Under the pieces are notes generated by a model that saw nothing but the letters and a program-made list of their open reading frames with translations, made no database searches and was not told where the DNA came from. Of a stretch of 64,000 nucleotides of DNA, positions 1 through 64,000 are shown one piece after another. The stretch spans positions 38-64,037 of the forward strand of contig CAVEYA010000067.1 in assembly GCA_963619935.1 (NCBI GenBank), in the 5' to 3' direction. The first letter of the stretch is position 1; the number at the start of each line of letters is the position of its first letter. This stretch comes from a bacterium (lineage in GTDB: Bacteria > Bacillota_I > Bacilli_A > RFN20 > CAG-826). The translations under genes were made by a program, and so were the position numbers.

Positions 1-20
1 CAGGATCAAACTCTCAAAGT
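1..20 (-). rRNA. rrs: 16S rRNA, extreme 5' end (gene runs off the left edge of the window)
   Basis: Reverse complement of nt 1-23 is AAAACTTTGAGAGTTTGATCCTG, the universal bacterial 16S 5' terminus (GAGAGTTTGATCCTGGCTCAG). Confidence 0.75.
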
Positions 21-149
21 TTTATTCTAGTTCAAAAATAATTATCTGGTTTTGTTAAATTTAATAAATTGACGTTTTGTGTTTGTACATCTGTTTAGTT
101 TTCAAAGATCAGCTGCATGCTATTACTTTGTAATATTGAGTGTTTCTCA

Positions 150-310
150 ACACCGCATGCTCAGTTATACTATCACTTCCTTTTATATAGTGTCAACAAA
201 CTTTTTAATTTTTTTTAAAGTTTTTTTAACGCTTGGTTTGGAAGTGGTCAATGCGCTCTCACGCATTTGTTATATATTATAATTATGTATACGCGTGTGT
301 AAAGTCTTTT
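150..310 (-). promoter_or_regulatory. rrn promoter/leader region with candidate tandem promoters; best match TTTACA (298-303) - 16 nt - TATAAT (276-281); second TTGACA at 191-196
   Basis: Sigma-A-like hexamers on the minus strand upstream of the 16S start; AT-rich UP-like tract at 305-330; about 250 nt leader. Confidence 0.4.
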
Positions 311-324
311 TTTAATTTTTTTGA

Positions 325-360
325 AATAAAAAACCGCAAGCATTTTTTTACCTGCGGTTA
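325..360 (-). terminator. Rho-independent terminator downstream of the 371-1120 gene
   Basis: Hairpin CCGCAAG...CCTGCGG (333-358) followed by a T-run on the minus strand. Confidence 0.5.
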
Positions 361-370
361 TTTATTAGTT

Positions 371-1120
371 TTACTTCTTATTCCCAAAAATAATTAGCAC
401 CACTCTTAATATCCTTAAATATAAATATATAAAGTCATTATATAGCGTGAACGCGCAATATAAGGAAATATTTGGAGTGTCCAATCCTCTTTGGCAAATA
501 TTCTTAATATGAGCAATATCCCAAATGGTCATTAACATCATTGAAGCAAATAAAACGAGATTAATAATGAAGAACAACCACATTGCGACTTCTGGGTAAA
601 TAATAGATTCAATCCAGGCTACTAATGAAAGGATACCAGCTCCACCAACTAAACCAATTGCAGTAATAGCTAATCCATTCATTTTGCCTTTGCTTAATAA
701 ACCAATTAAAGCCATTAAACCAAATACTAATGAAGTAGCAAGGAATGTTGTGCCTAAAATTGTCCATGGTAAGCAGAAGCTTAATGAAGATAACATTGCC
801 CCCATTAATACCGCATAAATAATAGCAGGAACTAAAACGCTTTTATGTCCTCTTAATACACGATATTGAATAATAAGGGAAAAGATTAAGATAGCAACCG
901 CTGAACATATTAATGTAGCAATCAAAGCTGTAGATCCAGCAAGGTCTTGCTCGGCATCAAAAATAATGTATCTAAATAAAGCTCCAAGGCCTAACGCCAC
1001 AACAGCAGTGATTAATAACCCGGCGAACATGTAACCAAACACTTTTGCAATAGAAAGTGCGGTACTATCACTAGAGGAATGTTCTTGATTATAACCACCG
1101 TAAAATTCTGTTTCAGCCAT
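371..1120 (-). CDS. Bax-inhibitor-1/YccA family 7-TM membrane protein
   Basis: 249 aa, polytopic, soluble N-terminus then GYMFAGLLITAVV-type first helix typical of BI-1/YccA. Confidence 0.5.
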   Translation of the reverse strand: MAETEFYGGYNQEHSSSDSTALSIAKVFGYMFAGLLITAVVALGLGALFRYIIFDAEQDLAGSTALIATLICSAVAILIFSLIIQYRVLRGHKSVLVPAIIYAVLMGAMLSSLSFCLPWTILGTTFLATSLVFGLMALIGLLSKGKMNGLAITAIGLVGGAGILSLVAWIESIIYPEVAMWLFFIINLVLFASMMLMTIWDIAHIKNICQRGLDTPNISLYCAFTLYNDFIYLYLRILRVVLIIFGNKK

Positions 1121-1136
1121 AGTTTTTATTTCCTAA

Positions 1137-1892
1137 TTAAAGAATATTTGTTAATAAGCCTTCGTAAGAATCAATCTTTAAGGAAGCACCACCAACTAAT
1201 GCACCATCAATATTTGGGCAAGATAAGTAGGCTTTAACGTTTTCTGGTTTCACAGATCCACCATAAAGGATTCTAATCTTACTAGCGGCCTTACCAACTA
1301 CTTGTTTTAAAACCTTGCGGATGTATTTACAAACATCTTCGGCGATTTCAGTAGAAGCGTTTTTGCCAGTGCCGATGGACCAAACTGGTTCATAAGCAAT
1401 AACAATCTTTTTAGCGTCTTCTTCACTAACGCCTTCTAAGCCTTTGATAATTTGTTCAGAAACAACTTTTTTAGTTTCGCCAGCTTCAAATTGATCAAGA
1501 GTTTCACCAACACAGTAAACTGGGACCATTTCATTAGCTAATAAGGCTTTAATTTTTGCATTACATTTTTCGTTTGTTTCATTATCGTACGCTCTTCTTT
1601 CAGAGTGGCCAATGATAACCCATTTAATATTGAATTCTTTTAACATTGGAATACTCACTTCGCCAGTGAAAGCACCATGATCATTAAAATGAACATTTTG
1701 CGCAGCGACAATCATATTCTTAGATGAATATTTTTTAACTGTAGCAAGAGATAAATAAGTTGGGGCAACACCTAAGTCGATATGATTCTTTCTTGCTAAC
1801 GCGACTAAAGGTTTGGAAGCAATTGCAAATTCCTTGGCTTCAGAGGCCAATTTATTCATTTTCCAGTTGCCTAATAATAATTTTCTTCTCAT
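1137..1892 (-). CDS. tpiA: triosephosphate isomerase
   Basis: GNWKMN motif, IIGHSERR, YEPVWSIGTG. Likely true start is the internal ATG (MRRKLLLGNWKMN) at 1892; the longer ORF (to 1937) would overlap pgk. Confidence 0.9.
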   Translation of the reverse strand: MRRKLLLGNWKMNKLASEAKEFAIASKPLVALARKNHIDLGVAPTYLSLATVKKYSSKNMIVAAQNVHFNDHGAFTGEVSIPMLKEFNIKWVIIGHSERRAYDNETNEKCNAKIKALLANEMVPVYCVGETLDQFEAGETKKVVSEQIIKGLEGVSEEDAKKIVIAYEPVWSIGTGKNASTEIAEDVCKYIRKVLKQVVGKAASKIRILYGGSVKPENVKAYLSCPNIDGALVGGASLKIDSYEGLLTNIL

Positions 1893-1893
1893 A

Positions 1894-3144
1894 TTAACGT
1901 AACACATCAATGCCAGGTAAGTGGCCATTGTTTTCAATCATTTCTAATGAAGCACCACCGCCAGTAGAAACATGGGAGAAGTGTTTCACAAATCCAAATT
2001 GCTTAATAGCAGCAGCAGAATCACCACCACCACAAACGGTAAAGGCGTGAGGAATCTTAGTTACTGCTTCACAAATAGCAATTGTACCTTTTTGGAATTC
2101 TTCTTGTTCAAAGACACCCATTGGGCCATTCCAGAAAAGCATTTTAGCTTGACCAATTTCATTAGCGAACAATTCTCTAGTCTTTGGACCAATATCTAAG
2201 CCTTGGAATCCTTCTGGGACATCTACACCATTGAGGACTTGAATACTTGTTCTTTCAGCTGGATCAAATGCATCACCAACAACTGAATCGATTGGTAAAA
2301 CAATTCTACCATTTGCTTTAGATAAGCATTTTCTTGCGTAATCTAATTGATCATCTTCCACTGGTGAAGTACCTGTTGGATGGCCTAAAGCTTTTAAGAA
2401 TGTGAACGCCATCGCACCACCAATGAGGATTTTGTCACATTTTTCTAATAATGACTCAATAACTTTAATCTTATCAGAAACCTTTAAACCACCAAGAATA
2501 GCGATATAAGGTCTATCAGATTCTTTAACATCAACACAACGTGTTAAGTTTTCTACTTCTTTTTCCACTAAGTAGCCGACTGCCACTGGCTTGCCTTCTG
2601 CTTTTAAAACTTCTGGAATACCAAATGTGGAAGCATGGGCTCTATGAGCAGAACCAAAAGCATCCATCACATAAGCATCGCCTAATGATGCCCAGTATTT
2701 AGCTAAATCATGGCCCTTGCCTTCGCCTTCTTCTTTAGCAAAACCTTCTTCGCCTTTTTCATAACGAGTATTTTGGACTAATAAGACTTCACCATCTTTT
2801 AAAGCGGCAACAGCGTTTTCTAAAGCTTCACCACGGGTTTCAGGAACAAAGACAACAGTTTGATTTAATAATTCACCTAAACGTTTTGCGACTGGTTCTA
2901 AATTACCATCTTTAATTTGTTTAGCAAACTTTTCTGGATCTTCATCCTTTAATTTGTGTTTGATTTTGCCTAAGTGGCTGAACAAAATAACTTTTGCCCC
3001 TTTAGCAATTAATTCTTTGATTGTTGGAAGAGCGGATACGATACGATTATCATCTCTAATCTCTCCATTTTTGATTGGAACGTTAAAGTCAACACGAACG
3101 AGAACGCGTTTACCACTAACGTTTAATTCTTTAACTGTTAACAT
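1894..3144 (-). CDS. pgk: phosphoglycerate kinase
   Basis: 416 aa, RVDFNVP N-terminus, GGGDSAAA and GGGASLE motifs. Confidence 0.95.
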   Translation of the reverse strand: MLTVKELNVSGKRVLVRVDFNVPIKNGEIRDDNRIVSALPTIKELIAKGAKVILFSHLGKIKHKLKDEDPEKFAKQIKDGNLEPVAKRLGELLNQTVVFVPETRGEALENAVAALKDGEVLLVQNTRYEKGEEGFAKEEGEGKGHDLAKYWASLGDAYVMDAFGSAHRAHASTFGIPEVLKAEGKPVAVGYLVEKEVENLTRCVDVKESDRPYIAILGGLKVSDKIKVIESLLEKCDKILIGGAMAFTFLKALGHPTGTSPVEDDQLDYARKCLSKANGRIVLPIDSVVGDAFDPAERTSIQVLNGVDVPEGFQGLDIGPKTRELFANEIGQAKMLFWNGPMGVFEQEEFQKGTIAICEAVTKIPHAFTVCGGGDSAAAIKQFGFVKHFSHVSTGGGASLEMIENNGHLPGIDVLR

Positions 3145-3162
3145 AGTTAATCTCCTTTTTAT

Positions 3163-3196
3163 TTAAAATGGCACCCATGAAACTCACAGGTGCCAA
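3163..3196 (-). terminator. intra-operon hairpin (attenuator/terminator) between gap and pgk
   Basis: GGCACC(3170-3175)...GGTGCC(3189-3194) stem followed by a modest T-run in the minus orientation. Confidence 0.35.
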
Positions 3197-3226
3197 TTTT
3201 ATCTTATTTAGCGACCTACAATTAAC

Positions 3227-4300
3227 TTAGCAATTTTCGGCAAAGTATTTAATTGTACGGACCATTTGGCTGGTATAGGAGTTTTCATTGTCATACCAAG
3301 AGACAACTTGAACTTCATATAAGCCTTCAGCAATTTTACTGACCATTGTTTGTGTGGCGTCAAATAAGGAACCAAATCTCATACCGATAACATCGGAAGA
3401 AACGATTGGGTCTTCATTATAACCATAAGATTGGTTAGCAACACTCTTCATCTTAGCGTTGATCACTTCTGGAGTTAATTCACCATCAAATTTGACAACA
3501 GCAGTTAAGATTGTGGTTGAACCAGTTGGGACTGGAACACGTTGAGCAGAACCAATTAATTTACCATTTAATTCTGGGATAACTAAACCGATAGCTTTAG
3601 CGGCACCAGTGGAGTTTGGAACGATGTTGGCAGCGCCAGCACGTGCTCTACGTAAATCACCTTTTCTGTGTGGACCATCAAGAATCATTTGGTCACCAGT
3701 GTAAGCGTGAATTGTGCTCATAATACCAGATTGGATTGGAGCTAAATCATTTAATGCTTTGGCCATTGGGGCTAAGCAGTTTGTGGTACAAGAAGCAGCA
3801 GAGATAACTTGATCATCTTTGGTTAATGTGTGTTCATTAACACCATAGACGATAGTTGGTAAATCTTTTCCAGCAGGAGCGGAAATGATAACTTTCTTTG
3901 CGCCAGCTCTAATGTGAGCCATTGATTTTTCTTTAGAGCAGTAGAAGCCTGTACATTCAAGTACGACATCAACGCCTAATTCATTCCAAGGGAGTTCATC
4001 TGCTTTTGGTTTGGCGTAGATAGTAATTTCTTTACCATCAACTGTGATGCTGCCTGGTTCAAGAACTGTTTTACCATCTTCAGCTAAAACTGGTTCTTTA
4101 GAGGAAACGGTGTGTAAATTTTCACCGATGACACCAGCATAACCACCTTGAGCGGTATCATATTTTAATAAGTTAGCCAACATTTTTGGGGAAGTTAAAT
4201 CGTTAATCGCAACAATTTCATAACCTTCTGCACCAAACATTTGTCTAAATGCTAAACGACCAATACGGCCGAATCCGTTAATTGCAACTTTTACTGACAT
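3227..4300 (-). CDS. gap: glyceraldehyde-3-phosphate dehydrogenase
   Basis: [11 protein letters not shown]-binding motif, [10 protein letters not shown] active site. Confidence 0.95.
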
Positions 4301-4403
4301 ATAATATGTCCTCCTTTTGTTTGCGGGACTATTTTACACATACACGCGCCCAAAAAGCAAGTAAAACACATTAAATATGGTAAAATTTAAAAAAGAGCAT
4401 TCT

Positions 4404-4625
4404 TTATAAGGTTTGAATGCCCTTAAATAATTCTGCTAAAGTGATGCCTAAAGCCTTTGCGATTTTTTCCGCTACTTTAATCGTCGGATTTCTTGTTCCC
4501 CGCTCTAAATCGGAAATGTAATTCTTATTAATATCAGCTTCAAAAGCTAAATCTTCTTGTGACCACTTCTTCTGCATTCTTAAATAACGAATACGCATAC
4601 CTAGCTGTTTTTGTAAATTCATCAT
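4404..4625 (-). CDS. XRE-family helix-turn-helix transcriptional regulator
   Basis: 73 aa; LRMQKKWSQEDLAFEADINKNYISDLERG is a classic XRE HTH; 4-nt overlap with whiA. Confidence 0.8.
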   Translation of the reverse strand: MMNLQKQLGMRIRYLRMQKKWSQEDLAFEADINKNYISDLERGTRNPTIKVAEKIAKALGITLAELFKGIQTL

Positions 4626-5569
4626 AAAAAAGACTCCGCTAGTTGGTGAATTGCTCTAAATAAATGATTGATATTACTTTTAGTAATAGTTTTGTTCATT
4701 TTCTTGCTCATTAAATCTGCTAATTCATTTAAAGAAGCACTTTCATTTTCTATTCTTAACAAGCAAAGTTCACGCATCTTTTCATTACCCAAGTTTTTAA
4801 TTCCTAAATGTTTTTCAATTAATAATATTTCTTCCTTTTGTCTATGACCAGTTTCTACTGTTCTTTTCATATTAGCGGTGTCCATATTAGTTAAACGATT
4901 TGCGCTATTTTTAAAGTCACGATCAACACGATAATTTTCAAAATCCATACAGCAATTAACTGCACCAATCATAATTAAAAAATTAGCGATTTGATCACTC
5001 TTTTTAAAATAAATAATGTATTGTTCTCTTCTTTTAGAAATTTTAGGTTCGATATCACTATTGTGATATTTACCAAATAATTTTGCTAACCATTTTGCGT
5101 AGTTTTCACTATTTACGGCAATTTCTAAATGGTAATTGCTTGTCTTTGGTGAATTTACACTTCCACCCGCTAGAAAAGCACCAGCTAAATAGCCTGATAT
5201 CGTGTCATCATTACGGACAATCGTTTTGGAAATCTTTCCTTCCAAAAAAGAAATATCTAAATCTTCTAATATCTCATCACTATCTTCCATAAGAGTAATC
5301 GTATAACGTTTATTTTTATTGAGATTTTGTTTAGTGATATAAGATAATTCCACATTAGTCTTATATGTTTCTTTTATCGTTTGATAAATAAACTTTGCAA
5401 TCTTGGCATTTTCACTACTAAGAGTTAAATAACTCTTTTTTTGTTTAAAAACTAAACTACCATTGATGCGTACATAGGCAGCTAAAAGAGCCTTCAGGCG
5501 GTCACTAGAAGTATATTCATTTGCGCAAAGTTCTTCTTTGACATGTTGGGTAAAAGATATTTCTTTCAT
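4622..5569 (-). CDS. whiA: DNA-binding protein WhiA
   Basis: 315 aa; LAGLIDADG-like fold motifs (LAGAFLAGGSVNSP) and C-terminal HTH; rapZ neighbour. Confidence 0.85.
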   Translation of the reverse strand: MKEISFTQHVKEELCANEYTSSDRLKALLAAYVRINGSLVFKQKKSYLTLSSENAKIAKFIYQTIKETYKTNVELSYITKQNLNKNKRYTITLMEDSDEILEDLDISFLEGKISKTIVRNDDTISGYLAGAFLAGGSVNSPKTSNYHLEIAVNSENYAKWLAKLFGKYHNSDIEPKISKRREQYIIYFKKSDQIANFLIMIGAVNCCMDFENYRVDRDFKNSANRLTNMDTANMKRTVETGHRQKEEILLIEKHLGIKNLGNEKMRELCLLRIENESASLNELADLMSKKMNKTITKSNINHLFRAIHQLAESFL

Positions 5570-5570
5570 T

Positions 5571-6461
5571 TTATTTATCTTTATTCAATTCCAAACTATC
5601 ACGGTGAATCGTGATTGTTTTATATTTATCTCTATAGTGTTTACTTAAATAATCCGCCACAAAGACAGAACGGTGCTTACCACCACTACAGCATATACCA
5701 ATCATATAACTACCCCTTTTTGCGGATAACATAATTGGAATATATTTATCGAGATAATTAGTGATATTAGTCAGTAATTCCTTAGTAACATCAAAAGAAA
5801 GCATGTAATCAACGACTGGCTGGTCTAATCCAGATAAAGGAGCTAAAGAACTAACCCAATAAGGATTAGGAATCACTCTCACATCAAACATCATATCAAT
5901 CCCAGCGGGAATGCCATTTTTTAAACCGAATGACATAAAGGTTATTTTAGTCATTTCTTGTTCACCTTTATGTTCTAATTTACTATAAAGCAAAGTACGC
6001 AGTTCTTTAATTGTTAAACGTGTTGTGTCAATTTCAAAATCTGCGTCTTTTCTTAATTCGTTTGCAGCGTTAATATCTAAATCAATAGCCTTTTCTAAAG
6101 TTATTTCCGAAAGAATAGCTCTTGGATGTACATGACGAGATAAAACATATCTTTTTAAGATTTCGCTTTTTTGGGTTAATAAAAGAATTAATTTCACATC
6201 ATAACGTTTATCTTTTTTCGCAATTTCATAAGTTTCTTTCGCATTGCTTAAATCAGGCATTAAACAAAAACCTTGTTTCGCTTTGACATGGCTGAATGAA
6301 TCTAGTAATGCATTTACTGCACCGCTCGGTGCGTTATCAACAATATAATAACCCAATTCTTCAAAGACAAACTTACTACTTGAGATACCTGATCCAGATG
6401 GTCCAGTTAAGATAATTAATTTTTGCATATTAACTCCCTTATACACTTTTAAGTGTAACAA
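5571..6461 (-). CDS. rapZ: RNase adapter protein RapZ (YvcJ)
   Basis: P-loop GPSGSGIS near the N-terminus, about 295 aa, conserved position upstream of whiA. Confidence 0.85.
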   Translation of the reverse strand: MLHLKVYKGVNMQKLIILTGPSGSGISSSKFVFEELGYYIVDNAPSGAVNALLDSFSHVKAKQGFCLMPDLSNAKETYEIAKKDKRYDVKLILLLTQKSEILKRYVLSRHVHPRAILSEITLEKAIDLDINAANELRKDADFEIDTTRLTIKELRTLLYSKLEHKGEQEMTKITFMSFGLKNGIPAGIDMMFDVRVIPNPYWVSSLAPLSGLDQPVVDYMLSFDVTKELLTNITNYLDKYIPIMLSAKRGSYMIGICCSGGKHRSVFVADYLSKHYRDKYKTITIHRDSLELNKDK

Positions 6462-6482
6462 AAAAGGTACCTTATTGATACC

Positions 6483-7400
6483 TTATTTTTTACCTAATGC
6501 GTTGAGCACACTATTAGCAATCATCATTCCATCATGCTCTGCTAAATAGATTTGTCGAATATCTCTTGGTAAGACATCTCCACCCGCAAATAAGTTATGA
6601 CAACTTGTTTCATAAGTTTTATTCACTGGAATTGTACCCCATTCATTTAAAACATCAGGAATCTTCACAAATTGAGTGTTAGGGTTTTGCCCCACTAGTG
6701 GGAATAAGCCTTCAACATTTAAAGATCTTTTTTCTTCGGTTTCACGGTTTTGAATCACTAAACCAGTGACTTTGTCACTACCTAATATCTCTAATGGAAT
6801 ATAAGGGGTAATGATTTCGACATTGTCTTTTTCTTTTAATTCGTTCACAAGTTTGAGATTGCCCCTAAATTCATTACGACGGTGAATAACATATAGTTTA
6901 TGAACTAAATCAGATAAATAAATTGCTTCTTTTAAAGCGGAGTTACCACCACCGATAACGGCGACATCTTTATTTTTAAAGAAATGTCCATCACATATCG
7001 CGCAATATGATAAGCCATGTCCAAATAATTCTTCTTCTTTTGGTAAGCCTAGTTTTCTTTCATAAGTACCTGACGCAATAACCACTGTTTTAGCGTAGTA
7101 AGTATTGTTTTTACAAATTAAAGTAAAGATATCTCCATCTTTCGTTAAAGAAGTTACTTCATCCCCAATATATTCAATTTGAGCAGAATTTGCTCTTTCA
7201 AAGAATTCCACCGCTAAATCTGGACCACTTATAGGTGTGTGATGTGGGTAATTATCCACTCTTGGAGCAATATTAATTTTTCCTCCTGGTGTGCTTTTTT
7301 CAATAATTGCAACATTAACACCTGCTTCTTTGAGTTTAAGAGCAGTGCCAACCCCACAAGGGCCAAAGCCAATAATTAAGCATTCATATATTTTATTCAT
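6483..7400 (-). CDS. trxB: thioredoxin reductase (FAD/NAD(P)-binding, CxxC)
   Basis: IIGFGPCGVGTA FAD motif, CAICDG redox CxxC, VIGGGNSALKEA NADPH motif. Confidence 0.8.
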   Translation of the reverse strand: MNKIYECLIIGFGPCGVGTALKLKEAGVNVAIIEKSTPGGKINIAPRVDNYPHHTPISGPDLAVEFFERANSAQIEYIGDEVTSLTKDGDIFTLICKNNTYYAKTVVIASGTYERKLGLPKEEELFGHGLSYCAICDGHFFKNKDVAVIGGGNSALKEAIYLSDLVHKLYVIHRRNEFRGNLKLVNELKEKDNVEIITPYIPLEILGSDKVTGLVIQNRETEEKRSLNVEGLFPLVGQNPNTQFVKIPDVLNEWGTIPVNKTYETSCHNLFAGGDVLPRDIRQIYLAEHDGMMIANSVLNALGKK

Positions 7401-8040
7401 TGATTAATATCCCTTCTAATTCTTTGAAAGAATTGATTTTTAACGCTGGCTTTAATTTATCAGATAACTTTCTTGGTCCCCAATAAACTAAACCGCAGTC
7501 TATTCCGGCGTTATTCGCACTTATTAAATCTATTTCATTATCGCCAATATATAAAGTGTGATGCTTATTTTTTTCATTTAATAGTTTCATAGCTTTTAGC
7601 ATCGGTTCTTTATTTGGTTTACTATGTTTTACATCATCCACCGCCACAATCGCATCAAAAATACCATCTAGTCCAATTAAAGATAAACAGAATAAAGTGG
7701 ATTTATGGACTTTATTAGTCACAATGCCTAATTTAAATCCCGCTTTTTTTAACTTTAAAAGCACTTCTTTCGCATCTGGATATGCTTTTACTGTGCTTGG
7801 ATAAAGTTCGCCAGAGATGCGGCAAAATTCATTATAAATAAGCTCTTGTTTTTGACTAGGAAATTCATGATCTATCGTATCAAAAATTGGAGGACCACTG
7901 AAGTAGACTATTTTTTCTACTGGTGTTTGTTTTCCTCCGCGGTACAAATCGTAAAGTTTTTGAAATGTTTGAACAATCATTTCATCAGTGTCTGCGATTG
8001 TCCCATCTAAATCAAATAAAAGAGTTTTATATTTATTCAT
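7393..8040 (-). CDS. HAD-superfamily hydrolase (PpaX / phosphoglycolate phosphatase-like)
   Basis: FDLDGTIADTD motif I; GIVTNK motif; position downstream of lgt as in Bacillus lgt-yvoD-ppaX. Confidence 0.7.
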   Translation of the reverse strand: MNKYKTLLFDLDGTIADTDEMIVQTFQKLYDLYRGGKQTPVEKIVYFSGPPIFDTIDHEFPSQKQELIYNEFCRISGELYPSTVKAYPDAKEVLLKLKKAGFKLGIVTNKVHKSTLFCLSLIGLDGIFDAIVAVDDVKHSKPNKEPMLKAMKLLNEKNKHHTLYIGDNEIDLISANNAGIDCGLVYWGPRKLSDKLKPALKINSFKELEGILINE

Positions 8041-9544
8041 GCTGTCTTTTAAAAAGAGGAGGAACGGTGATTAATAAGCATAATAAGGCAGATACACCTA
8101 ACGCTAATAGGATGACACCAATATTAAATTTATTAAATGATAATGTCGCAACAAAAGTAGAAGCATTCATTAAGATAATTCCTGCCACTAATAAAGCTAC
8201 GCCAATTACAGATACACATATTGTTTGTGTAACTTTGTCTTTCTTTGCTTCTTGATCTAAAGTCTTTTTGCTTAATAAGAATCTAATTAAATGATTCATT
8301 GCAATCAATAAGAAGCCAACAACAACAAAGATTAAAGACCAAATCCATGACCAATAACCATTGCTTCCCATATTGAAGGAAGAATCTCTTAATGGCTCCA
8401 TTAATACACGTGTCATTCCATACCAGGCTATATAGCCAAAAGCTAAATCACCTAACTGTGTATATTTTCTTAATTTCACACCAAAGAGGTGCGCTAATAC
8501 AAAGTAGCCTAAGAAGTTTACAATACCTTCAATTAAGAATAACGGCACAAAGATATTTCCACTACTTGCCCATCCTTCAGTAGAAGAATATTGCATATTT
8601 TTCACAATCACATCAGGTAGCCAATCCCAATATTTTGCAGCCATTTCAATTCCGTGTACTTCACAGTTAAAGAAATTGCCCCATCTTCCAACACCTTGTG
8701 CGATTAAAATTGTTGGAACAATAATATCAATGGCTAAAAAGATGTTATATCCCTTATTTCGCCACATAAACCAAGCAACACCAACAACGATTCCGGTAAT
8801 CGCCCCACCTAAGATAGTTAATCCACCTTCCCAGAAGGCAAAAACATGCCAGAATTCTTGGTTAGCGAATTCTACATTCCAGTTTCCGATTACGTAGAAA
8901 ATACGCGCGCCAATGATTCCTGCTGGAAATGCGACAAAGAATGTCGATTCAATAATTCCGTGCTTACCATATTCTAAATAGAATTTGTGGTCGCAAAGTA
9001 AATAAACATATATCGCGCCAGAAATAATACATAATGCATAGAAAGCAATATTTGGACTTTCACTACTAGTTGGAGAAACAAAACCGTGTGTGAAATTAAT
9101 GCCATTTACTAATGGATACGTTAGATAATTTGCGAATCCATCAGTTAATAAGAATAAAAAGACAAACATGACCGGGAAAGTAAAAGCAAGCGTTCTAAAC
9201 ATCCATTTATCAGCCATTGGAGAAATGCCTTTATTTTCACCTTTCGCGTAGTAATGAAGCATAAAAGTAAATAAAGAAGTTGAAGCAAAAATAGCAAAGA
9301 ACAAACCACCAAAAATTGTGGATAATATTTCTCTTGTGTTAGGAGTGATTTTAGCCCACAAATAAATGAAGCAGAACATGCCCGTTAAAGAAATAGAAAA
9401 GACACCAATAACAATTAATAATCTTTTCCATAATTTATCAAAAGATGTACTTGGTATAGCTTGTTTAATAAAAGTAACGCACCATTTAATGCCAAGCACT
9501 AAGGCTATCAAAGCCAATAATGCACATAATATAAAGCCAATCAT
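8033..9544 (-). CDS. lgt: prolipoprotein diacylglyceryl transferase with long extra N-terminal membrane domain
   Basis: Lgt signature GRWGNFFNCE around residue 290; 503 aa versus about 280 typical. Confidence 0.85.
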   Translation of the reverse strand: MIGFILCALLALIALVLGIKWCVTFIKQAIPSTSFDKLWKRLLIVIGVFSISLTGMFCFIYLWAKITPNTREILSTIFGGLFFAIFASTSLFTFMLHYYAKGENKGISPMADKWMFRTLAFTFPVMFVFLFLLTDGFANYLTYPLVNGINFTHGFVSPTSSESPNIAFYALCIISGAIYVYLLCDHKFYLEYGKHGIIESTFFVAFPAGIIGARIFYVIGNWNVEFANQEFWHVFAFWEGGLTILGGAITGIVVGVAWFMWRNKGYNIFLAIDIIVPTILIAQGVGRWGNFFNCEVHGIEMAAKYWDWLPDVIVKNMQYSSTEGWASSGNIFVPLFLIEGIVNFLGYFVLAHLFGVKLRKYTQLGDLAFGYIAWYGMTRVLMEPLRDSSFNMGSNGYWSWIWSLIFVVVGFLLIAMNHLIRFLLSKKTLDQEAKKDKVTQTICVSVIGVALLVAGIILMNASTFVATLSFNKFNIGVILLALGVSALLCLLITVPPLFKRQHE

Positions 9545-12381
9545 TATTCGTATTTTCCTTTCTTTAATTCTTCTTTCAAGAATTCACCAGTGTATGATTT
9601 TTTATTTTTGCTCACTTCTTCTGGTGTGCCAGTTGCTACAACTGTTCCACCATTGTCTCCGCCATCTGGGCCTAAATCAACAATATAGTCAGCAACTTTA
9701 ATCACATCTAAATTATGTTCGATAACTAACACTGTGTCGCCATGATCAACAATCCGATTAAGCACTTTTAATAAACGTGAAACATCATCCGCATGTAAAC
9801 CAGTAGTTGGTTCATCTAAAATATATAGCGTTTTACCAGTTGGTTTTCTTTGCAGTTCATTAGCCAATTTAACTCTTTGAGCCTCCCCACCTGATAAGGT
9901 AGTGGCCTGTTGACCAAGTTTAACATAGCCTAAACCAACATCGCTTAATACTTGTAATCTCTTTTTAATAGAAGGTCTATTTTCAAAGAACTTTAAAGCG
10001 TCTTCGACAGTCATTTCTAAGACATCATAGATGTTCTTTCCTTTGTAAGTAACTTGTAAGGTTTCTTCGTTATAACGTTTACCAGAACATGCTTCACATT
10101 TAACATATACATCTGGTAAGAAGTTCATTGGAATGCGAGTAACACCTGCACCTTGGCAAGTCTCACAACGTCCTCCCACAACATTAAAGGAGAATCTACC
10201 TTTATCAAAACCACGAGCTTTGGCTTCAACAGTCTCCGCAAATAAGGCTCTAATATCGTCAAATAATTTAATATATGTGGCAGGGTTACTTCTTGGTGTT
10301 CGACCAATTGGTTCTTGTGTAACATCAATGATTTTATCTAAATATTCTACCCCTTCAATATTCTTTACTGGGCCCACTATTGTATCAGTTTTATTTAATG
10401 TCTTATAAATATAAGGATATAAAGTTTGATTAATTAAAGAAGACTTACCAGAACCTGATACACCTGTAATTGCAACAAAACAACCTAAAGGAATATCAAC
10501 ATTCACATTCTTTAAGTTATTACAACTTGCTCCTTTTATATGAATAAACTTTCCGTTTCCTTTTCTTCTCTTTTTTGGAATTGGAATATATTTTCGACCT
10601 GAAAGATACGCTCCAGTAATGCTATCTGGTGAATTAATTAAATCTTCCACACTACCTTGGCCAGTAATTTCACCGCCGTGTACCCCTGCGCCAGGTCCGA
10701 TATCCACAATATAATCTGCCGCTTTAATAGTTTCTTCATCATGTTCTACAACAATTAAGGTATTGCCTAAATCACGCATTGATTTCATTGTCGCAATTAA
10801 TTTTTGGCTATCTTTTTGATGTAAGCCAATGGAAGGTTCATCTAAAACATATAAAACACCAGTTAATTTTGAACCAATCTGTGTGGCTAAACGAATTCTT
10901 TGCGATTCACCACCACTTAATGTCATCGCCATTCTCGATAAAGTCAAATATTCTAATCCCACATCGCATAAGAAAGATGTACGGTTATCAATTTCTTTTA
11001 AAACCATGTTAGCGATATCATTTTGATTTTTGCTTAATTTATTTGGTAATTCTCTAACCCAATCTCTTAAATCCTTAATTTGCATTTGGGTCACGTCATA
11101 AATATTTTTATCATCAATTAAAACCGATAAAGCTTCTTTATTTAATCTTGCTCCATTGCAGGTTGTACACACAGTATCGTGCATGAATGTTTCATAATAT
11201 TCTCTCATCCACTCAGAATTAGTTTCGCTATATAAACGATCTAATTTTGTTTTAATACCTTCAATATAACCAATACGATTATTGACGTTACCACTAGAAG
11301 ATTTTAAAACATATTTATGAATCTCTGGTGAACCAAATAACACGATATGTTTTTGTTCTTTAGTTAATTCATTATATGGCACATTCATTGGGATATTATA
11401 AAGTTTACAAAGTAACTTAAATTCTTGCCATTCCATATTCGGTGTACCCACCATATGACGGTAGTATTTAACCGCGCCATTTTCTAAAGTCATGGACACA
11501 TCAGGTACAATTAAATTTTCATCTGCCTCACGTTTAATTCCTAAACCCTTACAATCAGGGCAACAGCCTAAAGGAGAGTTAAAGGAGAATAATCTAGGTT
11601 CTAGTTTAGGAATTGAAAAACCACACTCTGGGCAAGTGTGTTTATCACTCACTACTTTTTCTTCAATATCAGAGAGAATAATTAATAAACCATGTGACCA
11701 ATCTAAAGCGGTTTCAATGGATTCATAGATACGGCTTCTAGATTCTGGTTTAACAATTATACGGTCGACAATAATATCGATATTATGTTTTTTATTTTTT
11801 TCTAATTCATGGACATCTTCGATTAATTTATTTTCCCCATCAATTCTTAAACGCGAAAAACCATTAATACGTATCTTATCTAATACTTCTTTTTGCGTGC
11901 CTTTTTCTTGATGCACGACTGGCGCTAATAATTGGACCTTTGTGCCGACTGGATAGGACATTACAATATCCGTCATCATGGTCGGTGAAAAAGAAATAAT
12001 TGGATTATGGTGTTTTGGACAATAAGGCACGCCAATACGACCAAATAACAATCTTAAAAAATCATATATTTCAGTGACTGTACCCACTGTACTTCTTGGG
12101 TTATGGGAAACACTTTTTTGATCAATCGCAATACTTGGTGATAATCCCTCAATCGCATCAACATCTGGTTTATCATAATTACCTAAAAATTGACGAGCGT
12201 AGCTTGAAAGAGATTCAACATATCTTCTTTGCCCTTCTGCAAATATCGTGTCAAACGCTAAAGTGGTTTTACCACTACCAGAAAGGCCACTAAAAACAAT
12301 TAAAGAATCCTTTGGTAATTCTAAGTCAATATTCTTGAGGTTATTTTCTCTTGCCCCTTTAATAATAATTTTCTTTTCCAT
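9544..12381 (-). CDS. uvrA: excinuclease ABC subunit A
   Basis: 945 aa, two ABC modules (GLSGSGKTTLA, GVSGSGKSSL), zinc-finger cysteines, LSGGE signatures. Confidence 0.97.
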   Translation of the reverse strand: MEKKIIIKGARENNLKNIDLELPKDSLIVFSGLSGSGKTTLAFDTIFAEGQRRYVESLSSYARQFLGNYDKPDVDAIEGLSPSIAIDQKSVSHNPRSTVGTVTEIYDFLRLLFGRIGVPYCPKHHNPIISFSPTMMTDIVMSYPVGTKVQLLAPVVHQEKGTQKEVLDKIRINGFSRLRIDGENKLIEDVHELEKNKKHNIDIIVDRIIVKPESRSRIYESIETALDWSHGLLIILSDIEEKVVSDKHTCPECGFSIPKLEPRLFSFNSPLGCCPDCKGLGIKREADENLIVPDVSMTLENGAVKYYRHMVGTPNMEWQEFKLLCKLYNIPMNVPYNELTKEQKHIVLFGSPEIHKYVLKSSSGNVNNRIGYIEGIKTKLDRLYSETNSEWMREYYETFMHDTVCTTCNGARLNKEALSVLIDDKNIYDVTQMQIKDLRDWVRELPNKLSKNQNDIANMVLKEIDNRTSFLCDVGLEYLTLSRMAMTLSGGESQRIRLATQIGSKLTGVLYVLDEPSIGLHQKDSQKLIATMKSMRDLGNTLIVVEHDEETIKAADYIVDIGPGAGVHGGEITGQGSVEDLINSPDSITGAYLSGRKYIPIPKKRRKGNGKFIHIKGASCNNLKNVNVDIPLGCFVAITGVSGSGKSSLINQTLYPYIYKTLNKTDTIVGPVKNIEGVEYLDKIIDVTQEPIGRTPRSNPATYIKLFDDIRALFAETVEAKARGFDKGRFSFNVVGGRCETCQGAGVTRIPMNFLPDVYVKCEACSGKRYNEETLQVTYKGKNIYDVLEMTVEDALKFFENRPSIKKRLQVLSDVGLGYVKLGQQATTLSGGEAQRVKLANELQRKPTGKTLYILDEPTTGLHADDVSRLLKVLNRIVDHGDTVLVIEHNLDVIKVADYIVDLGPDGGDNGGTVVATGTPEEVSKNKKSYTGEFLKEELKKGKYE

Positions 12382-12449
12382 AATTCACTCTTCGTTATTT
12401 TATATAATTAACGAAAAATAGTCTATTAAAACGCACACATACACGCATA

Positions 12450-12480
12450 TAAAATAAAACCTATACTTAGTATAGGCTTA
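12450..12480 (-). terminator. Rho-independent terminator after the kinase gene
   Basis: CCTATAC-TTA-GTATAGG hairpin (12460-12476) with flanking T/A runs (bidirectional). Confidence 0.5.
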
Positions 12481-12972
12481 TATTTTTTTAATTACTTCGC
12501 TAAAGTTATGGTCTTTAATCAAATAGATATGTGAGAAATATTTTTTATCTTCCTCAGTCACCATTTCAATATTATCCATGAAATTTTCTAAAACATTTTC
12601 TGGAACTGGGAAGTCACGATTAAGATTTTGCTCTTGCACAATTTCTTTTGGTAAATTGAAGATGACTAAATCCATTTCGTTAAAATATGGTTTTAATTCT
12701 TCAGTTTTGCTAATTCTTAAATCGGTGGAAATATTAGTAGCGTCCAACACCACAATACCATTTGGATCAGTCGCATAGACTTTGGCTAATTGATAATACA
12801 TTTGCCACATAATCTTATCAGCTTCAAAGTTTTGTTGATTTCCAGTAATTAAATCACGGAGTTGGTCAGAAGAAATAATATAGACATGGCCCTTTTTCTC
12901 TTCCCTTAATGAGCGAGAGAAGTAGCTTTTTCCGCTTCCTGGTACACCGCATAAAACAACTAACTTTGCCAT
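12478..12972 (-). CDS. AAA_33 / polynucleotide-kinase-like P-loop kinase
   Basis: 164 aa; Walker A VLCGVPGSGKS, LDATN motif as in T4 Pnk / predicted-kinase family. Confidence 0.6.
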   Translation of the reverse strand: MAKLVVLCGVPGSGKSYFSRSLREEKKGHVYIISSDQLRDLITGNQQNFEADKIMWQMYYQLAKVYATDPNGIVVLDATNISTDLRISKTEELKPYFNEMDLVIFNLPKEIVQEQNLNRDFPVPENVLENFMDNIEMVTEEDKKYFSHIYLIKDHNFSEVIKKI

Positions 12973-13009
12973 AACGGAATTATAATAGCAAATCTCTTTT
13001 TCTATTAAA

Positions 13010-13040
13010 AGAAAAAAACAAGGAATTTTCCTTGTCTTTT
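13010..13040 (-). terminator. Rho-independent terminator after the 13061-13450 gene
   Basis: ACAAGGA-ATTT-TCCTTGT hairpin with T-run in minus orientation. Confidence 0.5.
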
Positions 13041-13060
13041 ATTTGATTAAGAATATTTAA

Positions 13061-13450
13061 CTATTTAGCAAGCAAAGCCTCAACTTCTTCTTTAGTTAAA
13101 ACTTTATCTTTACTCACTTTGCGCATAGCTTTTTTGATATCTGCTTTGACCGCTCTTAAGAGAGATTCTTGTTCTTTACGAGCAGCAATTTTTCTCTTAG
13201 TGGCGTTTAAGAATGTTTCAGGAATATAATCGGAAATAATTTTCTTTCCTTCTCTCCATTGACGATAATAGTATGTATGTCCTGAAATTTGTTTAACAGA
13301 AATATAACCAACTGGTAAAGCTTTAATATTTTCTTCAATTTGTTCTTTTTCGTTCATTAATGCGAGCAATAACTCGGCTTGTCTTTGTTCTTGTTTCATA
13401 TCTATTAACCTACCGACTTTTATATTATTATAACAATATATTTTTTTCAA
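13061..13450 (-). CDS. hypothetical small basic protein (probable true start MKQEQRQ at about 13399)
   Basis: ORF only, flanked by its own terminators; no recognisable domain. Confidence 0.45.
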   Translation of the reverse strand: MKKIYCYNNIKVGRLIDMKQEQRQAELLLALMNEKEQIEENIKALPVGYISVKQISGHTYYYRQWREGKKIISDYIPETFLNATKRKIAARKEQESLLRAVKADIKKAMRKVSKDKVLTKEEVEALLAK

Positions 13451-13489
13451 TTAATAAATAATTAATTTTTTCTTTTAAAATGATGAGAA

Positions 13490-13521
13490 ACAAAAAAACG
13501 GATAGATTTCTCTACCCGTTA
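13490..13521 (-). terminator. Rho-independent terminator of nifJ
   Basis: AACGG...CCGTT hairpin (13497-13520) followed by T-run on the minus strand. Confidence 0.5.
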
Positions 13522-13538
13522 ATTTTGTGTTTTAGATA

Positions 13539-16500
13539 TTAAAGACCAAACTTTTTGATTCTATCAAGTCTATCTTTAGCGTATTTTTCCGCTTTAGTTA
13601 AGAGTTCTTCAGCGTGTTCTGGATTAACACGTGGAAGTTGAGAGAATCTTGTTTCTGTCATCACGAAATCTCTAAATTTGCTGTAATCAGGTTCTTGCAT
13701 ATCTAAGGTTAAGCATGGTTTACCTTGTTCCGCATTTCTTGGATCATAACGGAAGATTGGGAAGTAACCACATTCAACTGCGAGGCGTTCTTGTCTCATG
13801 GAGTTAGATAAGCCACCCTTAATACCATGGTTAGCACATGGAGCATAGCAGATAACTAATGATGGACCATCATAGCTTTCAGCTTCTTTTAAGGCTTTAA
13901 TTGCCGCAATTGGGTTTTTGCCTAAGGAGATTTGTGCAACATAGACATTACCATATGACATAGCAATTAAGGCTAAGTTCTTCTTCGCGGTAGTTTTACC
14001 ACTTGCGGTAAATTTGGCGATAGAACCTGTTTGTGAAGATTTGGAAGATTGACCACCGGTGTTGGAATAAACTTCGGTATCAAGGACTAAGATGTTAACA
14101 TCTTCTTCATTTGCGATAACGTGGTCTAATCCACCATAACCGATGTCGTATGCCCAACCATCACCACCAACAATCCAAATGGATTTATCTTGTAAATCTC
14201 TTTCGTAAGCAAGGACTTCTTTGACGCCTTCATCTTTACTAGCTTTCACTAAAGCCACTAAATCTTTAACGATTTGTCTACTTGCTTGACGGTTTTTAAT
14301 ATTGGCGAAGTATTCATCAATCTTAGCAGCTAATTCTGGTTCAACACCACGTTCTTTAGCAGCACTTAAGATTTCAATAATATGTTTAATCTTTGCGTTT
14401 GTGGCCACTCTCATACCATAACCGAATTCTGCGTTATCTTCGAATAAGGAGTTAGCCCAAGCAATACCTTGACCATCTTTATCAGTGCAGAATGGAGTTA
14501 ATGGAGTAGAACCACTATAGATGGATGAACATCCAGTTGCATTAGCAACTAACATATCTTTACCGAATAATTGGGAAACTAAACGGTAGTATGGGGTTTC
14601 ACCACATCCAGCACAAGCGCCAGAGATTTCCATATATGGCATTAAGAAACCAATACCTTTAACTGTTGCTTGTAAAGCAGTTGGTAATTTATCAGCTTTA
14701 TATGTGACATGTTTGAATAAGTAATTTGCGCCTTCTTCTTGTGGGAATTGAGATTTAGCTTCCACCATTTCAATGGCGTTTTTGCCAATCTTATTGGCGT
14801 TACATTCAACAACACATAAGCCACAACCGACACAGTTTCTTGGAGAAACTTGTAAACGGTATTTCATACCTGGAACACCGATAGCTGGTGAAACAGCTTC
14901 TTTTACAATAGCTGGTGCAGCTTCTAATTCTTTTTCGTCTAATAAGAATGGACGAATAGTAGCATGTGGACAGACAAACGCACAGTTATTACATTGAATA
15001 CATGCTTCTGGGTGCCATAATGGGACTTTATCAGCAATACTTCTCTTTTCTTGGAAAGTAATGTTGTTTCTCATTGTGCCATCGAGTAATTCATATTCAG
15101 TAAATTTACTGACTGGTAAGTCATCACCACCGAGGTTACCCATCACTGCGACATAACTATCGAAATAGTCATCGCCTGTTAATTTAGTTTCGGCTTTTGG
15201 TGATAAATTAGCCCATTCTGGATCAACTTTAACTTCTCTTAAGCCTTCAGTACCAGCGTCAATTGCCTTCCAGTTAAGTTCGACAACATCTTGGCCTTTC
15301 TTAGCATAAGATTTTTCAGCAAATTTCTTCATCCATTTATTTGCTTCATCATATGGCATAATGCCTTGATTTAAATAGAAGAAGGAAGCTTGGAGAATAG
15401 TATTTGTATGTCTACCCATACCAATTTCGCCAGCAATCTTATTTGCGTCGATAACATAGAACTTCGCATTCTTGGTGGCTAATTGATATTTAACACGGTT
15501 TGGCATGTTCTTGATTAATTCTTCATCAGACATGTCTGTATTAAGTAAGAAAGTACCGCCTTTCTTTAAATTCTTAACCATGTCGAACTTAAATAAATAA
15601 GTATCTAATGAGCAAGAGATAAAGTCAGCGTTTTGCACATAATATGTAGAATGAATTGGTGTTTTACCAAATCTTAAGTGTGAACGAGTAACACCACCAG
15701 CTTTACGAGAGTCGTAAGCGAAATACGCTTGTGCATATTGGTGAGTTGCGTCACCGATAATCTTAATAGATGATTTATTCGCGGAAACTGTACCATCACT
15801 ACCTAAACCATAGAATAAGCAAGATGTGTAGTCGCCTTTCACGTGATAATCATTATCCACTGGGATGCTTAAGTGAGTGACATCATCATTGATACCAACA
15901 GTGAAGCCATTCCAATGTTCACCCTTTAAGAAGTCATAAACAGCCTTCATATCTTTTGGTTGAGTATCTTTACTAGATAAACCATAACGGCCACCGATAA
16001 CTTCAACATCTAAGTTAGCTTCTTTAATTACTGCAACGACATCTTCATATAAAGGTTCGCCAGCAGCGCCCATTTCTTTTGTTCTATCTAAGACAGCGAT
16101 TTGTTTAACTGTCTTTGGTAAGACTGCTAATAAGTGTTTAGCAGAGAATGGACGATATAAGTGAACTTTGACTAAACCAATCTTTTCACCTTTTGCGGTT
16201 AAGTCATCGATTACTTCAGTAATTGTTTCAGTGACAGAGCCCATTGCGATGATTACTCTATCAGCGTCTTTGCTACCATAATATGTAAATGGAGCGTATT
16301 CACGTCCTGTTAAGCGAGTTGCTTCTTTGAAGTATTTACATGCCACTTCAAGAACTTCATCCGCTTTCTTATTTTGCGCTTCTCTACCTTGGAAATAGAC
16401 GTCGTCGTTTTCTGCACCACCGCGTGTAACTGGGTGAGTGTGTGGATTTAAAGCTCTTGCTCTAAATTCTTCGACTTTATCCATTCTTAATAACTTTTTC

Positions 16501-17081
16501 CATTCCGCATCGTCAATGAATTCAACGTTTTGGATTTCATGAGAAGTTCTAAAGCCATCAAAGAAATGACAAACTGGGTAAGCTGCTTCAATTGCAGTTA
16601 AGTGTGCAACGTTTGTTAAATCAGCGATTTCTTGCACTGAATGAGAACAAATCATTGCAATACCAGTTTGACGAATTGCGTAAATGTCTTGGTGATCGCC
16701 AAAGATAGATAATGAACGTGTCGCTAAGCTTCTTGCGGAAACATGTAAGACTGCTGGTAAGCATTCACCAACCCATTTATAAATGTTTGGGATCATTAAT
16801 AATAAGCCTTGGGATGCAGTATAAGTTGCTGCTAAACCTCCAGCTTGTAAAACGCCGTGTACAGTACCAGAAGCGCCTGCTTCGGATTGCATTTCACTCA
16901 CTTTGACAATGGAGCCAAAGAAGTTTTTACGGTTTTGTGAAGCGTAGACATCAATGTTTTCTGCCATTGGTGAAGATGGAGTAATTGGGTAAATGCCTGC
17001 TACTTCAATGTAGTTGTAAGAACCAAGTGCTGCTGCTGTATTACCATCTACAGAGAGCATTGTTTTCTTAATTTCTGCCAT
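13539..17081 (-). CDS. nifJ: pyruvate:ferredoxin (flavodoxin) oxidoreductase, single-polypeptide PFOR
   Basis: 1180 aa; two 4Fe-4S ferredoxin motifs (CIQCNNCAFVCP, CVGCGLCVVEC), TPP-binding GGDGW. Confidence 0.95.
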   Translation of the reverse strand: MAEIKKTMLSVDGNTAAALGSYNYIEVAGIYPITPSSPMAENIDVYASQNRKNFFGSIVKVSEMQSEAGASGTVHGVLQAGGLAATYTASQGLLLMIPNIYKWVGECLPAVLHVSARSLATRSLSIFGDHQDIYAIRQTGIAMICSHSVQEIADLTNVAHLTAIEAAYPVCHFFDGFRTSHEIQNVEFIDDAEWKKLLRMDKVEEFRARALNPHTHPVTRGGAENDDVYFQGREAQNKKADEVLEVACKYFKEATRLTGREYAPFTYYGSKDADRVIIAMGSVTETITEVIDDLTAKGEKIGLVKVHLYRPFSAKHLLAVLPKTVKQIAVLDRTKEMGAAGEPLYEDVVAVIKEANLDVEVIGGRYGLSSKDTQPKDMKAVYDFLKGEHWNGFTVGINDDVTHLSIPVDNDYHVKGDYTSCLFYGLGSDGTVSANKSSIKIIGDATHQYAQAYFAYDSRKAGGVTRSHLRFGKTPIHSTYYVQNADFISCSLDTYLFKFDMVKNLKKGGTFLLNTDMSDEELIKNMPNRVKYQLATKNAKFYVIDANKIAGEIGMGRHTNTILQASFFYLNQGIMPYDEANKWMKKFAEKSYAKKGQDVVELNWKAIDAGTEGLREVKVDPEWANLSPKAETKLTGDDYFDSYVAVMGNLGGDDLPVSKFTEYELLDGTMRNNITFQEKRSIADKVPLWHPEACIQCNNCAFVCPHATIRPFLLDEKELEAAPAIVKEAVSPAIGVPGMKYRLQVSPRNCVGCGLCVVECNANKIGKNAIEMVEAKSQFPQEEGANYLFKHVTYKADKLPTALQATVKGIGFLMPYMEISGACAGCGETPYYRLVSQLFGKDMLVANATGCSSIYSGSTPLTPFCTDKDGQGIAWANSLFEDNAEFGYGMRVATNAKIKHIIEILSAAKERGVEPELAAKIDEYFANIKNRQASRQIVKDLVALVKASKDEGVKEVLAYERDLQDKSIWIVGGDGWAYDIGYGGLDHVIANEEDVNILVLDTEVYSNTGGQSSKSSQTGSIAKFTASGKTTAKKNLALIAMSYGNVYVAQISLGKNPIAAIKALKEAESYDGPSLVICYAPCANHGIKGGLSNSMRQERLAVECGYFPIFRYDPRNAEQGKPCLTLDMQEPDYSKFRDFVMTETRFSQLPRVNPEHAEELLTKAEKYAKDRLDRIKKFGL

Positions 17082-17118
17082 AATTTTAAAATTCCTTTCT
17101 TAAAAAATTACCAATATT

Positions 17119-17147
17119 AGTATATTGAGATAATTTTCACTTTACAA
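17119..17147 (-). promoter_or_regulatory. candidate nifJ promoter TTGTAA (17142-17147) - 17 nt - TATACT (17119-17124)
   Basis: Hexamers read on the minus strand, about 35 nt upstream of the ATG at 17081. Confidence 0.35.
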
Positions 17148-17231
17148 GCAAAGATAATAATATCTTTAAGATTTTTTAATATAAAATCAGCACTAGAAAA
17201 TTTTTAACAAAAAAAGCAAATTTAAAAAGTG

Positions 17232-17262
17232 CATAAAAAAGAGAGAATTTTGTTCTCTCTAA
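17232..17262 (-). terminator. Rho-independent terminator after the 17282-17782 lipoprotein gene
   Basis: AGAGAGAA-TTTTG-TTCTCTCT hairpin (17240-17260) plus T-run. Confidence 0.55.
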
Positions 17263-17281
17263 TTTTACTTACCTCTTTTTC

Positions 17282-17782
17282 TTATTTTACAGAAAGAATT
17301 GTTGGTGAATAAGCTTCTCCGGTTGGGGATAAAGTTGCCTTTAAATATGGGATTTCATATGTGATTGCACCATCTTTAACAAACTTTTCTAAATAGCCTT
17401 TAACAACAACTGTTTTTCCTGCTAATGAATCTTGTGTGGTATAGTCACCAGTGACACTAGAATCCATAACACCGGAATAGATATAAACTGGTTGACTATC
17501 TGCTTTCATATGGTTTTGGAAATAGCAGTTATAGGAATTATGCTCAGAATTATATCTTGAATCACCTAATACACCTTGCACTGTATATTCCTTATCAGTA
17601 ATTCCGTTATCGTCTAATTTGCTAACGATTTCAATAAGTTGTTCAACAGTAATCGTGTCACCATAATTAGTAGAACCACCAGAGTTACCACCATTACCAC
17701 CTTGGTTATTGTTACCATTTCCACGTGTTGCACATCCCATCATTAAGAAAGCTAATAATGGTAAAGCGAATAATTTTTTCAT
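17282..17782 (-). CDS. OB-fold (BOF/YgiW-like) lipoprotein
   Basis: Signal peptide plus lipobox LMMGC; Gly/Asn-rich linker; OB-like core (YTVQGVL...VYIYSG...GKTVVVKGYL). Confidence 0.65.
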   Translation of the reverse strand: MKKLFALPLLAFLMMGCATRGNGNNNQGGNGGNSGGSTNYGDTITVEQLIEIVSKLDDNGITDKEYTVQGVLGDSRYNSEHNSYNCYFQNHMKADSQPVYIYSGVMDSSVTGDYTTQDSLAGKTVVVKGYLEKFVKDGAITYEIPYLKATLSPTGEAYSPTILSVK

Positions 17783-17849
17783 GTTTTTGTCTCCTAAATA
17801 ATCTTTTACTAGTGTATCAAATCTGTTTTTAAAAGTAAGGCATAAGAAA

Positions 17850-17868
17850 AAAGACCCATAGGGTCTAT
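17850..17868 (-). terminator. bidirectional hairpin terminator AGACCC-ATA-GGGTCT
   Basis: Perfect 6-bp GC-rich stem flanked by A-run and T-run; overlaps the stop codon of the 17865-18290 gene. Confidence 0.5.
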
Positions 17869-18290
17869 TTTTTATTTTTTCTTTTTGCCTGTTCTTCGTT
17901 AATCAGTTTCTTTAAGATTCTTAAATCATGGTCAGTTAATTCAACACTTTTATCAATCATCCCACCAATAGACATCTTACGATAAACAAAGTCATTTACA
18001 GATTCATAATCATGTAATTCTTTTTTAGTTACTGAAGTAGAACGATTAATTGGTGTTTTCTTTTCTTCCTGGACAATGATGTAATCTTTAATTTGTGGAA
18101 TTAATTCTAATAAGTTATATTCATAATCCATCACTAACATAGGATCAAAATAAGATAATGTATCCGTAATTACTTCTGGATAAATACCCACCATCTTAGA
18201 CAATCTTTCTGCGGTGACATATTTAAATTTAGTTTTGCTCATCGCATTTAAATATTTCTTTAATGTGGAAACTGAAGGTTTGTTATTCAT
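17865..18290 (-). CDS. hypothetical cytoplasmic protein (possible wHTH regulator)
   Basis: 141 aa, no signal peptide, Lys-rich C-terminus. Confidence 0.45.
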   Translation of the reverse strand: MNNKPSVSTLKKYLNAMSKTKFKYVTAERLSKMVGIYPEVITDTLSYFDPMLVMDYEYNLLELIPQIKDYIIVQEEKKTPINRSTSVTKKELHDYESVNDFVYRKMSIGGMIDKSVELTDHDLRILKKLINEEQAKRKNKK

Positions 18291-18325
18291 ATCAATACCT
18301 CATTAATATAACAAATTTAGAAGAA

Positions 18326-20599
18326 TTACGCAAAAGTATAGCCATTTTTAAAGGCTGCATAGAAAACATTTCTTGAGAAGAAATATCCTTTTGCGCTTTC
18401 AAGTACCCAATTAGTCTTATAGAAATCACCAACTGTAGAAGTACTGATAAAGCCTGATGAAGGCTTAGTAGTAATGCTTTGCAAACTACTTAAAGTAAAT
18501 GTTTCTATCTTCGTCATTTGATTTGGTGAATAAGCATAATTCCAAGAATCAGTAATCACATAATAAGTCTTAGAACTAGATATAGAAGAAGAACTTATAT
18601 CTGGATAATGAGCATAACTGCCACTTAGACATCTCGATGTTAAAATACTACCAGAAACACTCGCTATTGCGATATCGTTATCGAATGGTAATGATGTATA
18701 TACATCATCATATGTTACAGTGGTCCCACTTGTTGGTAATTCACTTCTAAACTGAGAACCATTCACCGCTAAAGTAACTGTATCATTAATGCCTAATGCT
18801 TTTAGTCTTGCATTTGCTGCATCCACAAAGTATTTGTAATATAAATCAGCGGTGTATTGGTATCCACTACTTTTATTAATACCACTAAAGTTAGTGGCTA
18901 AAACTGCATCAGGTGCACCATCGAGGACTACATCGTTATAGTAATTAAATAATTCTTCCGTTGGAGCGTCATCTTGATAATTTTTACTACCATAATTAGA
19001 AGAAGCAGACGCTAAACTAGGAGTGCCAATCGAAAATGAATTATTATCAAAATCATAGGTAATGCTTAATGAGCACACCATTTGGCCATAGCATCCCGCT
19101 TGAATATGGTACAAACCATCATTATTTGTATAAGAAGTATGAGTATGCCCTTCAAAAACAATATCAACATACCCCGATAACGCACTTGTCGTGTCTGCGT
19201 CTCCACTAGAATGGACCATATAAACAATAATATCCGCTCCATTAGCCTTTAATGCTTCACTTTCTTTTTTAACTAATTCAGTCGCTTCACTACCAGTTTT
19301 AAAAATGTAGTTGCCTTTAACTGAACTAGATATAGAACTATAACAATCACCCACTGAACCAATTAAGCCAATATTTACGCCATTCTTTTCTACAATCATG
19401 CTACTAGTTGAAAGAATATCAAGTTGCTCACTACCATCACTTGTATAGACATTTGTACATAAGGTAGGAAAACGATTATTGCTGATTGTTTCGCCTAATT
19501 GTTCAGTGCCCCAATCAAATTCATGATTTCCCACTATTTGAGCGTCAAAACCCACTTCATTCATCCAATTTGACATAGACACACCATAAGTCATGTTAGA
19601 CCACGCTGATCCTTGATATTGGTCACCACCGGATAATAACAAAGTGCCATCTGGATTATAAAATTCAGTCCATTTAAAGAAAGTGGATAATCTAGCAATG
19701 CCAGGCATTGAAGAATTAACATATTTAGCGTGTCCATGAATATCATTAATATAATTAATATCTATCTTAGTTTGACCGCTTCTAGTTGGCGCAACATAAG
19801 TTAAATCATTTTGATATTCAATCTTAATTGAATAAATAATAAAAGAACCAGCGGAAGCACATATACTAAAGAAAGTATTTTCCGTAGCGTCAGGTGTATA
19901 AGTATAAGTTTGACTACTTGTAATTGCTTCACCACCTTGAGCAGGTGATGTAATTAAAGAGTCTCTTGTTTTAAGTCTTAATTCTCCATATTGGCTCAAG
20001 CGGGCATAAGTAACAGTTATCGATTTTAATCCCGCAATCGCATCAACATTATTAATATAACCAGCGTTATCTATCTTAATATGAGCGTTACTAGTTTTGC
20101 TGACTCCATAGTAATAATAAGAATATTTACTATCAACTTTGTATGTACCACTTGTAGTAATACTACTAATCTCACTAGGAGTATTATTTTTATTTAAATT
20201 GATAACTGAAATATTACTTGGTAAATCGGACGCTTTATTTACTGTAACACTACAAATTGCCGACATATTCCCGTCTTTTGTAGTAACAATAATAGAAGCG
20301 CTACCTTCACTAACGCCTGTTACTAAGCCATTATTAACAGTAGCTACTTTTGTATTTGTACTAGACCAAAGTACTTCTTTATTAGTCGCGTTGCTAGGTA
20401 ATACTGTCGCATTCAATACATAGGTGTCACCAATTGATATATTTATAGAACTGTTACTAAGTTCTACACCGGTAACATTAATTACTTCTCCACTAGGATC
20501 AACGGTGGAACCATCATCTGTTTTATTTCCAAAAGTAAATGAACATCCACTTAAACCAAGAGTGAGTAATAAAGGGATAATGAATAGTTTCTTTTTCAT
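18326..20599 (-). CDS. surface lipoprotein: Big_2 domain + 5'-nucleotidase/metallophosphoesterase (UshA/CpdB-like)
   Basis: Lipobox LSGC; Big_2 (ATVNNGLVTGVSEGSASI); metallophosphatase motifs NDIHGH, GGDQYQGS, GNHEFDWG. Confidence 0.8.
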   Translation of the reverse strand: MKKKLFIIPLLLTLGLSGCSFTFGNKTDDGSTVDPSGEVINVTGVELSNSSINISIGDTYVLNATVLPSNATNKEVLWSSTNTKVATVNNGLVTGVSEGSASIIVTTKDGNMSAICSVTVNKASDLPSNISVINLNKNNTPSEISSITTSGTYKVDSKYSYYYYGVSKTSNAHIKIDNAGYINNVDAIAGLKSITVTYARLSQYGELRLKTRDSLITSPAQGGEAITSSQTYTYTPDATENTFFSICASAGSFIIYSIKIEYQNDLTYVAPTRSGQTKIDINYINDIHGHAKYVNSSMPGIARLSTFFKWTEFYNPDGTLLLSGGDQYQGSAWSNMTYGVSMSNWMNEVGFDAQIVGNHEFDWGTEQLGETISNNRFPTLCTNVYTSDGSEQLDILSTSSMIVEKNGVNIGLIGSVGDCYSSISSSVKGNYIFKTGSEATELVKKESEALKANGADIIVYMVHSSGDADTTSALSGYVDIVFEGHTHTSYTNNDGLYHIQAGCYGQMVCSLSITYDFDNNSFSIGTPSLASASSNYGSKNYQDDAPTEELFNYYNDVVLDGAPDAVLATNFSGINKSSGYQYTADLYYKYFVDAANARLKALGINDTVTLAVNGSQFRSELPTSGTTVTYDDVYTSLPFDNDIAIASVSGSILTSRCLSGSYAHYPDISSSSISSSKTYYVITDSWNYAYSPNQMTKIETFTLSSLQSITTKPSSGFISTSTVGDFYKTNWVLESAKGYFFSRNVFYAAFKNGYTFA

Positions 20600-20709
20600 A
20601 GAAAATCCTCAAACTTATAATACACTTATTTATAAAAATAAACATCTACACATTAGACAAATTTAACTATTATTTTTATTTGCATCAAAATTTTGCCGTA
20701 AATAAGAAC

Positions 20710-20742
20710 AAAAAAATAAAAACGCAACAGTTGCCTGTTACG
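20710..20742 (-). terminator. terminator downstream of tRNA-Lys
   Basis: GCAACAG-TTGC-CTGTTAC hairpin then T-run on the minus strand. Confidence 0.4.
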
Positions 20743-20754
20743 TATTTAGCAATT

Positions 20755-20830
20755 TGGTGATCCCTAAGGGATTCGAACCTTTGACCCACTGATTAAGAGT
20801 CAGTTGCTCTACCAGCTGAGCTAAGGGACC
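20755..20830 (-). tRNA. tRNA-Lys (anticodon CUU), CCA encoded
   Basis: Reverse complement folds as a cloverleaf: acceptor GGTCCCT/AGGGATC, D-arm GCTCAGCTGGTAGAGC, anticodon loop CTCTTAA, T-arm GGTTCGAATCC, 3' ACCA. Confidence 0.9.
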
Positions 20831-20988
20831 AGATGGATTGCTAGATTATAATATATTAAATAAAAATACATTTCAATAGAAAACAATATCAAAGTAAATA
20901 GGCAAAATAGGCTATTTCAAGCAACAAATAATAAAGAATGAATCTTTCACTTATAATAAAAAGATGCGCTCGGTAGCGCACCAATTTA

Positions 20989-22101
20989 TTATTTATAATA
21001 CTGATAAAATTTACTATCGAAGAACTTTGTTTGTTTTTCGCTAGTCGCGTCTACGATATTAGTTGTCCCTTTTTCGTAATAGTTTTTGCTTCTACCAGCA
21101 CCCACCATAGTCATATCATTTACACCATCAGTAGTGAATGTCATATCGCCATTAATACCATTCCAATAAACATTTGTGGTCGTTTTTTTAATTCTTCTCA
21201 CTGTTGATGAATTAGGATGATTTTGTTCACCATTACCACTACCTAACACTACTTGGTTAGGAGCGCATACGCTATCTAACATTGCCGTAGAAATGAAAAT
21301 CATTTCAGGTCTAGTCCAATCTAAGAAATCATATCCCATTGATGTTGAACTAGCGTGATGTGTTGCTTTTAATAAAATACGCTTATTCTCATCCTTAAAT
21401 AGTTTTTCATGATTAGCAATAATGGATTTTTCACCATATGTGGTATCAATATCACCACACATCACGATATTCCAATATTTATATTCAAGAACAAAGGATA
21501 CTGATGTGGTATTAGGATTGTCTGTTCCACATGATGAATTAGGAAATACATCATCATAGTAATAATCATTCTTAAGCCAACGTAATGTTAAATCATTATC
21601 TTTATCAATTTTTAATGTTTTGCCCACTTTCATTTGAGAAAGAACACTATTGTAGGTAGCACCACTATTTACCCAACTATTTCTTTTGTTAATGTATTGA
21701 TTCACATAACTAGAATTAGAAATATGATCCGTTCCACTAGTGTTATATGTATAACCATAATCCACTATTTGGTTAACTTTAAAATCATCTAACGCTCCCG
21801 CAATAATACCACCAATATGGTCACCATGTGGGTGAGTGACTACTAATAAATCAATTGTTTTATCAGTAATTTTATTCTTTAAAACTTCTTTTACATGACT
21901 CGCATCATCTCTACTACCAGAATCAACAACAATATCATAATTACCATATTGAATAAGTGTTGATTCACCATATTCGTCGCTCATTTCAATAGAAGTTAAT
22001 GTTAAAGGATTACCAGGTTCGTAATTAGTTTTCTTGCTTCCACAACCTATTAATGAAGTAGTTAGCAAAGAAAGGATAAGACCATATAATTTTATATTCA
22101 T
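20989..22101 (-). CDS. metallo-beta-lactamase-fold surface lipoprotein (probable nuclease/hydrolase)
   Basis: Lipobox LIGC; MBL motif LLVVTHPHGDHIGG. Confidence 0.75.
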   Translation of the reverse strand: MNIKLYGLILSLLTTSLIGCGSKKTNYEPGNPLTLTSIEMSDEYGESTLIQYGNYDIVVDSGSRDDASHVKEVLKNKITDKTIDLLVVTHPHGDHIGGIIAGALDDFKVNQIVDYGYTYNTSGTDHISNSSYVNQYINKRNSWVNSGATYNSVLSQMKVGKTLKIDKDNDLTLRWLKNDYYYDDVFPNSSCGTDNPNTTSVSFVLEYKYWNIVMCGDIDTTYGEKSIIANHEKLFKDENKRILLKATHHASSTSMGYDFLDWTRPEMIFISTAMLDSVCAPNQVVLGSGNGEQNHPNSSTVRRIKKTTTNVYWNGINGDMTFTTDGVNDMTMVGAGRSKNYYEKGTTNIVDATSEKQTKFFDSKFYQYYK

Positions 22102-22178
22102 AAAAATACCTCGAAATCATTATAACAAAAAAGAGTGTTCACGAGGAACACTCTTGATTGCAATATAATTACTTTCTT

Positions 22179-23621
22179 TTATTTAGCAACAGTGTAGACT
22201 TCAATTTTATTGACTCTGCATTGTTTGCCTAAAACAAACACTAAGGAAGTAGCTTCTGCATCTAAAATAATAGTAGCAGTTAAAGCTTCTGTATCTTGTG
22301 TGAATGAAGCACCTGTAAGTGTTGGTTCATTATCAGTTCCGCTAAATGAATATTTAGCACTATCATAGCTAATAACTACCTTTTTAAATGCAGCAGTATA
22401 GCTAATTGTGTCTTGAGAACCAGCATATAATCTAACAGATGTATAGGTTGATAACCATAAATTACAAGCAGTAGAAGATTTATTTTGTTCGTTAAGTAAT
22501 GTGACACCCTTATCTGAATAAGTAACACGTTTACTAGCAGAAATTTCATCATTAACTACCATATCAGTGTTTTTATTAAAGCTTAAAGTAGCAGCTAATG
22601 TGTAATTAGTAGCAGCAGCAGTAACTGTAACGTTGAATGTGGCAGAAACACCTTCTTTAGCAGTTGCGGTAATAACAACATCACCAGTAGCGACACCTGT
22701 AACTTTACCAGATGCAGAAACAGTAGCTTTAGTTTCATCAGAAGAAGACCAAGTAACTTTTTGTTTAGCTTCAGCTGGTGCAACAGTAGCGCTTAATTGT
22801 AAAGTTTCGTTAACTTTAACACTTGTTGCGTCACCTGCAGAAGTAACTGTAACGCCTGTTGGTTCAGCCCAGACTTTAGCTTCTGTAACTGTGTAAGAAG
22901 AGCCTTGACCTAAAACCATACGGCAGTTGCCACTTGATGTAGCGGCTAACATACCGACGATTTCTAATTTGTCGCCTTGATTGATTGTACCAGCTAAGTT
23001 AGCGATATCTTCGGCTGGGAGAAATTTTTCAACTTTGACAGCTAAAGCAGTATTAGCACTATCTGTCATTTTGAAATTCATGTATAAGTCACTTGATAAA
23101 GCAGTGGATGGAATTGTGTAGTCAGCATCAGCAACTAATTCAATCTTAGCTAATGTACCAGCATTTGCGTTTACAAGATTTGCTGGATCGCTAACAACGA
23201 CTGGATTAACTGTTTCGCCAACTTCAGCAATTGTTAAACATTTTGCATCAACATCATAACCATCAGGATAAGCTGTTAATTGAATAGAACCAGAATATGC
23301 GGATGATTGAGCATAGATTTCAACATATGAACCAAGTTTGTGTTCACCTAAATCTTCATTTCCGGTTTTTTCAGTATTTGTGTTGAAGTTATAGCAGTAT
23401 AAGAATTCACCATTACGGTAAATTGCAGTTGTGCTACCACTGTTCCAAACAACTGTTCCACGGACTTTGTAGTATTCACCGACTGTGCCGGCTTTTACTT
23501 GTGCGAATGTGGATTCGCCTTCAGTTAATTCCTCTTCCCAAGGTTTTACTTCCTTTTTGTTACCGCAACCTGTCAATAAGGCAACAGCAAGGAATGGTAA
23601 TAGAATAATTTTTTTATTCAT
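22179..23621 (-). CDS. surface lipoprotein with N-terminal OB-fold and Big_2 domain
   Basis: Lipobox LTGC; OB-like YKVRGTVVW...VEIYAQ; Big_2 KVTWSSSDETKATVSASGKVTGVATGDVVITA. Confidence 0.65.
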   Translation of the reverse strand: MNKKIILLPFLAVALLTGCGNKKEVKPWEEELTEGESTFAQVKAGTVGEYYKVRGTVVWNSGSTTAIYRNGEFLYCYNFNTNTEKTGNEDLGEHKLGSYVEIYAQSSAYSGSIQLTAYPDGYDVDAKCLTIAEVGETVNPVVVSDPANLVNANAGTLAKIELVADADYTIPSTALSSDLYMNFKMTDSANTALAVKVEKFLPAEDIANLAGTINQGDKLEIVGMLAATSSGNCRMVLGQGSSYTVTEAKVWAEPTGVTVTSAGDATSVKVNETLQLSATVAPAEAKQKVTWSSSDETKATVSASGKVTGVATGDVVITATAKEGVSATFNVTVTAAATNYTLAATLSFNKNTDMVVNDEISASKRVTYSDKGVTLLNEQNKSSTACNLWLSTYTSVRLYAGSQDTISYTAAFKKVVISYDSAKYSFSGTDNEPTLTGASFTQDTEALTATIILDAEATSLVFVLGKQCRVNKIEVYTVAK

Positions 23622-23789
23622 TATGAATTATTTCCTCCTTTTCTAATACCATGAATTTGTTCATAAATAATGATTAAAAACAAATAAATAATTATCGATA
23701 ACCTTACTTACATTGTTCTTATATTATTATTCATGTCCACTAATAGTTTCGCACAATTTATCACTTTATTAAATAAATATTTAAGAAAA

Positions 23790-23830
23790 TAAAAAAATAA
23801 CGGGACCCCGTTTTGGGATACCCGTTATTA
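23790..23830 (-). terminator. Rho-independent terminator after the 23844-25004 gene
   Basis: AATAACGGG(23797-23805)...CCCGTTATT(23821-23829) 9-bp stem, then T-run on the minus strand. Confidence 0.55.
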
Positions 23831-23843
23831 ATGTAGTTTATTA

Positions 23844-25004
23844 TTAGTCTGCTAATGAGAAGCAAGCTGTGCCTTTCACAGGAGCAAGGTATGGAGCGTT
23901 ATACCAGGTTAAGTGACCCGTAAAGTTCACTTTTGTGCTATCACATGTCCATGTGGCAAACATTGCTTGTAAAGCACTAAGTTCACCTAAATGGTAGGAT
24001 ATAGACATTCCAACTGAAGCACCAGTAGAATCTTTAAACCAAACATAAGTATGGCTGCTTAAAGTTGTATATTCATTAGTGTGTGTAGATGGAATAGTAG
24101 TATTAGAACCACCGATAGTAACAAATGTTAAGTTATTCATCTTTACTAAGGCACCATCTAATGTCTTTAAAGTGGTTTCGTTGAATGTACCAGCGGCAAT
24201 TTCAGTATAGTCAGGTTGGCTAACTGTGTATGGCTTGTTATCAACAAGCACTTCTGCAGCTGTAACTCTTCTCACAAGTGTTGGTTTAACTTCCATTAAA
24301 CCATTATATGGGCTAGCAAAGCCAGCCACTTGCACTAAATCACCAACTTTTAAGTTATATGTAGTCCAGCAATTACTTAATTTATTAGCATAGAGCATTA
24401 AGCCAGCCTTACCATCAGCGATGTAAACACCACTATATTCATGGTCTTCACCATGTGCACCACTAATATAACCATAAGTAATAATATTGTCAGATTCTTG
24501 AATAGTACCAGCGGCTAAACCTGCACGATAATCAGCAAGTTTATAAGTTGTACCAGTTAAAGTTGTTTTGTTCATGTAGGTGTGATATGTTAACTTGCCT
24601 TCAAATTTTTTCCATTTCATGGTTAAGGTAATATCTGAAGAATATTCATCTTCTGATGCGTACACACTATCAGGAACTAATAATACACGAGAAGTATCTT
24701 TTGAATAAGCAGATTTACTCCAGTGGCTATCAGAGAAAGACCAACTAATTTCTGGTTGTACAGTCGCATTTTTTCCTTTACGTCCAGGAACTGTGTAAGT
24801 ATATTTCTTGACAGCATTAAGAGAATCGCCACCTTCTAATTGTTTAGTGGTACCTGGTTCAAATAAACCACCGCTAGGATCAAGTAATAATGTGGAATCA
24901 CTGATCATTGTGTCAAAAATTTCTTGATCAGACATTCCGTTACTACCACAACCAGCTAATGAACAAACGATTAATGGTAATAAGAATAAATATTGTTTTT
25001 TCAT
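23844..25004 (-). CDS. surface lipoprotein with OB-fold-like domain
   Basis: Lipobox LAGC; OB-like YSGVYIADGKAGLMLYANK...VGDLVQVAGF. Confidence 0.55.
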   Translation of the reverse strand: MKKQYLFLLPLIVCSLAGCGSNGMSDQEIFDTMISDSTLLLDPSGGLFEPGTTKQLEGGDSLNAVKKYTYTVPGRKGKNATVQPEISWSFSDSHWSKSAYSKDTSRVLLVPDSVYASEDEYSSDITLTMKWKKFEGKLTYHTYMNKTTLTGTTYKLADYRAGLAAGTIQESDNIITYGYISGAHGEDHEYSGVYIADGKAGLMLYANKLSNCWTTYNLKVGDLVQVAGFASPYNGLMEVKPTLVRRVTAAEVLVDNKPYTVSQPDYTEIAAGTFNETTLKTLDGALVKMNNLTFVTIGGSNTTIPSTHTNEYTTLSSHTYVWFKDSTGASVGMSISYHLGELSALQAMFATWTCDSTKVNFTGHLTWYNAPYLAPVKGTACFSLAD

Positions 25005-25025
25005 AGAGAATACCTTTCTATTCTT

Positions 25026-26696
25026 TTATTTGTCTTGGATATAGTTATAGTTAGCGTAGTTATTCCCTAATTGAATTTGGAATTTTTCAAAATATCTAGC
25101 TAAATAACCTGTTACAGTGAAAGTCTTTCCCACTGGAGATTCACTACTGTTTACATCAAAAGCATCATCTGTACCAAATCTAGCAGGTGAAATATATGGG
25201 CTTAATGTTGCATCGATTCTTAAATTGGTAAGAATCTTAGCTCCATCTTTACCAGTGATATATGCATAAACTGTATAGGCTTTAGTGTCTGTACCTTGTT
25301 TATACCAATATTGTTCACCACTAGCTTTCCTTTGCATAACTGATTCTTGATCGTCATCAGTGCTGGTGGAAACTGCTCTGATGGTGACATCAACTTTCAC
25401 CCAGTTATATTGATAATTGAGTAAATCAGTGTAGTAGCATTCATCGGTTCTATTAGCAGGATCGATTGTACTGCCATCAATACTAACAGGAGTAATATCT
25501 TTATTTAAATCAGCATAAGTTAATTCACCAGATTGATATTTATGAGACCACTTAAGTGATTCTTTATAAGTATCAAAGTTAGTTTCAGTAAGAATGCGGA
25601 AAGCAGTCTTACCAGTAGAAGATGTCTTTAAGTCAGATAGTTGCACGTTACCGGAATAGGTAGTTGCACGACAATAGAATCTAACTACTAAGCCAACACC
25701 AGTTCCATCTCCACCATACTTTTTAGAAGCATTTTGTAATGTGGAACATAAAGCAGAGTTATAACCAGCATAAGCATATAAGCCAGTGTATTTAGCGCTT
25801 TCACCTTCGGCTGCGTATTGTTCTTCATCGATTAAGACATCTCTTAAGAACATATTATCGCCTTGAATACCAACTACTAAGGCAGTAACGATTAATTGAT
25901 AGCCAGAGCTACCTTCATCAGTAATACCAATTTCATCGTAGTGATGAATAATACCCCATAAGGAATATTCATAAGTTGTGGACTTGTAATCGTAATCAGT
26001 ATCTTCTTCACCATACACACGATAACCACACTTTTCCGCTTTTGCGGCAGCTTTTTCAAATGCTGAACGATAATTACAGATATGACTATCTAAGAAGTTT
26101 TGGTTTCTGGAATAACCTTGTTCAACTAATTCAAGGTTTAAATTTCTCCATTTAGATGAAGAATCTTTACGATACCAAATGAACGCTAACCAACGGTTAC
26201 CAGAACTATCTCTTTCGCCAAATACGTTCACATCAGTAATTAAAGCAATGTTATAAACAGTTTTACCAGTAGCAGCAGTTTCTTCATCTGCCTTTTCTTG
26301 GGCAGCTGTTAAAATTTTCTTGGTAAAATTGCTTGCTTTTTTACCCCAAGGTTCTACCTTTGCGGTAGATTCTGGAGTGTTAATCCCTAAGAAACGAGTT
26401 TTAATAGAGACTAAAGCTTTAGAAGCATCCACATAGCCAGCTTGTGTGAAGTTAGCAGTGTCACCATCAGTAACACTTCTTAAAGTTACATAACCATAAT
26501 GGTCTAATGTAGATGAATCACTACCAGCAAACTTTTTGCCTTCAAGAGAATCTTTTTGCGCAAAATCAAGTTTGTCAGTATATGGAGTATCGACTGGGTC
26601 GTCTCCGCTACGGACAGCGCATTTACCACTAGAATTACATCCAGTGAGAAGCATGCTTACCGCCGCCATTAAGAATAATAATTTTTTCATACGCAT
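25026..26696 (-). CDS. staphylococcal-nuclease (SNase/thermonuclease)-like lipoprotein nuclease with C-terminal extension
   Basis: Lipobox LTGC; SNase motifs VTDGDTANF and RFLGINTPES; 556 aa. Confidence 0.7.
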   Translation of the reverse strand: MRMKKLLFLMAAVSMLLTGCNSSGKCAVRSGDDPVDTPYTDKLDFAQKDSLEGKKFAGSDSSTLDHYGYVTLRSVTDGDTANFTQAGYVDASKALVSIKTRFLGINTPESTAKVEPWGKKASNFTKKILTAAQEKADEETAATGKTVYNIALITDVNVFGERDSSGNRWLAFIWYRKDSSSKWRNLNLELVEQGYSRNQNFLDSHICNYRSAFEKAAAKAEKCGYRVYGEEDTDYDYKSTTYEYSLWGIIHHYDEIGITDEGSSGYQLIVTALVVGIQGDNMFLRDVLIDEEQYAAEGESAKYTGLYAYAGYNSALCSTLQNASKKYGGDGTGVGLVVRFYCRATTYSGNVQLSDLKTSSTGKTAFRILTETNFDTYKESLKWSHKYQSGELTYADLNKDITPVSIDGSTIDPANRTDECYYTDLLNYQYNWVKVDVTIRAVSTSTDDDQESVMQRKASGEQYWYKQGTDTKAYTVYAYITGKDGAKILTNLRIDATLSPYISPARFGTDDAFDVNSSESPVGKTFTVTGYLARYFEKFQIQLGNNYANYNYIQDK

Positions 26697-26707
26697 ATAT
26701 AACCTTA

Positions 26708-28318
26708 TTATTTCTTAATATAATCAGAAAGTTTTTTCAAAACATCGTTAATGGCTTCTTGTGGGGTTTTACCTTCTAAGAAGACATAGCCAGGAATGGA
26801 AGCAACTTCTGTACGAATAGAAGCAGAACCAGCGAATGGTTGATCGACGAATTTTGTCCAATTTTCACTTTCTTTAACATAGTAATCAACGTTAATCTTC
26901 GCTGTTTGTCCTTTAATACTTTCCGCCTCATTAGCAGAAGAATAAGAATCTTCTAACCAAGTCCTATAATCGACATAGTCCTCAGTTACGCCTTCCCACA
27001 TGCCACCATTTTCAGCATAAGAACAAGATGGGTAATAAGAAGTTTGACTACATAAGTAACCATTCGCGTACTTGGTTAAGAATTTTAAAAGCATCCAAGA
27101 AGCTAATCTTTCTTTTTGGCTACCTTTATCTAATAAGGCTAAGTTAGCACCTTGAGAAATAACATACTTGTTTTCTTTGTCCACATAAGGAACTGGAGCA
27201 GCTTTAATTTCAAAAGCGTTACCAGCAGGTGCGGAGTTAGCGACACCAGCGGATGAACCTAATGTCATAACTGTCTTAGAGGCTTTAAATGGATTAGAAC
27301 CATATTTTGCTTCACCCCAGTCACTTGGAATGCCAAATGTATTGTTATCATACATCGCTTTTAAACGATTAAGGCCATTAATGGTTTCTTGACTATTAAA
27401 GGAGACATAACCATGTCTATCTTCTTTATCATAATAGGTATATTCACCACCATTTTGTCTCACAGTGGTAATAAATAAGTTTGCTTGAGAGTCATAAGAG
27501 AATGGCTTAAAGCATTCTTTTTTAGCGTGTCCTTCACTACCCCATTCAAAAACACCGGTTAAATTTAAGACAATGTCATCAGTGTTTGTAGGAGCCTTTT
27601 TAGTCACGCTACCATCCTTTAATAAATAATTATCGTAGACACCCTTTGTCTTTAATAAATTAAGAATTTCTAAACCAACACCATTGAGTTCATCATAAGT
27701 GGCAGGAACATAGATTTTGTTCTTTAAATCTTCTTGGTTAGCACACCAATCAAAGAAAGTGGAGTTATAAATCAATACTTCAGTAGATTTGTTAAATGGA
27801 ACACCTAATGTATAAGGATTACCATCATTATCAAATTCAATGGATTGATTTTCTTTCATGTAGTCAGAGTAGAAATCAGAAATTTTAAAGGATTCACCTT
27901 CCGGTTCAAACACACTATGAACATCATTTTCGAAATAATAATTTAAACGAACAATAATGTCTTGATTCACATAACTTGCAAAGTGGTCAGGATAGCCAAC
28001 AATTAAGTTTGGATATTTGCCAGATGTTGCCGCTAATGTGGTAGCGTTTAAAACGTTATCATATGAACCTTTTGATTCATATCTCACCTTAACACCAGTT
28101 AAAGCGGTAAATTCATCTAAAAGAGGTTCAAGTGCTTCATTAATTGAACTACCAAATCCGGTCCAAAATTCAATTGTTGTGCCACTAACATCAGCAGTAA
28201 AGTCAATATCATAAGCAAAATTATTTCTCCAGCTAGCCTTACAGGCTGAGGTCGCAACCGCGACCCCACCTAATAAGCTCACAGCTAGAACGGATGGAAT
28301 GATTTTATTTGTTTTCAT
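26708..28318 (-). CDS. ABC transporter substrate-binding lipoprotein (large, CUT1/MalE-like), paralog 1
   Basis: Lipobox ATSAC; 536 aa; clear paralog of 28343-29908 (shared FWTGFGSS, GYPDHFA, VISQGANLAL). Confidence 0.7.
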   Translation of the reverse strand: MKTNKIIPSVLAVSLLGGVAVATSACKASWRNNFAYDIDFTADVSGTTIEFWTGFGSSINEALEPLLDEFTALTGVKVRYESKGSYDNVLNATTLAATSGKYPNLIVGYPDHFASYVNQDIIVRLNYYFENDVHSVFEPEGESFKISDFYSDYMKENQSIEFDNDGNPYTLGVPFNKSTEVLIYNSTFFDWCANQEDLKNKIYVPATYDELNGVGLEILNLLKTKGVYDNYLLKDGSVTKKAPTNTDDIVLNLTGVFEWGSEGHAKKECFKPFSYDSQANLFITTVRQNGGEYTYYDKEDRHGYVSFNSQETINGLNRLKAMYDNNTFGIPSDWGEAKYGSNPFKASKTVMTLGSSAGVANSAPAGNAFEIKAAPVPYVDKENKYVISQGANLALLDKGSQKERLASWMLLKFLTKYANGYLCSQTSYYPSCSYAENGGMWEGVTEDYVDYRTWLEDSYSSANEAESIKGQTAKINVDYYVKESENWTKFVDQPFAGSASIRTEVASIPGYVFLEGKTPQEAINDVLKKLSDYIKK

Positions 28319-28342
28319 TGATCATATCCTTTCTAAGCGTAA

Positions 28343-29908
28343 TTACGCTTTCACGTAGTCAGTAATCTTTCTATAAACAGCATCAAGAATAGCTTGGTCG
28401 TCGTTATTATATTCGCCAGCAAAGATATATCCTGGGATATAGCCAATTTCAGTACGAACAGAAGAAGAACCACGGAAGCCTGGATCAACGAATTTACTCC
28501 AAGATTCAGTAGCATAAACTTGAGAGTTAATCTTTGCGGATTCTTGTTGTAATATTGCGTTTCCATCAAATGAATCATTTAAGTATTCTTGATATTCATC
28601 AGAATTATAAGCATAGTTACATGTTGGGAAATAACCTGTACCAGCAGCGAATGCACCGTTGGCTTGTTGAGATAAGTAAACGATTAATTTCCATGCAGCA
28701 ACTTTTTGTTTTTCAGTACCCTTATTGAATAAGGCAAGGTTAGTGCCTTGAGAAATAACATATGCTTTTGTTAAGTCTTTTTGTGGAACTTGTGCGGCTT
28801 TTGTGGTGAATGTTGTACCAACAACATTGCTTAAACCACCAGTAGAGCCAACATTTAATAAGGATTGACCATTCTTAAATGGGTTAGAACAATAAGATTC
28901 TTCACCAAATGTCGCAGCAATACCAATTAAACCATTGTTCCATAAGTCACGTAACATACCCATTGCTTCTAAGGTCTTTTCTTTATTACCTTCATCATTA
29001 AAGACAGCGTAACCTTTACCAGTATTTGTGGTATCGACTTCGGTATATGTACCACCATATTGTCTTACTAATGAAATGAATAAGTTTTCTGTAGAGTCAT
29101 AAGAGAAGAAATGGAAATTTTCTTCAGTAACAGCAGAACCATCATAAACAACAGTTGTGTTAGCGGCAGTAGCAGCATCAGTTGTGTCATAAACATTACC
29201 ATCAGCGCCTAAGTATTTGCCATAAACACCTTTGGCTTTGAATAATTGTTTAACTGCTAAACCAACAGACTTAACTTCAGCCCATGTTTTTGGAACAAAG
29301 ATATCAGTTGTGGCAGTAGCAGCCCATTCAAAGAAGTTACTGTTATAACACATAACTTCAGAAGATTTATTAAATGGTAAACCTAAGACATAGCCTGTAC
29401 CATCTTCTTTAAATTCTAATGTTTCGTTTTCAGTTAAATAGTCTGTATAGAAATCACTATAATTTAAAACTTTAAGTCCATTAGCGTCTAAACCATCAGC
29501 TTTTTCACGTTTATGATCATTTTCAATAAGACCATCTAAACGGAGCTGAATATTACTGGTAATGTAACCAGCAAAGTGATCTGGATAACCAACCGCTACA
29601 TTTGCGTATTCTTTCTTTGTAGCAGATAAGTTAATTGCAGTTTGAAGATTGGAATAACCACCTTTGGTTTCATATTCCACGGTGATACCTGTCTTTGTCT
29701 CAAAATCATCGATAAGTGTTTCAAGAGTTTCATTAACTGAAGAACCAAAACCTGTCCAGAATGAGATTGTTGTTCCTCTTGTGTCAACTGTGACATCAAG
29801 GTCATATGTGTCAGCGGAGCCTAAACCGCCGGTTTGACAAGCTGACATACCTAATGTTGCAATTAAGCAAACAGGAGCAAGGATTGATAAAAGCTTTTTA
29901 CTTTTCAT
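28343..29908 (-). CDS. ABC transporter substrate-binding lipoprotein, paralog 2
   Basis: Lipobox GMSAC; 521 aa. Confidence 0.7.
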   Translation of the reverse strand: MKSKKLLSILAPVCLIATLGMSACQTGGLGSADTYDLDVTVDTRGTTISFWTGFGSSVNETLETLIDDFETKTGITVEYETKGGYSNLQTAINLSATKKEYANVAVGYPDHFAGYITSNIQLRLDGLIENDHKREKADGLDANGLKVLNYSDFYTDYLTENETLEFKEDGTGYVLGLPFNKSSEVMCYNSNFFEWAATATTDIFVPKTWAEVKSVGLAVKQLFKAKGVYGKYLGADGNVYDTTDAATAANTTVVYDGSAVTEENFHFFSYDSTENLFISLVRQYGGTYTEVDTTNTGKGYAVFNDEGNKEKTLEAMGMLRDLWNNGLIGIAATFGEESYCSNPFKNGQSLLNVGSTGGLSNVVGTTFTTKAAQVPQKDLTKAYVISQGTNLALFNKGTEKQKVAAWKLIVYLSQQANGAFAAGTGYFPTCNYAYNSDEYQEYLNDSFDGNAILQQESAKINSQVYATESWSKFVDPGFRGSSSVRTEIGYIPGYIFAGEYNNDDQAILDAVYRKITDYVKA

Positions 29909-29926
29909 AATTGTTTGTCCTTTCTT

Positions 29927-30847
29927 TTATCCTTTAATACCGGAACGTGATACACCACGCATAATATATTTTCTAAAAATTAAGAAGAATATAAATAGCG
30001 GAATTGTCGCGAATAATGAACCAGTCACTTTGGCTGGATCATCAGTGCTAAATTCACTACTTTGGAACTTCGCCATTAAGCCGTTAGAGACTAAGTGCAT
30101 ATCATTACCAAAGTATGGGTTAGTACCGGATGCCACTAATTGTGGCCAAATATAAGCATTCCACGCACCCATGAGGGAGAGAATCATAATTGTTACAATT
30201 GTTGGCATAGCAATTGGAATCATACATCTCCATAAATAGGAGAAATGCCCATAGCCATCCACTTTTGCAGCTAAGAATAATTCATTAGGAATTTGTTGGA
30301 AGGTTTGTCTTAAATAGAAGATATAGAAGACAGAAACGCCGTGCACTAAGATTAATGCAGCGTATGTATCTTTCCAGCCTAAGGCCATTGTGGTTTGGAA
30401 ATTAGTAATCATCATCATTTCACCTGGAATCATCATTGTGCCAAGTAAAATAGTGAAGATGACGTTTTTACCTTTGAATTCAACTCTCGCAAAAGCGAAA
30501 GCGGCTAATACGGAGGTAACAACCGTAAATACTGTTGAGCATACAGCAACAATAATTGTATTGAGGTAATAAGTACCAAAGTCACCAGATTTACCCATGA
30601 CTTTCACAAATTGTTCAAAGGAGAAGTTAGTAGAATTAAGGAACAAGACTAATTGTCCTTTTTGTTCTTCTAAGTTGTATGCAGTTGTGGATTTAAATGA
30701 GGTAATTAACATGTAATAGAAAGGGATAACGATAAATAAGCCCATTAATGTTAAGAAACCATAGAGTAAAACTTGAGTAATAATCTTTTTTGCTTTATAG
30801 GTGCGCATTTGTGCTGCACTAGCAAAGTATACTTCATGTTCAGCCAT
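29927..30847 (-). CDS. ABC transporter permease (MalG/UgpE-like)
   Basis: 6 TM, EAA-like loop AAKVDGYGHFSYLWRCMIP. Confidence 0.85.
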   Translation of the reverse strand: MAEHEVYFASAAQMRTYKAKKIITQVLLYGFLTLMGLFIVIPFYYMLITSFKSTTAYNLEEQKGQLVLFLNSTNFSFEQFVKVMGKSGDFGTYYLNTIIVAVCSTVFTVVTSVLAAFAFARVEFKGKNVIFTILLGTMMIPGEMMMITNFQTTMALGWKDTYAALILVHGVSVFYIFYLRQTFQQIPNELFLAAKVDGYGHFSYLWRCMIPIAMPTIVTIMILSLMGAWNAYIWPQLVASGTNPYFGNDMHLVSNGLMAKFQSSEFSTDDPAKVTGSLFATIPLFIFFLIFRKYIMRGVSRSGIKG

Positions 30848-30862
30848 ACTTATCTCTCCTTT

Positions 30863-31957
30863 CTAGTAATGCACTCTTGATTTGCTTACTGCAAATTGAA
30901 CAAGAGTTAATAACAAAATAACAATCAATAAAATAACGGAACCAGCAGCGGCACGGCCGATAGCGGATTCATTAGTAGATTGCATATATTTGTAGATGAA
31001 ACCAACGATAGTAATCCACTTTGTACCGTCAGTACCACCAAAGTCAGTAGCACCACCACCGAATAAGGCGATGATTTGTGAATAAGATTTACAGGCACCA
31101 ATAAATGATGTAATCGTAATATACAAAATCTGTGGTGAGAGTAATGGAATCGTGATTCTACGGAAGATAGTTGCCTTTGAGGAACCATCAATACGCGCAG
31201 CATCATAATATTGTTTATCAATTGTGGCTAAGCCACTCATGAAGACGAGAATTTTGAAAGCGATACCATTCCAAATGGAATAAATAACGATAACAACAAA
31301 CATGCTCCATTTATTGGCAGAATCACCTAACCAGTTCACTGGAGAGGCGCCAAACCAACCGATGAGGGTATTAAATAGACCAGCCGAACCATCAGAGAAC
31401 ATGACATTAAACACCATGCCCAAAGCGATTGAGTTAGTCACATATGGTAGGAAGAATACTGTTTGATAGAAACCTTGTAAAGGCTTAATCGAATGTAAAC
31501 AGACAGCAAGTAATAAACCAACAAGAATTGTTAATGGAACTTCCACAATAACAATAATCGCGGTGTTACCCATGGCTTGCCAGAATAATGGGTCGCTAAA
31601 TACTTTAACGTAGTTAGTAAAACCAATTGATTCAACAATACCAGAACGAGAATTGCTAAAGGAAGCTATGTAGTTAACAATCGCTAAAGATGAGTTACTA
31701 CCACCAACCCAATAGAAGTTATTAATGAATGAGATCATGATTGAGTTGATAATTGGATAAATCATAAACACAATCAAGAAGATTAAAGCTGGGATTAAAG
31801 CAATCCAACCCTTTAACCATTCAGGCATAATCCATTTGTGTTGCTTAACTTCAAGATAACCTTTATTAGTTACAGAATCTAAATAAGGGGTTTCTAAAGT
31901 TGCTGTGCCGTTAGCATCAACGAGTATTTCTTCATTCCTTTCTTTTAAATTTGCCAT
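30863..31957 (-). CDS. ABC transporter permease (MalF/UgpA-like)
   Basis: EAA loop DAARIDGSSKATIFRRITIPLL. Confidence 0.85.
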   Translation of the reverse strand: MANLKERNEEILVDANGTATLETPYLDSVTNKGYLEVKQHKWIMPEWLKGWIALIPALIFLIVFMIYPIINSIMISFINNFYWVGGSNSSLAIVNYIASFSNSRSGIVESIGFTNYVKVFSDPLFWQAMGNTAIIVIVEVPLTILVGLLLAVCLHSIKPLQGFYQTVFFLPYVTNSIALGMVFNVMFSDGSAGLFNTLIGWFGASPVNWLGDSANKWSMFVVIVIYSIWNGIAFKILVFMSGLATIDKQYYDAARIDGSSKATIFRRITIPLLSPQILYITITSFIGACKSYSQIIALFGGGATDFGGTDGTKWITIVGFIYKYMQSTNESAIGRAAAGSVILLIVILLLTLVQFAVSKSRVHY

Positions 31958-31981
31958 AATTTTTAACCAAATAACTTAAAG

Positions 31982-33481
31982 TTATTTAATCCTTTCGCCA
32001 GATTCTTCAAAAACATAGAAACGTTTTGCTGAGAAATGAAGTTCATCTTTACCAATAACATCTTTCCATGTTTCACTTGGAATAATAATCTTCACATTAG
32101 AAGATTGTCCTTTAATGGAACCAATCACAGAGACATCACGTCCAACGTGTTGGACAAAGTTCACATCAACTGGTAATTTACCTTTTGCATCGAGTGTAAA
32201 TGCTTCTGGACGAACACCGATTTTCACGGTGCGGTCACTCTTAATAACTTCTTCGTCTTCTTCCACTACTTCAAGTTGAGGATTAAGTAAAGCGCGTTTG
32301 GCTTTATGATCTAAACCTTCAAGTTTTTCTGGATGTGCTTCTAAGTCAGCGCGATATTCTTCTGGAGTAATTCTAGTGCCTTTAACAAATGTGTATTGAT
32401 GATGGATAAAACCGTGATAATCTTCTTCATAACATTTGTCAGTATCAAAGACATGTCCATCAACATATAATTTGCCGCCTTTGATTTCTCCATCAAAAAT
32501 ATTGATAGCTGGGGAACCAAGGAATTTAGCGACGAATAAATTAACTGGTTCATCATAAACTTTTTGTGGTTCATCAATTTGTTGAATAACACCAAAGTTC
32601 ATAACAACAATAACGTCAGAAATAGACATTGCTTCTTCTTGGTCGTGTGTAACGAAAATTGTAGTAATGCCAGTTTCTTTTTGAATACGTCTAATTTCTT
32701 CACGAGTTTGTAATCTCAAACGAGCATCTAAGTTAGATAATGGTTCATCTAACAATAAAACACGTGGAGATTTAGCTAACGCTCTTGCGATAGCGACACG
32801 TTGTTGTTGACCACCAGATAATTCTTTAGGTTTTCTTTCTAAATAAGGTTCGATATCGACTAATCTCGCCATTTTATGTGCGATTTCATCCTTTTCTTCC
32901 TTAGTTAAACGTCTCTTAGTTAATTGAGCGTATCTAACAGGATCTTGCTCTTTTACAGCTTGAAGTTCAGCAGTTGCTTTATTTAAGGCGCCTTCTGCTT
33001 CTGCCAATTCTGCAGCTGCGGTTTCAACCGCATTTGCATATTCAGACAAATCTTCTTCAGCAGCCTTTTGAGCTTTAGCAAGTGCCTTTTGAGCACCTGT
33101 AAGATTTCTCTGTGCTTCCTTCACACGAGTTTTGAATGCTGATAATGGGTGAGGGAAACGTACATTGTCTAGTGGGAAAGTGATATTTTGTTTCACGCTA
33201 AAATGTGGATATAAAGCGTAGTTTTGGAAAACTAAACCGATACCACGATTTTCTGGTGGAACATTTGTCACATCTTCATCACCAAACCAAATATGGCCTT
33301 CTGTTGGTTTATGTAAACCCGCAATCATGTAAAGAGTTGTTGATTTACCACAACCTGAAGGACCAAGTAAACCGACTAACTTGCCATCAGGAACAACAAA
33401 AGACATGTCACTAACAGCAGTAGTCTTGGAACCTTTCTTACCAATAAAAGTCTTAGTAAGATGTTCAATTTTTACTTCCAT
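31982..33481 (-). CDS. ABC transporter ATP-binding protein (MalK/UgpC-like) with about 100-aa coiled-coil insertion
   Basis: Probable true start MEVKIEHL at 33481 with AGGAG RBS; Walker A GPSGCGKST, signature LSGGQQQRVA, Walker B LLLDEP. Ala/Glu/Lys-rich helical insert between Q-loop and signature. Confidence 0.85.
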   Translation of the reverse strand: MEVKIEHLTKTFIGKKGSKTTAVSDMSFVVPDGKLVGLLGPSGCGKSTTLYMIAGLHKPTEGHIWFGDEDVTNVPPENRGIGLVFQNYALYPHFSVKQNITFPLDNVRFPHPLSAFKTRVKEAQRNLTGAQKALAKAQKAAEEDLSEYANAVETAAAELAEAEGALNKATAELQAVKEQDPVRYAQLTKRRLTKEEKDEIAHKMARLVDIEPYLERKPKELSGGQQQRVAIARALAKSPRVLLLDEPLSNLDARLRLQTREEIRRIQKETGITTIFVTHDQEEAMSISDVIVVMNFGVIQQIDEPQKVYDEPVNLFVAKFLGSPAINIFDGEIKGGKLYVDGHVFDTDKCYEEDYHGFIHHQYTFVKGTRITPEEYRADLEAHPEKLEGLDHKAKRALLNPQLEVVEEDEEVIKSDRTVKIGVRPEAFTLDAKGKLPVDVNFVQHVGRDVSVIGSIKGQSSNVKIIIPSETWKDVIGKDELHFSAKRFYVFEESGERIK

Positions 33482-33630
33482 AGAGATAACTCCTTTCTCT
33501 TTGTAATTATGGAATAATTCACAATATGAGTTTAACACAATATTTTTACTCACAAAAGAAATAATTGTGTGTATGTATATGTGTGTAAAAAAACTAAAAA
33601 AGGTCAACCATATATTTAGTTAACCTTCTT

Positions 33631-34845
33631 TTATTTATTTTTGTAATTATCGTTTTTATAAAGAATTGCTTCATCACGAACTTGATTTGGATCATTGCTA
33701 ACCGCAGGTTTAATTTCCTTAATTCGACCTTTTACAATATCTTCATCATTAGCATTATCAAATATTTCAGAATGTACTTTATCAATCACTATTGTGCCTG
33801 CCACTAAATCATGTAATGCAAAATGTTTTTTGGTAAAGATAGAACATGTATAACTCACTAAGGTAAATAATGTGACAAAACCAAGCATCCATAAGCTTAA
33901 GCCAAAGATTAAATATGCGACAAAGATTACTGCTATCGGTAATAAGAATCTTGGAATTAATTGATATCGTTTATAACGATACCCAATCTTATTAGCTAAC
34001 CCAAGATGGAACATGCGTTTGCCAAGAGTTTCACCGTTTTTGGCACAGATTGGAATAATAAAATAGAAAATTAAAGCTGACAAAGCAAAACTACAAAGTA
34101 TTGGGTAGGTATAGAAGTGTTTATAGTATTGGTTTTGCACTTTAACAACAAAACTACGATTTGTTAAATTTAATATCGCAATTGCGTAATAATAAGTTTC
34201 ATTTTCTGTATTTGCACTATCAGAGATATAAAAGTATTTAATTAATTTAGCTTGGTCTTCTTCACTAATAGCAGAAGTCGCATCATTATTTTGACATTTT
34301 GGTAAACCAATCACTTCTGTTAAGGTTTTACCTTCGTTGTCTAGTTGATAAGCAAATAATTCAGGTCCTTTTTCTTTTACTAATGTATTTAAATTTTCTA
34401 AATCAGAATAAATCTCTTTTATGTCTTTTAAACCTAATACATGAGTATTAAACCAATAAATAGGTGTGTTATTTTCATCATAAACCATTCTATCTTCTTC
34501 AGGTAAATCTTCACTAATTAAATAAGTAGAATAATACTGATAGAACATATTTTGATAGCCTTCATATGTATCATAAGTAATAGGTTCTATTGATGTTTTT
34601 TCATCATTGTATTTCATTAACCCACTATCAACGATATAACCATAATACTGTTCTTTAGCTTCTTTGACATAAGGAGAATTCATACAAACAACATTTTGGG
34701 TGAATAATAATAAGCCAAAAAAGACAAACGCCATGATCGCTGCGTCCACAATAAATGCCACAAAACGAGCGAATAGACCAGCATAAGCTACATTATCTAA
34801 ACCATCGACTGTATGACGTTCAATTGTGCGATTATTTTCTACCAT
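33631..34845 (-). CDS. RDD-family membrane protein with large extracytoplasmic domain
   Basis: RFVAFIVDAAIMAFVF RDD-like N-terminal TM, about 200-aa middle domain, C-terminal TMs. Confidence 0.55.
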   Translation of the reverse strand: MVENNRTIERHTVDGLDNVAYAGLFARFVAFIVDAAIMAFVFFGLLLFTQNVVCMNSPYVKEAKEQYYGYIVDSGLMKYNDEKTSIEPITYDTYEGYQNMFYQYYSTYLISEDLPEEDRMVYDENNTPIYWFNTHVLGLKDIKEIYSDLENLNTLVKEKGPELFAYQLDNEGKTLTEVIGLPKCQNNDATSAISEEDQAKLIKYFYISDSANTENETYYYAIAILNLTNRSFVVKVQNQYYKHFYTYPILCSFALSALIFYFIIPICAKNGETLGKRMFHLGLANKIGYRYKRYQLIPRFLLPIAVIFVAYLIFGLSLWMLGFVTLFTLVSYTCSIFTKKHFALHDLVAGTIVIDKVHSEIFDNANDEDIVKGRIKEIKPAVSNDPNQVRDEAILYKNDNYKNK

Positions 34846-34899
34846 GCTTAGACTATAACATATTTTATTAAAATATAAAATTAGTTAAATAATAGTTTA

Positions 34900-34930
34900 C
34901 ATAAAAAAGCCCATCCGAGGATGAGCTTAT
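34900..34930 (-). terminator. Rho-independent terminator of tuf
   Basis: AAGCCCATCC...GGATGAGCTT hairpin followed by T-run on the minus strand. Confidence 0.55.
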
Positions 34931-34955
34931 TTTATTAATAAATTTATAACTAAAC

Positions 34956-36140
34956 TTATTTAATGATTTCGTTGACTGTACCAGCACCAACTGTACGGCC
35001 ACCTTCACGGATGGAGAATTTTGTACCTTTTTCCATAGCGATTGGGTGAATGAGTTCGACGGTTAATTCAACGTTATCACCTGGCATAACCATATCAACA
35101 CCAGCAGGAAGTGTAATAACACCTGTGACGTCTGTTGTACGGAAGTAGAATTGTGGTCTGTAGTTTGTTAAGAAAGCTGTATGACGGCCACCTTCTTCTT
35201 TGGTTAAAACGTAAACAGAAGCTTTGAACTTGCTGTGTGGGGTAACGGAACCTGGTTTAGCAAGAACTTGACCACGTTGGACTTGATCACGGTTGATACC
35301 TCTTAAAAGGACACCAACGTTATCACCAGCTTGGACGAAGTCACATGTCTTACGGAAGGATTCGAGACCTGTAATAACGGATTTTTGTGTTTCTTTAATA
35401 CCAACGATTTCAACTTCGTCACCGAGTTTAGCACTACCACGTTCGACACGGCCTGTAACAACAGTACCACGTCCGGAAATGGTCATAACGTCTTCGATAG
35501 CGAGTAAGAATGGTTTGTCGGTATCTCTGGTTGGAGTTGGGACATAAGCATCAACAGCGTCCATTAATTCGTGGATAGCTTTCTTTGCTTCTGGGTCACC
35601 ATCTAAGGCTTTACGTGCAGAGCCACGGATGACTGGGACGTCATCGCCTGGGAAACCATAACTATTTAATAAGTCACGGACATCCATTTCGACTAAGTCT
35701 AATAATTCTGGATCATCGACTAAGTCAGTCTTGTTGATAAAGACAACGATGTATGGAACACCAACTTGACGTGCTAATAAGATATGTTCACGTGTTTGTG
35801 GCATAACACCATCAGTACCTGCAACAACGAGGATTGCGCCGTCCATTTGGGCAGCACCGGTGATCATGTTCTTGACATAGTCAGCGTGCCCTGGGCAGTC
35901 GACGTGTGCGTAGTGTCTTTTTGCGGTTTTGTATTCAATGTGGGCTGTGTTAATTGTAATACCACGAGCCTTTTCTTCTGGTGCAGAGTCAATTTGTGCG
36001 TAGTCTGTAGCAACAGCACCACCTTCTTCTGCGAGGACAGATGTGATAGCAGCAGTTAATGTGGTTTTACCATGGTCAACGTGACCGATAGTACCAATGT
36101 TAACGTGTTCCAATGATCTGTCAAATTTTTCTTTTGCCAT
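34956..36140 (-). CDS. tuf: elongation factor Tu
   Basis: 394 aa, [22 protein letters not shown]. Confidence 0.98.
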
Positions 36141-36248
36141 ATAAATGAAACTCCTTTCGTTCTATATATTTCGATGTTTCACAACACCTTCATAATATAG
36201 CAATATTTTGTTATATGCAATACCTTTCAAGGGTATTAAGCAATACTT

Positions 36249-38330
36249 TTATCGAGCAGACATGCCACTCTTTTTGATAATTTCTTCTTGGACGAATCTT
36301 GGTGTTTCGCCATAATGATCGAATTGCATCACGTAGTTTCCTCTACCTTGAGTCATACTACGTAAGTCAGTAACATAACCGAACATTTCGGAAAGTGGTA
36401 CTTCAGCTTCGATTGTTTTTGCGTTAGCACGTTGAGATTCACCCATCACGTTACCTCTACGACGAGAGATGTCACCAATGACATCACCATAGTATTGGTC
36501 TGGGATAGTAACTTCAATCTTCATGATTGGTTCAAGAATGACTGGGTTACATTTTTTAGCGGCTTCTTTTAAAGCCATAGATGCAGCAATCTTATATGCA
36601 GATTCAGAAGAGTCAACATCGTGGTAAGAACCATCGAATAAGGTAGCTTTAACATCAATGACATCAAATCCTGCTACTAAGCCTTTCTTTAAGGCATCGA
36701 CTAAGCCATCTTGAGTTGGTTTAATGTATTCTCTTGGAACACTACCACCGACGACTGCGTCAACGAATTCAAATCCTTTGCCTGGGTTTGGTTCAAACTT
36801 GATCCAAACGTGACCATATTGACCACGACCACCAGATTGTTTGATGTATTTACCTTCACAGTCGGCAGTACCACGAATGGTTTCTTTGTATTCGACTTGT
36901 GGGGCACCAACGTTAACTTGGACGTTGAATTCTCTTTTCATACGATCAACGATGATGTCTAAGTGTAATTCACCAACACCAGCGATGATGGTTTGACCTG
37001 TTTCAGCGTTTGTACGAACTCTGAATGTTGGGTCTTCTTCGGCCAATTTTTGTAAGGCAATAGCCATCTTTTCTTGGTCGGCTTTGGTCTTAGGTTCGAC
37101 AGCTTCTTCGATAACTGGATCTGGGAATTCCATCTTTTCTAAGATAACTTCGTGTTTTTCGTCACATAAGGTATCACCAGTAATGGTGTTCTTAAGACCA
37201 ACGACAGCACCGATATCACCAGCGTGGAGTTCTTCCACTTCTTGACGGTGGTTGGAGTGCATTAAGACAACACGAGCAATTCTTTCTTTAACGCCTTTAG
37301 TACTATTTAAGACGTAAGAACCAGCTTTTAAGACACCACTGTAGACACGAACATAGGCTAAACGGCCAATGAATGGGTCAGTAGCAATCTTGAAGGCTAA
37401 CGCACCAAGAGGAGCGTCATCATTTGGTTCACAAACTACTTCATTTCCATATTCATCAACACCTTTTGCGGCTGGGATGTCTAATGGGCTTGGTAAGTAA
37501 TCTACAACGCCATCAAGTAATAATTGAATGTTTTTGTTTTTGTAAGCACTTCCGCAGAAGACTGGGTGGAATTCACCAAGTAAAACTGCTTTACGAATTG
37601 CGGCTTTAGTTTGTTCTACAGTTGGTTCTTGACCTTCGAGAACTAACATTAAGATATCTTCATCAAAGTTACTTAAAGCTTCAAATAACTTTGTACGATA
37701 TTCTTGCATTTGTCCCTTTAATTCTTCTGGAACTGGGACTTCATGTGGTGCTTCAGCTTTATCGCTTTCATACACCCATGCTTTTTGTTCGATAATGTCG
37801 ACACATCCTTTTAAAGTTGATTCAATACCAATTGGGAATTGAACAGCTTCAGCATTTGCGCCTAAACGTTCATGTAAAGAACGAACGCACATATCGAAGT
37901 TGGCACCAATAGCGTCTAATTTATTAACGAAGACGATTCTTGGCACACCATATTTGGAACCTTGTCTCCAAACTGTTTCAGTTTGTGGTTCAACACCGTT
38001 TTTACCATCGAGAACGGTAACCGCACCATCGAGAACACGGAGTGAACGTTCAACTTCAACAGTGAAGTCGACGTGCCCTGGAGTGTCGATAATGTTAATA
38101 CGATTTCCTTTCCACATAGCGGTGGTCGCAGCAGAAGTAATTGTAATACCTCTTTCTTGTTCTTGGGCCATCCAGTCCATTGTAGCGGCACCTTCATGGG
38201 TTTCGCCAATCTTATGGATTTTACCAGTGAAATAAAGAATACGTTCAGTGGTTGTGGTTTTTCCGGCGTCAATGTGGGCCATAATACCGATGTTACGGGT
38301 ATGGGCTAAATCAAATTCACGATTTGCCAT
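36249..38330 (-). CDS. fusA: elongation factor G
   Basis: 693 aa, [20 protein letters not shown]. Confidence 0.98.
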
Positions 38331-38345
38331 AATAATAACCTCGGA

Positions 38346-38813
38346 TTACCAACGATAATGGGCATAGGCTTTATTGGCTTCTGCCATCTTGTGGGTGTCT
38401 TCTCTCTTTTTCACGGAAGCACCTGTTCCGTTAGCGGCGTCGATGATTTCGTTAGCTAAACGTTCTTCCATACTCTTTTCATTTCTTAAACGAGAGTAAT
38501 TGACTAACCATCTAAGACCTAATGTAACTTTACGATCTGGAGTAACTTCAGTAGGAACTTGGAAGTTAGAACCGCCGACACGGCGCATTTTAAGTTCGAC
38601 TTCTGGCATAATGTTATTTAATGCAGTAGCGAACACGTCCATTGCTGGTTTACCAGTTTTGGCTTCGATTTTCTTGAAGGCGGAATAGAGAATGTTTTGG
38701 GCAGTTCCCTTTTTACCATCAAGCATAATCTTATTGATTAAACGAGTGACTAATTTACTGTTATAGATTGGATCTGGTAACACGTCACGTTTTGTAGCAT
38801 TTCCTTTACGCAT
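38346..38813 (-). CDS. rpsG: 30S ribosomal protein S7
   Basis: 155 aa, conserved S7 sequence. Confidence 0.95.
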
Positions 38814-38832
38814 AATGTTTTCCTCCTATCAA

Positions 38833-39252
38833 TTATTTGGCTGCTTTTGGCTTTTTAGTACCATATAAGCTACGTCCTTGACGACGGGCTTCAATACCAG
38901 CGCAGTCTAAGGTACCACGGATAATGTGATATCTAACACCTGGTAAATCTTTAACACGGCCGCCTCTAATAATGACGGTTGAGTGTTCTTGTAAGTTGTG
39001 TCCTTCACCACCGATATAAGCAGTGACTTCATACCCATTAGACAATCTAACACGAGCGTATTTACGTAAAGCTGAGTTAGGTTTCTTAGGAGTCATAGTA
39101 CCGACACGGGTGCAGACGCCACGCTTTTGACCAGCAAATTGGTTACTTTCTTTTTTCTTTAAAGAGTTCCATCTTGCGGTAAGAGCAGGAGATTTAGACT
39201 TATAAATCTTGGAGTGACGACCTTCACGAACTAATTGGTTAATGGTTGGCAT
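38833..39252 (-). CDS. rpsL: 30S ribosomal protein S12
   Basis: MPTINQLVR start at 39252 (track ORF extends 15 codons further); conserved KKPNSALRK. Confidence 0.95.
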
Positions 39253-39464
39253 ATAATTGCTCCTTTCAAATCTTTGTTTCGTGTAACTTTCACACATGAC
39301 CTGGTGTATCGCATTCTTTCTTTAAAAAATGGACCAAAAGGTCATACGTGGTATTTACACACGCTCATATATAATATATAAAGAGTATTTTTCTCGCAAT
39401 AAAATTTCTAAACTCTGTAAATAAATTTTACCAACTATACCAGGTGTATCAATATCTTATCTTA

Positions 39465-39488
39465 ATAAAAAACACCTTTTCGGGTGTT
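39465..39488 (-). terminator. Rho-independent terminator after the 39487-41082 gene, just upstream of the rpsL promoter region
   Basis: ACACC-TTTTCG-GGTGT hairpin with T-run on the minus strand. Confidence 0.5.
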
Positions 39489-41082
39489 ATTTACTTTTTA
39501 TTTCAATGGTTATTTTATTTAAATTAATTTTTTTCACTTGGAAGGTATAGTTTAAAGATTCACCATTATCAAAGGTAAAGTCTTTAAAGACGGTGATGCC
39601 AAAATCATCACCATATTTAAATAAAGTGTCATTATTCGCTGCTTTACCATTTATAAATGTATTCTCTCCACTACTTTCTAATAAATGACATAAGACAGGC
39701 GTGTTCATAGCCTGCGCGTCAGTAACTGTATTACTATAAGCAAAATCGACGCAGTAATTTTTGCCTTTAAGTTTATTAGCGGCGTCATTATCATCAATTT
39801 TACAAATAAGCGCACTATTGCCTCCTTTTGGGAAATAGCCTAAAGAAGCATTGATATGATAAATTCTTAATCCATGATGGTTAATATAATTAAAAACTCC
39901 TCGTTCACCATTTTTATCATAATAAGTAAAACTTGCGTCAATATCATTTAATCCATCCGGAGTAAAGTATTCTATTAATAGATATTCATCATAAGGTGTG
40001 CCGTTATATTTACTAGTCGGCACTAAAATACATTCACCGGTTTTAGTAAAGGATGATAATTCAACGGTAGTGTTCACATTATCTTTTAATACTTTCGGAG
40101 ATATCCAGTTTAATAAATATTTACTAAATGGATTTTCGTCTCCCACATTATAATCCATCATGTCAAAGCAACCAGTTGGTTGGTAATGATAATCATTCGC
40201 CACACCAGTTTCATCTGGCAAATATAAAGTATTATAGTAATCATCTAAACCAAAGATATGACCAGTTTCATGTAATAAATAATTTGTGGTGGAAATATTC
40301 ATTTTTGAAGCAGTGTTACCTTGATCAATGCACTCAATTGATGACCAAGAATATTGATTCGCATATGGTTTAGTGGTGTTATAACCCCATTCATTTTCTT
40401 TGACATTATAACTATATGCCCAGAATATTGAACTACCATTATTCTTTTCTAATGGATGGTCATAGATTGCGTAAATACCATCAATATAGCCATCATTATC
40501 TAAATCATAATCGCTTAAGTTAATTAAGGTATTTTCCTTTAAATAATCAATAGCCTTAGCCACTAAGATATTACTTGCGGTCATATAAGAAGTAGATAAA
40601 TTCTTCCATTCACTAGAAGATATCCCCGCGTTATACCATGGAGCAACTTCTCCAGTTAATTTTAATTGCCCATAAGAAGATTTATTAAAATAAGAGGCCA
40701 CCGATTCATAATTTGTGTGGCTTTCTTCACCAAAGAAAGCATTTTGAATTAAGATTGTTTTTCTATCTTGTGTGCTCTTATCACTATCTGAGAAATAAAT
40801 TGGAACCACTAATAGTTTTCTTTCCCCAGTAGGCACCATATTCATACGACTACGATTATTCTTATAGTTATTGTATAAATCTCTATAACTAGAAATTGTG
40901 CCATTTATGTAAGAAATGGTTTTATTCTCTTTTAATTGATAAAAATATTCATTATCACTATCAACTCTTAATTCTTGAGCATCAACATAATTACTAAAAG
41001 GAGCAAAAACAAGCGGAATTGCTTGATTACAGCTAGTTAAGCAAATAGGTAATACAAATAATGATAAATAACGTTTTTTCAT
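39487..41082 (-). CDS. M6 (immune inhibitor A)-like zinc metalloprotease lipoprotein, paralog A
   Basis: Lipobox LTSC; HETGHIFGLDDYY zinc site (HExxH-x-GL-D-Y as in InhA/TIGR03296); 531 aa. Confidence 0.65.
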   Translation of the reverse strand: MKKRYLSLFVLPICLTSCNQAIPLVFAPFSNYVDAQELRVDSDNEYFYQLKENKTISYINGTISSYRDLYNNYKNNRSRMNMVPTGERKLLVVPIYFSDSDKSTQDRKTILIQNAFFGEESHTNYESVASYFNKSSYGQLKLTGEVAPWYNAGISSSEWKNLSTSYMTASNILVAKAIDYLKENTLINLSDYDLDNDGYIDGIYAIYDHPLEKNNGSSIFWAYSYNVKENEWGYNTTKPYANQYSWSSIECIDQGNTASKMNISTTNYLLHETGHIFGLDDYYNTLYLPDETGVANDYHYQPTGCFDMMDYNVGDENPFSKYLLNWISPKVLKDNVNTTVELSSFTKTGECILVPTSKYNGTPYDEYLLIEYFTPDGLNDIDASFTYYDKNGERGVFNYINHHGLRIYHINASLGYFPKGGNSALICKIDDNDAANKLKGKNYCVDFAYSNTVTDAQAMNTPVLCHLLESSGENTFINGKAANNDTLFKYGDDFGITVFKDFTFDNGESLNYTFQVKKINLNKITIEIKSK

Positions 41083-41117
41083 CTTAAATACAATTTTAAT
41101 CGTTATTTTATTTTTGT

Positions 41118-41150
41118 AAATAAAAAGGCGCCTATCATAGACGCCTAGTT
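41118..41150 (-). terminator. Rho-independent terminator between the two M6-like genes
   Basis: AGGCG...CGCCT hairpin with T-run on the minus strand. Confidence 0.5.
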
Positions 41151-41166
41151 ATTTAGTTAAATAAGA

Positions 41167-42750
41167 TTAAATCTTACTAAATGAGATTGTGGCACTTTCG
41201 AAACCATTAATCGCCTTAATAGTAAATTTGAAACCTAACTTAGTATCATATTTACCACTAATGCCATGGACTTTGTAATTTTGATAGATTGTGCCTTTGG
41301 CCCCGAATGTATCACCTTCCACAAATAAGCAAGAATCATCAGCAGTTCTTTGTGATTTCATGGTCTTACCATTTGCAGGTAATAATTCTAATAATTTATA
41401 GCCTGGATAAATGGAGTCACTGGCGGTGTTATCACAAGCAAAGCCTGTGTAACTTTGATCGCCTTTAGAAATAGTGCTTACAAACCCACTACATTCATAA
41501 GAAGAACTAGCAGAACTATAGGTATATAAACCTAATCTAGCATCGACAAGTGTCACTTTAATGCCAGCTTTAGAATAATACTTTGGATAAATTCCTAAAT
41601 ATTTTTCTTCACCATCTTTTTTCGCCACCCCTTCAGGAGTAATAAATTCAATGGCAAGGTATTGATCTAATAATGTGTTTTTATATTTACCTTGGACTGG
41701 AACAATAATAAAGTCACCAGTTGTGGTTGTAGACCTAATAGTAATTGTGCTACTACCAGTCACCACGTATGGGGAAATCCAACCATACCATGCTTTACTA
41801 ACAGCGTTATGATCACCAATATTGTTATCCATCATATCTAAGCCACCTAAACCACTATAATCAGAACCACTGTAGTCTGTGATATAGTAGTCTGGAAGAC
41901 CTAAGACGTGACCAAATTCATGAGTCATGGTGTGTGCGTCAGGTTTAATGCTATTATTCACAATTTCTTCTTTTGTATAATAACCAGTTGATCTAGTAGT
42001 AGAATCATACTTCTCGTAGAAGAAATTATAAGATGCCCAGAAGAAACGGTTAATACCTTCTAATTCTGGATTATATTTGCCATATGCACCACCAACACTC
42101 CAACAAAATGCCCACCATAATTCACCTGTGGTGGTAATAGGAGCGGTATAAATCATAATTAATGCATCTACATAACCATCTTTATTCGCATCATATTCTG
42201 TTAAATCAATTTCACTTGAGTGTTCACGGTAATAATCTTGAATCGCAACCGCAATTTTTTGTGAACCGGATGTGCCATATTGTTTTGCATAATCTGTAGA
42301 CTTAACGTTTGTGTGCCATGTAGGACCAACATCTCCTGTTACATTGCAAGTGCCATAGGAACTTGATTTGTAATAGCTTGCTAAAGAATACCAATCAGTT
42401 TCTTCAGTTTCACCAAACATAACTGTATTTAATTGTTCTTTAAAGCCTTCTTCACCATATGGAACAGTTGTCTCAATTGGATAGTCGGTAAAGTCAACTG
42501 GAATAACCAAGGCTCTAACGTCACTAATGACATAGTTCTTGGCGGATTCGCCTTCACTATTTTGGCCTTTTACAGTTGTGTATTGTTCAGCAGTATAGCT
42601 CATACCATTGATTCTTAATGAACGATAGGTACTATCATAATCAAATGGATTGGCCTTGAAATAATTTTGCTTACTACCACAACCAGTAGCAGTGATTGCT
42701 AAGGCACTAGCGAGGACAAATGATTTTAATAAACTTAATTTTTTCATCAT
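41167..42750 (-). CDS. M6-like zinc metalloprotease lipoprotein, paralog B
   Basis: Lipobox ATGCGS; HEFGHVLGLPDYY; 527 aa; AGGAG RBS. Confidence 0.65.
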   Translation of the reverse strand: MMKKLSLLKSFVLASALAITATGCGSKQNYFKANPFDYDSTYRSLRINGMSYTAEQYTTVKGQNSEGESAKNYVISDVRALVIPVDFTDYPIETTVPYGEEGFKEQLNTVMFGETEETDWYSLASYYKSSSYGTCNVTGDVGPTWHTNVKSTDYAKQYGTSGSQKIAVAIQDYYREHSSEIDLTEYDANKDGYVDALIMIYTAPITTTGELWWAFCWSVGGAYGKYNPELEGINRFFWASYNFFYEKYDSTTRSTGYYTKEEIVNNSIKPDAHTMTHEFGHVLGLPDYYITDYSGSDYSGLGGLDMMDNNIGDHNAVSKAWYGWISPYVVTGSSTITIRSTTTTGDFIIVPVQGKYKNTLLDQYLAIEFITPEGVAKKDGEEKYLGIYPKYYSKAGIKVTLVDARLGLYTYSSASSSYECSGFVSTISKGDQSYTGFACDNTASDSIYPGYKLLELLPANGKTMKSQRTADDSCLFVEGDTFGAKGTIYQNYKVHGISGKYDTKLGFKFTIKAINGFESATISFSKI

Positions 42751-42811
42751 CTTTCTCCTAACTAATAGAGTGTGCCCCTCACCTAAAGAGGGTATTGGGG
42801 CAAACTGCTAT

Positions 42812-45800
42812 TTATTTTTTATCTTCGTCAGCTTTTCTAATCTTTTCTTGGATTTGGCTAATCGCTTTATCGTGTTCTTCAATATAACGATCGCTGACTT
42901 CTTTCATCTTATCTTCTACAGTGAAGTGGTCAAGAATGTTGTTTTCTTGTTGTTCACTGAATAATCCACGTCCTGCTGGAATTAAGTGACCAGTAATGAC
43001 GTTTTCTTTTAAACCATGTAAGTAATCGGTCTTGCCCATAATGGCAGCATCGGTAAGTACTTTTGTGGTTTGTTGGAAGGATGCAGCGGATAAGAAGGAA
43101 TCGGTTTCAAGTGCGGATTTAGTAATACCTAACACAAGTGGGGAGAACACCGCTGGGCGTTTTCCGTTAAGAATTGCTTCTTTGTTCTTGGCGGTAAAGG
43201 TATTTAAACTCACACGTGTGCCCGCTAACATATCGGTGTCGCCAGCTTCAATGACGTAGACTTTACGTAACATTTGACGGACGATAACTTCAATATGCTT
43301 ATCGGAAATACCGATACTTTGTGCACCGTACACTTTATGTACTTCTTTGAGGATGTATCTTTCCACTTTTGCGACATCAGATACTTCGAGTAATTCCATT
43401 GGGGAAATTGCACCTTCAGTAATCTTGTCACCATTTCTAATGACGTCGCCTTCTTTAACTCTTAAGTGAGCGCCGAAGTTAGTGTGGTAACTTCTTTCTT
43501 CTAAGGAGTTACGCACTGTGACATCATAACAACCATTATTTTCTTTAATCTTGGTAACTTTACCACAGATTTGAGAAATGAGAGCTTGTCCTTTTGGTGT
43601 ACGTGCTTCGAATAATTCTTGGACACGAGGTAAACCTTGAGTAATATCGCTACCAGCAACACCACCAGTATGGAATGTTCTCATGGTTAATTGAGTACCA
43701 GGTTCACCGATGGATTGAGCAGCCATAATACCAACTGCTTCACCAACTTCAACTAATCGACCTGTCGCAAGGTTACGGCCATAACAATGGACACAGACAC
43801 CATCTTTAGTTTGACATGTTAATAAGCTTCTAATTTCAACACTCTTAATGCCAGCATCGACGATTTCTTTCGCTTTTGCTTCATTAATTAATGTATTAGC
43901 GGCAACAATCACTTCACCAGTTTCTGGGTGAATGATATCGCGCATAGAGAATCGACCAACAAGTCTATCTTCTAATTTGACCACCACTGTTTGACGAGCG
44001 GAGTCAATAATATCAGTGACAACGAAGCCGTGGTCAGTACCACAATCTTCTTCTCTCACGATAACATCTTGAGAAACGTCAACTAATCTTCTTGTTAAGT
44101 AACCAGAGTCAGCAGTCTTTAAGGCTGTATCAGCACCACCCTTACGGGCACCGTGAGTAGCAATAAAGAATTCAGACACGGACATACCTTCACGGAAACA
44201 ACGTTTAACTGGTAATTCAATAGTTTCACCGGATGTAGAACCCATCAAACCTCTCATACCAGAAAGTTGTAAGATGTTAGAAATGTTACCACGAGCACCA
44301 GAATCAAACATCATGAAGATAGAATTATATCTGTCTTTACCAACTTGTTTCTTTAATGCACCTTCGACATCATCTTTTACTTTAGACCAAACATCGATAA
44401 CTTGTTTGTGTCTTTCTTCGTTTGTTAATAAACCCATCTCATAAAGACTTGCGAGTTCATTGACTCTATCATCACCAGCTTTGATGATTTCTTCCTTACC
44501 TTCAACAGTCTTGATATCACTGAAGGAAACTGTTAAACCAGCAACTGTGGAATAATGGAAACCTTGGTCTTTGATTTTATCAAGAACAGCAGAAGTCTTT
44601 TGGATACCATTACGATCATATTTTTGGAAGATTGCATTAATGATTTGGCCTAAGGCTTTCTTACCAAATGGAGCAACGATATCTTTCTTTTTGGCTAATA
44701 ATTCAGGAATATTTGTGCCACGTGGGACAAATGTTAATTGAGTTTTATCGCCTTTTAATGCTTTTTCATTCACAACATTTAAGTATGGGAAGTCAGCTGG
44801 GAAAATAAGGTTGAAGATTACTTTACCAACAGTGGTAATTAAGTAAGATTTATTTTCTTCTTCGGTAAATGTTGATTTTTTCATCGCACTACCAACAATG
44901 GCAATACGGTTATGTAAGTGAACTTGTTTAGTTTGATAAGCTAATAATACATCATCAACGTTGCGGAAGAGTTTGCCTTCACTAGCAGCGTATAATTCGT
45001 ATTTTTCCGCCTCATCATCGTCACCAGCAGCATGTAATTTCTTGGCTTTTGCTAAGAATTCAGCTTTGGTTTCTTCCATGGTTAAGTAGTAGTTACCAAT
45101 AACCATATCTTGGGAAGGAGTAACGATTGGCTTACCATCTTTAGGACCTAAAATGTTGTTACTAGCAAGCATTAAGTCTAAAGCTTCTTCTTGAGCAGCT
45201 TTGCTTAATGGCACGTGAACCGCCATCTGGTCACCATCGAAGTCAGCGTTGAATCCGGTACACACTAATGGGTGTAAACGAATAGCACGACCATCAACTA
45301 AGATTGGTTGGAAAGCTTGAATACCAAGTCTATGTAAGGTAGGAGCACGGTTTAATAAGACTGGGTGTTTAGAAATAATTTCTTCCACGATATCAAGAAC
45401 GATTGGATCATAACGATCAATAATCTTGTCTGCAGCCTTATGCGCGTTCGCGACCTTTCTATTAATTAATTCACAAGCAATGAATGGACGGAGTAATTGC
45501 ACCGCCATTTCTCTTGGTAAACCACATTGATACATCTTTAAGAATGGACCAACCGCAATAACGGAACGACCAGAGTAGTCAACACGTTTACCTAATAAGT
45601 TTTGTCTGAAACGACCTTGTTTACCTTTTAAGGCACTAGATAAGCTCTTAAGAGCTCTTCCGCCAGGGCCTGTCACAGGTTTATTTCTACGGCCGTTATC
45701 AATTAAAGCGTCCACGGCTTCTTGAAGCATACGTTTTTCGTTGTTCAAGATAACTTGTGGGGAATTCATATCGATTAATTTCTTTAAACGGTTATTTCTA

Positions 45801-46729
45801 GAAATAACACGACGATATAAATCGTTTAAATCAGAAGTAGCAAATCTGCCACCATCGAGTTGAAGCATTGGTCTTAAATCTGGTGGAATGACTGGAATAA
45901 CATCAAGCACCATCCATTCAGGTTTATTATTAGATTTTCTAAAAGCATCAATAACTTCTAATCTCTTAGTTAACTTTTGACGGTTAATTGGAGTCGCTTT
46001 TTTGATATCGGCTTCTAATTTTGCCGCTTCATCATCTAAATTGACTTCCGCTAAAAGCTTTTTAATTGCATCAGCACCTTCGGAGAATTGTGCTCCAAAG
46101 AATTTAGCGATGAAATCAGCAACAGATTGGTAATCGAAGACTTCACCACGATTTTCCATTGAGGAAATATAGCCTTCCGCAGTGGCAACTTCAATATCGT
46201 TTAGATTTAATTCTTCACGACGATTTAAGATTTCACGAACGACTGGAATAAAGATTTCACGGCCATTACGTTCATTAATAAATTCACGTGTGTAAAGAAG
46301 TTCTGATTTACCAGGATTTAAGCAAATGTGGCCAGCGTAGTAAGCAACTTCTTCTAAGTCTTTAGGAGAAATACCTAAAACAAGACCAATTCTGCTTGGG
46401 ATACCTTTAAGGTACCAGATGTGAGTACATGGAGCATGTAATTCAATATGACCCATTCTTTCACGACGCACATCTTTTGTGGTGACTTCAACACCACACT
46501 TTTCACAGACCATGCCGGCAAATCTAATTTTCTTATATCTACCACAATTACATTCGTAATCTTTTGCAGGTCCAAAGATTTTTTCGCAGTATAAACCATC
46601 TTTTTCTGGCTTTTGACTACGATAGTTAATGGTTTCTGGTTTTAATACTTCACCATGAGACCATTTACGAATAACTTCAGGGGAGGCAAGTCCGACTTGG
46701 ATTGCCGCTAATTTTTTGACATCAAACAT
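42812..46729 (-). CDS. rpoC: DNA-directed RNA polymerase beta' subunit
   Basis: 1305 aa, NADFDGD catalytic motif, zinc-binding cysteines. Confidence 0.98.
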
Positions 46730-46745
46730 CGTTATCTACCTCCAA

Positions 46746-49700
46746 TTAATCATCATATTTGTCATCGACATGACGTTCAGACATACCGAAGCCTTCATCT
46801 GTATCAACAGAGCTTTCAGTGCCTTCACTACCGCCGATCATCTTATGAATGTTTTGATTAGATTTTCTTTCTTCTTTGTTCACTTCTTTTGCAAGAGCGT
46901 CCATATCGATACTATTACCTTCGTTATCTAATAAAGTAACATTCATGGATAAGGCTTGTAATTCTTTTACAAGAACACGGAATGCTTCTGGCATACCTGG
47001 CTTTGGTAATTCCATGCCCTTAATAATGGCTTCGTAAGTTTTTCTACGACCCACTCTATCATCAGATTTAATAGTGATGATTTCTTGTAAGATGTGAGCA
47101 GCACCATAAGCTTCAAGTGCCCAGACTTCCATTTCACCGAATCTCTGACCACCGTTTTGGGCTTTACCACCTAAAGGTTGTTGTGTCACTAAGGAATATG
47201 GACCAGTTGCACGAGCGTGTAACTTATCATCAACCATGTGGACTAACTTAATCATATACATGACACCAACAGTGATTCTTTCATCAAATCTTTCACCGGT
47301 TGTGCCATCGTATAAGACGGTTTTGCCATCTTTGTCCATCTTGGCTTTTTCCATTAAATCATAGATTTCTTCGTTTGTAATACCATCGAAAACTGGTGTT
47401 GCAATCTTATAGCCAAGTTTCTTTAAGGCCATACCTAAATGGACTTCAAGAATCTGACCAATGTTCATACGAGATGGAACGCCTAATGGGTTAAGCATAA
47501 TATCGATTGGAGTACCATCAGGTAAGAATGGCATATCTGCGACAGGTAAGATACGGGAAATAACACCCTTATTACCGTGACGACCAGACATCTTATCACC
47601 TTCGGAGATCTTTCTCTTTTGGACGATATAGACTCTAACGATTTCATTAACTCCTGGTGGGAGTTCAACATCTTTACTTCTACCTTCACGTTTGAAAATC
47701 TTCACATCAAGGACGATACCTGCACCACCGTGTGGAACACGTAAGGAAGCATCTTTGCCTTCATTAGCTTTTTCATGGAAGATAGCCATTAATAATTTTT
47801 CTTCTGGTGTTGGTTCACTTTGACCACGTGGAGTTACTTTACCAACGAGAATATCGCCTTCTTTAACTTCACTACCAGGAATGATAATACCACGTTCATC
47901 TAAGTAAGCTTTTGCTGCTTCAGAAACGTTTGGAATATCACGAGTGATTTCTTCATCACCTAATTTTGGAATGCTTCTACATTCTAAGTCATATTTTTCA
48001 ATATGGACGGTTGTATAAACATCATCTTTTACAAGTCTTTCAGACATGATAACAGCGTCTTCATAGTTGTAACCATTCCATGTCATGAATGCGATAGTCA
48101 CGTTTTGACCTAAGGCTAAATCACCGTTCTGCATAGCAGGACCATCGGCAATAATGTCACCACGTTTAATCTTTTGACCCACTTTAACGATGGATTTTTG
48201 ATTAATACATGTGCCTTGGTTACTACGTTCAAACTTCGCTAAACGATAGACTCTTGGTTCTTCTTTTCCCTTTTCAATTACTTCAATACTGCGGGAATCA
48301 GTATAGGAAACAACACCATCTTCCACAGCAACAATAGCTAAGCCAGAGTCACGAGCAATTTGATGCTCAAGACCGGTGCCAACAAATGGAGCGTGTGGGT
48401 TTAATAATGGTAATGCTTGACGTTGCATGTTAGAACCCATCAAAGCACGCATTGTATCGTCGTTTTCAAGGAATGGGATACTACCAGCAGCAATAGAGAC
48501 GATTTGTTTTGGTGAAACGTCAACAAATTCGACATCATCTCTTGACGCCATAACGTTTTCGCCTTTATAACGAGCAACAACGTTTTCATCAAGAATTTCA
48601 CCATCTTCGCCTAAATTAATATTTGCTTCAGCGATGACCTTATCCCATTCTTCATCAGCAGATAAATAGACAGAGTCTTCTGCTTTAGAAAGAACAAAGG
48701 ATTTGCCATCTTTTTTCATCACTTTACGATATGGAGTTTCAATAAATCCATATTTATTTATTTTCGCGTATGACGCGAGGTTATTAATTAAACCAATGTT
48801 TTGACCTTCAGGTGTTTCAATAGGACAAATACGGCCATAGTGAGAAACGTGAACGTCACGAACTTCTGTGGAGGCTCTATCACGGGTTAAACCGCCAGGA
48901 CCTAAAGCAGAAAGTCTTCTCTTGTTGGTCAATTCAGCAAGAGGGTTAGTTTGATCCATAAATTGAGAAAGTTGTGAAGAAGCAAAGAATTCACGAATTG
49001 AAGCTTTTAATGGACGTGGATTAATTAATGCTTTTGGCTTCACATTACCTAAGTCAGAAATGGACATCTTTTGTTGTACGGTCTTAGCCATCTTAACTAA
49101 GCCAGTACGGAATTGGTTTTGAATTAATTCACCAACGCAACGAATTCTTCTGTTACCTAAGTGGTCGATGTCATCAGTATCACCGAATCCATCGATAACA
49201 TTTAAGAAGTATGAGAAAACCGCAATGATATCACTAATTGTGACATGGTTAGAAACGGAATTAAGGTTTGTACCAATAATTGGGCAAACTTCTTTCATCT
49301 TTTCGTTTTTATAAACTCTAACAATGTTCACAATGCCATCATCATCTAAGTTTTCATTAACATTTAATTTATGGGTGTGAGCACCTTTTTCAAAGAATTC
49401 TTCATTTCTTAAGGCTTCAACATCTTCAACAGATAATTTTGTGCCCTTGGTGAAACGAATATTCCCATCATTATCTTTTAAATGTTCCGCTAAAATGCGG
49501 TTTGGTAAACGATTATAAATACCAAGTTTCTTAATATATTTATAACGACCCGCGCGTCCTAAATCATAACGTTTATCATCAAAGAATTGTTCTTTTAAGT
49601 ACTTAACAGTACCTTCTTCTGTGATTGGTTCGCCTGGTTTCATCTTACGATAGATTTCCACTAAAGCGGCCTTCGCAGTTTTAATCTTTGAATCTTCTTC

Positions 49701-50369
49701 TTTACCAATAGTAGCTAATAAAGCTTCATTTTTACCGAATAAGCTTACGATATCTTCTTCAGTTTCAATGCCTATGGCTTTAAGAAGAATAGTCGCATGC
49801 ATCTTTCTTGCTCTATTGATACGAACGCTTAAGATATCATTCTTATCACTTTCAAATTGTAACCATGTTCCTCTACTTGGAATAAGGTCAGCACCATAAA
49901 GGTATTTTCCAGCTTTCATCTCTTTGCGGAGATAGGCACCTGGGGAGCGGACTAATTGCGAAACAATTACTCTTTCCGCACCATTGATGAGGAATGTACC
50001 ACCATTGGTCATTAATGGGAAATCTCCCATATAAACCTTGTCATCTTCTTGGATTTCACCATTTTCTCTTACTAAACGTAATTTCACATAGATAGGCGCA
50101 CTATAAGTGAGTTCTTGTGCTTTACAATCTAAGTAAGAATGTTTTGGTTCACCAAAGTACATGGATACATACTGTAATGAAAGACTTCCCGCATAGTTTT
50201 CAATTGGGAAAGACTCTTTGAATACTTCATCAAGGCCTTTTTCTTTAAATTCTTCATAAGACTTAGTTTGGATTTCCACAAGGTTAGGAAGTGGTAATTC
50301 ACCACTAATCTTGGAATAATCTACACGATCATTATTAAGTCTTTTTAAATCGGCAATATTTCTTGTCAT
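46746..50369 (-). CDS. rpoB: DNA-directed RNA polymerase beta subunit
   Basis: 1207 aa, conserved beta-subunit blocks. Confidence 0.98.
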
Positions 50370-50874
50370 TGAAATGGCTCCTTAAATCTAAATATTTACT
50401 TGCTCATCTAATCCTTTGCTAAGTAATTGACTGCTTCAGTGCTACCAAGCAAAGAATAATGAGCCCGCCATCAATTTAGTTGTATTTATTCTTTTACCCC
50501 CGAAATGATAACGATTTATCAATTCATTGAAGAATAGTTACAACAATTGAATCATTTTTTCCTTCGTTATTTTTCTTGTCACTGTGAAGGAGTGTGACTC
50601 ATTAGCTTAATCCAGATAAGATACTCGCAAACGCATACATATTCGCGCGTAATTTTATAGGCAGATATTTCTGCCCGCACTAACCTATAGTTAAGCTATT
50701 ATAAATTAGTGTAAATTTATCCTAATTATTTGAGAGGGGAGGCGGATAAATGCCGATTCTCCCCCTCAAAATAAATTATGGATTAGTATTAAGAGTGGAC
50801 TCTATTCGCTTTTTTGACGCTTTTAATATGCGCAAATAAAGTGGCTAATCTCTTTTTTGAATGAACTGAGTTAA
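50370..50874 (-). promoter_or_regulatory. unusually long (505 nt) rplL-rpoB intergenic leader with a GC-rich hairpin at about 50732-50769
   Basis: GAGAGGGGAGG...CTCCCCCTC stem in an otherwise AT-rich region; no U-tract after it on the transcribed strand. Confidence 0.4.
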
Positions 50875-51252
50875 TTATTTAACTTCGCATTCAGCGCCAG
50901 CAGCTTCTAAAGCTTTCTTGTGTTCTTCAGCTTCAACTGGTGAGATGTGTTCTTTGATAGCAACTGGTGCAGCATCAACTAATTTCTTAGCATCCATTAA
51001 GCCTAAGCCTGTGATTGCTTGAACTGCTTTGATGACTGGGACCTTGGATTGTCCAGCGCTCTTTAAGAATAAAGAGACTTCTGTTGGGCCAGCGGCTGGT
51101 CCTTCTTCTTCTGCTGGAGCAGCGGCAGCTGCAACTGGAGCAGCGGCTGTGACACCAAATTCTTCTTCGACTGCTTTGACTAATTCATTTAATTCGAGAA
51201 CTGTCATTTCTTTTAATGCAGCGATAATTTCTTCGTTTGTTAACTTTGCCAT
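50875..51252 (-). CDS. rplL: 50S ribosomal protein L7/L12
   Basis: 125 aa, Ala-rich hinge, conserved C-terminal domain. Confidence 0.95.
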
Positions 51253-51274
51253 ATTCTTTTCCTCCTAATTGGCA

Positions 51275-51763
51275 TTACTTTGCATCCGCCACAGCTTTAA
51301 CTGTGCAAGCAAATTGGCGGACTGGTGCTTGTAAGCACGATAAGAACATTGAAATGAGACCTTCTTTGCCTGGAAGTTTTGCAACTTCTTTGACTTTCGC
51401 TTCATCAGCGAATTGACCTTCGAGAATAGCACCCTTGATCTTAAGAGAATCTCCTAATCTTTTTGCATACTTTGCAATAACTTTTGGGCCTTTGACGACG
51501 TCTTTAGAGAAGATAATAGCGTTTGGACCATTTAAAACTTCATCTAATTCAGCGTGACCGAGTTCTTTATTAGCACGTTCGACTAAAGAGTTTTTGTAAA
51601 CACATAATTCTGCTTCTTCAGCTCTTAAAGCACGACGGATTTCTTGAATCTTGCTAACGGATAAACCACGGTATTCGACAACAACAATAGCGTTACTATC
51701 TTTGGCTTTGTTAACGATTTCATTAACTAAGTTTTGCTTTGCTTCTAAGACTTGTTTATTCAT
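51275..51763 (-). CDS. rplJ: 50S ribosomal protein L10
   Basis: 162 aa. Confidence 0.93.
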   Translation of the reverse strand: MNKQVLEAKQNLVNEIVNKAKDSNAIVVVEYRGLSVSKIQEIRRALRAEEAELCVYKNSLVERANKELGHAELDEVLNGPNAIIFSKDVVKGPKVIAKYAKRLGDSLKIKGAILEGQFADEAKVKEVAKLPGKEGLISMFLSCLQAPVRQFACTVKAVADAK

Positions 51764-51904
51764 ATTCTTGACCTCCTTTTTTTCAATTTGTTTTTTTGAG
51801 GCTCCAATATACTTGAGTTTTTAGAAATATTTTCTATGCCTCGGTAACATGATTAAGACTACGCGTCCGTTACTGTCTACGGTATATTGAAATCTTTGGA
51901 TTAA
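51764..51904 (-). promoter_or_regulatory. rplJ 5' leader (candidate L10 autoregulatory leader)
   Basis: 140-nt structured untranslated region between rplA and rplJ, the usual position of the L10(L12)4-binding leader. Confidence 0.3.
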
Positions 51905-52585
51905 TTAACGACCATCAAATGTGATGTTGATTGCTGGACCCATGGTCGTGTGGATAACAGCGGTTTTCACATAAGCGCCTTTGACTGCTGATGGACGAGC
52001 TTTAATGACTGCGTCAGTGATAGCTTTTAAGTTATCAACAATCTTTGCTTCATCGAATGAAACACGAGCAACAGAGATATGCATATTTGCTTCTTTGTCA
52101 ACACGGTATTCGACTTTACCGGCTTTGATTTCTTTAATTGCTTTAGCAACATCTGGAGAGACAGTGCCAGTCTTTGGGTTTGGCATTAAGCCTTTAGGAC
52201 CTAAAATTCTAGCAATCTTACCGATTTGACCCATCATGTTTGGTGTGGCGACGATAACGTCAAATCCGAACCAACCTTGTTGAATCTTTTCGATCATTTC
52301 TGCTCCACCAACGAAATCTGCGCCAGCGGCTTTAGCTTCTTCAACTTTGTCAGTAATTGCTAAGACTGATTTGGTCTTACCATTACCATGTGGGAGTACG
52401 AGAGTTCCTCTGACTTGTTGATCAGCTTGTTTTGGATCGACATTGAGTTTGAATGAAATATCAACAGTAGCGTCAAATTTAACTGTAGATGTTTCTTTAA
52501 CTAATTTAGCAGCTTCTTCAATTGTGTAGAGTTTGTTAGCATCAATCTTTTCTAAAGCGGCAATGTATTTCTTACCTTTTTTCAT
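51905..52585 (-). CDS. rplA: 50S ribosomal protein L1
   Basis: 226 aa. Confidence 0.95.
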
Positions 52586-52596
52586 ATCGATACTCC

Positions 52597-53010
52597 TTAG
52601 TCTTTCACAACAATACCCATATTAAGGGCAGAACCTTCTACGACTTTCATAGCAGCATCAATGTCATTGCTGTTTAAGTCTGGTAATTTATACTCTGCAA
52701 TACTGCGGAGTTGTTCGCGGGTGATAGAACCAATCACAACCTTACGGCCTGTAGCACTACCTTTAGCGAGTCCAGCTGCTTTTAAGATGAGACCTGCAAC
52801 TGGGGAAGTCTTGATGACAAAATCATATGATTTGTCTTCGAAAGCAGTGATAAGAACTGGAACGATTTCACCTTTTCTGTCAGCGGTCTTGGCGTTGAAG
52901 TCTGTACAGAATTTCGCCATGTTAACACCAGCAGAAGCAAGTTTTGGACCTGGTTTAGCTTCGCCACCAGGAAGTTCCATCTTCACGACTTTTGCGATTT
53001 TTTTACTCAC
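52597..53010 (-). CDS. rplK: 50S ribosomal protein L11 (GTG start, AGGAGG RBS)
   Basis: 137 aa, conserved PPVGPALG-type region. Confidence 0.95.
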
Positions 53011-53275
53011 GTGACTATTCCTCCTATGTTTAGATTTGTCCGTGTCGTGGTCTTTTTGAGTGGAATCGCCACTCTTCCACGATACTCACACGTGTATCAC
53101 ACTCTCGTATGTGATAGACAACATGCTTGTATAATGTATCAAATAAATAAATACGAACGCAAGTGTTTTTTTGCATAAAAGAATAGATTTCATGCGTTGC
53201 ATATGCAAAAGAAAACCAGCAAATTATTAATAATTTGATTAAAATAGACATTTCAAATTGCCCGTTGTATAATAC

Positions 53276-54700
53276 TTGCGATTTAGTAAAATGGTAGCGA
53301 TGGAAAAAAGAAAAAAGAAAATTACACTTAACCCATACTTGCTAGTTATATTGTCATTTATCCTAGTTATTTTGATTGGGGCTTTTATCTTATGCATGCC
53401 GTTTTGTCAAACATCAGGTAAATGGGGCAATGTGATTGATGAAATCTTTGTTGCAACTTCTGCCACTTGTGTGACTGGTTTATGTGCCTATGAAAATGGG
53501 ATTGCTGGTCAATTAACTTTTGCCGGTCATTTAGTGATGATTATCTTAATTCAAATTGGCGGTTTGGGTTTTATCACTGTTTTAACCTTCATAGTTACAT
53601 TATTTAAAAGTAAATTACAATTCAAAAATCGTTTCTTTTTATCACAAATGGTGGGCTCTACAAACTTCGCAGATGTCGTGAAATTTGTGAGAAGATTAAT
53701 CCTTATTTCTTTCACTGTTGAAGGAGTTGGGTTTTTATTAGGATTACCGGTTTTCTTCCATGTTTATCCAAATGATCCAGGTAAAGCTTTATGGGGTGCA
53801 GCATTCCTATCTATATCTGCATTTAATAACGCTGGATTTGATTTATTCGGTAGCACATCTGTTATTCCAAATAGCAATGAATTTATGATTGCAGTTGGAA
53901 ATGGCTGGGCATATTACTACTTACTCACTTTAATTATGTTACTTATTATTGCGGGCGGCATTTCTTTCTTAGTAATAACTGACATTTTCTCTTTTAAAAA
54001 GCCAAGTCAATGGAGAGTATTTACTAAAATCGTCTTATCCACTACTGCGGTTTTATTAGTCACAGGTACATTACTTTTATTCCTCTCAGATGGTTTGAAA
54101 GAAGATGGCATGACTCTCTTCCAATGTCTATTCCAAAGTGTGACTTGTAGAACAGCAGGTTATGCAACCTACAATCAAGATAACATTTCCATTGCAGGTA
54201 AAGTCATTAGTTGTCTATTAATGGTAATTGGTGGTTCACCATTATCCACTGCAGGCGGCATTAAAACAACCACTATCTTTATGATTGTTTTAGCCATGTT
54301 CTGCTACTTTAGAGGCCGTCCAGTTGTGGCCTTCAAAAGAGAATACTCTTCAAAGATGATCATCAAAGCAATGGCCTTAATGGTTATTGCAGGCACAACA
54401 ATATTAATTGGATTCTTAGTGATGTCAGCCTTTGAAAGTAATTTAGATATGAATGCATTAGGTTTATCGACAGATAAATCTTCTGCGATTGTTTATGAGT
54501 TATTCTCCGCCTTTGGCACAGTTGGTGTCACTGTCGGTATCACACCATATTTATCTGTTGGTAGTAAAATAACATTATGTGTTTTAATGTTTATGGGTAG
54601 ATTAGGACCAATGACTTTCTTATCACTATTCCAAACCAATATGAATAAAGAAGGTAGTCAACATTATCAATATGTCGAAGAGGATTTCCTCATCGGTTAA
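53276..54700 (+). CDS. ktrB: TrkH/KtrB-family potassium uptake membrane subunit
   Basis: 474 aa polytopic; repeated selectivity-filter-like GxG motifs (IGGLGF, GFDLFG, AGYAT, TVGVTVG); start may be the internal MEKRKKK. Confidence 0.7.
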   Translation: MRFSKMVAMEKRKKKITLNPYLLVILSFILVILIGAFILCMPFCQTSGKWGNVIDEIFVATSATCVTGLCAYENGIAGQLTFAGHLVMIILIQIGGLGFITVLTFIVTLFKSKLQFKNRFFLSQMVGSTNFADVVKFVRRLILISFTVEGVGFLLGLPVFFHVYPNDPGKALWGAAFLSISAFNNAGFDLFGSTSVIPNSNEFMIAVGNGWAYYYLLTLIMLLIIAGGISFLVITDIFSFKKPSQWRVFTKIVLSTTAVLLVTGTLLLFLSDGLKEDGMTLFQCLFQSVTCRTAGYATYNQDNISIAGKVISCLLMVIGGSPLSTAGGIKTTTIFMIVLAMFCYFRGRPVVAFKREYSSKMIIKAMALMVIAGTTILIGFLVMSAFESNLDMNALGLSTDKSSAIVYELFSAFGTVGVTVGITPYLSVGSKITLCVLMFMGRLGPMTFLSLFQTNMNKEGSQHYQYVEEDFLIG

Positions 54701-54718
54701 TAAAGGAGATAAATTTTT

Positions 54719-55396
54719 ATGGCAAAAAAATCATTTGCAGTTATTGGCTTAGGCCAATTCGGATTAGCGGTCTTAAATGAACTAATCGAAAACGGTATGG
54801 ATGTTATCGCAATTGATAACAACGAGGAAGCCGTAATGAAAGTAGCAAAAAAGCTTCCAACCGCATTCGTCGCTGATTCCACTAACGAATTAGCGTTAAA
54901 AGAATTAGGCATCAAAGATGTCGATTGTGCGATTGTGGCTTATGGCGATAACAAGGAAGCATCTATTTTAACTACAGTTATTCTTCGTGAATTTGGTATC
55001 AAACAAATCGTTGTCCGTGTCGATGATGACTACTATATTCCAATTATGAAAAAGATTGGGGCAACCGAAGTTATCACTCCACAAAGAGCAGCCGGTTCCG
55101 CTTTAGCGAACCGTTTAGGCAATGAAGACTATAAAGATTTCTATAAGTTAGACGCAAAATACTCTGTTGTGTCCATTATCATCAATCCTGGCTTTGTTCC
55201 GGTGACCTTAAAGGAACTTAATCCAAAAGATAATTTTGGTATCTCCTTGGTCTTAATTATGCGTAATAATAAGTCATTTGTTCCTGGTGGTCGTGATTCT
55301 ATCCTTCCAGATGACACAATTTATGTTGTTGGAACAACGAAAGAAATTAAAAACTTCCGTGAAGAAATTAACGGGCATAAGAGAAAATCAAATTAA
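54719..55396 (+). CDS. ktrA: KtrA/TrkA-N potassium uptake regulatory subunit
   Basis: 225 aa; Rossmann motif VIGLGQFG; follows the membrane subunit with AGGAG RBS. Confidence 0.75.
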   Translation: MAKKSFAVIGLGQFGLAVLNELIENGMDVIAIDNNEEAVMKVAKKLPTAFVADSTNELALKELGIKDVDCAIVAYGDNKEASILTTVILREFGIKQIVVRVDDDYYIPIMKKIGATEVITPQRAAGSALANRLGNEDYKDFYKLDAKYSVVSIIINPGFVPVTLKELNPKDNFGISLVLIMRNNKSFVPGGRDSILPDDTIYVVGTTKEIKNFREEINGHKRKSN

Positions 55397-55409
55397 TTAA
55401 TTGAATAAC

Positions 55410-55442
55410 AAAAAAAGACCACTGCGAAGTGATCTTTTTTAA
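55410..55442. terminator. bidirectional terminator between ktrA (+) and nusG (-)
   Basis: A-run, GACCACT-GCGA-AGTGATC hairpin, T-run. Confidence 0.5.
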
Positions 55443-55454
55443 TGATTAAATAAC

Positions 55455-56078
55455 TTAAATTTTTTCGATATCAGCGAAATCAAGTTCAATCACTGTATCT
55501 CTACCAAAGAAGTTAATCTTAACTTCCACTGTGTGATGTTCTTGATCAAGTTTTTCAACTGTACCTTCAAGGCCTTCAAAGGAACCAGAGATAATCTTCA
55601 CGAGTTTGCCTTCTTCATAGCCTTCGTACATGCTTTCTTCAATCATGCCCATTCTCTTTAAGACTGGTTCGATTTGTTCTCTCTTCACTGGGAATGGTTT
55701 TGTACCTTTACCAGAAGATCCAACGAAGCCCGTGACACCTGGAGTGTTACGGACAACATACCATGCGTAGTCAGTCATAATCATTTCTACGAAGACATAA
55801 CCTGGATATAAATTTTTCTTTCTAGTTTTACCTGTTGGTTGACCATCTTTCATCACAGGAACATCTTGTTCAGCAACAACAATACGGAAAATCAAATTGG
55901 ATAATCCCATTGTTTCTACACGTTTTTCTAAGTTATCAGCGGCTTTTCTTTCGTGTGTGGAATAAGTCGCAACAACATACCATTGCTTATCACCTAATTG
56001 TTGTTGTGTGTTTTGTTCTTTTTCATTTGACACATCAGTGTTTGTGTCTGTAAAACTAATTTTATTTTCGTTTGCCAT
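55455..56078 (-). CDS. nusG: transcription termination/antitermination factor NusG (with about 35-aa low-complexity N-terminal extension)
   Basis: KQWYVVATYSTHERK NGN start; KOW domain GKLVKIISGSFEGLEGTV. Confidence 0.9.
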   Translation of the reverse strand: MANENKISFTDTNTDVSNEKEQNTQQQLGDKQWYVVATYSTHERKAADNLEKRVETMGLSNLIFRIVVAEQDVPVMKDGQPTGKTRKKNLYPGYVFVEMIMTDYAWYVVRNTPGVTGFVGSSGKGTKPFPVKREQIEPVLKRMGMIEESMYEGYEEGKLVKIISGSFEGLEGTVEKLDQEHHTVEVKINFFGRDTVIELDFADIEKI

Positions 56079-56080
56079 TT

Positions 56081-56281
56081 TTATTTACCCCAACTTTCAA
56101 ATGCTTGTTTTAAAATCGCGATTAAACGATTGCCTGCTGCGTCTTCGGCAAAAAGTAATAATCCAGTTACTGCAGCAATCACAATGACCACAATAATGGA
56201 TGGAATTAATTCGCTTCTCTTAGGCCAGCGAACACGCTTACCTTCTTTAACTACGCCTTTTGCGTAACTTTTTAATCCCAT
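56081..56281 (-). CDS. secE: preprotein translocase subunit SecE
   Basis: 66 aa, single C-terminal TM, AGGAGG RBS, position upstream of nusG. Confidence 0.85.
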   Translation of the reverse strand: MGLKSYAKGVVKEGKRVRWPKRSELIPSIIVVIVIAAVTGLLLFAEDAAGNRLIAILKQAFESWGK

Positions 56282-56292
56282 ATAAGTTCCTC

Positions 56293-56439
56293 CTATTTAC
56301 TAATTTTGTGAACTGTGTGTTTTCCACACTTTGGGCAATACTTCTTAATGGTGAGGTTTTTACTTGAATCTTTATTGATTGTAGTTTGGTAGTTTCGTGA
56401 TAGACACTCTTCGCAAATCAAAAGAACTTTTTCTCTCAT
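56293..56439 (-). CDS. rpmG: 50S ribosomal protein L33 (48 aa; below the ORF-track cutoff)
   Basis: Minus-strand translation [48 protein letters not shown]: C-x2-C...C-x2-C zinc ribbon and KKYCP.C.KHT.H motif of L33; canonical rpmG-secE-nusG order. Confidence 0.85.
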
Positions 56440-56519
56440 TTTCCCTACCCCCTATCATTAAATTGTGATAATAATTTAGCACCACAAAAATGAATTGTAA
56501 AGAATATTTGTGCATGCAC

Positions 56520-56548
56520 ATAAAAAGGCGCTCATACGAACGCCTATG
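56520..56548 (-). terminator. Rho-independent terminator after the 56555-57022 gene
   Basis: AGGCG-CTCATACGAA-CGCCT hairpin with T-run on the minus strand. Confidence 0.5.
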
Positions 56549-56554
56549 CACGCC

Positions 56555-57022
56555 TTATTGAATACGGCCTTTATGTTTACCTTTAGAAGCGTGAACTAAT
56601 GCGGTTCTACCTGTGTTTTCCGCAAGTTGATTAACATATTCTTCAGCTTCTGGTTTAGTTTTGAATGTTCTAATGACTTTACCAGCTGCGCCACCGGTTT
56701 GAGCTAATTTAACTTCCCAAACACCATCTGTGTTTTTACTGACGTGGTAAACTTTACCATCACCTTTTTTAGCTGGTGCTTTTTTAGCAGGAGCTGTTTC
56801 CTTACTAGCATCTTTGCTAGAAACTTCCTTAGCAGGAGCCTTCTTAGCAGGAGCCTTTTCGACTTTTTCTACTTTCTTAGCTTCGGCTTTTTTGACATCA
56901 GCTTTTTTAGCTTCAGCCTTCTTTGCTTCTTCTGCTTTTTTGGCTTCTTCAGCCTTCTTCTTTTCTAATTCCGCTTTCTTAGCTTCTTCTTGAGCTTTCT
57001 TTTTCTTTTTAAAGAAACACAT
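56555..57022 (-). CDS. Lys/Ala/Glu-rich (histone-H1-tail-like) protein with C-terminal DUF2188 domain
   Basis: N-terminal KAEEAKKAE/AKKAPAKK repeats; C-terminal GKVYHVSKNTDGVWEVK...FKTKPEAEEYVNQLAEN...HASKGK matches the DUF2188 pattern. Confidence 0.6.
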   Translation of the reverse strand: MCFFKKKKKAQEEAKKAELEKKKAEEAKKAEEAKKAEAKKADVKKAEAKKVEKVEKAPAKKAPAKEVSSKDASKETAPAKKAPAKKGDGKVYHVSKNTDGVWEVKLAQTGGAAGKVIRTFKTKPEAEEYVNQLAENTGRTALVHASKGKHKGRIQ

Positions 57023-57091
57023 AATTTGATCCTCCGAATGTATAAATTATAAAATAATTTTTAATAAATTACAAAGTGCACTTTCGCACGA

Positions 57092-57778
57092 TTAGTCAAT
57101 TTCCTCTACCTTTTTTGCTTTTGGCACAAAGTAGAAGCCAATTAATGACATTAATGCTTCAAAACCTAATGCACCTGGTAATCCATAACTAAGTAAATAT
57201 GGAACAACCATATCAACTGGATTGTCAGTAACATATAAGAAATATTCAATGTAGTTATATAAGAACGGCACACCAACAAGGATGACCACAAACAAGACCA
57301 CTAAGATAATTGGTAAGGCTGGTTTGATTGTACCTTCTACCACTTTTTCTTTATATTCATTGGTTGGTAATAAATTCCATTCGACACCACACAATGTCCA
57401 AATACGAGCAAATAATTGGGCAAGAATACCAAGGAACACCATTAAGATGTAGTTAACGATAATAAACACATAAGCCAATAACACTAATGGCCAACCAAAC
57501 AAATAAACAATTACTTGTGTGCCATGTTTAACGGTTTCACCTTCACAGTGAACTAAATCATGAAATGCTTTAACAACGCTAGAGCATAATTGACATAAAA
57601 ATGCTTGGACGAAATATAAAGCATAAATCACAAAGAACACAGCCACGAATGGAAGCATGCAAATGCCACATAAGACAGCTAAAAAGGCATTCGTTGCTTT
57701 GTATTTTTTGAAACTAAAGCATTCTTTCATTAATTTTTTCGCAAAATCTAAAAAATTAACCTCAAATAAATTTTTCAT
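57092..57778 (-). CDS. hypothetical polytopic membrane protein
   Basis: 228 aa, 5-6 predicted TM helices, Cys-rich. Confidence 0.5.
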   Translation of the reverse strand: MKNLFEVNFLDFAKKLMKECFSFKKYKATNAFLAVLCGICMLPFVAVFFVIYALYFVQAFLCQLCSSVVKAFHDLVHCEGETVKHGTQVIVYLFGWPLVLLAYVFIIVNYILMVFLGILAQLFARIWTLCGVEWNLLPTNEYKEKVVEGTIKPALPIILVVLFVVILVGVPFLYNYIEYFLYVTDNPVDMVVPYLLSYGLPGALGFEALMSLIGFYFVPKAKKVEEID

Positions 57779-57844
57779 AAAATAAAAATCCTCCGTGGTT
57801 AATTATAAAAGATATAAAGTTTAAATAAAATTAAAAATTAATTC

Positions 57845-58444
57845 TTAATTAAATTTTTCAACATTTTTGCCTAAGCACCACATGATAATGTCACATAGTT
57901 CATCTGGCGATTCTTTTGTTCCTTCTTTAAGCCATTTATTAACAATCGAAATAATCCCGTTACAATAATACGTTACTACATATTTTTGCAAACTCTTATT
58001 GATATTAAAGCGATTCATAATTGGTTCAAAAAAAGAACAATACAATTTATCAAAATATTCTGTCGCATTGAAATTAAGTGGTTTAGATAACGCTAATGAA
58101 TAAAGCTTTTTATTCTCATTAATAAAATTAATGTAAGGTTTTAAATAGTCAGGTTTAAGGAAGACTAATTCATCTAATTGGCTATTGTTGATGATTTTAT
58201 CTTTTATTGCCTCTGAGCTTACTTTAAAGGAAGCATAAAATCTCTTCGTTAATCTTTCTAAAGTCTCATCTAATAAATCATTCATCGTATCGTAATGTAG
58301 ATAAAAGGTTGATCGAGAAACACCTGCTTTTTTGCAAATTTCTTTTACGGAAATAAATTCAAAGTCTTTATTTTCTAAAATTAAAAGGAGGGCCTCATCC
58401 ATTAAAAGTGAAGTGTTATAGTATTTACTTTCGTTTTTGTTCAT
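57845..58444 (-). CDS. TetR/AcrR-family transcriptional regulator
   Basis: N-terminal HTH VKEICKKAGVSRSTFYLHY. Confidence 0.8.
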   Translation of the reverse strand: MNKNESKYYNTSLLMDEALLLILENKDFEFISVKEICKKAGVSRSTFYLHYDTMNDLLDETLERLTKRFYASFKVSSEAIKDKIINNSQLDELVFLKPDYLKPYINFINENKKLYSLALSKPLNFNATEYFDKLYCSFFEPIMNRFNINKSLQKYVVTYYCNGIISIVNKWLKEGTKESPDELCDIIMWCLGKNVEKFN

Positions 58445-58473
58445 AAAAGGCCCTCCTATTAATTATCTCTATT

Positions 58474-58833
58474 CTATTCTTCTTTATTTGTAATTTCGTT
58501 AGCTAATTTAATAATATCGCTAGCGTATTTCTTTTTGCGACTGTTAAGAAAGGCTTTATAGATTGGGTAATTAATGGTGATTAAGACAATACCCACTAAA
58601 CCAATAATGATGCCAAATACAAATGCTAAATCGGATCCATCACCAATAACTTTCATCGATAAGCACATGCCTACGCCAAGAACAAGTGCACCAAATACAC
58701 CAAATATGTAAGTAAAAATTTGTGGTGGCAATTTCACCTTGTTATCAAGTTTTTTAAGTGCTTTAACTTTAGAAGTATCTTTTGGCGTATATTCATTTGC
58801 CAAGGCTTCTGCGTAAATTTTGTCTGTGTTCAT
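58474..58833 (-). CDS. small two-TM membrane protein (true start MNTDKIY at 58833 with AGGAGG RBS)
   Basis: Strong RBS 7 nt upstream of the internal ATG; the track ORF extends 20 codons further upstream without an RBS. Confidence 0.55.
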   Translation of the reverse strand: MNTDKIYAEALANEYTPKDTSKVKALKKLDNKVKLPPQIFTYIFGVFGALVLGVGMCLSMKVIGDGSDLAFVFGIIIGLVGIVLITINYPIYKAFLNSRKKKYASDIIKLANEITNKEE

Positions 58834-58979
58834 ATCATTTCCTCCTAAGAACACTATTAATTTAAAAAAAGATAAGGATACTTTGAACGACACAAAAATG
58901 AAAAAATGTCCATTTGAAAAGACATGGAAAAATTAAGATAATCATTTTATTTATATAAGGAAAAGAATAAAATTGTCTT

Positions 58980-60272
58980 ATGAAAAAATATCTTACTTTA
59001 ATTTTAACAGCTGCTTGTTTAGCAACTTTAGTGGGTTGCCGTTTTAATGATGGTAGTTCTCATAACGGTGGTTCTTCAGATTCCGGTGATAAAGATGATG
59101 GAGGAGATACACCAACACCAGTCGGTGATACAGTTACCTTTAACCAAAGAAGTTCATCGGCAAAGGATTCCACTATCAAAGCCATGCTAAATGAATGTGG
59201 CAAAGCTTCTAATAAGAAAACCTTATATCGTATTAAAGGCATCGCTCAATGGCCAAAAAGTACAAACTACGGAAACTTTGATTTATTAGACTCATCAGGC
59301 TATGTGTATGTTTATGGTTGTTCCAAAAATGCATCTTCAATCACTGGTTCATCTGGCTCATATGCATTTAACAATGATAAAACTTTTTCTGGTATGTCAA
59401 TAAAACCAGGTGATGAAGTGGAAATGGAAGGCTTATTTACTTGGTACGCTTATTCTAGTGGCTACGGAGTCGCGGAATTTCAAGGTTACGTTACAACTGT
59501 AAAACACAATAACTTATCAAATATTGAAGCAAAGAGTTACACAACCAGTGAACCAACTAATCAAGCTGGAACATATTATTCTTCCATTAGTGATTCGGAA
59601 AGCGGTTCTACATTATTAACCACACTTCATAATTTAATGGATAGTACACATGATACATATACTTCTTATAATTCATTAGATAAATATTTTAAAACATCTG
59701 ATAAGCATTCTTCTGGTAATGTAAAATGTTTCTATTCTGGTAAAAGTACATCTTCATTTAATAAAGAACATGTTTGGCCACAATCAAGTTCTGGTACATC
59801 AAGTGATCAATTATATGGCACTTCTTATGGCGGATCTGATTTACATCATATTAGACCAACAATTAGTTCTTACAATTCCGCTCGTGGAAGTTCCATGTTC
59901 GGCCCTATCTTTGGTGATAAGACAAGCGCTGGTGCATTAGCGTATTCCACCGGTGGTAGTAACTATTATACTGGTAATGTCTATGAACCTGCAGATGCCA
60001 TTAAAGGGGATGTTGCAAGGATAATTATGTATATGTATGTTCACTATTCCAGCCAAATTGGTGGTGCGTCACAATCTTATTATGGCGAAATGCACATCAA
60101 TTATGTGATGGGAACCTCCCCACAAAATTCTTGGAAACTATTAAGAAAATGGAACGCGGAAGATCCTGTTAGCGAAGATGAAATAACACGTAACAATTAC
60201 GCTTATTCAATTCAAGGAAATCGAAATCCATTTATAGACCATCCAACATACGCAGACCGTATTTGGGGCTAA
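58980..60272 (+). CDS. surface lipoprotein: N-terminal OB-fold + C-terminal endonuclease I (EndA/Vvn family) domain
   Basis: Lipobox LVGC; OB-like YRIKGIAQW...YVYVYG; Endonuclease_1 motifs NKEHVWPQSS and DLHHIRPT...N..RG. Confidence 0.65.
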   Translation: MKKYLTLILTAACLATLVGCRFNDGSSHNGGSSDSGDKDDGGDTPTPVGDTVTFNQRSSSAKDSTIKAMLNECGKASNKKTLYRIKGIAQWPKSTNYGNFDLLDSSGYVYVYGCSKNASSITGSSGSYAFNNDKTFSGMSIKPGDEVEMEGLFTWYAYSSGYGVAEFQGYVTTVKHNNLSNIEAKSYTTSEPTNQAGTYYSSISDSESGSTLLTTLHNLMDSTHDTYTSYNSLDKYFKTSDKHSSGNVKCFYSGKSTSSFNKEHVWPQSSSGTSSDQLYGTSYGGSDLHHIRPTISSYNSARGSSMFGPIFGDKTSAGALAYSTGGSNYYTGNVYEPADAIKGDVARIIMYMYVHYSSQIGGASQSYYGEMHINYVMGTSPQNSWKLLRKWNAEDPVSEDEITRNNYAYSIQGNRNPFIDHPTYADRIWG

Positions 60273-60275
60273 AAA

Positions 60276-60302
60276 GAAAAGCACTCAACAGTGCTTTTTT
60301 TA
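60276..60302. terminator. bidirectional terminator GCACT-CAAC-AGTGC + T-run
   Basis: Between convergent 58980-60272 (+) and 60300-61031 (-). Confidence 0.5.
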
Positions 60303-61031
60303 ATCAATCACTTTTCTTTCTTTCAATAAGAAGAATACACATATGGACGTCATACCGATAATGGCAATGACTATAATTAATGTAATCGCTCCAGTTTGAT
60401 TCCATTCATTATCTTCTACTTTATTAGAAGAGGAAGCAAAAATAGAATTTAATTGTTTGATTGAGTCTTTAATTTTAGCACCCGCCAAATCAGTGTAATT
60501 ATCAACCACTAACAAATCATCAGTGGACAAACAATTATAACGAGAAATAATTTCTGCGTACTGTGTTTTATCAATCACACATATATCAGTGGAGGCTTCC
60601 ACACGTATATTTTCATTCCAGAAATTAATAAATCCTTCATCTAACGCATAATAATTTATTTCTTCAAAATCATAGCTTAAATTCAAAGCTTCAAATTGTG
60701 CGCTTGATCCAGTGTAATATAAAACCTTTAAATTGCTCATTCCATTAAAAGCGTTATCGCTAATATGAGTAATAGAAGAAGATAACATTAATGTTCTAGC
60801 CATACTTCCATTTAATGCATTATCTTTAATTTCATCCACCACTATGTCGTTATATTCTTGATAAATACGAATATCAGTATCATTTAAATGTGAAGCAGAA
60901 ATAGAGGAAATGGAATATGCATTTCGCGCATTCTTTTCATAATTAAATGCTTCACTATAGTTAGTTTGATTATAAGCACCTAGTGAAGAAATGAATAATA
61001 AACTAGCAACCAAAGGACTTATTTTGACCAT
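60300..61031 (-). CDS. BspA-like leucine-rich-repeat surface protein with C-terminal TM anchor
   Basis: Signal peptide; LRR_5-like repeats (ITHISDNAFNGMSNLKVL); C-terminal hydrophobic helix then KERKVID. Confidence 0.55.
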   Translation of the reverse strand: MVKISPLVASLLFISSLGAYNQTNYSEAFNYEKNARNAYSISSISASHLNDTDIRIYQEYNDIVVDEIKDNALNGSMARTLMLSSSITHISDNAFNGMSNLKVLYYTGSSAQFEALNLSYDFEEINYYALDEGFINFWNENIRVEASTDICVIDKTQYAEIISRYNCLSTDDLLVVDNYTDLAGAKIKDSIKQLNSIFASSSNKVEDNEWNQTGAITLIIVIAIIGMTSICVFFLLKERKVID

Positions 61032-61183
61032 TGATAAAATCCACCATTACAAAGGATAACAATTACACAAACAATCATTAAAGCGATTACTATGCCAATA
61101 AAAATTAAGCCTTTCCAAGGAAAGTAATAGCCTTCTTTTTCTTCTTGTTCATTATCTTGGTTTGTATCTTTTTCTTTTTTCAT
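61019..61183 (-). CDS. possible small membrane protein (54 aa), overlaps start of the LRR gene by 13 nt
   Basis: ORF MKKEKDTNQDNEQEEKEGYYFPWKGLIFIGIVIALMIVCVIVILCNGGFYQWSK with one clear TM; weak RBS. Confidence 0.25.
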   Translation of the reverse strand: MKKEKDTNQDNEQEEKEGYYFPWKGLIFIGIVIALMIVCVIVILCNGGFYQWSK

Positions 61184-61203
61184 ATCTTTATTTTAACTCT
61201 CTA

Positions 61204-61980
61204 TTAGTAAAAGCGATGAGTTATTCTTAAAAATAATATAATAAATAGGGTATTTAAAGGAACATTAATAAATAAAACAATAATTTGTGTTAGTAAAATA
61301 ACTGGATAAGTATTAAAACCAAAAGCGAATCCTTTCATTAAACTACCAAATATCACCATTACTAATATTTCTATAAGAAAGCACGCACCAGAAATGGTTA
61401 AAGGTGATAAAGCAATTTTATCTTGGCCATACTTTTTATTAATTAAAATAGTGATTACAAATAGAAGACTCATCAATATAAACAAAATAATTGGGATAAC
61501 AATCTTTTGCCATAGTTCAATATGGTATGTTGATGAATATAAAGTTAAATCATTATTAAAGATTATTATTAAAGAAACTAAGAAAAATAAAATAAATAAA
61601 AATATTCCTTCACTAATTAATAAAACTTTTTGATTTTTAATTAATTTTACTAACGCAAAAATAAAGTAAGAAATAAGTCCTAAAATAAAGTAAATAGCCG
61701 TAATTTGCGGGAAAAATCCAAATGATGAACGGTCAAAAAAGAAATAACCAATCACATCGCTCGCCGCTCCAATAAGTGCTCCATAGATAGGGCCTAAAAA
61801 GATAGAAGAAAAAATAATTACAGCAGGTCCACCTAATGATATTCTTAAAAAAGGTATGATAGCAAGATTATTAATCGCCACTACTTTTTGTAACAGTGTC
61901 GTAATTGCGATAAATAAACCAGCTAAGCAAATCTTTTGTAAATGAGTTATTTTCTTTGGCAATAAACTAAGCGTCATCAC
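61204..61980 (-). CDS. polytopic membrane protein, putative ECF-transporter S component (folate, FolT-like) by context
   Basis: 258 aa, about 6-7 TM; overlaps folC by 4 nt. Confidence 0.4.
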   Translation of the reverse strand: MMTLSLLPKKITHLQKICLAGLFIAITTLLQKVVAINNLAIIPFLRISLGGPAVIIFSSIFLGPIYGALIGAASDVIGYFFFDRSSFGFFPQITAIYFILGLISYFIFALVKLIKNQKVLLISEGIFLFILFFLVSLIIIFNNDLTLYSSTYHIELWQKIVIPIILFILMSLLFVITILINKKYGQDKIALSPLTISGACFLIEILVMVIFGSLMKGFAFGFNTYPVILLTQIIVLFINVPLNTLFIILFLRITHRFY

Positions 61981-63185
61981 TTAACCTTGAAGCACTTTCT
62001 GATGTAGCCCACAAAGGCTAATGAACCTGTAACTAATATGATATCATCAGGAAATTCCTTTGCTTTATCTAATATTAATTGATAGGCATCGCCTTGATAA
62101 TGATAGTCATCTAAAAATAAGAAATATTCTTCTTCTTTTCTCGCTCTTGGATGATCAAAAGTAGTCAAAGTAATGTCATTACTAATTGCCCCTAATGAGG
62201 AAAGCATCCCAATTAAGTTTTTGTCTCTAAAACAAGCAAAGACAATATGAATATTTTTTCCATTCGCAAATCTAACAATATCTTTCGTTAGTCTTGATAC
62301 AGCTTCTGGATTATGACCACCATCAAGAATAATGTTAGAAGAAATTCTTTCCATCCTTCCAGGCATATGCACTTTGCTAATCCCTTCTTTTACTTTATTA
62401 ACATCAAATGGGAATTGATTTTGTAATATCTTTAAAGCTTCTAAAGCAAAGCAAGCATCAGTCACACTATAAGAAGCAATAGAATCAAGTTTAACTTCAC
62501 CAAATAAAGAATAAATAAATGTGTAACCTTGTTCGGTCAGATTTTGTTCGACAAAGCGATTAATATAATAAACTTGTGCTTTGTCTTCTTTCGCAGTCTT
62601 CAAAACCACATTTAAGGCATCTTCATCAAATTCTTGAATTAAGACTGGTACATTTTCTTTAATAATGCCAGATTTATGTTCCGCTACTTCACTAAGTGAA
62701 TAGCCTAAATAATCCGTATGTTCAATACTAATTGTGGTGATAATTGATAGGATTGGTGTAAACACATTTGTAGCGTCCATTAATCCACCCATGCCACATT
62801 CAATAATAGCAATATCACACTTTTGTTCCATGAAATAGGTAAAAGCAATAAAAGCTTGTACCTCAAAAGCGGATAAATCAAATCTCTTAATCTCTTTTTG
62901 ATAGCGGTTAATAATGGTGTTTATATCTTCATCACTAATGGTTTGATGATTAATACGAATCATTTGATTTACATCACTTAAAGATGGCGAAGAAAAGATA
63001 CCAACTTTATAGCCATTTTCCACATAAGAAGCATAAATATATTCTGCAGTACTGCCTTTACCATTCGTGCCAGTTATATGGATGGAAGGAACAGTGTATT
63101 GAAAATTAATATGCTTTAAAAAAGCATCAAAATTAACTCTTTGATAATCCCCTTGACGATAATTATTAAAAATAGAATTATCCAT
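61977..63185 (-). CDS. folC: folylpolyglutamate synthase / dihydrofolate synthase
   Basis: ITGTNGKGST P-loop, Mur-ligase-like. Confidence 0.85.
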   Translation of the reverse strand: MDNSIFNNYRQGDYQRVNFDAFLKHINFQYTVPSIHITGTNGKGSTAEYIYASYVENGYKVGIFSSPSLSDVNQMIRINHQTISDEDINTIINRYQKEIKRFDLSAFEVQAFIAFTYFMEQKCDIAIIECGMGGLMDATNVFTPILSIITTISIEHTDYLGYSLSEVAEHKSGIIKENVPVLIQEFDEDALNVVLKTAKEDKAQVYYINRFVEQNLTEQGYTFIYSLFGEVKLDSIASYSVTDACFALEALKILQNQFPFDVNKVKEGISKVHMPGRMERISSNIILDGGHNPEAVSRLTKDIVRFANGKNIHIVFACFRDKNLIGMLSSLGAISNDITLTTFDHPRARKEEEYFLFLDDYHYQGDAYQLILDKAKEFPDDIILVTGSLAFVGYIRKCFKVK

Positions 63186-63643
63186 TAATATTCACCACTT
63201 TTGATTTTACGATCAATATCACGTTTTTTAATTGTTTCGCGTTTATCGTAATTCTTTTTACCTTTACCTAACGCTATTTCAACCTTGCAACGACCTTTTT
63301 TAAAATATACTTTGGTAGGAATAATCGCATATCCACCTTTTTTAGCTTGTTCCATGAAATAACGAATTTCTTTTTTATGCAATAAAAGCTTACGAGTTCT
63401 TAAAGGATCATGATTAAAAATGTTTCCTTGTTCATATGGATTAATATGCATGTTAATTATTTCTGCTTCTTCATCACGAATAACGACATAAGCATCTCCA
63501 ATCGTACAAGCATGGACTCTTAAGGATTTAATCTCAGTTCCTTTAAGTTCAATTCCACATTCCGTAAAATCACTTAAAAAATAATTAAAAGATGCCTTAC
63601 GGTTAGTAGAAATAATTTTAATTCCAGTATTTTTGTTATCCAT
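63185..63643 (-). CDS. smpB: SsrA-binding protein
   Basis: IISTNRKASFNYFLSDFTECGIELKGTEIKS conserved SmpB N-terminus. Confidence 0.9.
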   Translation of the reverse strand: MDNKNTGIKIISTNRKASFNYFLSDFTECGIELKGTEIKSLRVHACTIGDAYVVIRDEEAEIINMHINPYEQGNIFNHDPLRTRKLLLHKKEIRYFMEQAKKGGYAIIPTKVYFKKGRCKVEIALGKGKKNYDKRETIKKRDIDRKIKSGEY

Positions 63644-63933
63644 TAAACATCATCCTCCATCGCATAGCGTCTTAAATTATATAAACCAAAATTATTCATT
63701 GCTACAATACATTCTTCATTCTTTTTATTTTTAATAAATGTATTTGCAATGTAAAACACAATCAAATTCATAATAATCACAATAAAATACATTAATAAAT
63801 TCATTGCTTCTAAAGCTTGCAATGTTCCAATAATAGCCACTCCGATAATGCAAGTAGTCATAAAAGAGAACTTAGGCACATTTATAAGTCCATCAAATAA
63901 TAGTTTTCCATATTCTTTTAAACTGCCTTTCAT
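63643..63933 (-). CDS. small hypothetical membrane protein
   Basis: 96 aa, two hydrophobic helices. Confidence 0.4.
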   Translation of the reverse strand: MKGSLKEYGKLLFDGLINVPKFSFMTTCIIGVAIIGTLQALEAMNLLMYFIVIIMNLIVFYIANTFIKNKKNEECIVAMNNFGLYNLRRYAMEDDV

Positions 63934-64000
63934 AATTAAGGAATATAAAAGTGTCTGGAAGAGTAATAAACATGTTATTAAGATAGGAACTAAATAAACT

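Follow-up and report, generated by a model that had tools for sequence, protein, structure and literature searches.

The Bacillus subtilis protein YhcR is a surface, sortase-anchored, sugar-nonspecific nuclease that carries OB-fold, SNase and 5'-nucleotidase (Metallophos and 5_nucleotid_C) domains on one polypeptide and is not known to be linked to an ABC importer. In mycoplasmas, an operon encodes the binding lipoprotein MslA/P80, an SNase lipoprotein (mhp379, MAG_5040, MGA_0676 or MBOVPG45_0310), an ABC ATPase and two permeases; its genes are co-transcribed in M. agalactiae, DNA is bound by MslA in single- as well as double-stranded form, and a model of binding, cutting and import has been proposed (PMC3585158, PMC4045577). 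DNA-degradation loci have also been described in Ca. Izemoplasmatales (Wasmund et al., 2021, PMC8289736), including Xianfuyuplasma coldseepsis zrk13 (PMC8397711) and Hujiaoplasma nucleasis zrk29 (PMC10470597), where degradation and use of DNA were demonstrated experimentally and homologues of substrate-binding proteins (SBPs) adjoin nucleases in other genomes.

Here we describe a related locus in a window of 64,000 nucleotides (the whole stretch of DNA that was analysed) from an uncultured low-GC bacterium related to Mollicutes, a gut or rumen organism to which MAGs from rumen and gut, with the labels Bacilli or Erysipelotrichaceae, are closest. We consider it probable (about 0.7) that this is a chromosomal surface nucleic-acid scavenging locus with a seven-gene core as its working unit and separately transcribed accessory lipoproteins. 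Such a locus extends the scavenging system already described for mycoplasmas and Izemoplasma and is not a new kind; an earlier note on this DNA, made from the sequence alone, had taken the operon type to be undescribed, but both the Izemoplasmatales loci (PMC8289736, PMC8397711) and the mycoplasma bind-cut-import model (PMC3585158, PMC4045577) were already published.

Compared by gene content, the core has the same part list as the mycoplasma operon, namely an SBP-like lipoprotein, a surface SNase lipoprotein, a Ugp/sugar-type ATPase and two permeases, but the order is circularly permuted (ATPase-permease-permease-SBP-SBP-SNase here, SBP-SNase-ATPase-permease-permease there), two SBPs of ~58 kDa replace one of ~80 kDa, the SNase domain stands at the N-terminus ahead of two OB domains instead of at the C-terminus as in MAG_5040 (residues 182-343 of 390), and an extra OB lipoprotein lies inside the operon. 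With the Izemoplasmatales loci, likewise from wall-less relatives of Bacilli, it shares the grouping of ABC transporters with multiple secreted nucleases and phosphohydrolases; the phosphate (Pst) transporters, EddB, DNase/RNase endonucleases and large lamin-tail-domain protein found there are absent here, and whereas import of nucleosides or nucleobases was the authors' inference, SBP relatedness at our locus points to phosphorylated fragments. YhcR has the same domain set for extracellular nucleic-acid breakdown, which is here split over separate lipoproteins beside a transporter.

The predicted core operon and its putative nuclease

All genes described below lie on the minus strand. The predicted core operon runs from 33481 to 23844 in the order ATPase-permease-permease-SBP-SBP-SNase-OB lipoprotein. 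Its first gene encodes an ABC ATPase of the UgpC/MalK type (31982..33481; Pfam ABC_tran E 8.7e-36, NCBIfam UgpC 2.6e-101) whose helical subdomain contains an insert, rich in Ala, Glu and Lys, of some 85 aa. The earlier note's interval had run to 33607, where a TTG lies; that this is not the start is shown by the AAAGGAG ribosome-binding site at ATG 33481 and by the N-termini of homologues, which begin MEV(K/R)IEHL. Permease A (30863..31957; BPD_transp_1 E 1.6e-17) follows after 24 nt, with 36-88% identity to its counterparts in loci reaching across it, and permease B (29927..30847; BPD_transp_1 E 2.8e-16) after a further 15 nt. Next come the substrate-binding lipoproteins SBP1 (28343..29908; SBP_bac_8 E 9.2e-23, lipobox MSAC), a member of the CUT1 UgpB/U3G clade, and SBP2 (26708..28318; SBP_bac_1 E 8.1e-10), which are paralogues, as had been claimed, with 41% identity. 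The lipoprotein nuclease (25026..26696) combines an N-terminal SNase domain (Pfam E 2.8e-10) with two OB-like domains; the equivalents of the catalytic residues R35, E43 and R87 are all present, and the Ca-ligand D40 is an invariant Asn in this nuclease family, so metal use and activity may differ. The last core gene encodes OB386 (23844..25004), a lipoprotein whose OB fold is structurally supported.

The extent of the core is predicted from gaps and terminator-like hairpins. Intergenic distances are 11-24 nt inside the core and 77-222 nt elsewhere in the locus, and a scan found 17 terminator-like hairpins, compared to 8.5 +/- 3.5 in shuffles, with hairpins placed exactly at the ends of OB386, the accessory lipoprotein Big2_480, the MBL-fold lipoprotein, the tRNA, a 141-aa gene and the small lipoprotein lip166. 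The one closing the core, with its T-run, lies at 23799..23819; past it there is a 222-nt gap and then the Big2_480 gene with a separate ribosome-binding site. Gaps and hairpins together predict about six transcription units, the seven-gene core and five separate units downstream, not the single elaborate operon that had been proposed. Co-orientation, which the earlier note had pointed out, carries no information, since the minus strand is the default across the first ~52 kb, with almost every gene from 371 to 52600 of the window on it. A lipobox occurs in eight of the locus proteins (8 of the 11 lipobox ORFs of the whole window) and not in the ten previously counted.

Synteny lends the core further weight. 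The related loci number 64, come from different species-level genomes and all belong to MAGs of uncultured Bacilli, Anaeroplasmataceae or Izemoplasma; 62 of them keep the ATPase, permeases, SBP(s) and SNase together, a recurrence that exceeds chance as judged by comparison of the loci, and Izemoplasma MAG loci L058, L060 and L061 have a homologous ATPase-permease-permease-SBP-SNase core. OB386 follows the SNase gene in about 25 loci, the MBL and OB lipoproteins recur solely in closer relatives, and there are two SBPs in closer loci but one in distant ones. Conservation of the locus, which the earlier note had proposed to check, holds for the core, and the accessory genes vary between relatives.

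Accessory lipoproteins and a housekeeping block

Big2_480 (22179..23621; Big_2 E 1.1e-15) consists of a probable N-terminal OB domain, Big_2 and a C-terminal domain; the OB assignment draws moderate support from residues 44-118, which hhalign aligns with the nuclease's OB domain (probability 71%, E 3.6e-5). The gene has its own terminator at 22155-22131, and homologues occupy the equivalent position in L007 and L067. The MBL-fold lipoprotein (20989..22101; Lactamase_B E 2.3e-11) retains the motifs HPHGDH(90), GDI(216) and HHAS(248) and is a putative nuclease or phosphodiesterase; a strong terminator follows its gene at 20982-20963, and homologues with 52-67% identity are found in about 17 close loci. 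It resembles the C-terminal metallo-beta-lactamase (nuclease) domain of ComEC in its HxHxDH, GD and HH(G/A)S motifs and matches TIGR00361 and the ComEC structures 9vc6 and 9ic4 weakly, but it is a stand-alone 370-aa lipoprotein devoid of a competence channel and scores 25 bits against a family cut-off of 190. A further lipoprotein (18326..20599) joins Big_2 (2.8e-17) to a metallophosphoesterase domain of the 5'-nucleotidase/CpdB family (Metallophos 2.3e-6; 5_nucleotid_C at 22.7 bits, slightly under the Pfam cut-off of 23.6) with intact DIHG, GDQYQG, GNHE and GHTH motifs; NCBIfam models match it as well. This phosphoesterase occurs in 3 lineages among about 64 loci; elsewhere its catalytic domain appears in that region only in L014 and L029. 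The small lipoprotein lip166 (17282..17782; lipobox MMGC) has no Pfam match even at E<=10 and no recognisable fold; in L014 its domain forms a fusion with a 5'-nucleotidase catalytic domain, and a 61%-identical domain lies within the same cluster in L067.

The tRNA-Lys(CTT) gene at 20755..20830, correctly located within the interval by the earlier note, has its own promoter-like site and terminator. It stands at the downstream edge of the lipoprotein cluster in 14 of 21 relatives scanned, and where loci extend far enough it is followed by the 141-aa gene and PFOR. The 141-aa gene (17865..18290), which had been skipped, encodes a protein that is cytoplasmic, lacks a lipobox and has a winged helix like that of the Rex N-terminus (NCBIfam E 1e-5); it is syntenic with PFOR in most loci and is probably outside the module. 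Synteny thus indicates that tRNA-Lys, the 141-aa gene and PFOR form a conserved housekeeping block around which lipoprotein genes insert, and the tRNA is a housekeeping neighbour instead of a functionally embedded part of the module. The region downstream of the core differs in nearly every relative and holds many Big_2 lipoproteins devoid of other recognisable domains, which could be mere surface proteins; it contains an IS200-like transposase ORF in L007 and is adjoined by a recombinase and defence genes in L067.

Every ORF claimed on the minus strand was recovered at the coordinates given, and Pfam upheld the calls for the SNase, MBL, 5'-nucleotidase/metallophosphoesterase with Big_2, SBP, permease and ATPase domains. 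What had been counted as four nucleic-acid-degrading chemistries comes to three catalytic ones, with their residues and motifs in place as listed above, the OB fold being a binding fold; the three OB calls fared unequally, that for OB386 holding structurally, that for Big2_480 holding moderately and that for lip166 staying tentative.

Probable importer cargo and alternative readings

The closest solved relative of SBP1, of SBP2 and of their family profile is 7C0F, a Thermus thermophilus protein that binds the dinucleotide uridylyl-3'-5'-phosphoguanosine (UpG), and UgpB is the next match of SBP1 and also a match of SBP2. With the family profile, 7C0F (E 4.8e-25) is ~8 orders of magnitude ahead of E. 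coli UgpB (6X84 and 4AQ4, 5e-17 and 9e-17), and the best sugar binders reach only 1e-7 to 3e-4, so the clustering with characterised sugar binders that the earlier note had named as counter-evidence is not seen. The match to 7C0F is remote, consisting of three aligned segments of low identity; GGY, PFNKS and TGY.P motifs are common to both, but the proteins here are lipoproteins about 100-115 residues longer than 7C0F or UgpB, with a large insertion in mid-protein. Those nucleoside ABC importers that have been characterised are known to rely on binding proteins of the BmpA/PnrA type, a family other than that of the CUT1 SBPs. Phosphate coordination in the CUT1 UgpB/U3G clade depends on two Tyr and two Ser (PMC12718374), and the GGY, FNKS, GS and GY.P positions invariant across 17 SBPs are of the same number and kind. 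Because both SBPs are closest to 7C0F and UgpB and not to sugar binders, phosphorylated nucleic-acid fragments are the more likely cargo than nucleosides, with the caveat that SBP specificity drifts easily.

From gene content, lipoboxes, catalytic motifs, two protein folds, synteny and predicted unit boundaries, we infer the activities, the cargo and the order of steps as follows. OB domains would retain extracellular nucleic acid, DNA or RNA, at the surface of the membrane, the SNase domain would cut it into mono-, di- and short oligonucleotides, and SBP1 and SBP2, as members of the phosphate-ester-binding CUT1 branch, would capture phosphorylated fragments and deliver them to the permease. 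In some lineages the accessory lipoproteins (the ComEC-like MBL, the phosphoesterase, the Big_2/likely OB protein and the small lipoprotein) may add capacity, the phosphoesterase releasing nucleosides and phosphate or trimming terminal phosphates. Of the surface pathway suggested earlier, nucleic-acid scavenging in conjunction with a CUT1 ABC importer is supported, the catalytic motifs being intact, and the linear route to nucleoside import is not, given the SBP relationships to phosphodiester and phosphomonoester binders and the rarity of the nucleotidase.

That linear route belongs to a reading in which all 12 protein-coding genes and the tRNA, from 17282 to 33607, form one concerted operon for OB binding, endo/exonuclease cleavage, dephosphorylation and nucleoside import. 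The genes are adjacent and co-oriented with intact catalytic motifs, and some relatives again have MBL, nucleotidase and lip166-like domains close to the core; yet we judge it improbable, as co-orientation is the genomic default in the window, six units are set apart by hairpins and gaps of 77-222 nt, one gene encodes a cytoplasmic winged-helix protein, the tRNA has its own signals, the SBPs group with phosphate-ester binders, characterised nucleoside ABC importers being known to use another family, and no step can be obligatory that depends on a nucleotidase found in just 3 of about 64 loci. The opposite division, in which the seven-gene core alone handles nucleic acids and the genes at 22179, 20989, 18326 and 17282 encode unrelated surface proteins in a recombination-prone region by the tRNA, is unlikely but the most credible of the alternatives. 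It would account for the variability of the region, its abundant Big_2 lipoproteins, its mobile and recombination genes (the L007 transposase and L067 recombinase), the terminator behind each accessory gene and the want of a recognisable fold in lip166, but not as readily for an MBL lipoprotein kept at 52-67% identity in about 17 loci, for accessory enzymes of precisely the types expected for nucleic acids with motifs intact, for the lip166-nucleotidase fusion in L014 or for the resemblance of the Big2_480 N-terminus to the OB domain of the nuclease.

The remaining alternatives concern what the core does. It might resemble Ugp and import phospholipid head groups, as glycerol-3-phosphate or glycerophosphodiesters, with the SNase-like lipoprotein serving that pathway or moonlighting: UgpB is the sole NCBIfam match of the SBPs and UgpC the top match of the ATPase, the UgpB proteins of E. 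coli and M. tuberculosis rank with the nearest relatives of solved structure, and M. pneumoniae mutants in MPN133, an SNase-like lipoprotein, grow poorly on glycerol (PMC4766277), which suggests that the role differs in at least one homologous system. We hold this to be improbable as well, since the dinucleotide binder outranks UgpB, the UgpB alignment ends short of the region with the two glycerol-clamping Trp residues, domain searches at the locus found no GlpQ-type phosphodiesterase, and a nuclease with two OB domains shares the operon with an OB lipoprotein in dozens of genomes. Least probable is that the surface nucleases and OB proteins support DNA uptake in transformation, or break down DNA that is foreign or part of a matrix (defence, biofilm, NET-type escape), and have no part in nutrition. 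The MBL domain is similar to the ComEC nuclease domain, and roles in virulence and NET degradation have also been ascribed to SNase homologues of Mycoplasma (PMC9740415, PMC12115388); however, the locus holds no ComEC channel domain, ComEA, ComF or pilus genes, in 62 of 64 loci operon structure ties the nuclease to an ABC importer for small solutes, and the relatives are free-living or commensal, from gut and sediment.

Besides these genes, the scavenging core may have one further associate, an RDD-family membrane protein (33631..34845; Pfam RDD E 2.7e-13) encoded directly upstream. The RDD gene has its own terminator-like hairpin at 33631-33596 and is frequently duplicated; about 50 loci, some of which have no tuf next to it, retain it upstream of the ATPase.

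Layout and predicted transcription units

The best explanation of the locus, to which we assign a probability of about 0.7, is that it is a surface nucleic-acid scavenging locus made up of a seven-gene core and separately transcribed accessory genes. The surface harvesting function, as proposed in the earlier note, is well supported by domains, motifs, folds and conserved synteny. The window (translated cleanly with table 11; G+C ~35%) carries nearly all of its genes between 371 and 52600 on the minus strand, so the co-orientation that had been read as a sign of an operon is uninformative. In minus-strand reading, rpoB/C, rpsL, rpsG, fusA and tuf lie upstream of the locus, which then runs, all on the same strand, through genes for an RDD-family membrane protein (33631-34845, by Pfam), an ABC ATPase (31982-33481; ABC_tran), two permeases (30863-31957 and 29927-30847; BPD_transp_1), the binding lipoproteins SBP1 and SBP2 (28343-29908 and 26708-28318; SBP_bac_1/8), an SNase lipoprotein (25026-26696), the 386-aa lipoprotein OB386 (23844-25004), the 480-aa Big_2 lipoprotein Big2_480 (22179-23621), an MBL lipoprotein (20989-22101; Lactamase_B), tRNA-Lys(CTT) (20755-20830), a lipoprotein with Big_2 and metallophosphoesterase domains (18326-20599; Metallophos), a 141-aa cytoplasmic protein (17865-18290), the 166-aa lipoprotein lip166 (17282-17782) and PFOR (13539-17081). 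Pfam and NCBIfam searches bore out the SNase, Lactamase_B, Big_2, Metallophos, SBP_bac_1/8, BPD_transp_1 and ABC_tran calls. A lipobox is present in all proteins here named lipoproteins; these eight account for 8 of the 11 lipobox ORFs of the whole window, which also holds an Lgt gene at 8033-9544.

The arrangement described in the earlier note is largely real, with corrections to the gene count, to one gene that does not encode a lipoprotein, to the ATPase start and to the OB-fold assignments. The gene list had missed the 141-aa protein, which lacks a signal peptide and is similar to the N-terminal, DNA-binding part of Rex. The ATPase ORF was listed from a TTG at 33607, but an AAAGGAG ribosome-binding site precedes the ATG at 33481 and all homologues start at the matching position, placing the start at 33481. 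Between its Q-loop region and its signature motif, the ATPase also contains a coiled-coil-like insert of ~85 aa that is rich in Ala, Glu and Lys (~32900-33160, minus strand); this insert varies in presence and length among relatives, whose ATPases span 391 to 569 aa, and those of L002 and L067, two of the homologous loci, lack it.

The genes from the ATPase to OB386 are separated by 11-24 nt (11 nt between SBP2 and the SNase gene), and the remaining gaps measure 35-222 nt. A hairpin scan returned 17 sites, compared with 8.5 +/- 3.5 in shuffled sequence, and minus-strand hairpins with T-runs lie exactly 3' of eight genes: tuf (34928-34907), RDD (33631-33596), OB386 (23819-23799), Big2_480 (22155-22131), MBL (20982-20963), tRNA-Lys (20743-20722), the 141-aa gene (17866-17852) and lip166 (17260-17240). 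Within the ATPase-to-OB386 run, the only terminator-like hairpin is the one after OB386. Taken together, the short gaps and hairpin positions argue for a predicted seven-gene core operon followed by five predicted units, namely Big2_480, MBL, the tRNA (preceded by a promoter-like site, TTGAAA-17-TATTAT), the nucleotidase with the 141-aa gene, and lip166, rather than the single elaborate operon proposed earlier. An Rfam scan of 16.9-35.2 kb found no riboswitch or other element besides the tRNA.

Several observations concern the surroundings. We considered and rejected a horizontally transferred island, since the G+C of the locus (0.32-0.36) is in line with the rest of the window and the tuf-to-PFOR synteny recurs in relatives. 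Between rpoC and rpsL, two tandem lipobox ORFs of ~530 aa (39487-41082 and 41167-42750, minus strand) gave weak matches to Peptidase_M6 (immune inhibitor A). Outside the locus, the plus strand encodes a 430-aa lipoprotein (58980-60272; lipobox LVGC) that combines an Endonuclease_1 domain (E 1.5e-38) with an OB-like N-terminal sequence pattern, indicating that the surface nucleases of this organism are not confined to one island.

Nuclease, OB-type and phosphoesterase lipoproteins

Lipoproteins devoid of catalytic residues had been named in advance as the finding that would speak against a harvesting role. The SNase lipoprotein (lipobox LTGC) has the SNase fold, and alignment by hhalign of its family profile to S. 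aureus nuclease A revealed that the catalytic residues Arg35, Glu43 and Arg87 correspond to R101, E109 and R168, which are invariant in 61 homologues. The Ca2+ ligands Asp21 and Thr41 are kept as D79 and T107, and the Asp40 position is taken by Asn106, which lies in the motif G(I/V)NTPEST and hardly varies across the family. The SNase domain was detected only through Pfam, hhalign and fold comparison; a phmmer search of the whole protein against the PDB gave no match, and its C-terminal part had no useful Pfam match at E<=10. Its secondary structure contains two further beta1-3/helix/beta4-5 units, at ~267-354 and 432-542. Just past the lipobox, the family has an invariant TP.TD...F motif (residues 37-60) and, besides the lipid-anchor Cys, two nearly invariant cysteines (Cys26/Cys223), a pattern in the sequence that suggests that a docking segment is conserved and that a disulfide may form.

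Of the three proteins to which the earlier note had assigned OB folds, OB386 retains that assignment. For Big2_480, whose N-terminus has no Pfam match at E<=10 and whose C-terminal part returned nothing useful, residues 44-118 (residues 21-95 of the N-terminal piece submitted) aligned to the middle OB domain of the SNase protein (modelled; 261-356) with an hhalign probability of 71% across 75 columns (E 3.6e-5), and the N-terminus aligned to OB386 with E 1.2e-4. For lip166, hhalign gave probabilities of 10% to the C-terminal OB domain of the SNase protein and 1% to OB386 (weak, register-consistent), and there was no Pfam match at E<=10 and no match of its profile to the PDB. Two relatives connect lip166 with the module: L014 has the lip166 domain joined to the catalytic domain of a nucleotidase, and in L067 a 61%-identical copy directly follows ATPase-perm-perm-SBP-SBP-SNase-OB-Big_2. 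The L014 protein (15755-18379) is an 874-aa lipoprotein with a lip166-like domain, Metallophos and 5_nucleotid_C, and it carries three His/Cys-rich repeats (H.H...C.H...C..C) that look like small zinc-binding units. We also suspected that the nucleotidase, Big2_480 and small lipoproteins from relatives have a recurrent C-terminal module in common, but phmmer gave it no support.

The MBL lipoprotein retains its His ligands, in HPHGDH (90) and the ComEC-like HHAS (248), together with GDI (216). It matches ComEC models and structures weakly (25.1 bits to TIGR00361, cut-off 190) and, unlike ComEC/Rec2, this 370-aa lipobox protein has no membrane channel domain. In the phosphoesterase, the metal-binding motifs DIHG (286), GDQYQG (325), GNHE (357) and GHTH (484) are complete; Metallophos scores 28.6 bits (Pfam cut-off 21.5), and 5_nucleotid_C scores 22.7 bits over 42 matched profile positions, just under its cut-off of 23.6. 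The central part of the protein had no useful Pfam match at E<=10, and its closest NCBIfam models, all with scores far under the cut-offs, are 5'-nucleotidases, UshA and 2',3'-cyclic phosphodiesterase/3'-nucleotidases. As SNase-type enzymes leave 3'-phosphates, a 3'-nucleotidase activity would fit at least as well as a 5' activity. The SNase with its two OB domains, the OB lipoprotein, the ComEC-like MBL protein and the nucleotidase are candidate ectodomains for biochemistry.

Binding proteins and candidate cargo

Wall-less, genome-reduced Bacilli have to obtain nucleic-acid precursors by scavenging, and in guts and sediments extracellular DNA makes up a major pool of nutrients. In mycoplasmas, ABC transporters linked to nucleases have been on record since 2007; to our knowledge, their cargo has never been measured. 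Searched singly, SBP1 and SBP2 both found the 7C0F series as best PDB match, with UgpB proteins next. A family profile of 17 sequences searched against the PDB gave the same ranking: 7C0F (E 4.8e-25), which the supplement of PMC12718374 lists as a Thermus thermophilus protein binding the dinucleotide uridylyl-3'-5'-phosphoguanosine (UpG), then E. coli UgpB (E 5e-17 to 9e-17), 9LFF (E 1e-15), the glycerophosphocholine (GPC)-binding UgpB of M. tuberculosis (E 5e-8) and sugar-binding CUT1 proteins (E 1e-7 to 3e-4). The SBPs are thus nearer to the CUT1 phosphate-ester clade (UgpB, GPC- and U3G-binding proteins) than to the sugar binders, and the clustering with characterised sugar-binding proteins that had been set beforehand as a refutation was not seen (4.8e-25 for 7C0F versus 1e-7 at best). 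In the phosphate-ester clade, two Tyr and two Ser coordinate the phosphate (PMC12718374). Y85 (GGY), S182 (FNKS), S355 and Y426 (GY.P) are invariant in the 17 SBPs, and 7C0F shares the motifs holding the GGY, FNKS and GY.P positions; by position arithmetic, these four residues would be the published phosphate ligands.

The proximity of the SBPs to a dinucleotide-binding protein and UgpB suggests uptake of phosphorylated fragments. Nucleoside import, the end step of the pathway put forward earlier, is its least supported part, and a phosphorylated cargo (NMPs, dinucleotides or short oligonucleotides) would fit the SBP sequences better than nucleosides. The nucleotidase, rare among relatives, is more likely a side branch releasing nucleosides and phosphate, or a trimming enzyme. 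We keep a Ugp-like transporter role as a rival: UgpB proteins stand second to 7C0F in the PDB searches, and growth of M. pneumoniae on glycerol is poor when the SNase-like lipoprotein MPN133 is mutated (PMC4766277). Beyond phosphorylated cargo in general, we entertain, tentatively and with more doubt than confidence, that the paired SBPs may define widespread, uncharacterised ABC importers of intact di- or short oligonucleotides supplied by a dedicated OB-SNase nuclease. If so, the conserved nucleic-acid salvage route of these Mollicutes-related bacteria would be oligonucleotide rather than nucleoside import, possibly extending to the long-unresolved nuclease-linked transporter of Mycoplasma. 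The most useful by-product of the analysis is this link of the SBPs to the dinucleotide/UgpB clade, which makes the question of nuclease-linked import in Mollicutes addressable by a simple binding experiment.

Described systems and conservation among relatives

Judged by the part list in published descriptions, the predicted core resembles the Mycoplasma operon, in which a surface SNase lipoprotein likewise adjoins ABC importer genes and an SBP-like lipoprotein, a Ugp/sugar-type ATPase and two permeases form one unit. Co-transcription in M. agalactiae joins the ABC genes with those for the SNase MAG_5040 and the SBP-like lipoprotein P80; the hominis group conserves this arrangement, for which "steal and import" was put forward as a model (PMC3585158). 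For M. gallisepticum, PMC4045577 describes the P80 homologue MslA as binding ss and dsDNA and proposes that it passes oligonucleotides to the nuclease, with the ABC transporter importing. The order ATPase-perm-perm-SBP(-SBP)-SNase is that of Mycoplasma, SBP-SNase-ATPase-permease-permease, in circularly permuted form (PMC3585158). The "DNA-degradation locus" of Izemoplasmatales combines several secreted nucleases, a phosphohydrolase and an ABC importer, as here (PMC8289736, PMC8397711); SBP homologues adjoin nucleases in other genomes (PMC8289736), and the cultured X. coldseepsis (PMC8397711) and H. nucleasis (PMC10470597), which have such loci, degrade DNA or RNA. Neither a Pst transporter nor an EddB/lamin-tail nuclease, both features of the Izemoplasmatales loci, was found among the ORFs of 13.5-38.4 kb. 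Since these Mycoplasma and Izemoplasmatales reports already cover both the nuclease-transporter pairing and its multi-enzyme form (PMC3585158, PMC4045577, PMC8289736, PMC8397711), the novelty of operon type that had been supposed is not supported. The locus differs from the published ones in its lineage (uncultured Bacilli of rumen and gut), in its permuted order of genes, in joining the SNase to two OB domains with an OB lipoprotein encoded in the same operon, and in having a second SBP and a ComEC-like MBL lipoprotein that stands alone.

Homologues of the SNase lipoprotein number in the hundreds and are nearly all metagenomic. A scan taking one genome per species yielded 63 distinct loci, to which we added three loci of two SNase homologues. 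All but two are from uncultured MAGs labelled Bacilli, Erysipelotrichaceae, Mollicutes, Anaeroplasmataceae or Izemoplasma, the most distant of these labels being Anaeroplasmataceae and Izemoplasma; the two exceptions, a Clostridium luticellarii isolate contig (L065) and a Chloroflexi MAG (L066), match part of the SNase domain only. ATPase-perm-perm-SBP(-SBP)-SNase genes are co-located in the same order in 62 of 64 loci, and the nuclease-transporter pairing is thus conserved across many uncultured rumen and gut lineages. The RDD gene lies upstream of the ATPase in ~50 loci, including some without adjacent tuf, and its product may be part of the system; in relatives it often occurs as two tandem paralogues. 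Other features are more restricted: OB386 immediately follows the SNase gene in ~25 loci, the MBL lipoprotein is found in ~17 close loci, SBP duplication is confined to closer loci, and tuf upstream with the 141-aa gene and PFOR downstream marks the closer clade. Among the related loci, the phosphoesterase catalytic domain occurs only in the window, L014 and L029; further apparent nucleotidase matches were rejected as the Big_2 module alone.

The tRNA had been regarded as embedded in the operon. Of the 21 relatives scanned, 14 have tRNA-Lys(CTT) where the lipoprotein cluster ends downstream; in loci that reach far enough, the 141-aa gene and PFOR come after it, directly or one small gene apart. 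This conserved position makes the tRNA a neighbouring gene at the border of a variable lipoprotein region, rather than an embedded part, with lipoprotein genes inserted around it: in the window, the nucleotidase gene separates the tRNA from the 141-aa gene and lip166 separates the latter from PFOR, and L008, L009 and L027 have similar insertions of other lipoprotein genes. The 141-aa gene is directly upstream of PFOR and downstream of tRNA-Lys across the clade; its product, which resembles the Rex winged-helix N-terminus alone and lacks the Rossmann domain, may be a regulator of PFOR. The interval from SNase/OB386 to the tRNA varies in nearly every genome and holds mainly Big_2 lipoproteins without a further recognisable domain. 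An IS200/IS605-type transposase-like ORF lies between the OB386 and Big_2 homologues in L007 (10712-11170), and in L067 (11556-19500) a serine recombinase gene, followed by methyltransferase, GmrSD and GIY-YIG genes, comes right after the lip166-like gene.

Follow-up and report, generated by a model that had tools for sequence, protein, structure and literature searches.

An uncultured member of the Bacilli from the rumen encodes five surface lipoproteins, here called A to E, within a 64,000-nucleotide stretch of DNA (the window), four on the minus strand and one on the plus strand. An earlier note had described these five open reading frames as lipoproteins sharing an OB-fold (BOF-like) module; the reading frames exist as described, and the sequence of each (5/5) begins with a lipobox signal peptide. 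The recurrence had been placed at 17282-25004, a span that contains modules but also three genes without one (17865-18290, 18326-20599 and 20989-22101), none of which is matched by the OB HMMs. The genes are:

17282-17782, minus strand: lipoprotein A, stand-alone, 166 aa
17732-17782, minus strand: signal peptide and lipobox of A, MKKLFALPLLAFLMMG/C (from the sequence)
18326-20599, minus strand: lipoprotein with Big_2 and metallophosphoesterase/5'-nucleotidase domains (Pfam, NCBIfam), no OB module in this genome
20989-22101, minus strand: MBL-fold hydrolase lipoprotein (Pfam, NCBIfam), no OB module in this genome
22179-23621, minus strand: lipoprotein B
23844-25004, minus strand: lipoprotein C, DUF5689-like
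25026-26696, minus strand: lipoprotein D, SNase and two candidate modules
26708-33607, minus strand: ABC importer (Pfam), directly upstream of D in the same orientation
26708-28318 and 28343-29908, minus strand: two paralogous substrate-binding lipoproteins of the importer
29927-30847 and 30863-31957, minus strand: two importer permeases
31982-33607, minus strand: importer ATPase
58980-60272, plus strand: lipoprotein E, OB module and endonuclease I

Only 11 nt separate SBP1 from D, and 21 nt separate D from C; the importer's binding protein weakly resembles UgpB. The order SBP2-SBP1-[SNase-D1-D2] is kept in 21/21 related loci, which derive from MAGs of rumen and of anaerobic digesters. In 15 of the 21, D is followed by a C-type gene, and most also hold [Cn-C1-C2], MBL and a variable Big2/A/NT5 slot. 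Within the five proteins, the modules and their neighbouring domains are:

17285-17659, minus strand: A-type OB module, aa 42-166 of A (AF2, Foldseek, phmmer, PF01336)
22182-22859, minus strand: remainder of B, a Big_2 Ig-like domain (aa 255-327) and a beta-rich domain at the C-terminus, Bc (aa 335-480), neither of them OB
22875-23234, minus strand: B2, second candidate module, aa 130-249 of B (weak profile match to D aa 400-556)
23217-23546, minus strand: B1, candidate OB module, aa 26-135 of B (hhalign against D)
23850-24221, minus strand: C2, aa 262-385 of C, second half of the DUF5689-like region
24249-24539, minus strand: C1, OB module, aa 156-252 of C, first half of the DUF5689-like region
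24546-24929, minus strand: Cn, N-terminal domain, aa 26-153 of C, not an OB module
25032-25499, minus strand: D2, second post-SNase candidate OB module, aa 400-555 (hhalign against A)
25560-25964, minus strand: D1, first post-SNase candidate OB module, aa 245-379 (hhalign against B1 and C1)
25992-26519, minus strand: SNase domain, catalytic partner, aa ~60-235 of D (Pfam SNase E 2.8e-10, aa 100-222)
59127-59507, plus strand: En, OB module, aa 50-176 of E, N-terminal to endonuclease I (AF2, Foldseek, hhalign)
59559-60269, plus strand: endonuclease I catalytic domain, aa 194-430 of E (Pfam Endonuclease_1 E 1.5e-38)

Structure prediction and fold searches against the PDB bore out the proposed fold for two proteins: the AF2 models of A and E are confident, match OB-fold structures, and show both modules as predicted helix-capped five-strand OB barrels of order b1-b2-b3-(a)-b4-b5. 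In A, a disordered G/N/S-rich linker runs from the lipobox to about residue 40 (pLDDT <70 for aa 1-40), and the module (pLDDT 98 throughout) comprises a short strand, a helix, beta1 (66-78), beta2 (83-88), beta3 (99-106), beta4 (124-136), beta5 (139-144) and a closing strand (161-165). Its Foldseek matches include the LysRS N-terminal OB (E 1.4e-4), Ten1, RPA32/14, Cdc13 OB1 and Mycoplasma SSB. The E model (mean pLDDT 90; 92-98 per 10-residue block across En) places in En a helix (66-73), beta1 (78-89), beta2 (99-104), beta3 (107-115), a hairpin, a helix (136-139), beta4 (146-159) and beta5 (162-176). After endonuclease I, it matches the N-terminal OB of LysRS/AspRS/AsnRS, YgiW (1nnx) and the MCM N-terminal OB; no Pfam family covers En. 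The catalytic domain of E matches Vvn and V. cholerae EndoI, with E263, H264, W266, N299 and R302 invariant in 96 homologues.

At E<=1e-3, an exhaustive phmmer search recovered A-module relatives in 162 representative proteins, of which a single one may hold as many as 16 A-type copies. The family conserves aromatics at positions 77, 81, 87, 102 and 134 and Lys at 69, 133 and 136, which, judging from the secondary structure, would lie on the canonical OB ligand face (L12, beta2, beta3, beta4/L45). Most modules are acidic (pI 4.6 in A, 4.5 in B1, 4.3 in B2, 5.6 in C1, 4.7 in D1 and 4.6 in D2; A-family median 4.59), and En alone among the seven is basic (pI 8.6). Acidity of this kind is unusual among DNA-binding OB domains and is a caveat for DNA binding.

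The earlier note attributed to every module a three-part motif, searched for here as [YF]x[VI]xG, then hYhY, then Gxxhxhx[GA] (h, hydrophobic). It is present in A (aa 66-129) and E (aa 83-151) and in looser form in B (aa 51-117), but C and D have only degenerate versions. The scan covered the 50 proteins of the window that reach 120 aa, and the motif is absent from all the others; shuffled proteins gave 0.03 matches on average. The three parts correspond to strands beta1, beta3 and beta4 of the OB fold. BLASTP among A-E found no significant similarity outside the signal peptides.

In a profile comparison of the excised segments by hhalign, with signal peptides removed, A matches C aa 155-262 with 91% probability (score 40.0, E 9e-7) and E aa 45-185 with 81% (score 35.6), and B aa 25-135 matches D aa 245-380 with 82% (score 36.2, 92 columns in register; obtained after extension of the D family); B1 and D1 were also compared by a reciprocal HMM target-decoy test. 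The controls were ~85 comparisons, ~55 with reversed profiles and ~30 with unrelated beta-rich domains (Big_2, SNase, the C N-terminal domain and the B C-terminal domain), and their highest score was 17.7. Against both kinds of control the comparisons support homology among A, C1 and En and of B1 with D1, and the alignments are in register strand by strand. Weaker matches, again full-domain and in register, link C1 with En (score 24.0), C1 with D1 (25.3, 88 columns) and B1 with En (20.6); A-D2 (25.6, 21%) and B2-D2 (25.0, 16%) are in register over 93 columns each, and B1-C1 scores 18.5. The window copies are deeply diverged subfamilies, not recent duplicates.

The A-module HMM matches C and 14 orthologues at one and the same place, and the C1 HMM matches 48 domains in A-family proteins; the candidate C1 strands are IITYGYISG, YSGVYIAD, GLMLYAN and VGDLVQVAGFASPYNGLMEV. 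From this homology and weak PF01336 and DUF5689 matches (7/12 and 3/12 C-family members, respectively), the OB assignment of C1 is well supported. C is a DUF5689-like protein: it aligns with Pfam DUF5689 over aa 157-370 (E 1.4e-5), at 25.5 bits below the gathering cut-off of 28.6. C2 could be the second OB of a HIN-like tandem, by analogy with the published structural similarity of DdbD to p202 HIN; in profile comparison it is linked to OB modules very weakly (18.0 against En). Cn has no OB profile match, is weakly related to Big_2 and is conserved in all C orthologues.

For B and D an OB fold is probable from profile comparison. Candidate strands are YYKVRGTVVW, FLYCYNF and LGSYVEIYAQSSAYSGSIQL in B1, YQLIVTALVVGIQG, NMFLRDV, GLYAYAG and VGLVVRFYCRATTYSGNVQL in D1, and VGKTFTVTGYLARYFEKFQIQL as the last strands of D2; the status of B2 as an OB module is uncertain. 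In D, and consistently in its orthologues, the A-module HMM finds a match at aa ~480-555. Two A-module proteins share the Bc profile, as do related loci (L001, L005), and Bc matches no OB profile. The SNase domain of D matches NCBIfam thermonuclease NucI at E 8e-11, below the NucI cut-off. B and D have two candidate modules each, and C has a supported C1 and a doubtful C2.

What was described as one module in five lipoproteins is partly confirmed: it stands for A, C1 and En, while B and D are probable OB folds whose homology to the A/C/E group is weak (16-21% probability). An unlikely alternative is that only A, C1 and En share the module, B1/B2 and D1/D2 being a separate, unrelated two-domain unit with a generic beta-rich likeness. 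The A-module HMM has no match at all to B and a match to D that is confined to 40 residues (E ~6e-3), merged profiles left the cross-group links at 2-6%, and B, apart from its Big_2 domain (Pfam E 1.1e-15), has no Pfam or PDB sequence match, B1 included. Against such a separation, the cross-group alignments run over 87-100 columns in strand register and score 23-26, above all ~85 controls, the C1 HMM scores B1 and D1 sequences above reversed decoys, PF01336 matches 3/15 D C-terminal segments (best E 0.0047), and Big2-A-Big2-A proteins fill the genomic slot of B in related loci. The more specific label, BOF-like, is not supported as a family, and membership of BOF (YgiW, PF04076) is highly improbable. 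YgiW belongs to the same OB superfamily, is small and exported like the stand-alone A, and matches the E model (E 1.8e-3, TM 0.61 on target), though as one fold-level match of many; it is not among the top 50 fold matches of A, and PF04076 matches none of 62 A segments, 96 E homologues, 12 C, 15 D and 18 B sequences. The Pfam matches obtained are instead to PF01336 (tRNA_anti-codon; 16/62 A-family segments, best E 3.9e-7), tRNA_anti_2, tRNA_anti-like and DUF5689. The nearest catalogued Pfam family is PF01336, of the YhcR-type OB, although the window proteins are too diverged to match it themselves.

The proposal that the module is a cassette shuffled among partners holds for the A- and E-type modules, whose partners in relatives are EndoI, NT5, DUF5689-like regions and Big_2 arrays. 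Architectures include A-En-EndoI (n=13), Big2-A-En-EndoI (n=3), A-NT5 (5'-nucleotidase fused to A-type modules), A-EndoI, C1-A-A, Big2-A-Big2-A-Big2 and Big2-En-Big2-En-Big2, and support the evolutionary mobility of both types.

We consider it reasonably probable that the five lipoproteins carry diverged nucleic-acid-binding-type OB domains within a conserved DNA-scavenging surface system. To judge by family and gene context, the modules are most likely the DNA-grabbing handle of a DNA-feeding gene cluster. At the cell surface, lipid-anchored OB modules would bind and retain DNA or oligonucleotides, either as the stand-alone or accessory proteins A, B and C or as the nuclease fusions D (SNase and two modules) and E (module and endonuclease I). 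The captured substrate would be held beside the nucleases, the MBL hydrolase and the 5'-nucleotidase, and the products handed to the two substrate-binding lipoproteins and the ABC importer.

It is less likely, by a wide measure, that these OB folds bind something other than nucleic acid – an oligosaccharide, a protein partner or a cell-surface component – or serve as rigid spacers keeping catalytic domains off the membrane, a role that Big_2 domains between the modules may also have. An acidic pI is found in six of the seven modules and as the A-family median, A-type modules frequently alternate with Big_2 or form arrays of up to 16 copies in the manner of adhesin-like stalks, the Foldseek matches of A include potempin A, an OB-like protease inhibitor, and many A-module proteins have no recognisable nuclease domain. 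However, the Pfam families matched are all nucleic-acid-binding OB families, nucleases and nucleotidases are direct fusion partners, nucleases lie at the core of the locus, DUF5689 proteins are tied genetically to DNA uptake and utilisation, and aromatic and Lys positions are conserved in the A family.

Extracellular, surface-retained nucleases with PF01336-type OB folds fused to a catalytic domain are known in YhcR, ExeM/Xds (Shewanella, Vibrio) and SWAN (Streptococcus sanguinis), and the present proteins resemble them. In Bacillus subtilis YhcR a single polypeptide contains OB folds together with an SNase domain and a 5'-nucleotidase, the same activities that are here split over separate lipoproteins. 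SWAN likewise carries OB folds, and ExeM cannot act as a nuclease without its two-OB region. Unlike in this group, D has its modules after the SNase domain and E has its module before endonuclease I, which belongs to another class of nuclease than the EEP or DNase I domains found in ExeM and SWAN. The anchor here is a lipobox, not a sortase or rhombosortase signal, and the window proteins are beyond the reach of PF01336.

The best fold matches of the A and E models are class IIb aminoacyl-tRNA synthetase N-terminal domains (LysRS, AspRS, AsnRS), which share the helix before the barrel and whose anticodon-domain family, PF01336, is matched by A, C and D family members. At 12-17% identity the likeness is one of fold or superfamily only, and location, partners and presumed ligand (DNA, not the tRNA anticodon loop) differ.

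Mycoplasma nuclease genes lie in operons with ABC transporter genes, and here too an SNase-family lipoprotein gene adjoins an ABC importer in the same orientation, the mollicute importer serving nucleotide-precursor acquisition. The mhp379/MGA_0676-type proteins are SNase lipoproteins of mollicutes. Accessory polynucleotide-binding lipoproteins such as MslA also exist there; a mycoplasma review makes no mention of OB folds.

DdbD, a DUF5689 (PF18942) protein, belongs to the DNA-utilisation locus ddbABCDEF of Bacteroides thetaiotaomicron; its model resembles the dsDNA-binding p202 HIN domain (tandem OB), and it is proposed as the transporter's DNA-binding partner. The Riemerella anatipestifer DUF5689 protein RA0C_RS04920 is required for natural transformation. 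Like DdbD, C is a lipoprotein whose neighbours in a conserved locus are secreted nucleases and a transporter, with its DUF5689-like region at aa 157-370, but it scores below the gathering cut-off (25.5 vs 28.6 bits), carries an additional N-terminal domain, and comes from Bacilli rather than Bacteroidota; a TonB-dependent DdbC partner is absent, and the transporter nearby is instead an ABC importer that has two binding lipoproteins. OB modules on DNA-feeding surface proteins are a design already known, and the sequence families that probably carry it here are new and uncatalogued.

The five lipoprotein genes compared here, designated A to E, lie in two places. A, B, C and D belong to a series of minus-strand genes running from 36140 to 17282 in the window (35% G+C), and E is encoded on the plus strand, away from that series:

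34956-36140, minus strand: EF-Tu (tuf)
33631-34845, minus strand: RDD-family membrane protein, 404 aa
31982-33607, minus strand: ABC ATPase
30863-31957 and 29927-30847, minus strand: two ABC permeases
28343-29908 and 26708-28318, minus strand: two paralogous substrate-binding lipoproteins (SBP2 and SBP1)
25026-26696, minus strand: D, SNase lipoprotein
23844-25004, minus strand: C, with a weak DUF5689 match
22179-23621, minus strand: B, Big_2-containing
20989-22101, minus strand: MBL-fold lipoprotein
18326-20599, minus strand: Big_2 and metallophosphoesterase/5'-nucleotidase lipoprotein
17865-18290, minus strand: 141-aa protein
17282-17782, minus strand: A, 166-aa lipoprotein
58980-60272, plus strand: E, endonuclease I lipoprotein

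All five have an N-terminal signal peptide with a lipobox cysteine (A ..LMMGC, B ..LLTGC, C ..SLAGC, D ..LLTGC, E ..TLVGC) and by the lipobox criterion are predicted lipoproteins. Terminator-like hairpins are located 3′ of C (weak), B, the MBL gene, the 141-aa gene and A, and also downstream of tuf, ahead of the RDD-family gene that stands between tuf and the ABC ATPase gene and opens the transporter gene series. With gaps of only 11 nt between SBP1 and D and 21 nt between D and C, these positions suggest that the transporter genes, D and C are probably co-transcribed, and that A is probably monocistronic. The two substrate-binding lipoproteins, encoded in tandem, match each other with E ~1e-124 in a single-sequence profile comparison and belong to one ABC importer; one of them weakly resembles the glycerol-3-phosphate binder UgpB (E 2.7e-7), and nucleosides, nucleotides, oligonucleotides and sugar phosphates are candidate ligands. 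Opposite the 5'-nucleotidase and B genes, the plus strand has open reading frames of 80-94 aa (20139-20423, 20424-20666 and 22633-22896); their translations are of low complexity, and in all likelihood they do not represent genes.

An earlier note had read a three-part motif in these proteins as a shared BOF-like OB-fold cassette, recurring in at least five lipoproteins. The motif is present in A and E, is looser in B, and occurs in no other protein among the 50 in the window that reach 120 aa (0.03 matches in shuffled proteins). BLASTP among the five aligned nothing outside the signal peptides, so any relationship among them must be remote, and because the shared signal peptides contaminated whole-protein hhalign comparisons, domains were excised and compared as family profiles. 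A word-indexed search found a single relative of A and an exhaustive HMMER search was required, which yielded 162 representative proteins at E<=1e-3 (clusters at 50% identity) and showed that aa ~42-165 behaves as a self-contained domain, ~120 residues long and occurring 1 to 16 times per protein; a lipobox-like N-terminus was seen in 98 of 151 A-module proteins. The E and B alignments held 120 and 27 homologues, and those of C and D were built from orthologues at 21 related genome loci, with 31 metagenome loci added for D. Modules are numbered within each protein (B1 and B2, C1 and C2, and D1 and D2, which follow the SNase domain), and En is the N-terminal module of E.

Profile comparisons (hhalign) of excised modules: pair, probability, score
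A with C1 (C aa 155-262): 91%, 40.0
B1 (B aa 25-135) with D1 (D aa 245-380): 82%, 36.2
A with En (E aa 45-185): 81%, 35.6
A with D2: 21%, 25.6
C1 with D1: 20%, 25.3
B2 with D2: 16%, 25.0
C1 with En: 16%, 24.0
B1 with En: 5%, 20.6

Strong matches thus join A to C1 and En, and B1 to D1, and the links from B and D to the A, C1 and En set fall to 16-21% with scores of 23-26, against a maximum of 17.7 in ~85 control comparisons that used reversed profiles and real unrelated beta-rich domains from the same proteins (Big_2, SNase, and the Cn and Bc domains of C and B). The lower-scoring pairs nonetheless span the whole domain, and pairwise alignments are in register at beta1 (YTVQG / IITYG / YRIKG / YKVRG), beta3 (VYIYS / LMLYA / VYVYG / LYCYN / LYAYA) and beta4-beta5 (GKTVVVKGYLEKF..TYEI / GDLVQVAGFASPYNGLMEV / GDEVEMEGLFTWY..AEF / GSYVEIYAQSSAYSGSIQL / GLVVRFYCRATTYSGNVQL). 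Merging profiles (A, C1 and En against B1 and D1 or B2 and D2) lowered the scores to 18-21, an effect that probably reflects misalignment of these highly diverged families by MAFFT. An HMM-versus-sequence target-decoy test recovered the same network, with p-values that are inflated because members within a family are not independent. The recurrence is real in substance: A, C and E share a remote but genuine OB module, and B and D form a second related pair, probably of the same superfamily.

Structure prediction bears out the OB fold that had been proposed for A and E. AlphaFold2 models built with the family alignments (pLDDT 98 over aa 41-166 of A; mean pLDDT 90 for E) show a five-stranded closed beta-barrel in the order b1-b2-b3-(helix)-b4-b5. 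En (aa 50-176) comprises a helix (66-73), strands 78-89, 99-104 and 107-115, a hairpin, a helix (136-139) and strands 146-159 and 162-176; A has the same element order, and the three motifs correspond to strands beta1, beta3 and beta4. Foldseek searches of the PDB with E returned endonuclease I first (Vvn and V. cholerae EndoI), then the N-terminal anticodon-binding OB domains of LysRS, AspRS and AsnRS, followed by YgiW (1nnx) and the MCM N-terminal OB. For A, LysRS N-terminal domains were at the top (E 1.4e-4, probability 1.0), with further matches to potempin A, Ten1, RPA32/14, Cdc13 OB1, Mycoplasma SSB and RMI2. On these models, A and En are OB folds. C1 (aa 156-252) is assigned as an OB barrel by inheritance from the modelled A, because of the 91% match and its strand-by-strand register, and on profile evidence B (aa 26-249) and the C-terminus of D (aa 245-555) are probably OB barrels as well, with C2 a more doubtful candidate. 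When profiles of C, the N-terminus of B and the C-terminus of D were searched against PDB sequences, no meaningful match emerged.

The type of OB fold is not the one suggested in the earlier note. Pfam scans were run member by member across each family:

Pfam matches by family
62 excised A-type segments: PF01336 tRNA_anti-codon in 16 (best 3.9e-7), tRNA_anti_2 in 13, DUF5689 in 5, tRNA_anti-like in 3
12 C-family proteins: PF01336 in 7 (weak, best 0.0049), DUF5689 in 3
15 D C-terminal segments: PF01336 in 3 (best 0.0047)
18 B N-terminal segments: nothing credible
96 E homologues: Endonuclease_1 only

BOF (PF04076) was absent from all of these scans, with PF01336-type families matched instead, and for this reason the BOF assignment is rejected. 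YgiW is the closest structural neighbour of neither model, ranking 18 in the E list, behind endonuclease I and LysRS, and falling outside the top 50 matches of A. PF01336 was matched in relatives only, with no match at E<=1 in the window's own A, B, C, D or E. The scan pattern argues that the modules are divergent relatives of PF01336/YhcR-type nucleic-acid-binding OB folds, and that the A-type and E-type modules lie outside existing Pfam models; no NCBIfam name was found for A, B or C. The window's C matches DUF5689 (PF18942) with 25.5 bits (E 1.4e-5, profile positions 7-205 of 217), below the gathering score of 28.6 bits, and the three orthologues matched are at E<=0.1 (best 1.6e-6), so that by sequence C is a distant DUF5689 relative rather than a curated member.

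That the cassette is shuffled holds for the A-type and E-type modules, as architectures read with one HMM per domain place them beside varied catalytic and structural partners. The best 120 of ~1,700 E homologues include 100 with En-EndoI, 13 with A-En-EndoI, three with Big2-A-En-EndoI and two with En-En-EndoI. A-type modules are found stand-alone, in tandem, and as A-NT5 (NT5 being a 5'-nucleotidase), A-EndoI, EndoI-Big2-A-Big2, C1-A-A and Cn-C1-...-A, and Pfam searches of 81 full-length A-module proteins also recorded Endonuclease_1, 5'-nucleotidase, DUF5689 and the ComEC-associated DUF4131. Metagenomic giants P0130 (2157 aa), P0148 (1583 aa) and P0155 (1373 aa) carry 9 to 16 tandem A-type modules.

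The 21 related loci, found in MAGs from the rumen or from anaerobic digesters that bear the label Bacilli or Erysipelotrichaceae, combine a fixed core with a variable slot. The order SBP2-SBP1-[SNase-D1-D2] is invariant in 21/21, [Cn-C1-C2] directly follows the SNase gene in 15/21, and 15/21 have the MBL gene; the slot after it holds B1-B2-Big2-Bc (the window and L020), Big2-A-Big2-A-Big2, NT5-Big2-A, A-NT5 or Big2-En-Big2-En-Big2. A more distant locus, L021 (9971-13782, in a MAG labelled Lachnospiraceae), has a 478-aa SNase lipoprotein lacking D1/D2; after it comes a 782-aa protein that bears two C1-type OB modules, and endonuclease I is encoded nearby. The same parts seem to be arranged differently there.

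Two further domains accompany the modules. Bc (B aa 335-480; 22182-22619, minus strand) has no Pfam match and recurs in L001, twice in a 5'-nucleotidase-like protein of L005, and in the A-module proteins P0186 and P0183; some B homologues have two copies. It would seem to be a further mobile surface domain that is not yet catalogued. Cn (C aa 26-153; 24546-24929, minus strand) is kept in all C orthologues and is present in A-module proteins such as P0144; its weak relation to Big_2 sequences, above decoys, suggests that it may be an Ig-like stalk.

MslA is a polynucleotide-binding lipoprotein. The precedent of OB-nuclease fusions, the ties of DUF5689 proteins to DNA, and the mollicute operons in which nuclease genes accompany ABC importer genes for nucleotide acquisition lead us to propose, as the most likely role, that the OB modules act as lipid-anchored handles that capture DNA or oligonucleotides. 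The SNase of D, the endonuclease I of E, the MBL hydrolase and the 5'-nucleotidase would find their substrate concentrated there, and the adjacent ABC system would import the breakdown products. Conserved A-family aromatics (77, 81, 87, 102 and 134) and lysines (69, 133 and 136) are inferred from secondary structure to sit on the ligand-binding face typical of OB folds. The modules are mostly acidic (pI 4.3 to 5.6; A-family median 4.59), with En alone basic (8.6); an acidic pI is atypical for DNA-binding OB folds and would also be compatible with binding bridged by cations, with another ligand or with a role as spacer. Tentatively, and with less than even confidence, we suggest that the locus is a Bacilli counterpart of the Bacteroidales ddb system, in which a lipid-anchored layer of OB 'DNA hooks' (the A-type and E-type modules, with up to 16 on giant surface proteins, and a DUF5689-like protein) would capture extracellular DNA and feed it to SNase, endonuclease I, the MBL hydrolase and the 5'-nucleotidase and then to a dedicated ABC importer, the acidic modules binding through bridging divalent cations or aromatic stacking rather than bulk charge.

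The MBL-fold lipoprotein is weakly similar over aa 45-286 to the C-terminal MBL domain of ComEC/Rec2 (TIGR00361 E 4.5e-6) and might represent a free-standing surface form of this DNA-processing domain. The 141-aa protein, encoded between the 5'-nucleotidase gene and A, has no signal peptide and shows weak similarity to the winged-helix DNA-binding region at the N-terminus of the redox repressor Rex (NCBIfam E 1e-5, well short of the cut-off), without the Rossmann domain; its gene keeps the same position, ahead of the pyruvate:ferredoxin oxidoreductase gene, in nine related loci, and it may regulate either the locus or that gene.

If the modules bind DNA, the cluster would show how uncultured rumen Bacilli harvest extracellular DNA, and the recently proposed DUF5689/ddb DNA-utilisation idea would extend from Bacteroidota to Bacilli, with an ABC importer replacing the TonB-dependent transporter. 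For annotation, at least two uncatalogued OB subfamilies could be named, which now leave hundreds of metagenomic lipoproteins unannotated; the E-type module is in nearly all of the best 120 of the ~1,700 endonuclease I homologues. The gain is in annotation and ecology, and no new mechanism is revealed, the principle of OB folds on extracellular nucleases being already established by YhcR, ExeM and SWAN.

In ExeM, activity depends on the YhcR-like two-OB region, and OB folds of the same kind are part of the surface nucleases SWAN and YhcR. With En and Endonuclease_1 both confident in a single model of one exported polypeptide, E is predicted to be an OB-nuclease fusion of the YhcR/ExeM type, as D probably is too, provided D1 and D2 are OB folds. 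Among DUF5689 proteins, DdbD belongs to the ddbABCDEF DNA-utilisation locus of Bacteroides and has a model similar to the p202 HIN domain, which binds dsDNA, and natural transformation in Riemerella requires a DUF5689 protein. C is like DdbD in being encoded in a locus with secreted nucleases, having SNase, MBL hydrolase and 5'-nucleotidase lipoproteins adjacent, and differs in that it adjoins the SNase lipoprotein and an ABC importer, with no TonB-dependent receptor in the locus. OB-nuclease fusions and DUF5689 DNA-utilisation loci are an already known design, which is seen here in uncatalogued subfamilies and in a locus of the Bacilli that relies on an ABC importer.

Follow-up and report, generated by a model that had tools for sequence, protein, structure and literature searches.

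A conserved pair of putative M6-like metalloprotease lipoprotein genes between rpoC and rpsL in uncultured Bacilli

Genes and signals between rpoC and rpsL

In the window, by which we mean the whole 64-kb stretch of DNA analysed here, rpoC and rpsL are separated by an interval of 3.6 kb that is filled by two genes on the same strand, M6A and M6B. The initial annotation had placed two M6-like genes at this position, and both were indeed found as intact ORFs with the motifs it had quoted (HETGH..GLDDYY and HEFGH..GLPDYY). In the direction of transcription, the features are:

42812-46729, minus strand: rpoC, a 1305-aa ORF forming the upstream flank, 60-81% identical to the RpoC encoded beside the M6 block in related loci
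42760-42816, minus strand: stable imperfect hairpin over the rpoC stop and the rpoC-M6A spacer (RNA fold -21.7 kcal/mol, z -2.66), without a U tract
41167-42750, minus strand: M6A, a 527-aa ORF containing MTHEFGHVLGLPDYY, encoding a putative M6-like (thuringilysin-type) zinc metalloprotease lipoprotein
41126-41146, minus strand: terminator-like hairpin after M6A, a 9-pair stem with 5 G-C pairs and the T-run tail TTTTATTT
41093-41120, minus strand: sigma-70-like promoter candidate for M6B, TTTACA-16-TAAAAT, a consensus match only (10/12 positions)
39487-41082, minus strand: M6B, a 531-aa ORF containing LLHETGHIFGLDDYY, encoding a lipoprotein paralogue of M6A
39471-39488, minus strand: terminator-like hairpin after M6B, AACACCCGAAAAGGTGTT plus a T run
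39371-39399, minus strand: promoter-like site of the str operon, TTGCGA-17-TATTAT, conserved
39291-39343, minus strand: conserved 5' leader of rpsL, with a hairpin GACCTTTTGGTC (39343-39332), a T run (39329-39324) and a core GATACACCAGGTCATGTGTG (39310-39291)
38833-39252, minus strand: rpsL, the downstream flank, with its ATG start at 39252 behind the ribosome-binding site GAAAGGAG

Full-length homologues of both proteins were recovered down to E 1e-200, and the M6A-M6B pair was also present, exact, on an independent Logan contig; we therefore regard M6A and M6B as real genes and not chance ORFs. The two proteins were 28% identical over ~550 columns (BLASTP, E 3e-41), in line with their earlier description as paralogues. 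All homologues came from uncultured organisms or were annotated as hypothetical; the protease family is a known one, M6A and M6B themselves being uncharacterised.

The longer rpsL ORF (38833-39297) was rejected as over-extended in favour of the ATG at 39252. With this start, ~235 nt of the interval originally flagged as protease sequence (39253-39486) are the rpsL promoter and leader and not M6. The site at 39371-39399 aligned with TTGC/TTGAC...TATAAT sequences in ~19 distant loci, and of 50 related loci, 44 carried the core motif of the leader, as did 11 of the 76 outgroup loci scanned (5 the full core, 6 a partial one). The leader belongs to rpsL and not to the protease genes, and a search of Rfam returned no match to it. 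Since promoter and leader are present in outgroups too, we judge them to predate the M6 block. With its hairpin, U run and (A/C)C(A/G)CC-N-GG-N4-GTG(T/G), the element could act in Bacillota as a so far undescribed leader or operator that regulates the str operon.

Family, catalytic site and predicted surface anchoring

Both proteins passed the gathering score of 22 for the Pfam model Peptidase_M6 (PF05547; 28.2 bits for M6A and 29.9 bits for M6B), the best stretch in M6A being the motif region alone (residues 272-298), and the model matched 20 of 24 family members with a best E of 1e-13. With TIGR03296 (NCBIfam, M6 family metalloprotease domain), a check proposed with the initial annotation, M6A reached 104.2 and M6B 83.9 bits, both under the curated cutoff of 110.8, despite alignments over ~260-270 of the model's 286 positions (E 1e-23 to 1e-29). 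When a family profile was compared with solved structures, InhA2 (4yu5/4yu6) alone was significant (E 2.8e-10); the H-E-H-D residues aligned to HAFGHDLGLPD, and the alignment extended to a calcium-type loop, D-x-D-x-DG, that precedes the active-site helix. An AF2 model of M6A (pLDDT 89.8, pTM 0.90) searched against the PDB with Foldseek likewise gave InhA2 chains as the only significant matches (E 8e-11 to 1e-9, prob 1.0, TMq 0.51-0.54), followed by weak matches to the metzincin TACE. The M6/InhA-like catalytic domain proposed earlier is thus borne out by the Pfam score, by the motif alignment to InhA2 and by InhA2 as the sole significant structural match.

The zinc sites, HEFGHVLGLPD in M6A and HETGHIFGLDD in M6B, both read HExxHxxGxxD. 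The residues concerned are:

M6A active site: H277-E278-xx-H281-xx-G284-xx-D287, with conserved D305-M306-M307 (24-sequence alignment)
M6B active site: H271-E272-xx-H275-xx-G278-xx-D281
M6A lipobox cysteine: Cys24 (ITATG before C)
M6B lipobox cysteine: Cys18 (CLTS before C, lipobox LTSC)

In the 24-sequence alignment, H277, E278, H281, D287, Y288, Y289, D305, M306 and M307 (M6A numbering) were invariant; the third ligand and catalytic Glu, which the initial annotation had left to be checked, are therefore in place and aligned to those of InhA2. Among 144 M6 copies in related loci, 137 kept HExxHxx[G/N]xx[D/H] and a single one had lost a zinc ligand (HEFGN; L054:9557-11176). These conserved catalytic residues argue for protease activity, as a prediction from sequence. 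D305-M306-M307, 18-20 residues past the Asp ligand, is by its sequence a candidate for the Met-turn, a hallmark of metzincins that lies under the zinc site. An Asp as third ligand and the HExxHxxGxxD consensus define the thuringilysins and snapalysins (PMC12237041).

Outside the catalytic domain the likeness to InhA faded. No VEG or MAM Pfam domain of InhA was detected in M6A, M6B or the family members, PF05547 being the sole Pfam match above cutoff, and a length of ~530 aa leaves no room for the complete InhA architecture of propeptide, catalytic, VEG and MAM domains. The C-terminal 202 aa modelled separately gave InhA2 as the only match, a weak one (E 0.02, TMq 0.38), and a C-terminal profile found no match among PDB sequences. 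Because of the sub-cutoff TIGR03296 scores and the missing VEG and MAM Pfam domains, membership in M6 proper is placed at subfamily distance. Taking alignments and model together, we class M6A and M6B as predicted lipoprotein metalloproteases of an M6-like (thuringilysin) type that is divergent and compact.

At the N-termini of M6A and M6B lies a basic, hydrophobic signal peptide ending in a lipobox, MMKKLSLLKSFVLASALAITATG and MKKRYLSLFVLPICLTS, respectively, each directly before the cysteine. That cysteine was invariant in the 24-sequence family alignment, and a lipobox regex matched 122 of the 144 copies in related loci. Together with the hairpin and T run 3' of both genes, this agrees with the earlier description of two lipoproteins, each with its own terminator. 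A gene for Lgt lies inside the window at 8033-9544 (PF01790, E 6e-40); Lsp was not found within the 64 kb. RFN20 genomes are reported to be without sortases (PMC10868615), which leaves lipid anchoring as the available route to surface display.

InhA1 and InhA2 of the Bacillus cereus group (MEROPS M6, PDB 4YU5/4YU6) share with M6A and M6B the HExxHxxGxxD motif with Asp as third ligand and an extracytoplasmic location, inferred in the case of M6A and M6B. InhA2 and M6A have the catalytic-domain fold and the D-x-D-x-DG loop in common, the domain after the catalytic domain is weakly alike, and sequence identity in the structural alignment is 11-12%. InhA, however, is ~750-800 aa long, compared to ~530 aa without detectable VEG or MAM Pfam domains, and is released, whereas M6A and M6B are predicted to be lipid-anchored via the lipobox; unlike InhA, they are encoded as a pair at a fixed place, between rpoC and rpsL, in a lineage without cultured members. 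PrtV of Vibrio cholerae is reportedly a secreted InhA-like M6 metalloprotease outside Bacillus, a 102-kDa multidomain protein of a Gram-negative host, which suggests that diverse bacteria use the M6 family.

Two other metzincin families were considered and rejected. Snapalysin (M7, Streptomyces) shares HExxHxxGxxD with an Asp ligand, but it is a minimal metzincin of 132 aa, compared to ~530 aa for M6A and M6B, and its matches were weak and local, over the active-site helix only (1c7k, E 0.0017 with the profile; Pfam M7, E 0.041); in the motif region PF02031 gave 14.4 bits against a cutoff of 25 and NF033628 14.5-16.3 against 300. The IgAse of Thomasclavelia ramosa (M64, igalysin) is a membrane-bound, IgA-cleaving metzincin with Asp as third ligand, ~140 kDa in size, with seven domains, of which a downstream 'wrapping' domain is needed beside the catalytic domain (PMC12237041). 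Its source is a gut member of the Erysipelotrichales, a relative in a neighbouring order. In igalysins the Gly is preceded by one residue more (HExxHxxxGxxD), whereas the spacing in M6A and M6B is HExxHxxGxxD, and neither protein matched M64 in Pfam or PDB searches.

Synteny and age of the block

The usual junction between the rpoBC and str operons has the same gene order and orientation as the window (rplK-rplA-rplJ-rplL-rpoB-rpoC ... rpsL-rpsG-fusA-tuf). In 28 of 32 rpsL-seeded outgroup loci the rpoC-rpsL gap measured 166-873 nt and held no M6 gene, compared to 3.6 kb with two protease genes here, so a normally tight junction is interrupted, as had been noted at the outset. Bacillus subtilis has a small L7Ae-like gene, ybxF/rplGB, between rpoC and rpsL. 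Read as a local or recent insertion, the earlier claim does not stand: an M6 block adjoined rpoC and/or rpsL on the same strand in 63 of 79 related genome loci (both flanks were visible in 44), in the order rpoB-rpoC-[M6]-rpsL-rpsG-fusA-tuf and with RpoC identity falling to ~60%. Lineage-wide presence of the insertion, named in the initial annotation as half of what would speak against its reading, was thus found. Each locus held 1-4 M6 genes, without exception in the orientation of the flanking operons, and sometimes further genes: in several lineages, one for a xanthine/uracil-family permease, PFK or a Schlafen-AlbA_2 protein lies between rpoC and the M6 genes. MAGs from rumen, gut and faeces are the source of the related loci, together with some that bear lake and groundwater-type names. 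In two loci named RFN20 the M6 homologue lies elsewhere in the genome, and the RFN20 assignment of the block-carrying clade is based on two named loci only.

In a single neighbour-joining tree, built without support values, rpoC-proximal and rpsL-proximal copies formed separate clades, with M6A in the former and M6B in the latter; one group of rpoC-proximal copies lay outside the A clade. With regard to the diversification of specificity that the initial annotation read from the duplication, no clade-fixed residue differences between the A and B clades were found. We take the duplication to be ancient and positionally fixed. At E <= 1e-30, a profile search returned at least 1,900 clusters (50% identity); a considerable fraction of these are compact, ~530 aa long and probably lipoproteins.

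Outside the interval from rpoC to rpsL, the neighbouring genes form housekeeping operons. Next to tuf lies an ABC transporter whose binding proteins are of the sugar type (SBP_bac_1/8) and not of the oligopeptide type. The window also abounds in further hydrolases that are putatively displayed on the surface or secreted (SNase-domain, Big_2, metallophosphoesterase and Endonuclease_1 proteins).

Possible roles and expression of M6A and M6B

In our judgement, M6A and M6B are probably anciently duplicated, catalytically competent M6/thuringilysin surface endopeptidases that have been kept vertically between the rpoBC and str operons; their enzymatic activity, surface location and physiological role are what we infer here. 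A Sec signal peptide would export both proteins, and Lgt, encoded in the same window, would lipidate the lipobox Cys, anchoring the protein on the outside of the cytoplasmic membrane. Zinc would be held by the two His and one Asp of HExxHxxGxxD, with the Glu as general base, as in metzincins, and, at the cell surface, the enzymes would attack extracellular protein or peptide substrates. The block may have been fixed between the two operons in an early ancestor of an uncultured, host-associated Bacilli clade (probably RFN20-like) and held by purifying selection as a core trait; the rpoC-proximal A-type would be the universal copy, and the rpsL-proximal B-type and the extras later, still old, duplicates. 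The M6 genes would be mostly separate transcription units, set between the rpoC terminator and the pre-existing rpsL promoter and leader.

The most likely role is protein and peptide scavenging for a reduced genome, possibly together with cleavage of host defence proteins, although the neighbouring genes lend no support to the nutritional part, the tuf-side transporter being of the sugar type. The carrier group, known from metagenomes only, has been reported to have reduced genomes and, in the order RFN20, to be without sortases (PMC10868615), which probably makes surface lipoproteins its chief contact with host or digesta. A conserved surface metalloprotease pair, apparently active by its sequence, is accordingly a candidate means of supplying peptides or blunting host defences. 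It also draws attention to a large M6-like subfamily without a characterised member, and such MAGs could be binned or classified with the help of the fixed rpoC-[M6]-rpsL arrangement as a simple synteny marker. We see in this a gain at the annotation level and a modest evolutionary curiosity that leaves current knowledge standing.

It is unlikely that the main substrates of M6A and M6B are immunoglobulins, mucosal proteins or antimicrobial peptides of the host. InhA of Bacillus thuringiensis/cereus reportedly cleaves insect antibacterial peptides, and InhA2 is the sole relative with a solved structure, by sequence and by structure alike. Host-associated carriers, with their rumen, gut and faecal loci, and a paralogue number that differs between lineages (1-4), as expected of host-interaction genes, would also suit such a role. 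A gut Bacillota metzincin with Asp as third ligand is, furthermore, a specific IgA protease (PMC12237041), but the zinc motif of M6A and M6B is without the extra residue that defines igalysins. Above that, the A-type gene is a strictly conserved single orthologue over very divergent hosts and some non-host samples, and such conservation fits a housekeeping role better than an arms race.

The proteases, or at least M6A, might instead be co-transcribed with rpoBC and so tie extracellular proteolysis to the transcription and translation machinery, which we hold to be quite unlikely. The rpoC-M6A spacer is 61 nt long, and the terminator scan made no call at its hairpin (42760-42816), which lacks a U tract; as this is no canonical intrinsic terminator, transcripts may run on into M6A. 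M6A also has an AGGAG ribosome-binding site 6 nt upstream and a CAI of 0.693, equal to that of rpoB and rpoC, and every copy in all loci is co-oriented with the flanking operons. In the relatives, however, a terminator-like hairpin directly after rpoC was found in 40 of 45 cases, compared to 14 of 280 coding control windows, the median spacer after rpoC was 179 nt, and several lineages tolerate the permease, PFK or Schlafen-AlbA_2 genes at this point. M6B has its own promoter-like site, terminators on both sides, an ordinary CAI of 0.589 and no clear Shine-Dalgarno sequence in its upstream region, and the rpsL promoter and leader appear older than the block. The strong constitutive expression suggested earlier for both genes finds no support in these observations on the relatives and on M6B; M6A alone could plausibly receive read-through from rpoC.

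Carried further, the block could be a core module, much like a synapomorphy, in an order-level clade of uncultured Bacilli (RFN20 and neighbours) that are poor in sortases and in part without a wall, with the A-type co-expressed with RNA polymerase. This is a speculative reading that we do not expect to hold; if true, surface proteolysis, and hence amino-acid supply, would scale with growth, and the block would be both a clade marker and a physiologically central enzyme.

Very unlikely, in our estimate, is a role of M6A and M6B as sheddases or maturases of the cell's own lipoproteins and secreted proteins. The InhA family provides a precedent, as InhA1 reportedly remodels the B. anthracis secretome and cleaves NprA (said to be from Arolas et al. 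2016 and another study). The putative hydrolases in the window could serve as substrates, and a core, lineage-wide function would suit the conservation, yet no particular substrate gene is linked to the block in a conserved manner, the outer neighbours being housekeeping operons.

A recently acquired horizontal island, or inactive pseudo-proteases or adhesins, can be set aside as highly improbable: G+C in the M6A-M6B interval (0.30-0.36) is below that of the flanking operons (0.38-0.44) but inside the range of the window's ordinary genes (0.26-0.37), the synteny in 63 of 79 loci holds across deep divergence with positional orthology, and the catalytic residues are invariant, with a zinc ligand lost in 1 of 144 copies.

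The M6A and M6B gene pair and its boundaries

The initial annotation had described two paralogous M6-like genes between rpsL and rpoC, each with its own terminator, and on inspection of the window both points stood. On the minus strand, the genes run in the order rplK-rplA-rplJ-rplL-rpoB-rpoC, M6A, M6B, rpsL-rpsG-fusA-tuf, and the features of the pair were as follows.

41167-42750, minus strand: M6A, open reading frame of 527 aa
41146-41126, minus strand: hairpin and T run 3' of M6A
41120-41093, minus strand: promoter-like site of M6B
39487-41082, minus strand: M6B, open reading frame of 531 aa
39488-39471, minus strand: hairpin and T run 3' of M6B

The quoted motifs were found as HEFGHVLGLPDYY in M6A and HETGHIFGLDDYY in M6B, the two proteins were 28% identical over their full length (E 3e-41), and a hairpin with a T run followed each gene. 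The M6A-M6B pair also recurred on an independent 4.6-kb Logan contig. The left boundary assigned to the pair at first, 39298, was derived from an over-extended rpsL frame; this mechanical ORF (38833-39297, 154 aa) begins 45 nt early, and the gene actually starts with the ATG at 39252 (139 aa, MPTINQLV...), downstream of a GAAAGGAG ribosome-binding site. Since rpsL starts at 39252, the final ~235 nt of the flagged interval represent the rpsL promoter and leader. It was also noted that trkH-trkA (53276-55396, plus strand), lying on the opposite strand between nusG (55455-56078) and rplK (52597-53010), forms a second break in the usually contiguous secE-nusG-rplKAJL-rpoBC cluster of the window.

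Protease family, anchoring and possible role

Assignment to the M6 family was upheld by one curated model and not by the other. Both proteins exceeded the gathering score of 22 for Pfam Peptidase_M6 (29.9 and 28.2 bits), but both missed the curated cutoff of 110.8 for NCBIfam TIGR03296 (83.9 and 104.2 bits), with alignments spanning ~260-270 of the 286 model positions (E 1e-23 and 1e-29). In a 24-sequence family alignment, H277, E278, H281 and D287 were invariant, as were Y288, Y289, D305-M306-M307 (by its sequence a candidate Met-turn), the lipobox Cys24 and a calcium-type loop, D187/D191/G192/D195; G284 of the HExxHxxGxxD site was conserved in both the rpoC-proximal (A-type) and rpsL-proximal (B-type) paralogue clades. 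The invariant catalytic residues ruled out reading the pair as pseudo-proteases. The metzincin motif is HExxHxxG/NxxH/D, with Asp as the third ligand typical of snapalysins and thuringilysins (M6 family), while igalysins (M64) have one extra residue ahead of the Gly (PMC12237041); M6A and M6B do not have this extra residue.

When the family profile was searched against all PDB sequences, InhA2 of B. anthracis (4yu5/4yu6) was the sole convincing match (E 2.8e-10), with the zinc ligands lining up with its HAFGHDLGLPD site, and the next match, snapalysin, covered the motif region only. A confident AlphaFold2 model of M6A (pLDDT 89.8, pTM 0.90) gave the same result, as a Foldseek search of the PDB found only the four InhA2 chains at a significant level (E 8e-11 to 1e-9, TMq 0.51-0.54) and, after them, weak matches to the metzincin TACE. 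The C-terminal 202 residues had no sequence match in the PDB and, modelled alone (pLDDT 88.5), matched nothing but InhA2, and that weakly (E 0.02, TMq 0.38). InhA1/InhA2 (M6) are the closest known proteins: they have the catalytic fold, zinc motif and calcium-type loop in common with M6A and M6B and show a weak resemblance in the domain that follows. Unlike InhA (about 750-800 aa), however, M6A and M6B are only about 530 aa long and predicted to be lipid-anchored, have no VEG or MAM domain detectable by Pfam, and are 11-12% identical to InhA, with TIGR03296 scores below cutoff. We conclude that M6A and M6B are thuringilysin-type (M6-like) metalloproteases, compact and divergent, whose catalytic site is intact, and file them as a new, uncharacterised M6-like subfamily of a known protease type.

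Variation within the family was also recorded. A middle M6 paralogue in a relative's locus (L054:9557-11176, plus strand) has HEFGN for HExxH, so that the second zinc-binding His is gone; it was the only clear pseudo-protease candidate in 144 copies, six others having just Ser for the motif Gly. Some members (P0181, P0194-P0198, P0207, P0224, P0262, P0276, P0277, P0287) carry N-terminal extensions of 170-800 residues before a complete ~470-aa M6-like unit (690-1250 aa in total) and are multidomain versions of the protease.

The description of both proteins as lipoproteins was supported by classical signals, with a Lys-rich N-terminus leading into a hydrophobic stretch and a lipobox (ITATG|C and CLTS|C) whose Cys is invariant; the lipobox pattern was matched by 122 of the 144 copies from related loci. 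Lgt is encoded in the window (8033-9544, minus strand); this homologue is unusually long (503 aa), with PF01790 at residues 165-415 and extensions on both sides. RFN20 genomes have been reported to be without sortases (PMC10868615), so that proteins of this group would most obviously be displayed at the surface by lipid anchoring.

M6A and M6B would leave the cytoplasm through Sec, receive a lipid from Lgt and stay attached to the outer membrane face of the cell membrane, where a metzincin-type zinc site (His277, His281 and Asp287, with Glu278 the probable general base) may hydrolyze extracellular proteins or peptides at the surface. The A-type gene is deeply conserved as a single orthologue, and extra copies vary in number, a pattern that suggests a core physiological role. 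For these host-associated cells with reduced genomes, we favor scavenging of peptides and amino acids as the likely role, although the enzymes could instead, or in addition, cleave host defense molecules or process surface proteins of the cell itself, and the genes neighboring the M6 block (the M6 genes sited between rpoC and rpsL) did not discriminate among the three. A peptide-uptake module formed with the ABC transporter downstream of tuf was unsupported, because its binding proteins are of the sugar type (SBP_bac_1/8). No clade-specific fixed residue differences between the A and B copies were found at an 85% threshold, so the diversified specificity suggested by the initial annotation stays a hypothesis.

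The stretch directly downstream of tuf (18326-34845 overall, minus strand) is occupied by genes with probable surface or scavenging functions. Their products are an RDD-family membrane protein, an ABC transporter of the sugar type and its two solute-binding proteins, an SNase-domain protein of 556 aa, a DUF5689 protein, a metallo-beta-lactamase-fold protein and a pair of proteins with Big_2 domains, one of which also has a metallophosphoesterase domain. A 430-aa Endonuclease_1 protein is encoded farther on (58980-60272, plus strand), and several genes of this combined set reached the CAI of ribosomal genes (Big_2 0.77, SBP 0.77). The post-tuf genes fit a nutrient-scavenging lifestyle.

Distribution and history of the M6 block

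Word-indexed matches (n = 439) were nearly all unnamed or labeled "hypothetical protein [Bacilli bacterium]", with one JGI name, "M6 family metalloprotease-like protein", among them. An exhaustive profile search gave 9,873, 4,839 and 1,914 clusters (50% identity) at E <= 1e-3, 1e-10 and 1e-30, respectively, and 422 stretches from one-genome-per-species contigs encoded a relative. The M6-like family is large and almost wholly uncultured.

Among the best 79 loci, rpoC was directly upstream of the M6 gene(s) in 57, and rpsL directly downstream in 6 more (contig ends); the complete order rpoB-rpoC-[M6 x 1-4]-rpsL-rpsG-fusA-tuf was found in 44, always co-oriented. RpoC identity to the window ranged from 81% down to about 60% across loci with the block. 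In a neighbor-joining tree of 142 M6 copies, one clade held the rpoC-proximal copies, all single-copy cases and M6A, and another the rpsL-proximal copies and M6B, while middle and ectopic copies were intermediate and a small rpoC-proximal group was the exception. These two positional clades indicate that the duplication is old and positionally fixed.

An rpsL-seeded metagenome scan yielded mostly outgroups, with only two loci at 88% RpsL identity, and thus served as an outgroup control rather than a within-clade census. The rpoC-rpsL gap was 166-873 nt in 28 of the 32 control loci with rpoC upstream; the other four had a wider gap and no M6 gene. An M6B-like gene preceded rpsL only in L082, which belongs to the pair of loci at 88% RpsL identity. 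Together, the synteny in relatives and the outgroup gaps argue that the block is lineage-specific and old, with no recent insertion in this genome. A recent horizontal island was ruled out by the synteny and by a G+C content inside the range of ordinary window genes.

NCBI labels on the loci read "Bacilli", "Erysipelotrichales" or "Mollicutes", and some others were plainly wrong. Caccosoma and Enteromonas, which belong to the GTDB order RFN20 (PMC8035907), were the only Candidatus genera among the loci, and their homologue lies away from rpoC and rpsL. Our literature search found no paper combining M6 proteases with RF39, RFN20, Acholeplasma or Erysipelotrichales, and none on a conserved rpoC-[M6]-rpsL synteny, which we regard as a curiosity of modest weight that might serve as a clade marker.

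The rpoC-rpsL interval behaves as a permissive landing site. Extra genes were seen between rpoC and the first M6 gene in several lineages (L008, L011, L031, L032, L036, L039, L041, L048, L052, L054 and L078) and inside or after the block in others (L013, L030, L040 and L042). They encode a xanthine/uracil (Xan_ur_permease)-family transporter (L036), PFK (L008), a Schlafen AlbA_2/HTH protein (L011), all three lying between rpoC and the M6 genes, and unannotated ORFs of ~440-720 aa. The M6 genes keep their position despite these lineage-specific additions.

Expression signals and the rpsL leader

The initial annotation had proposed that the location gives strong constitutive expression. The window has an rpoC-M6A spacer of 61 nt with a stable hairpin (-21.7 kcal/mol, z -2.66) but no U tract, so read-through from rpoC into M6A is possible in this genome; an AGGAG ribosome-binding site precedes M6A. 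With the window's tuf, fusA, ribosomal-protein and glycolysis genes as reference, the CAI of M6A (0.693) equaled that of rpoB/rpoC (0.689/0.708), and that of M6B (0.589) was similar to uvrA; no clear Shine-Dalgarno sequence was found upstream of M6B. Across relatives, the rpoC-M6 spacer had a median of 179 nt, and a terminator-like hairpin came right after rpoC in 40 of 45, compared to 14 of 280 coding-sequence control windows, leaving the proposal unsupported as a general feature. Such hairpins were also present in 30 of 48 M6-M6 spacers.

Upstream of rpsL (39291-39399), the window has a leader in which the following elements precede the GAAAGGAG site in this order.

39399-39371, minus strand: promoter-like TTGCGA-17-TATTAT
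39343-39332, minus strand: putative hairpin GACCTTTTGGTC, with stem sequences that differ between loci yet stay complementary (ACAC/GTGT, CCAC/GTGG, CCGC/GTGG and ACGC/GCGT)
39329-39324, minus strand: T run (U run in the transcript)
39310-39291, minus strand: core GATACACCNGG-N4-GTGTG, nearly invariant

The leader was also found in the relatives' loci (L002-L080) and several rpsL-seeded ones (L083-L155). Of 50 related loci, 44 had its core; among the 76 outgroup loci scanned, it occurred in 11 (5 full, 6 partial), whose RpsL was 70-78% identical. As the core occurs in outgroups without the block, the proteases sit between signals that existed before them.

The leader had no Rfam match even at E <= 10; the only two matches at Rfam gathering score in the window (51813-51900 and 20758-20830, both minus strand) were an L10 leader upstream of rplJ (45.6 bits, cutoff 44) and one tRNA gene. 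RNAalifold on a MAFFT alignment of the rpsL leaders gave no consensus structure. A 5-bp helix proposed for the leader was 87% paired, with weak covariation, and a -2 slide paired 78%. A second core copy, GATACACCTGGTATAGTTGG (39431-39450, minus strand), is located some 140 nt farther upstream, on the 5' side of the conserved rpsL promoter; it overlaps an alternative promoter-like site (39452-39425) and was found at the same position in six relatives (L002, L004-L006, L045 and L060). Two copies flanking a promoter may point to a DNA-binding regulator, and the upstream copy makes a palindromic DNA operator as plausible as an RNA element. The rpsL leader could represent an r-protein leader or attenuator of an undescribed kind; alternatively, it could be a palindromic operator.
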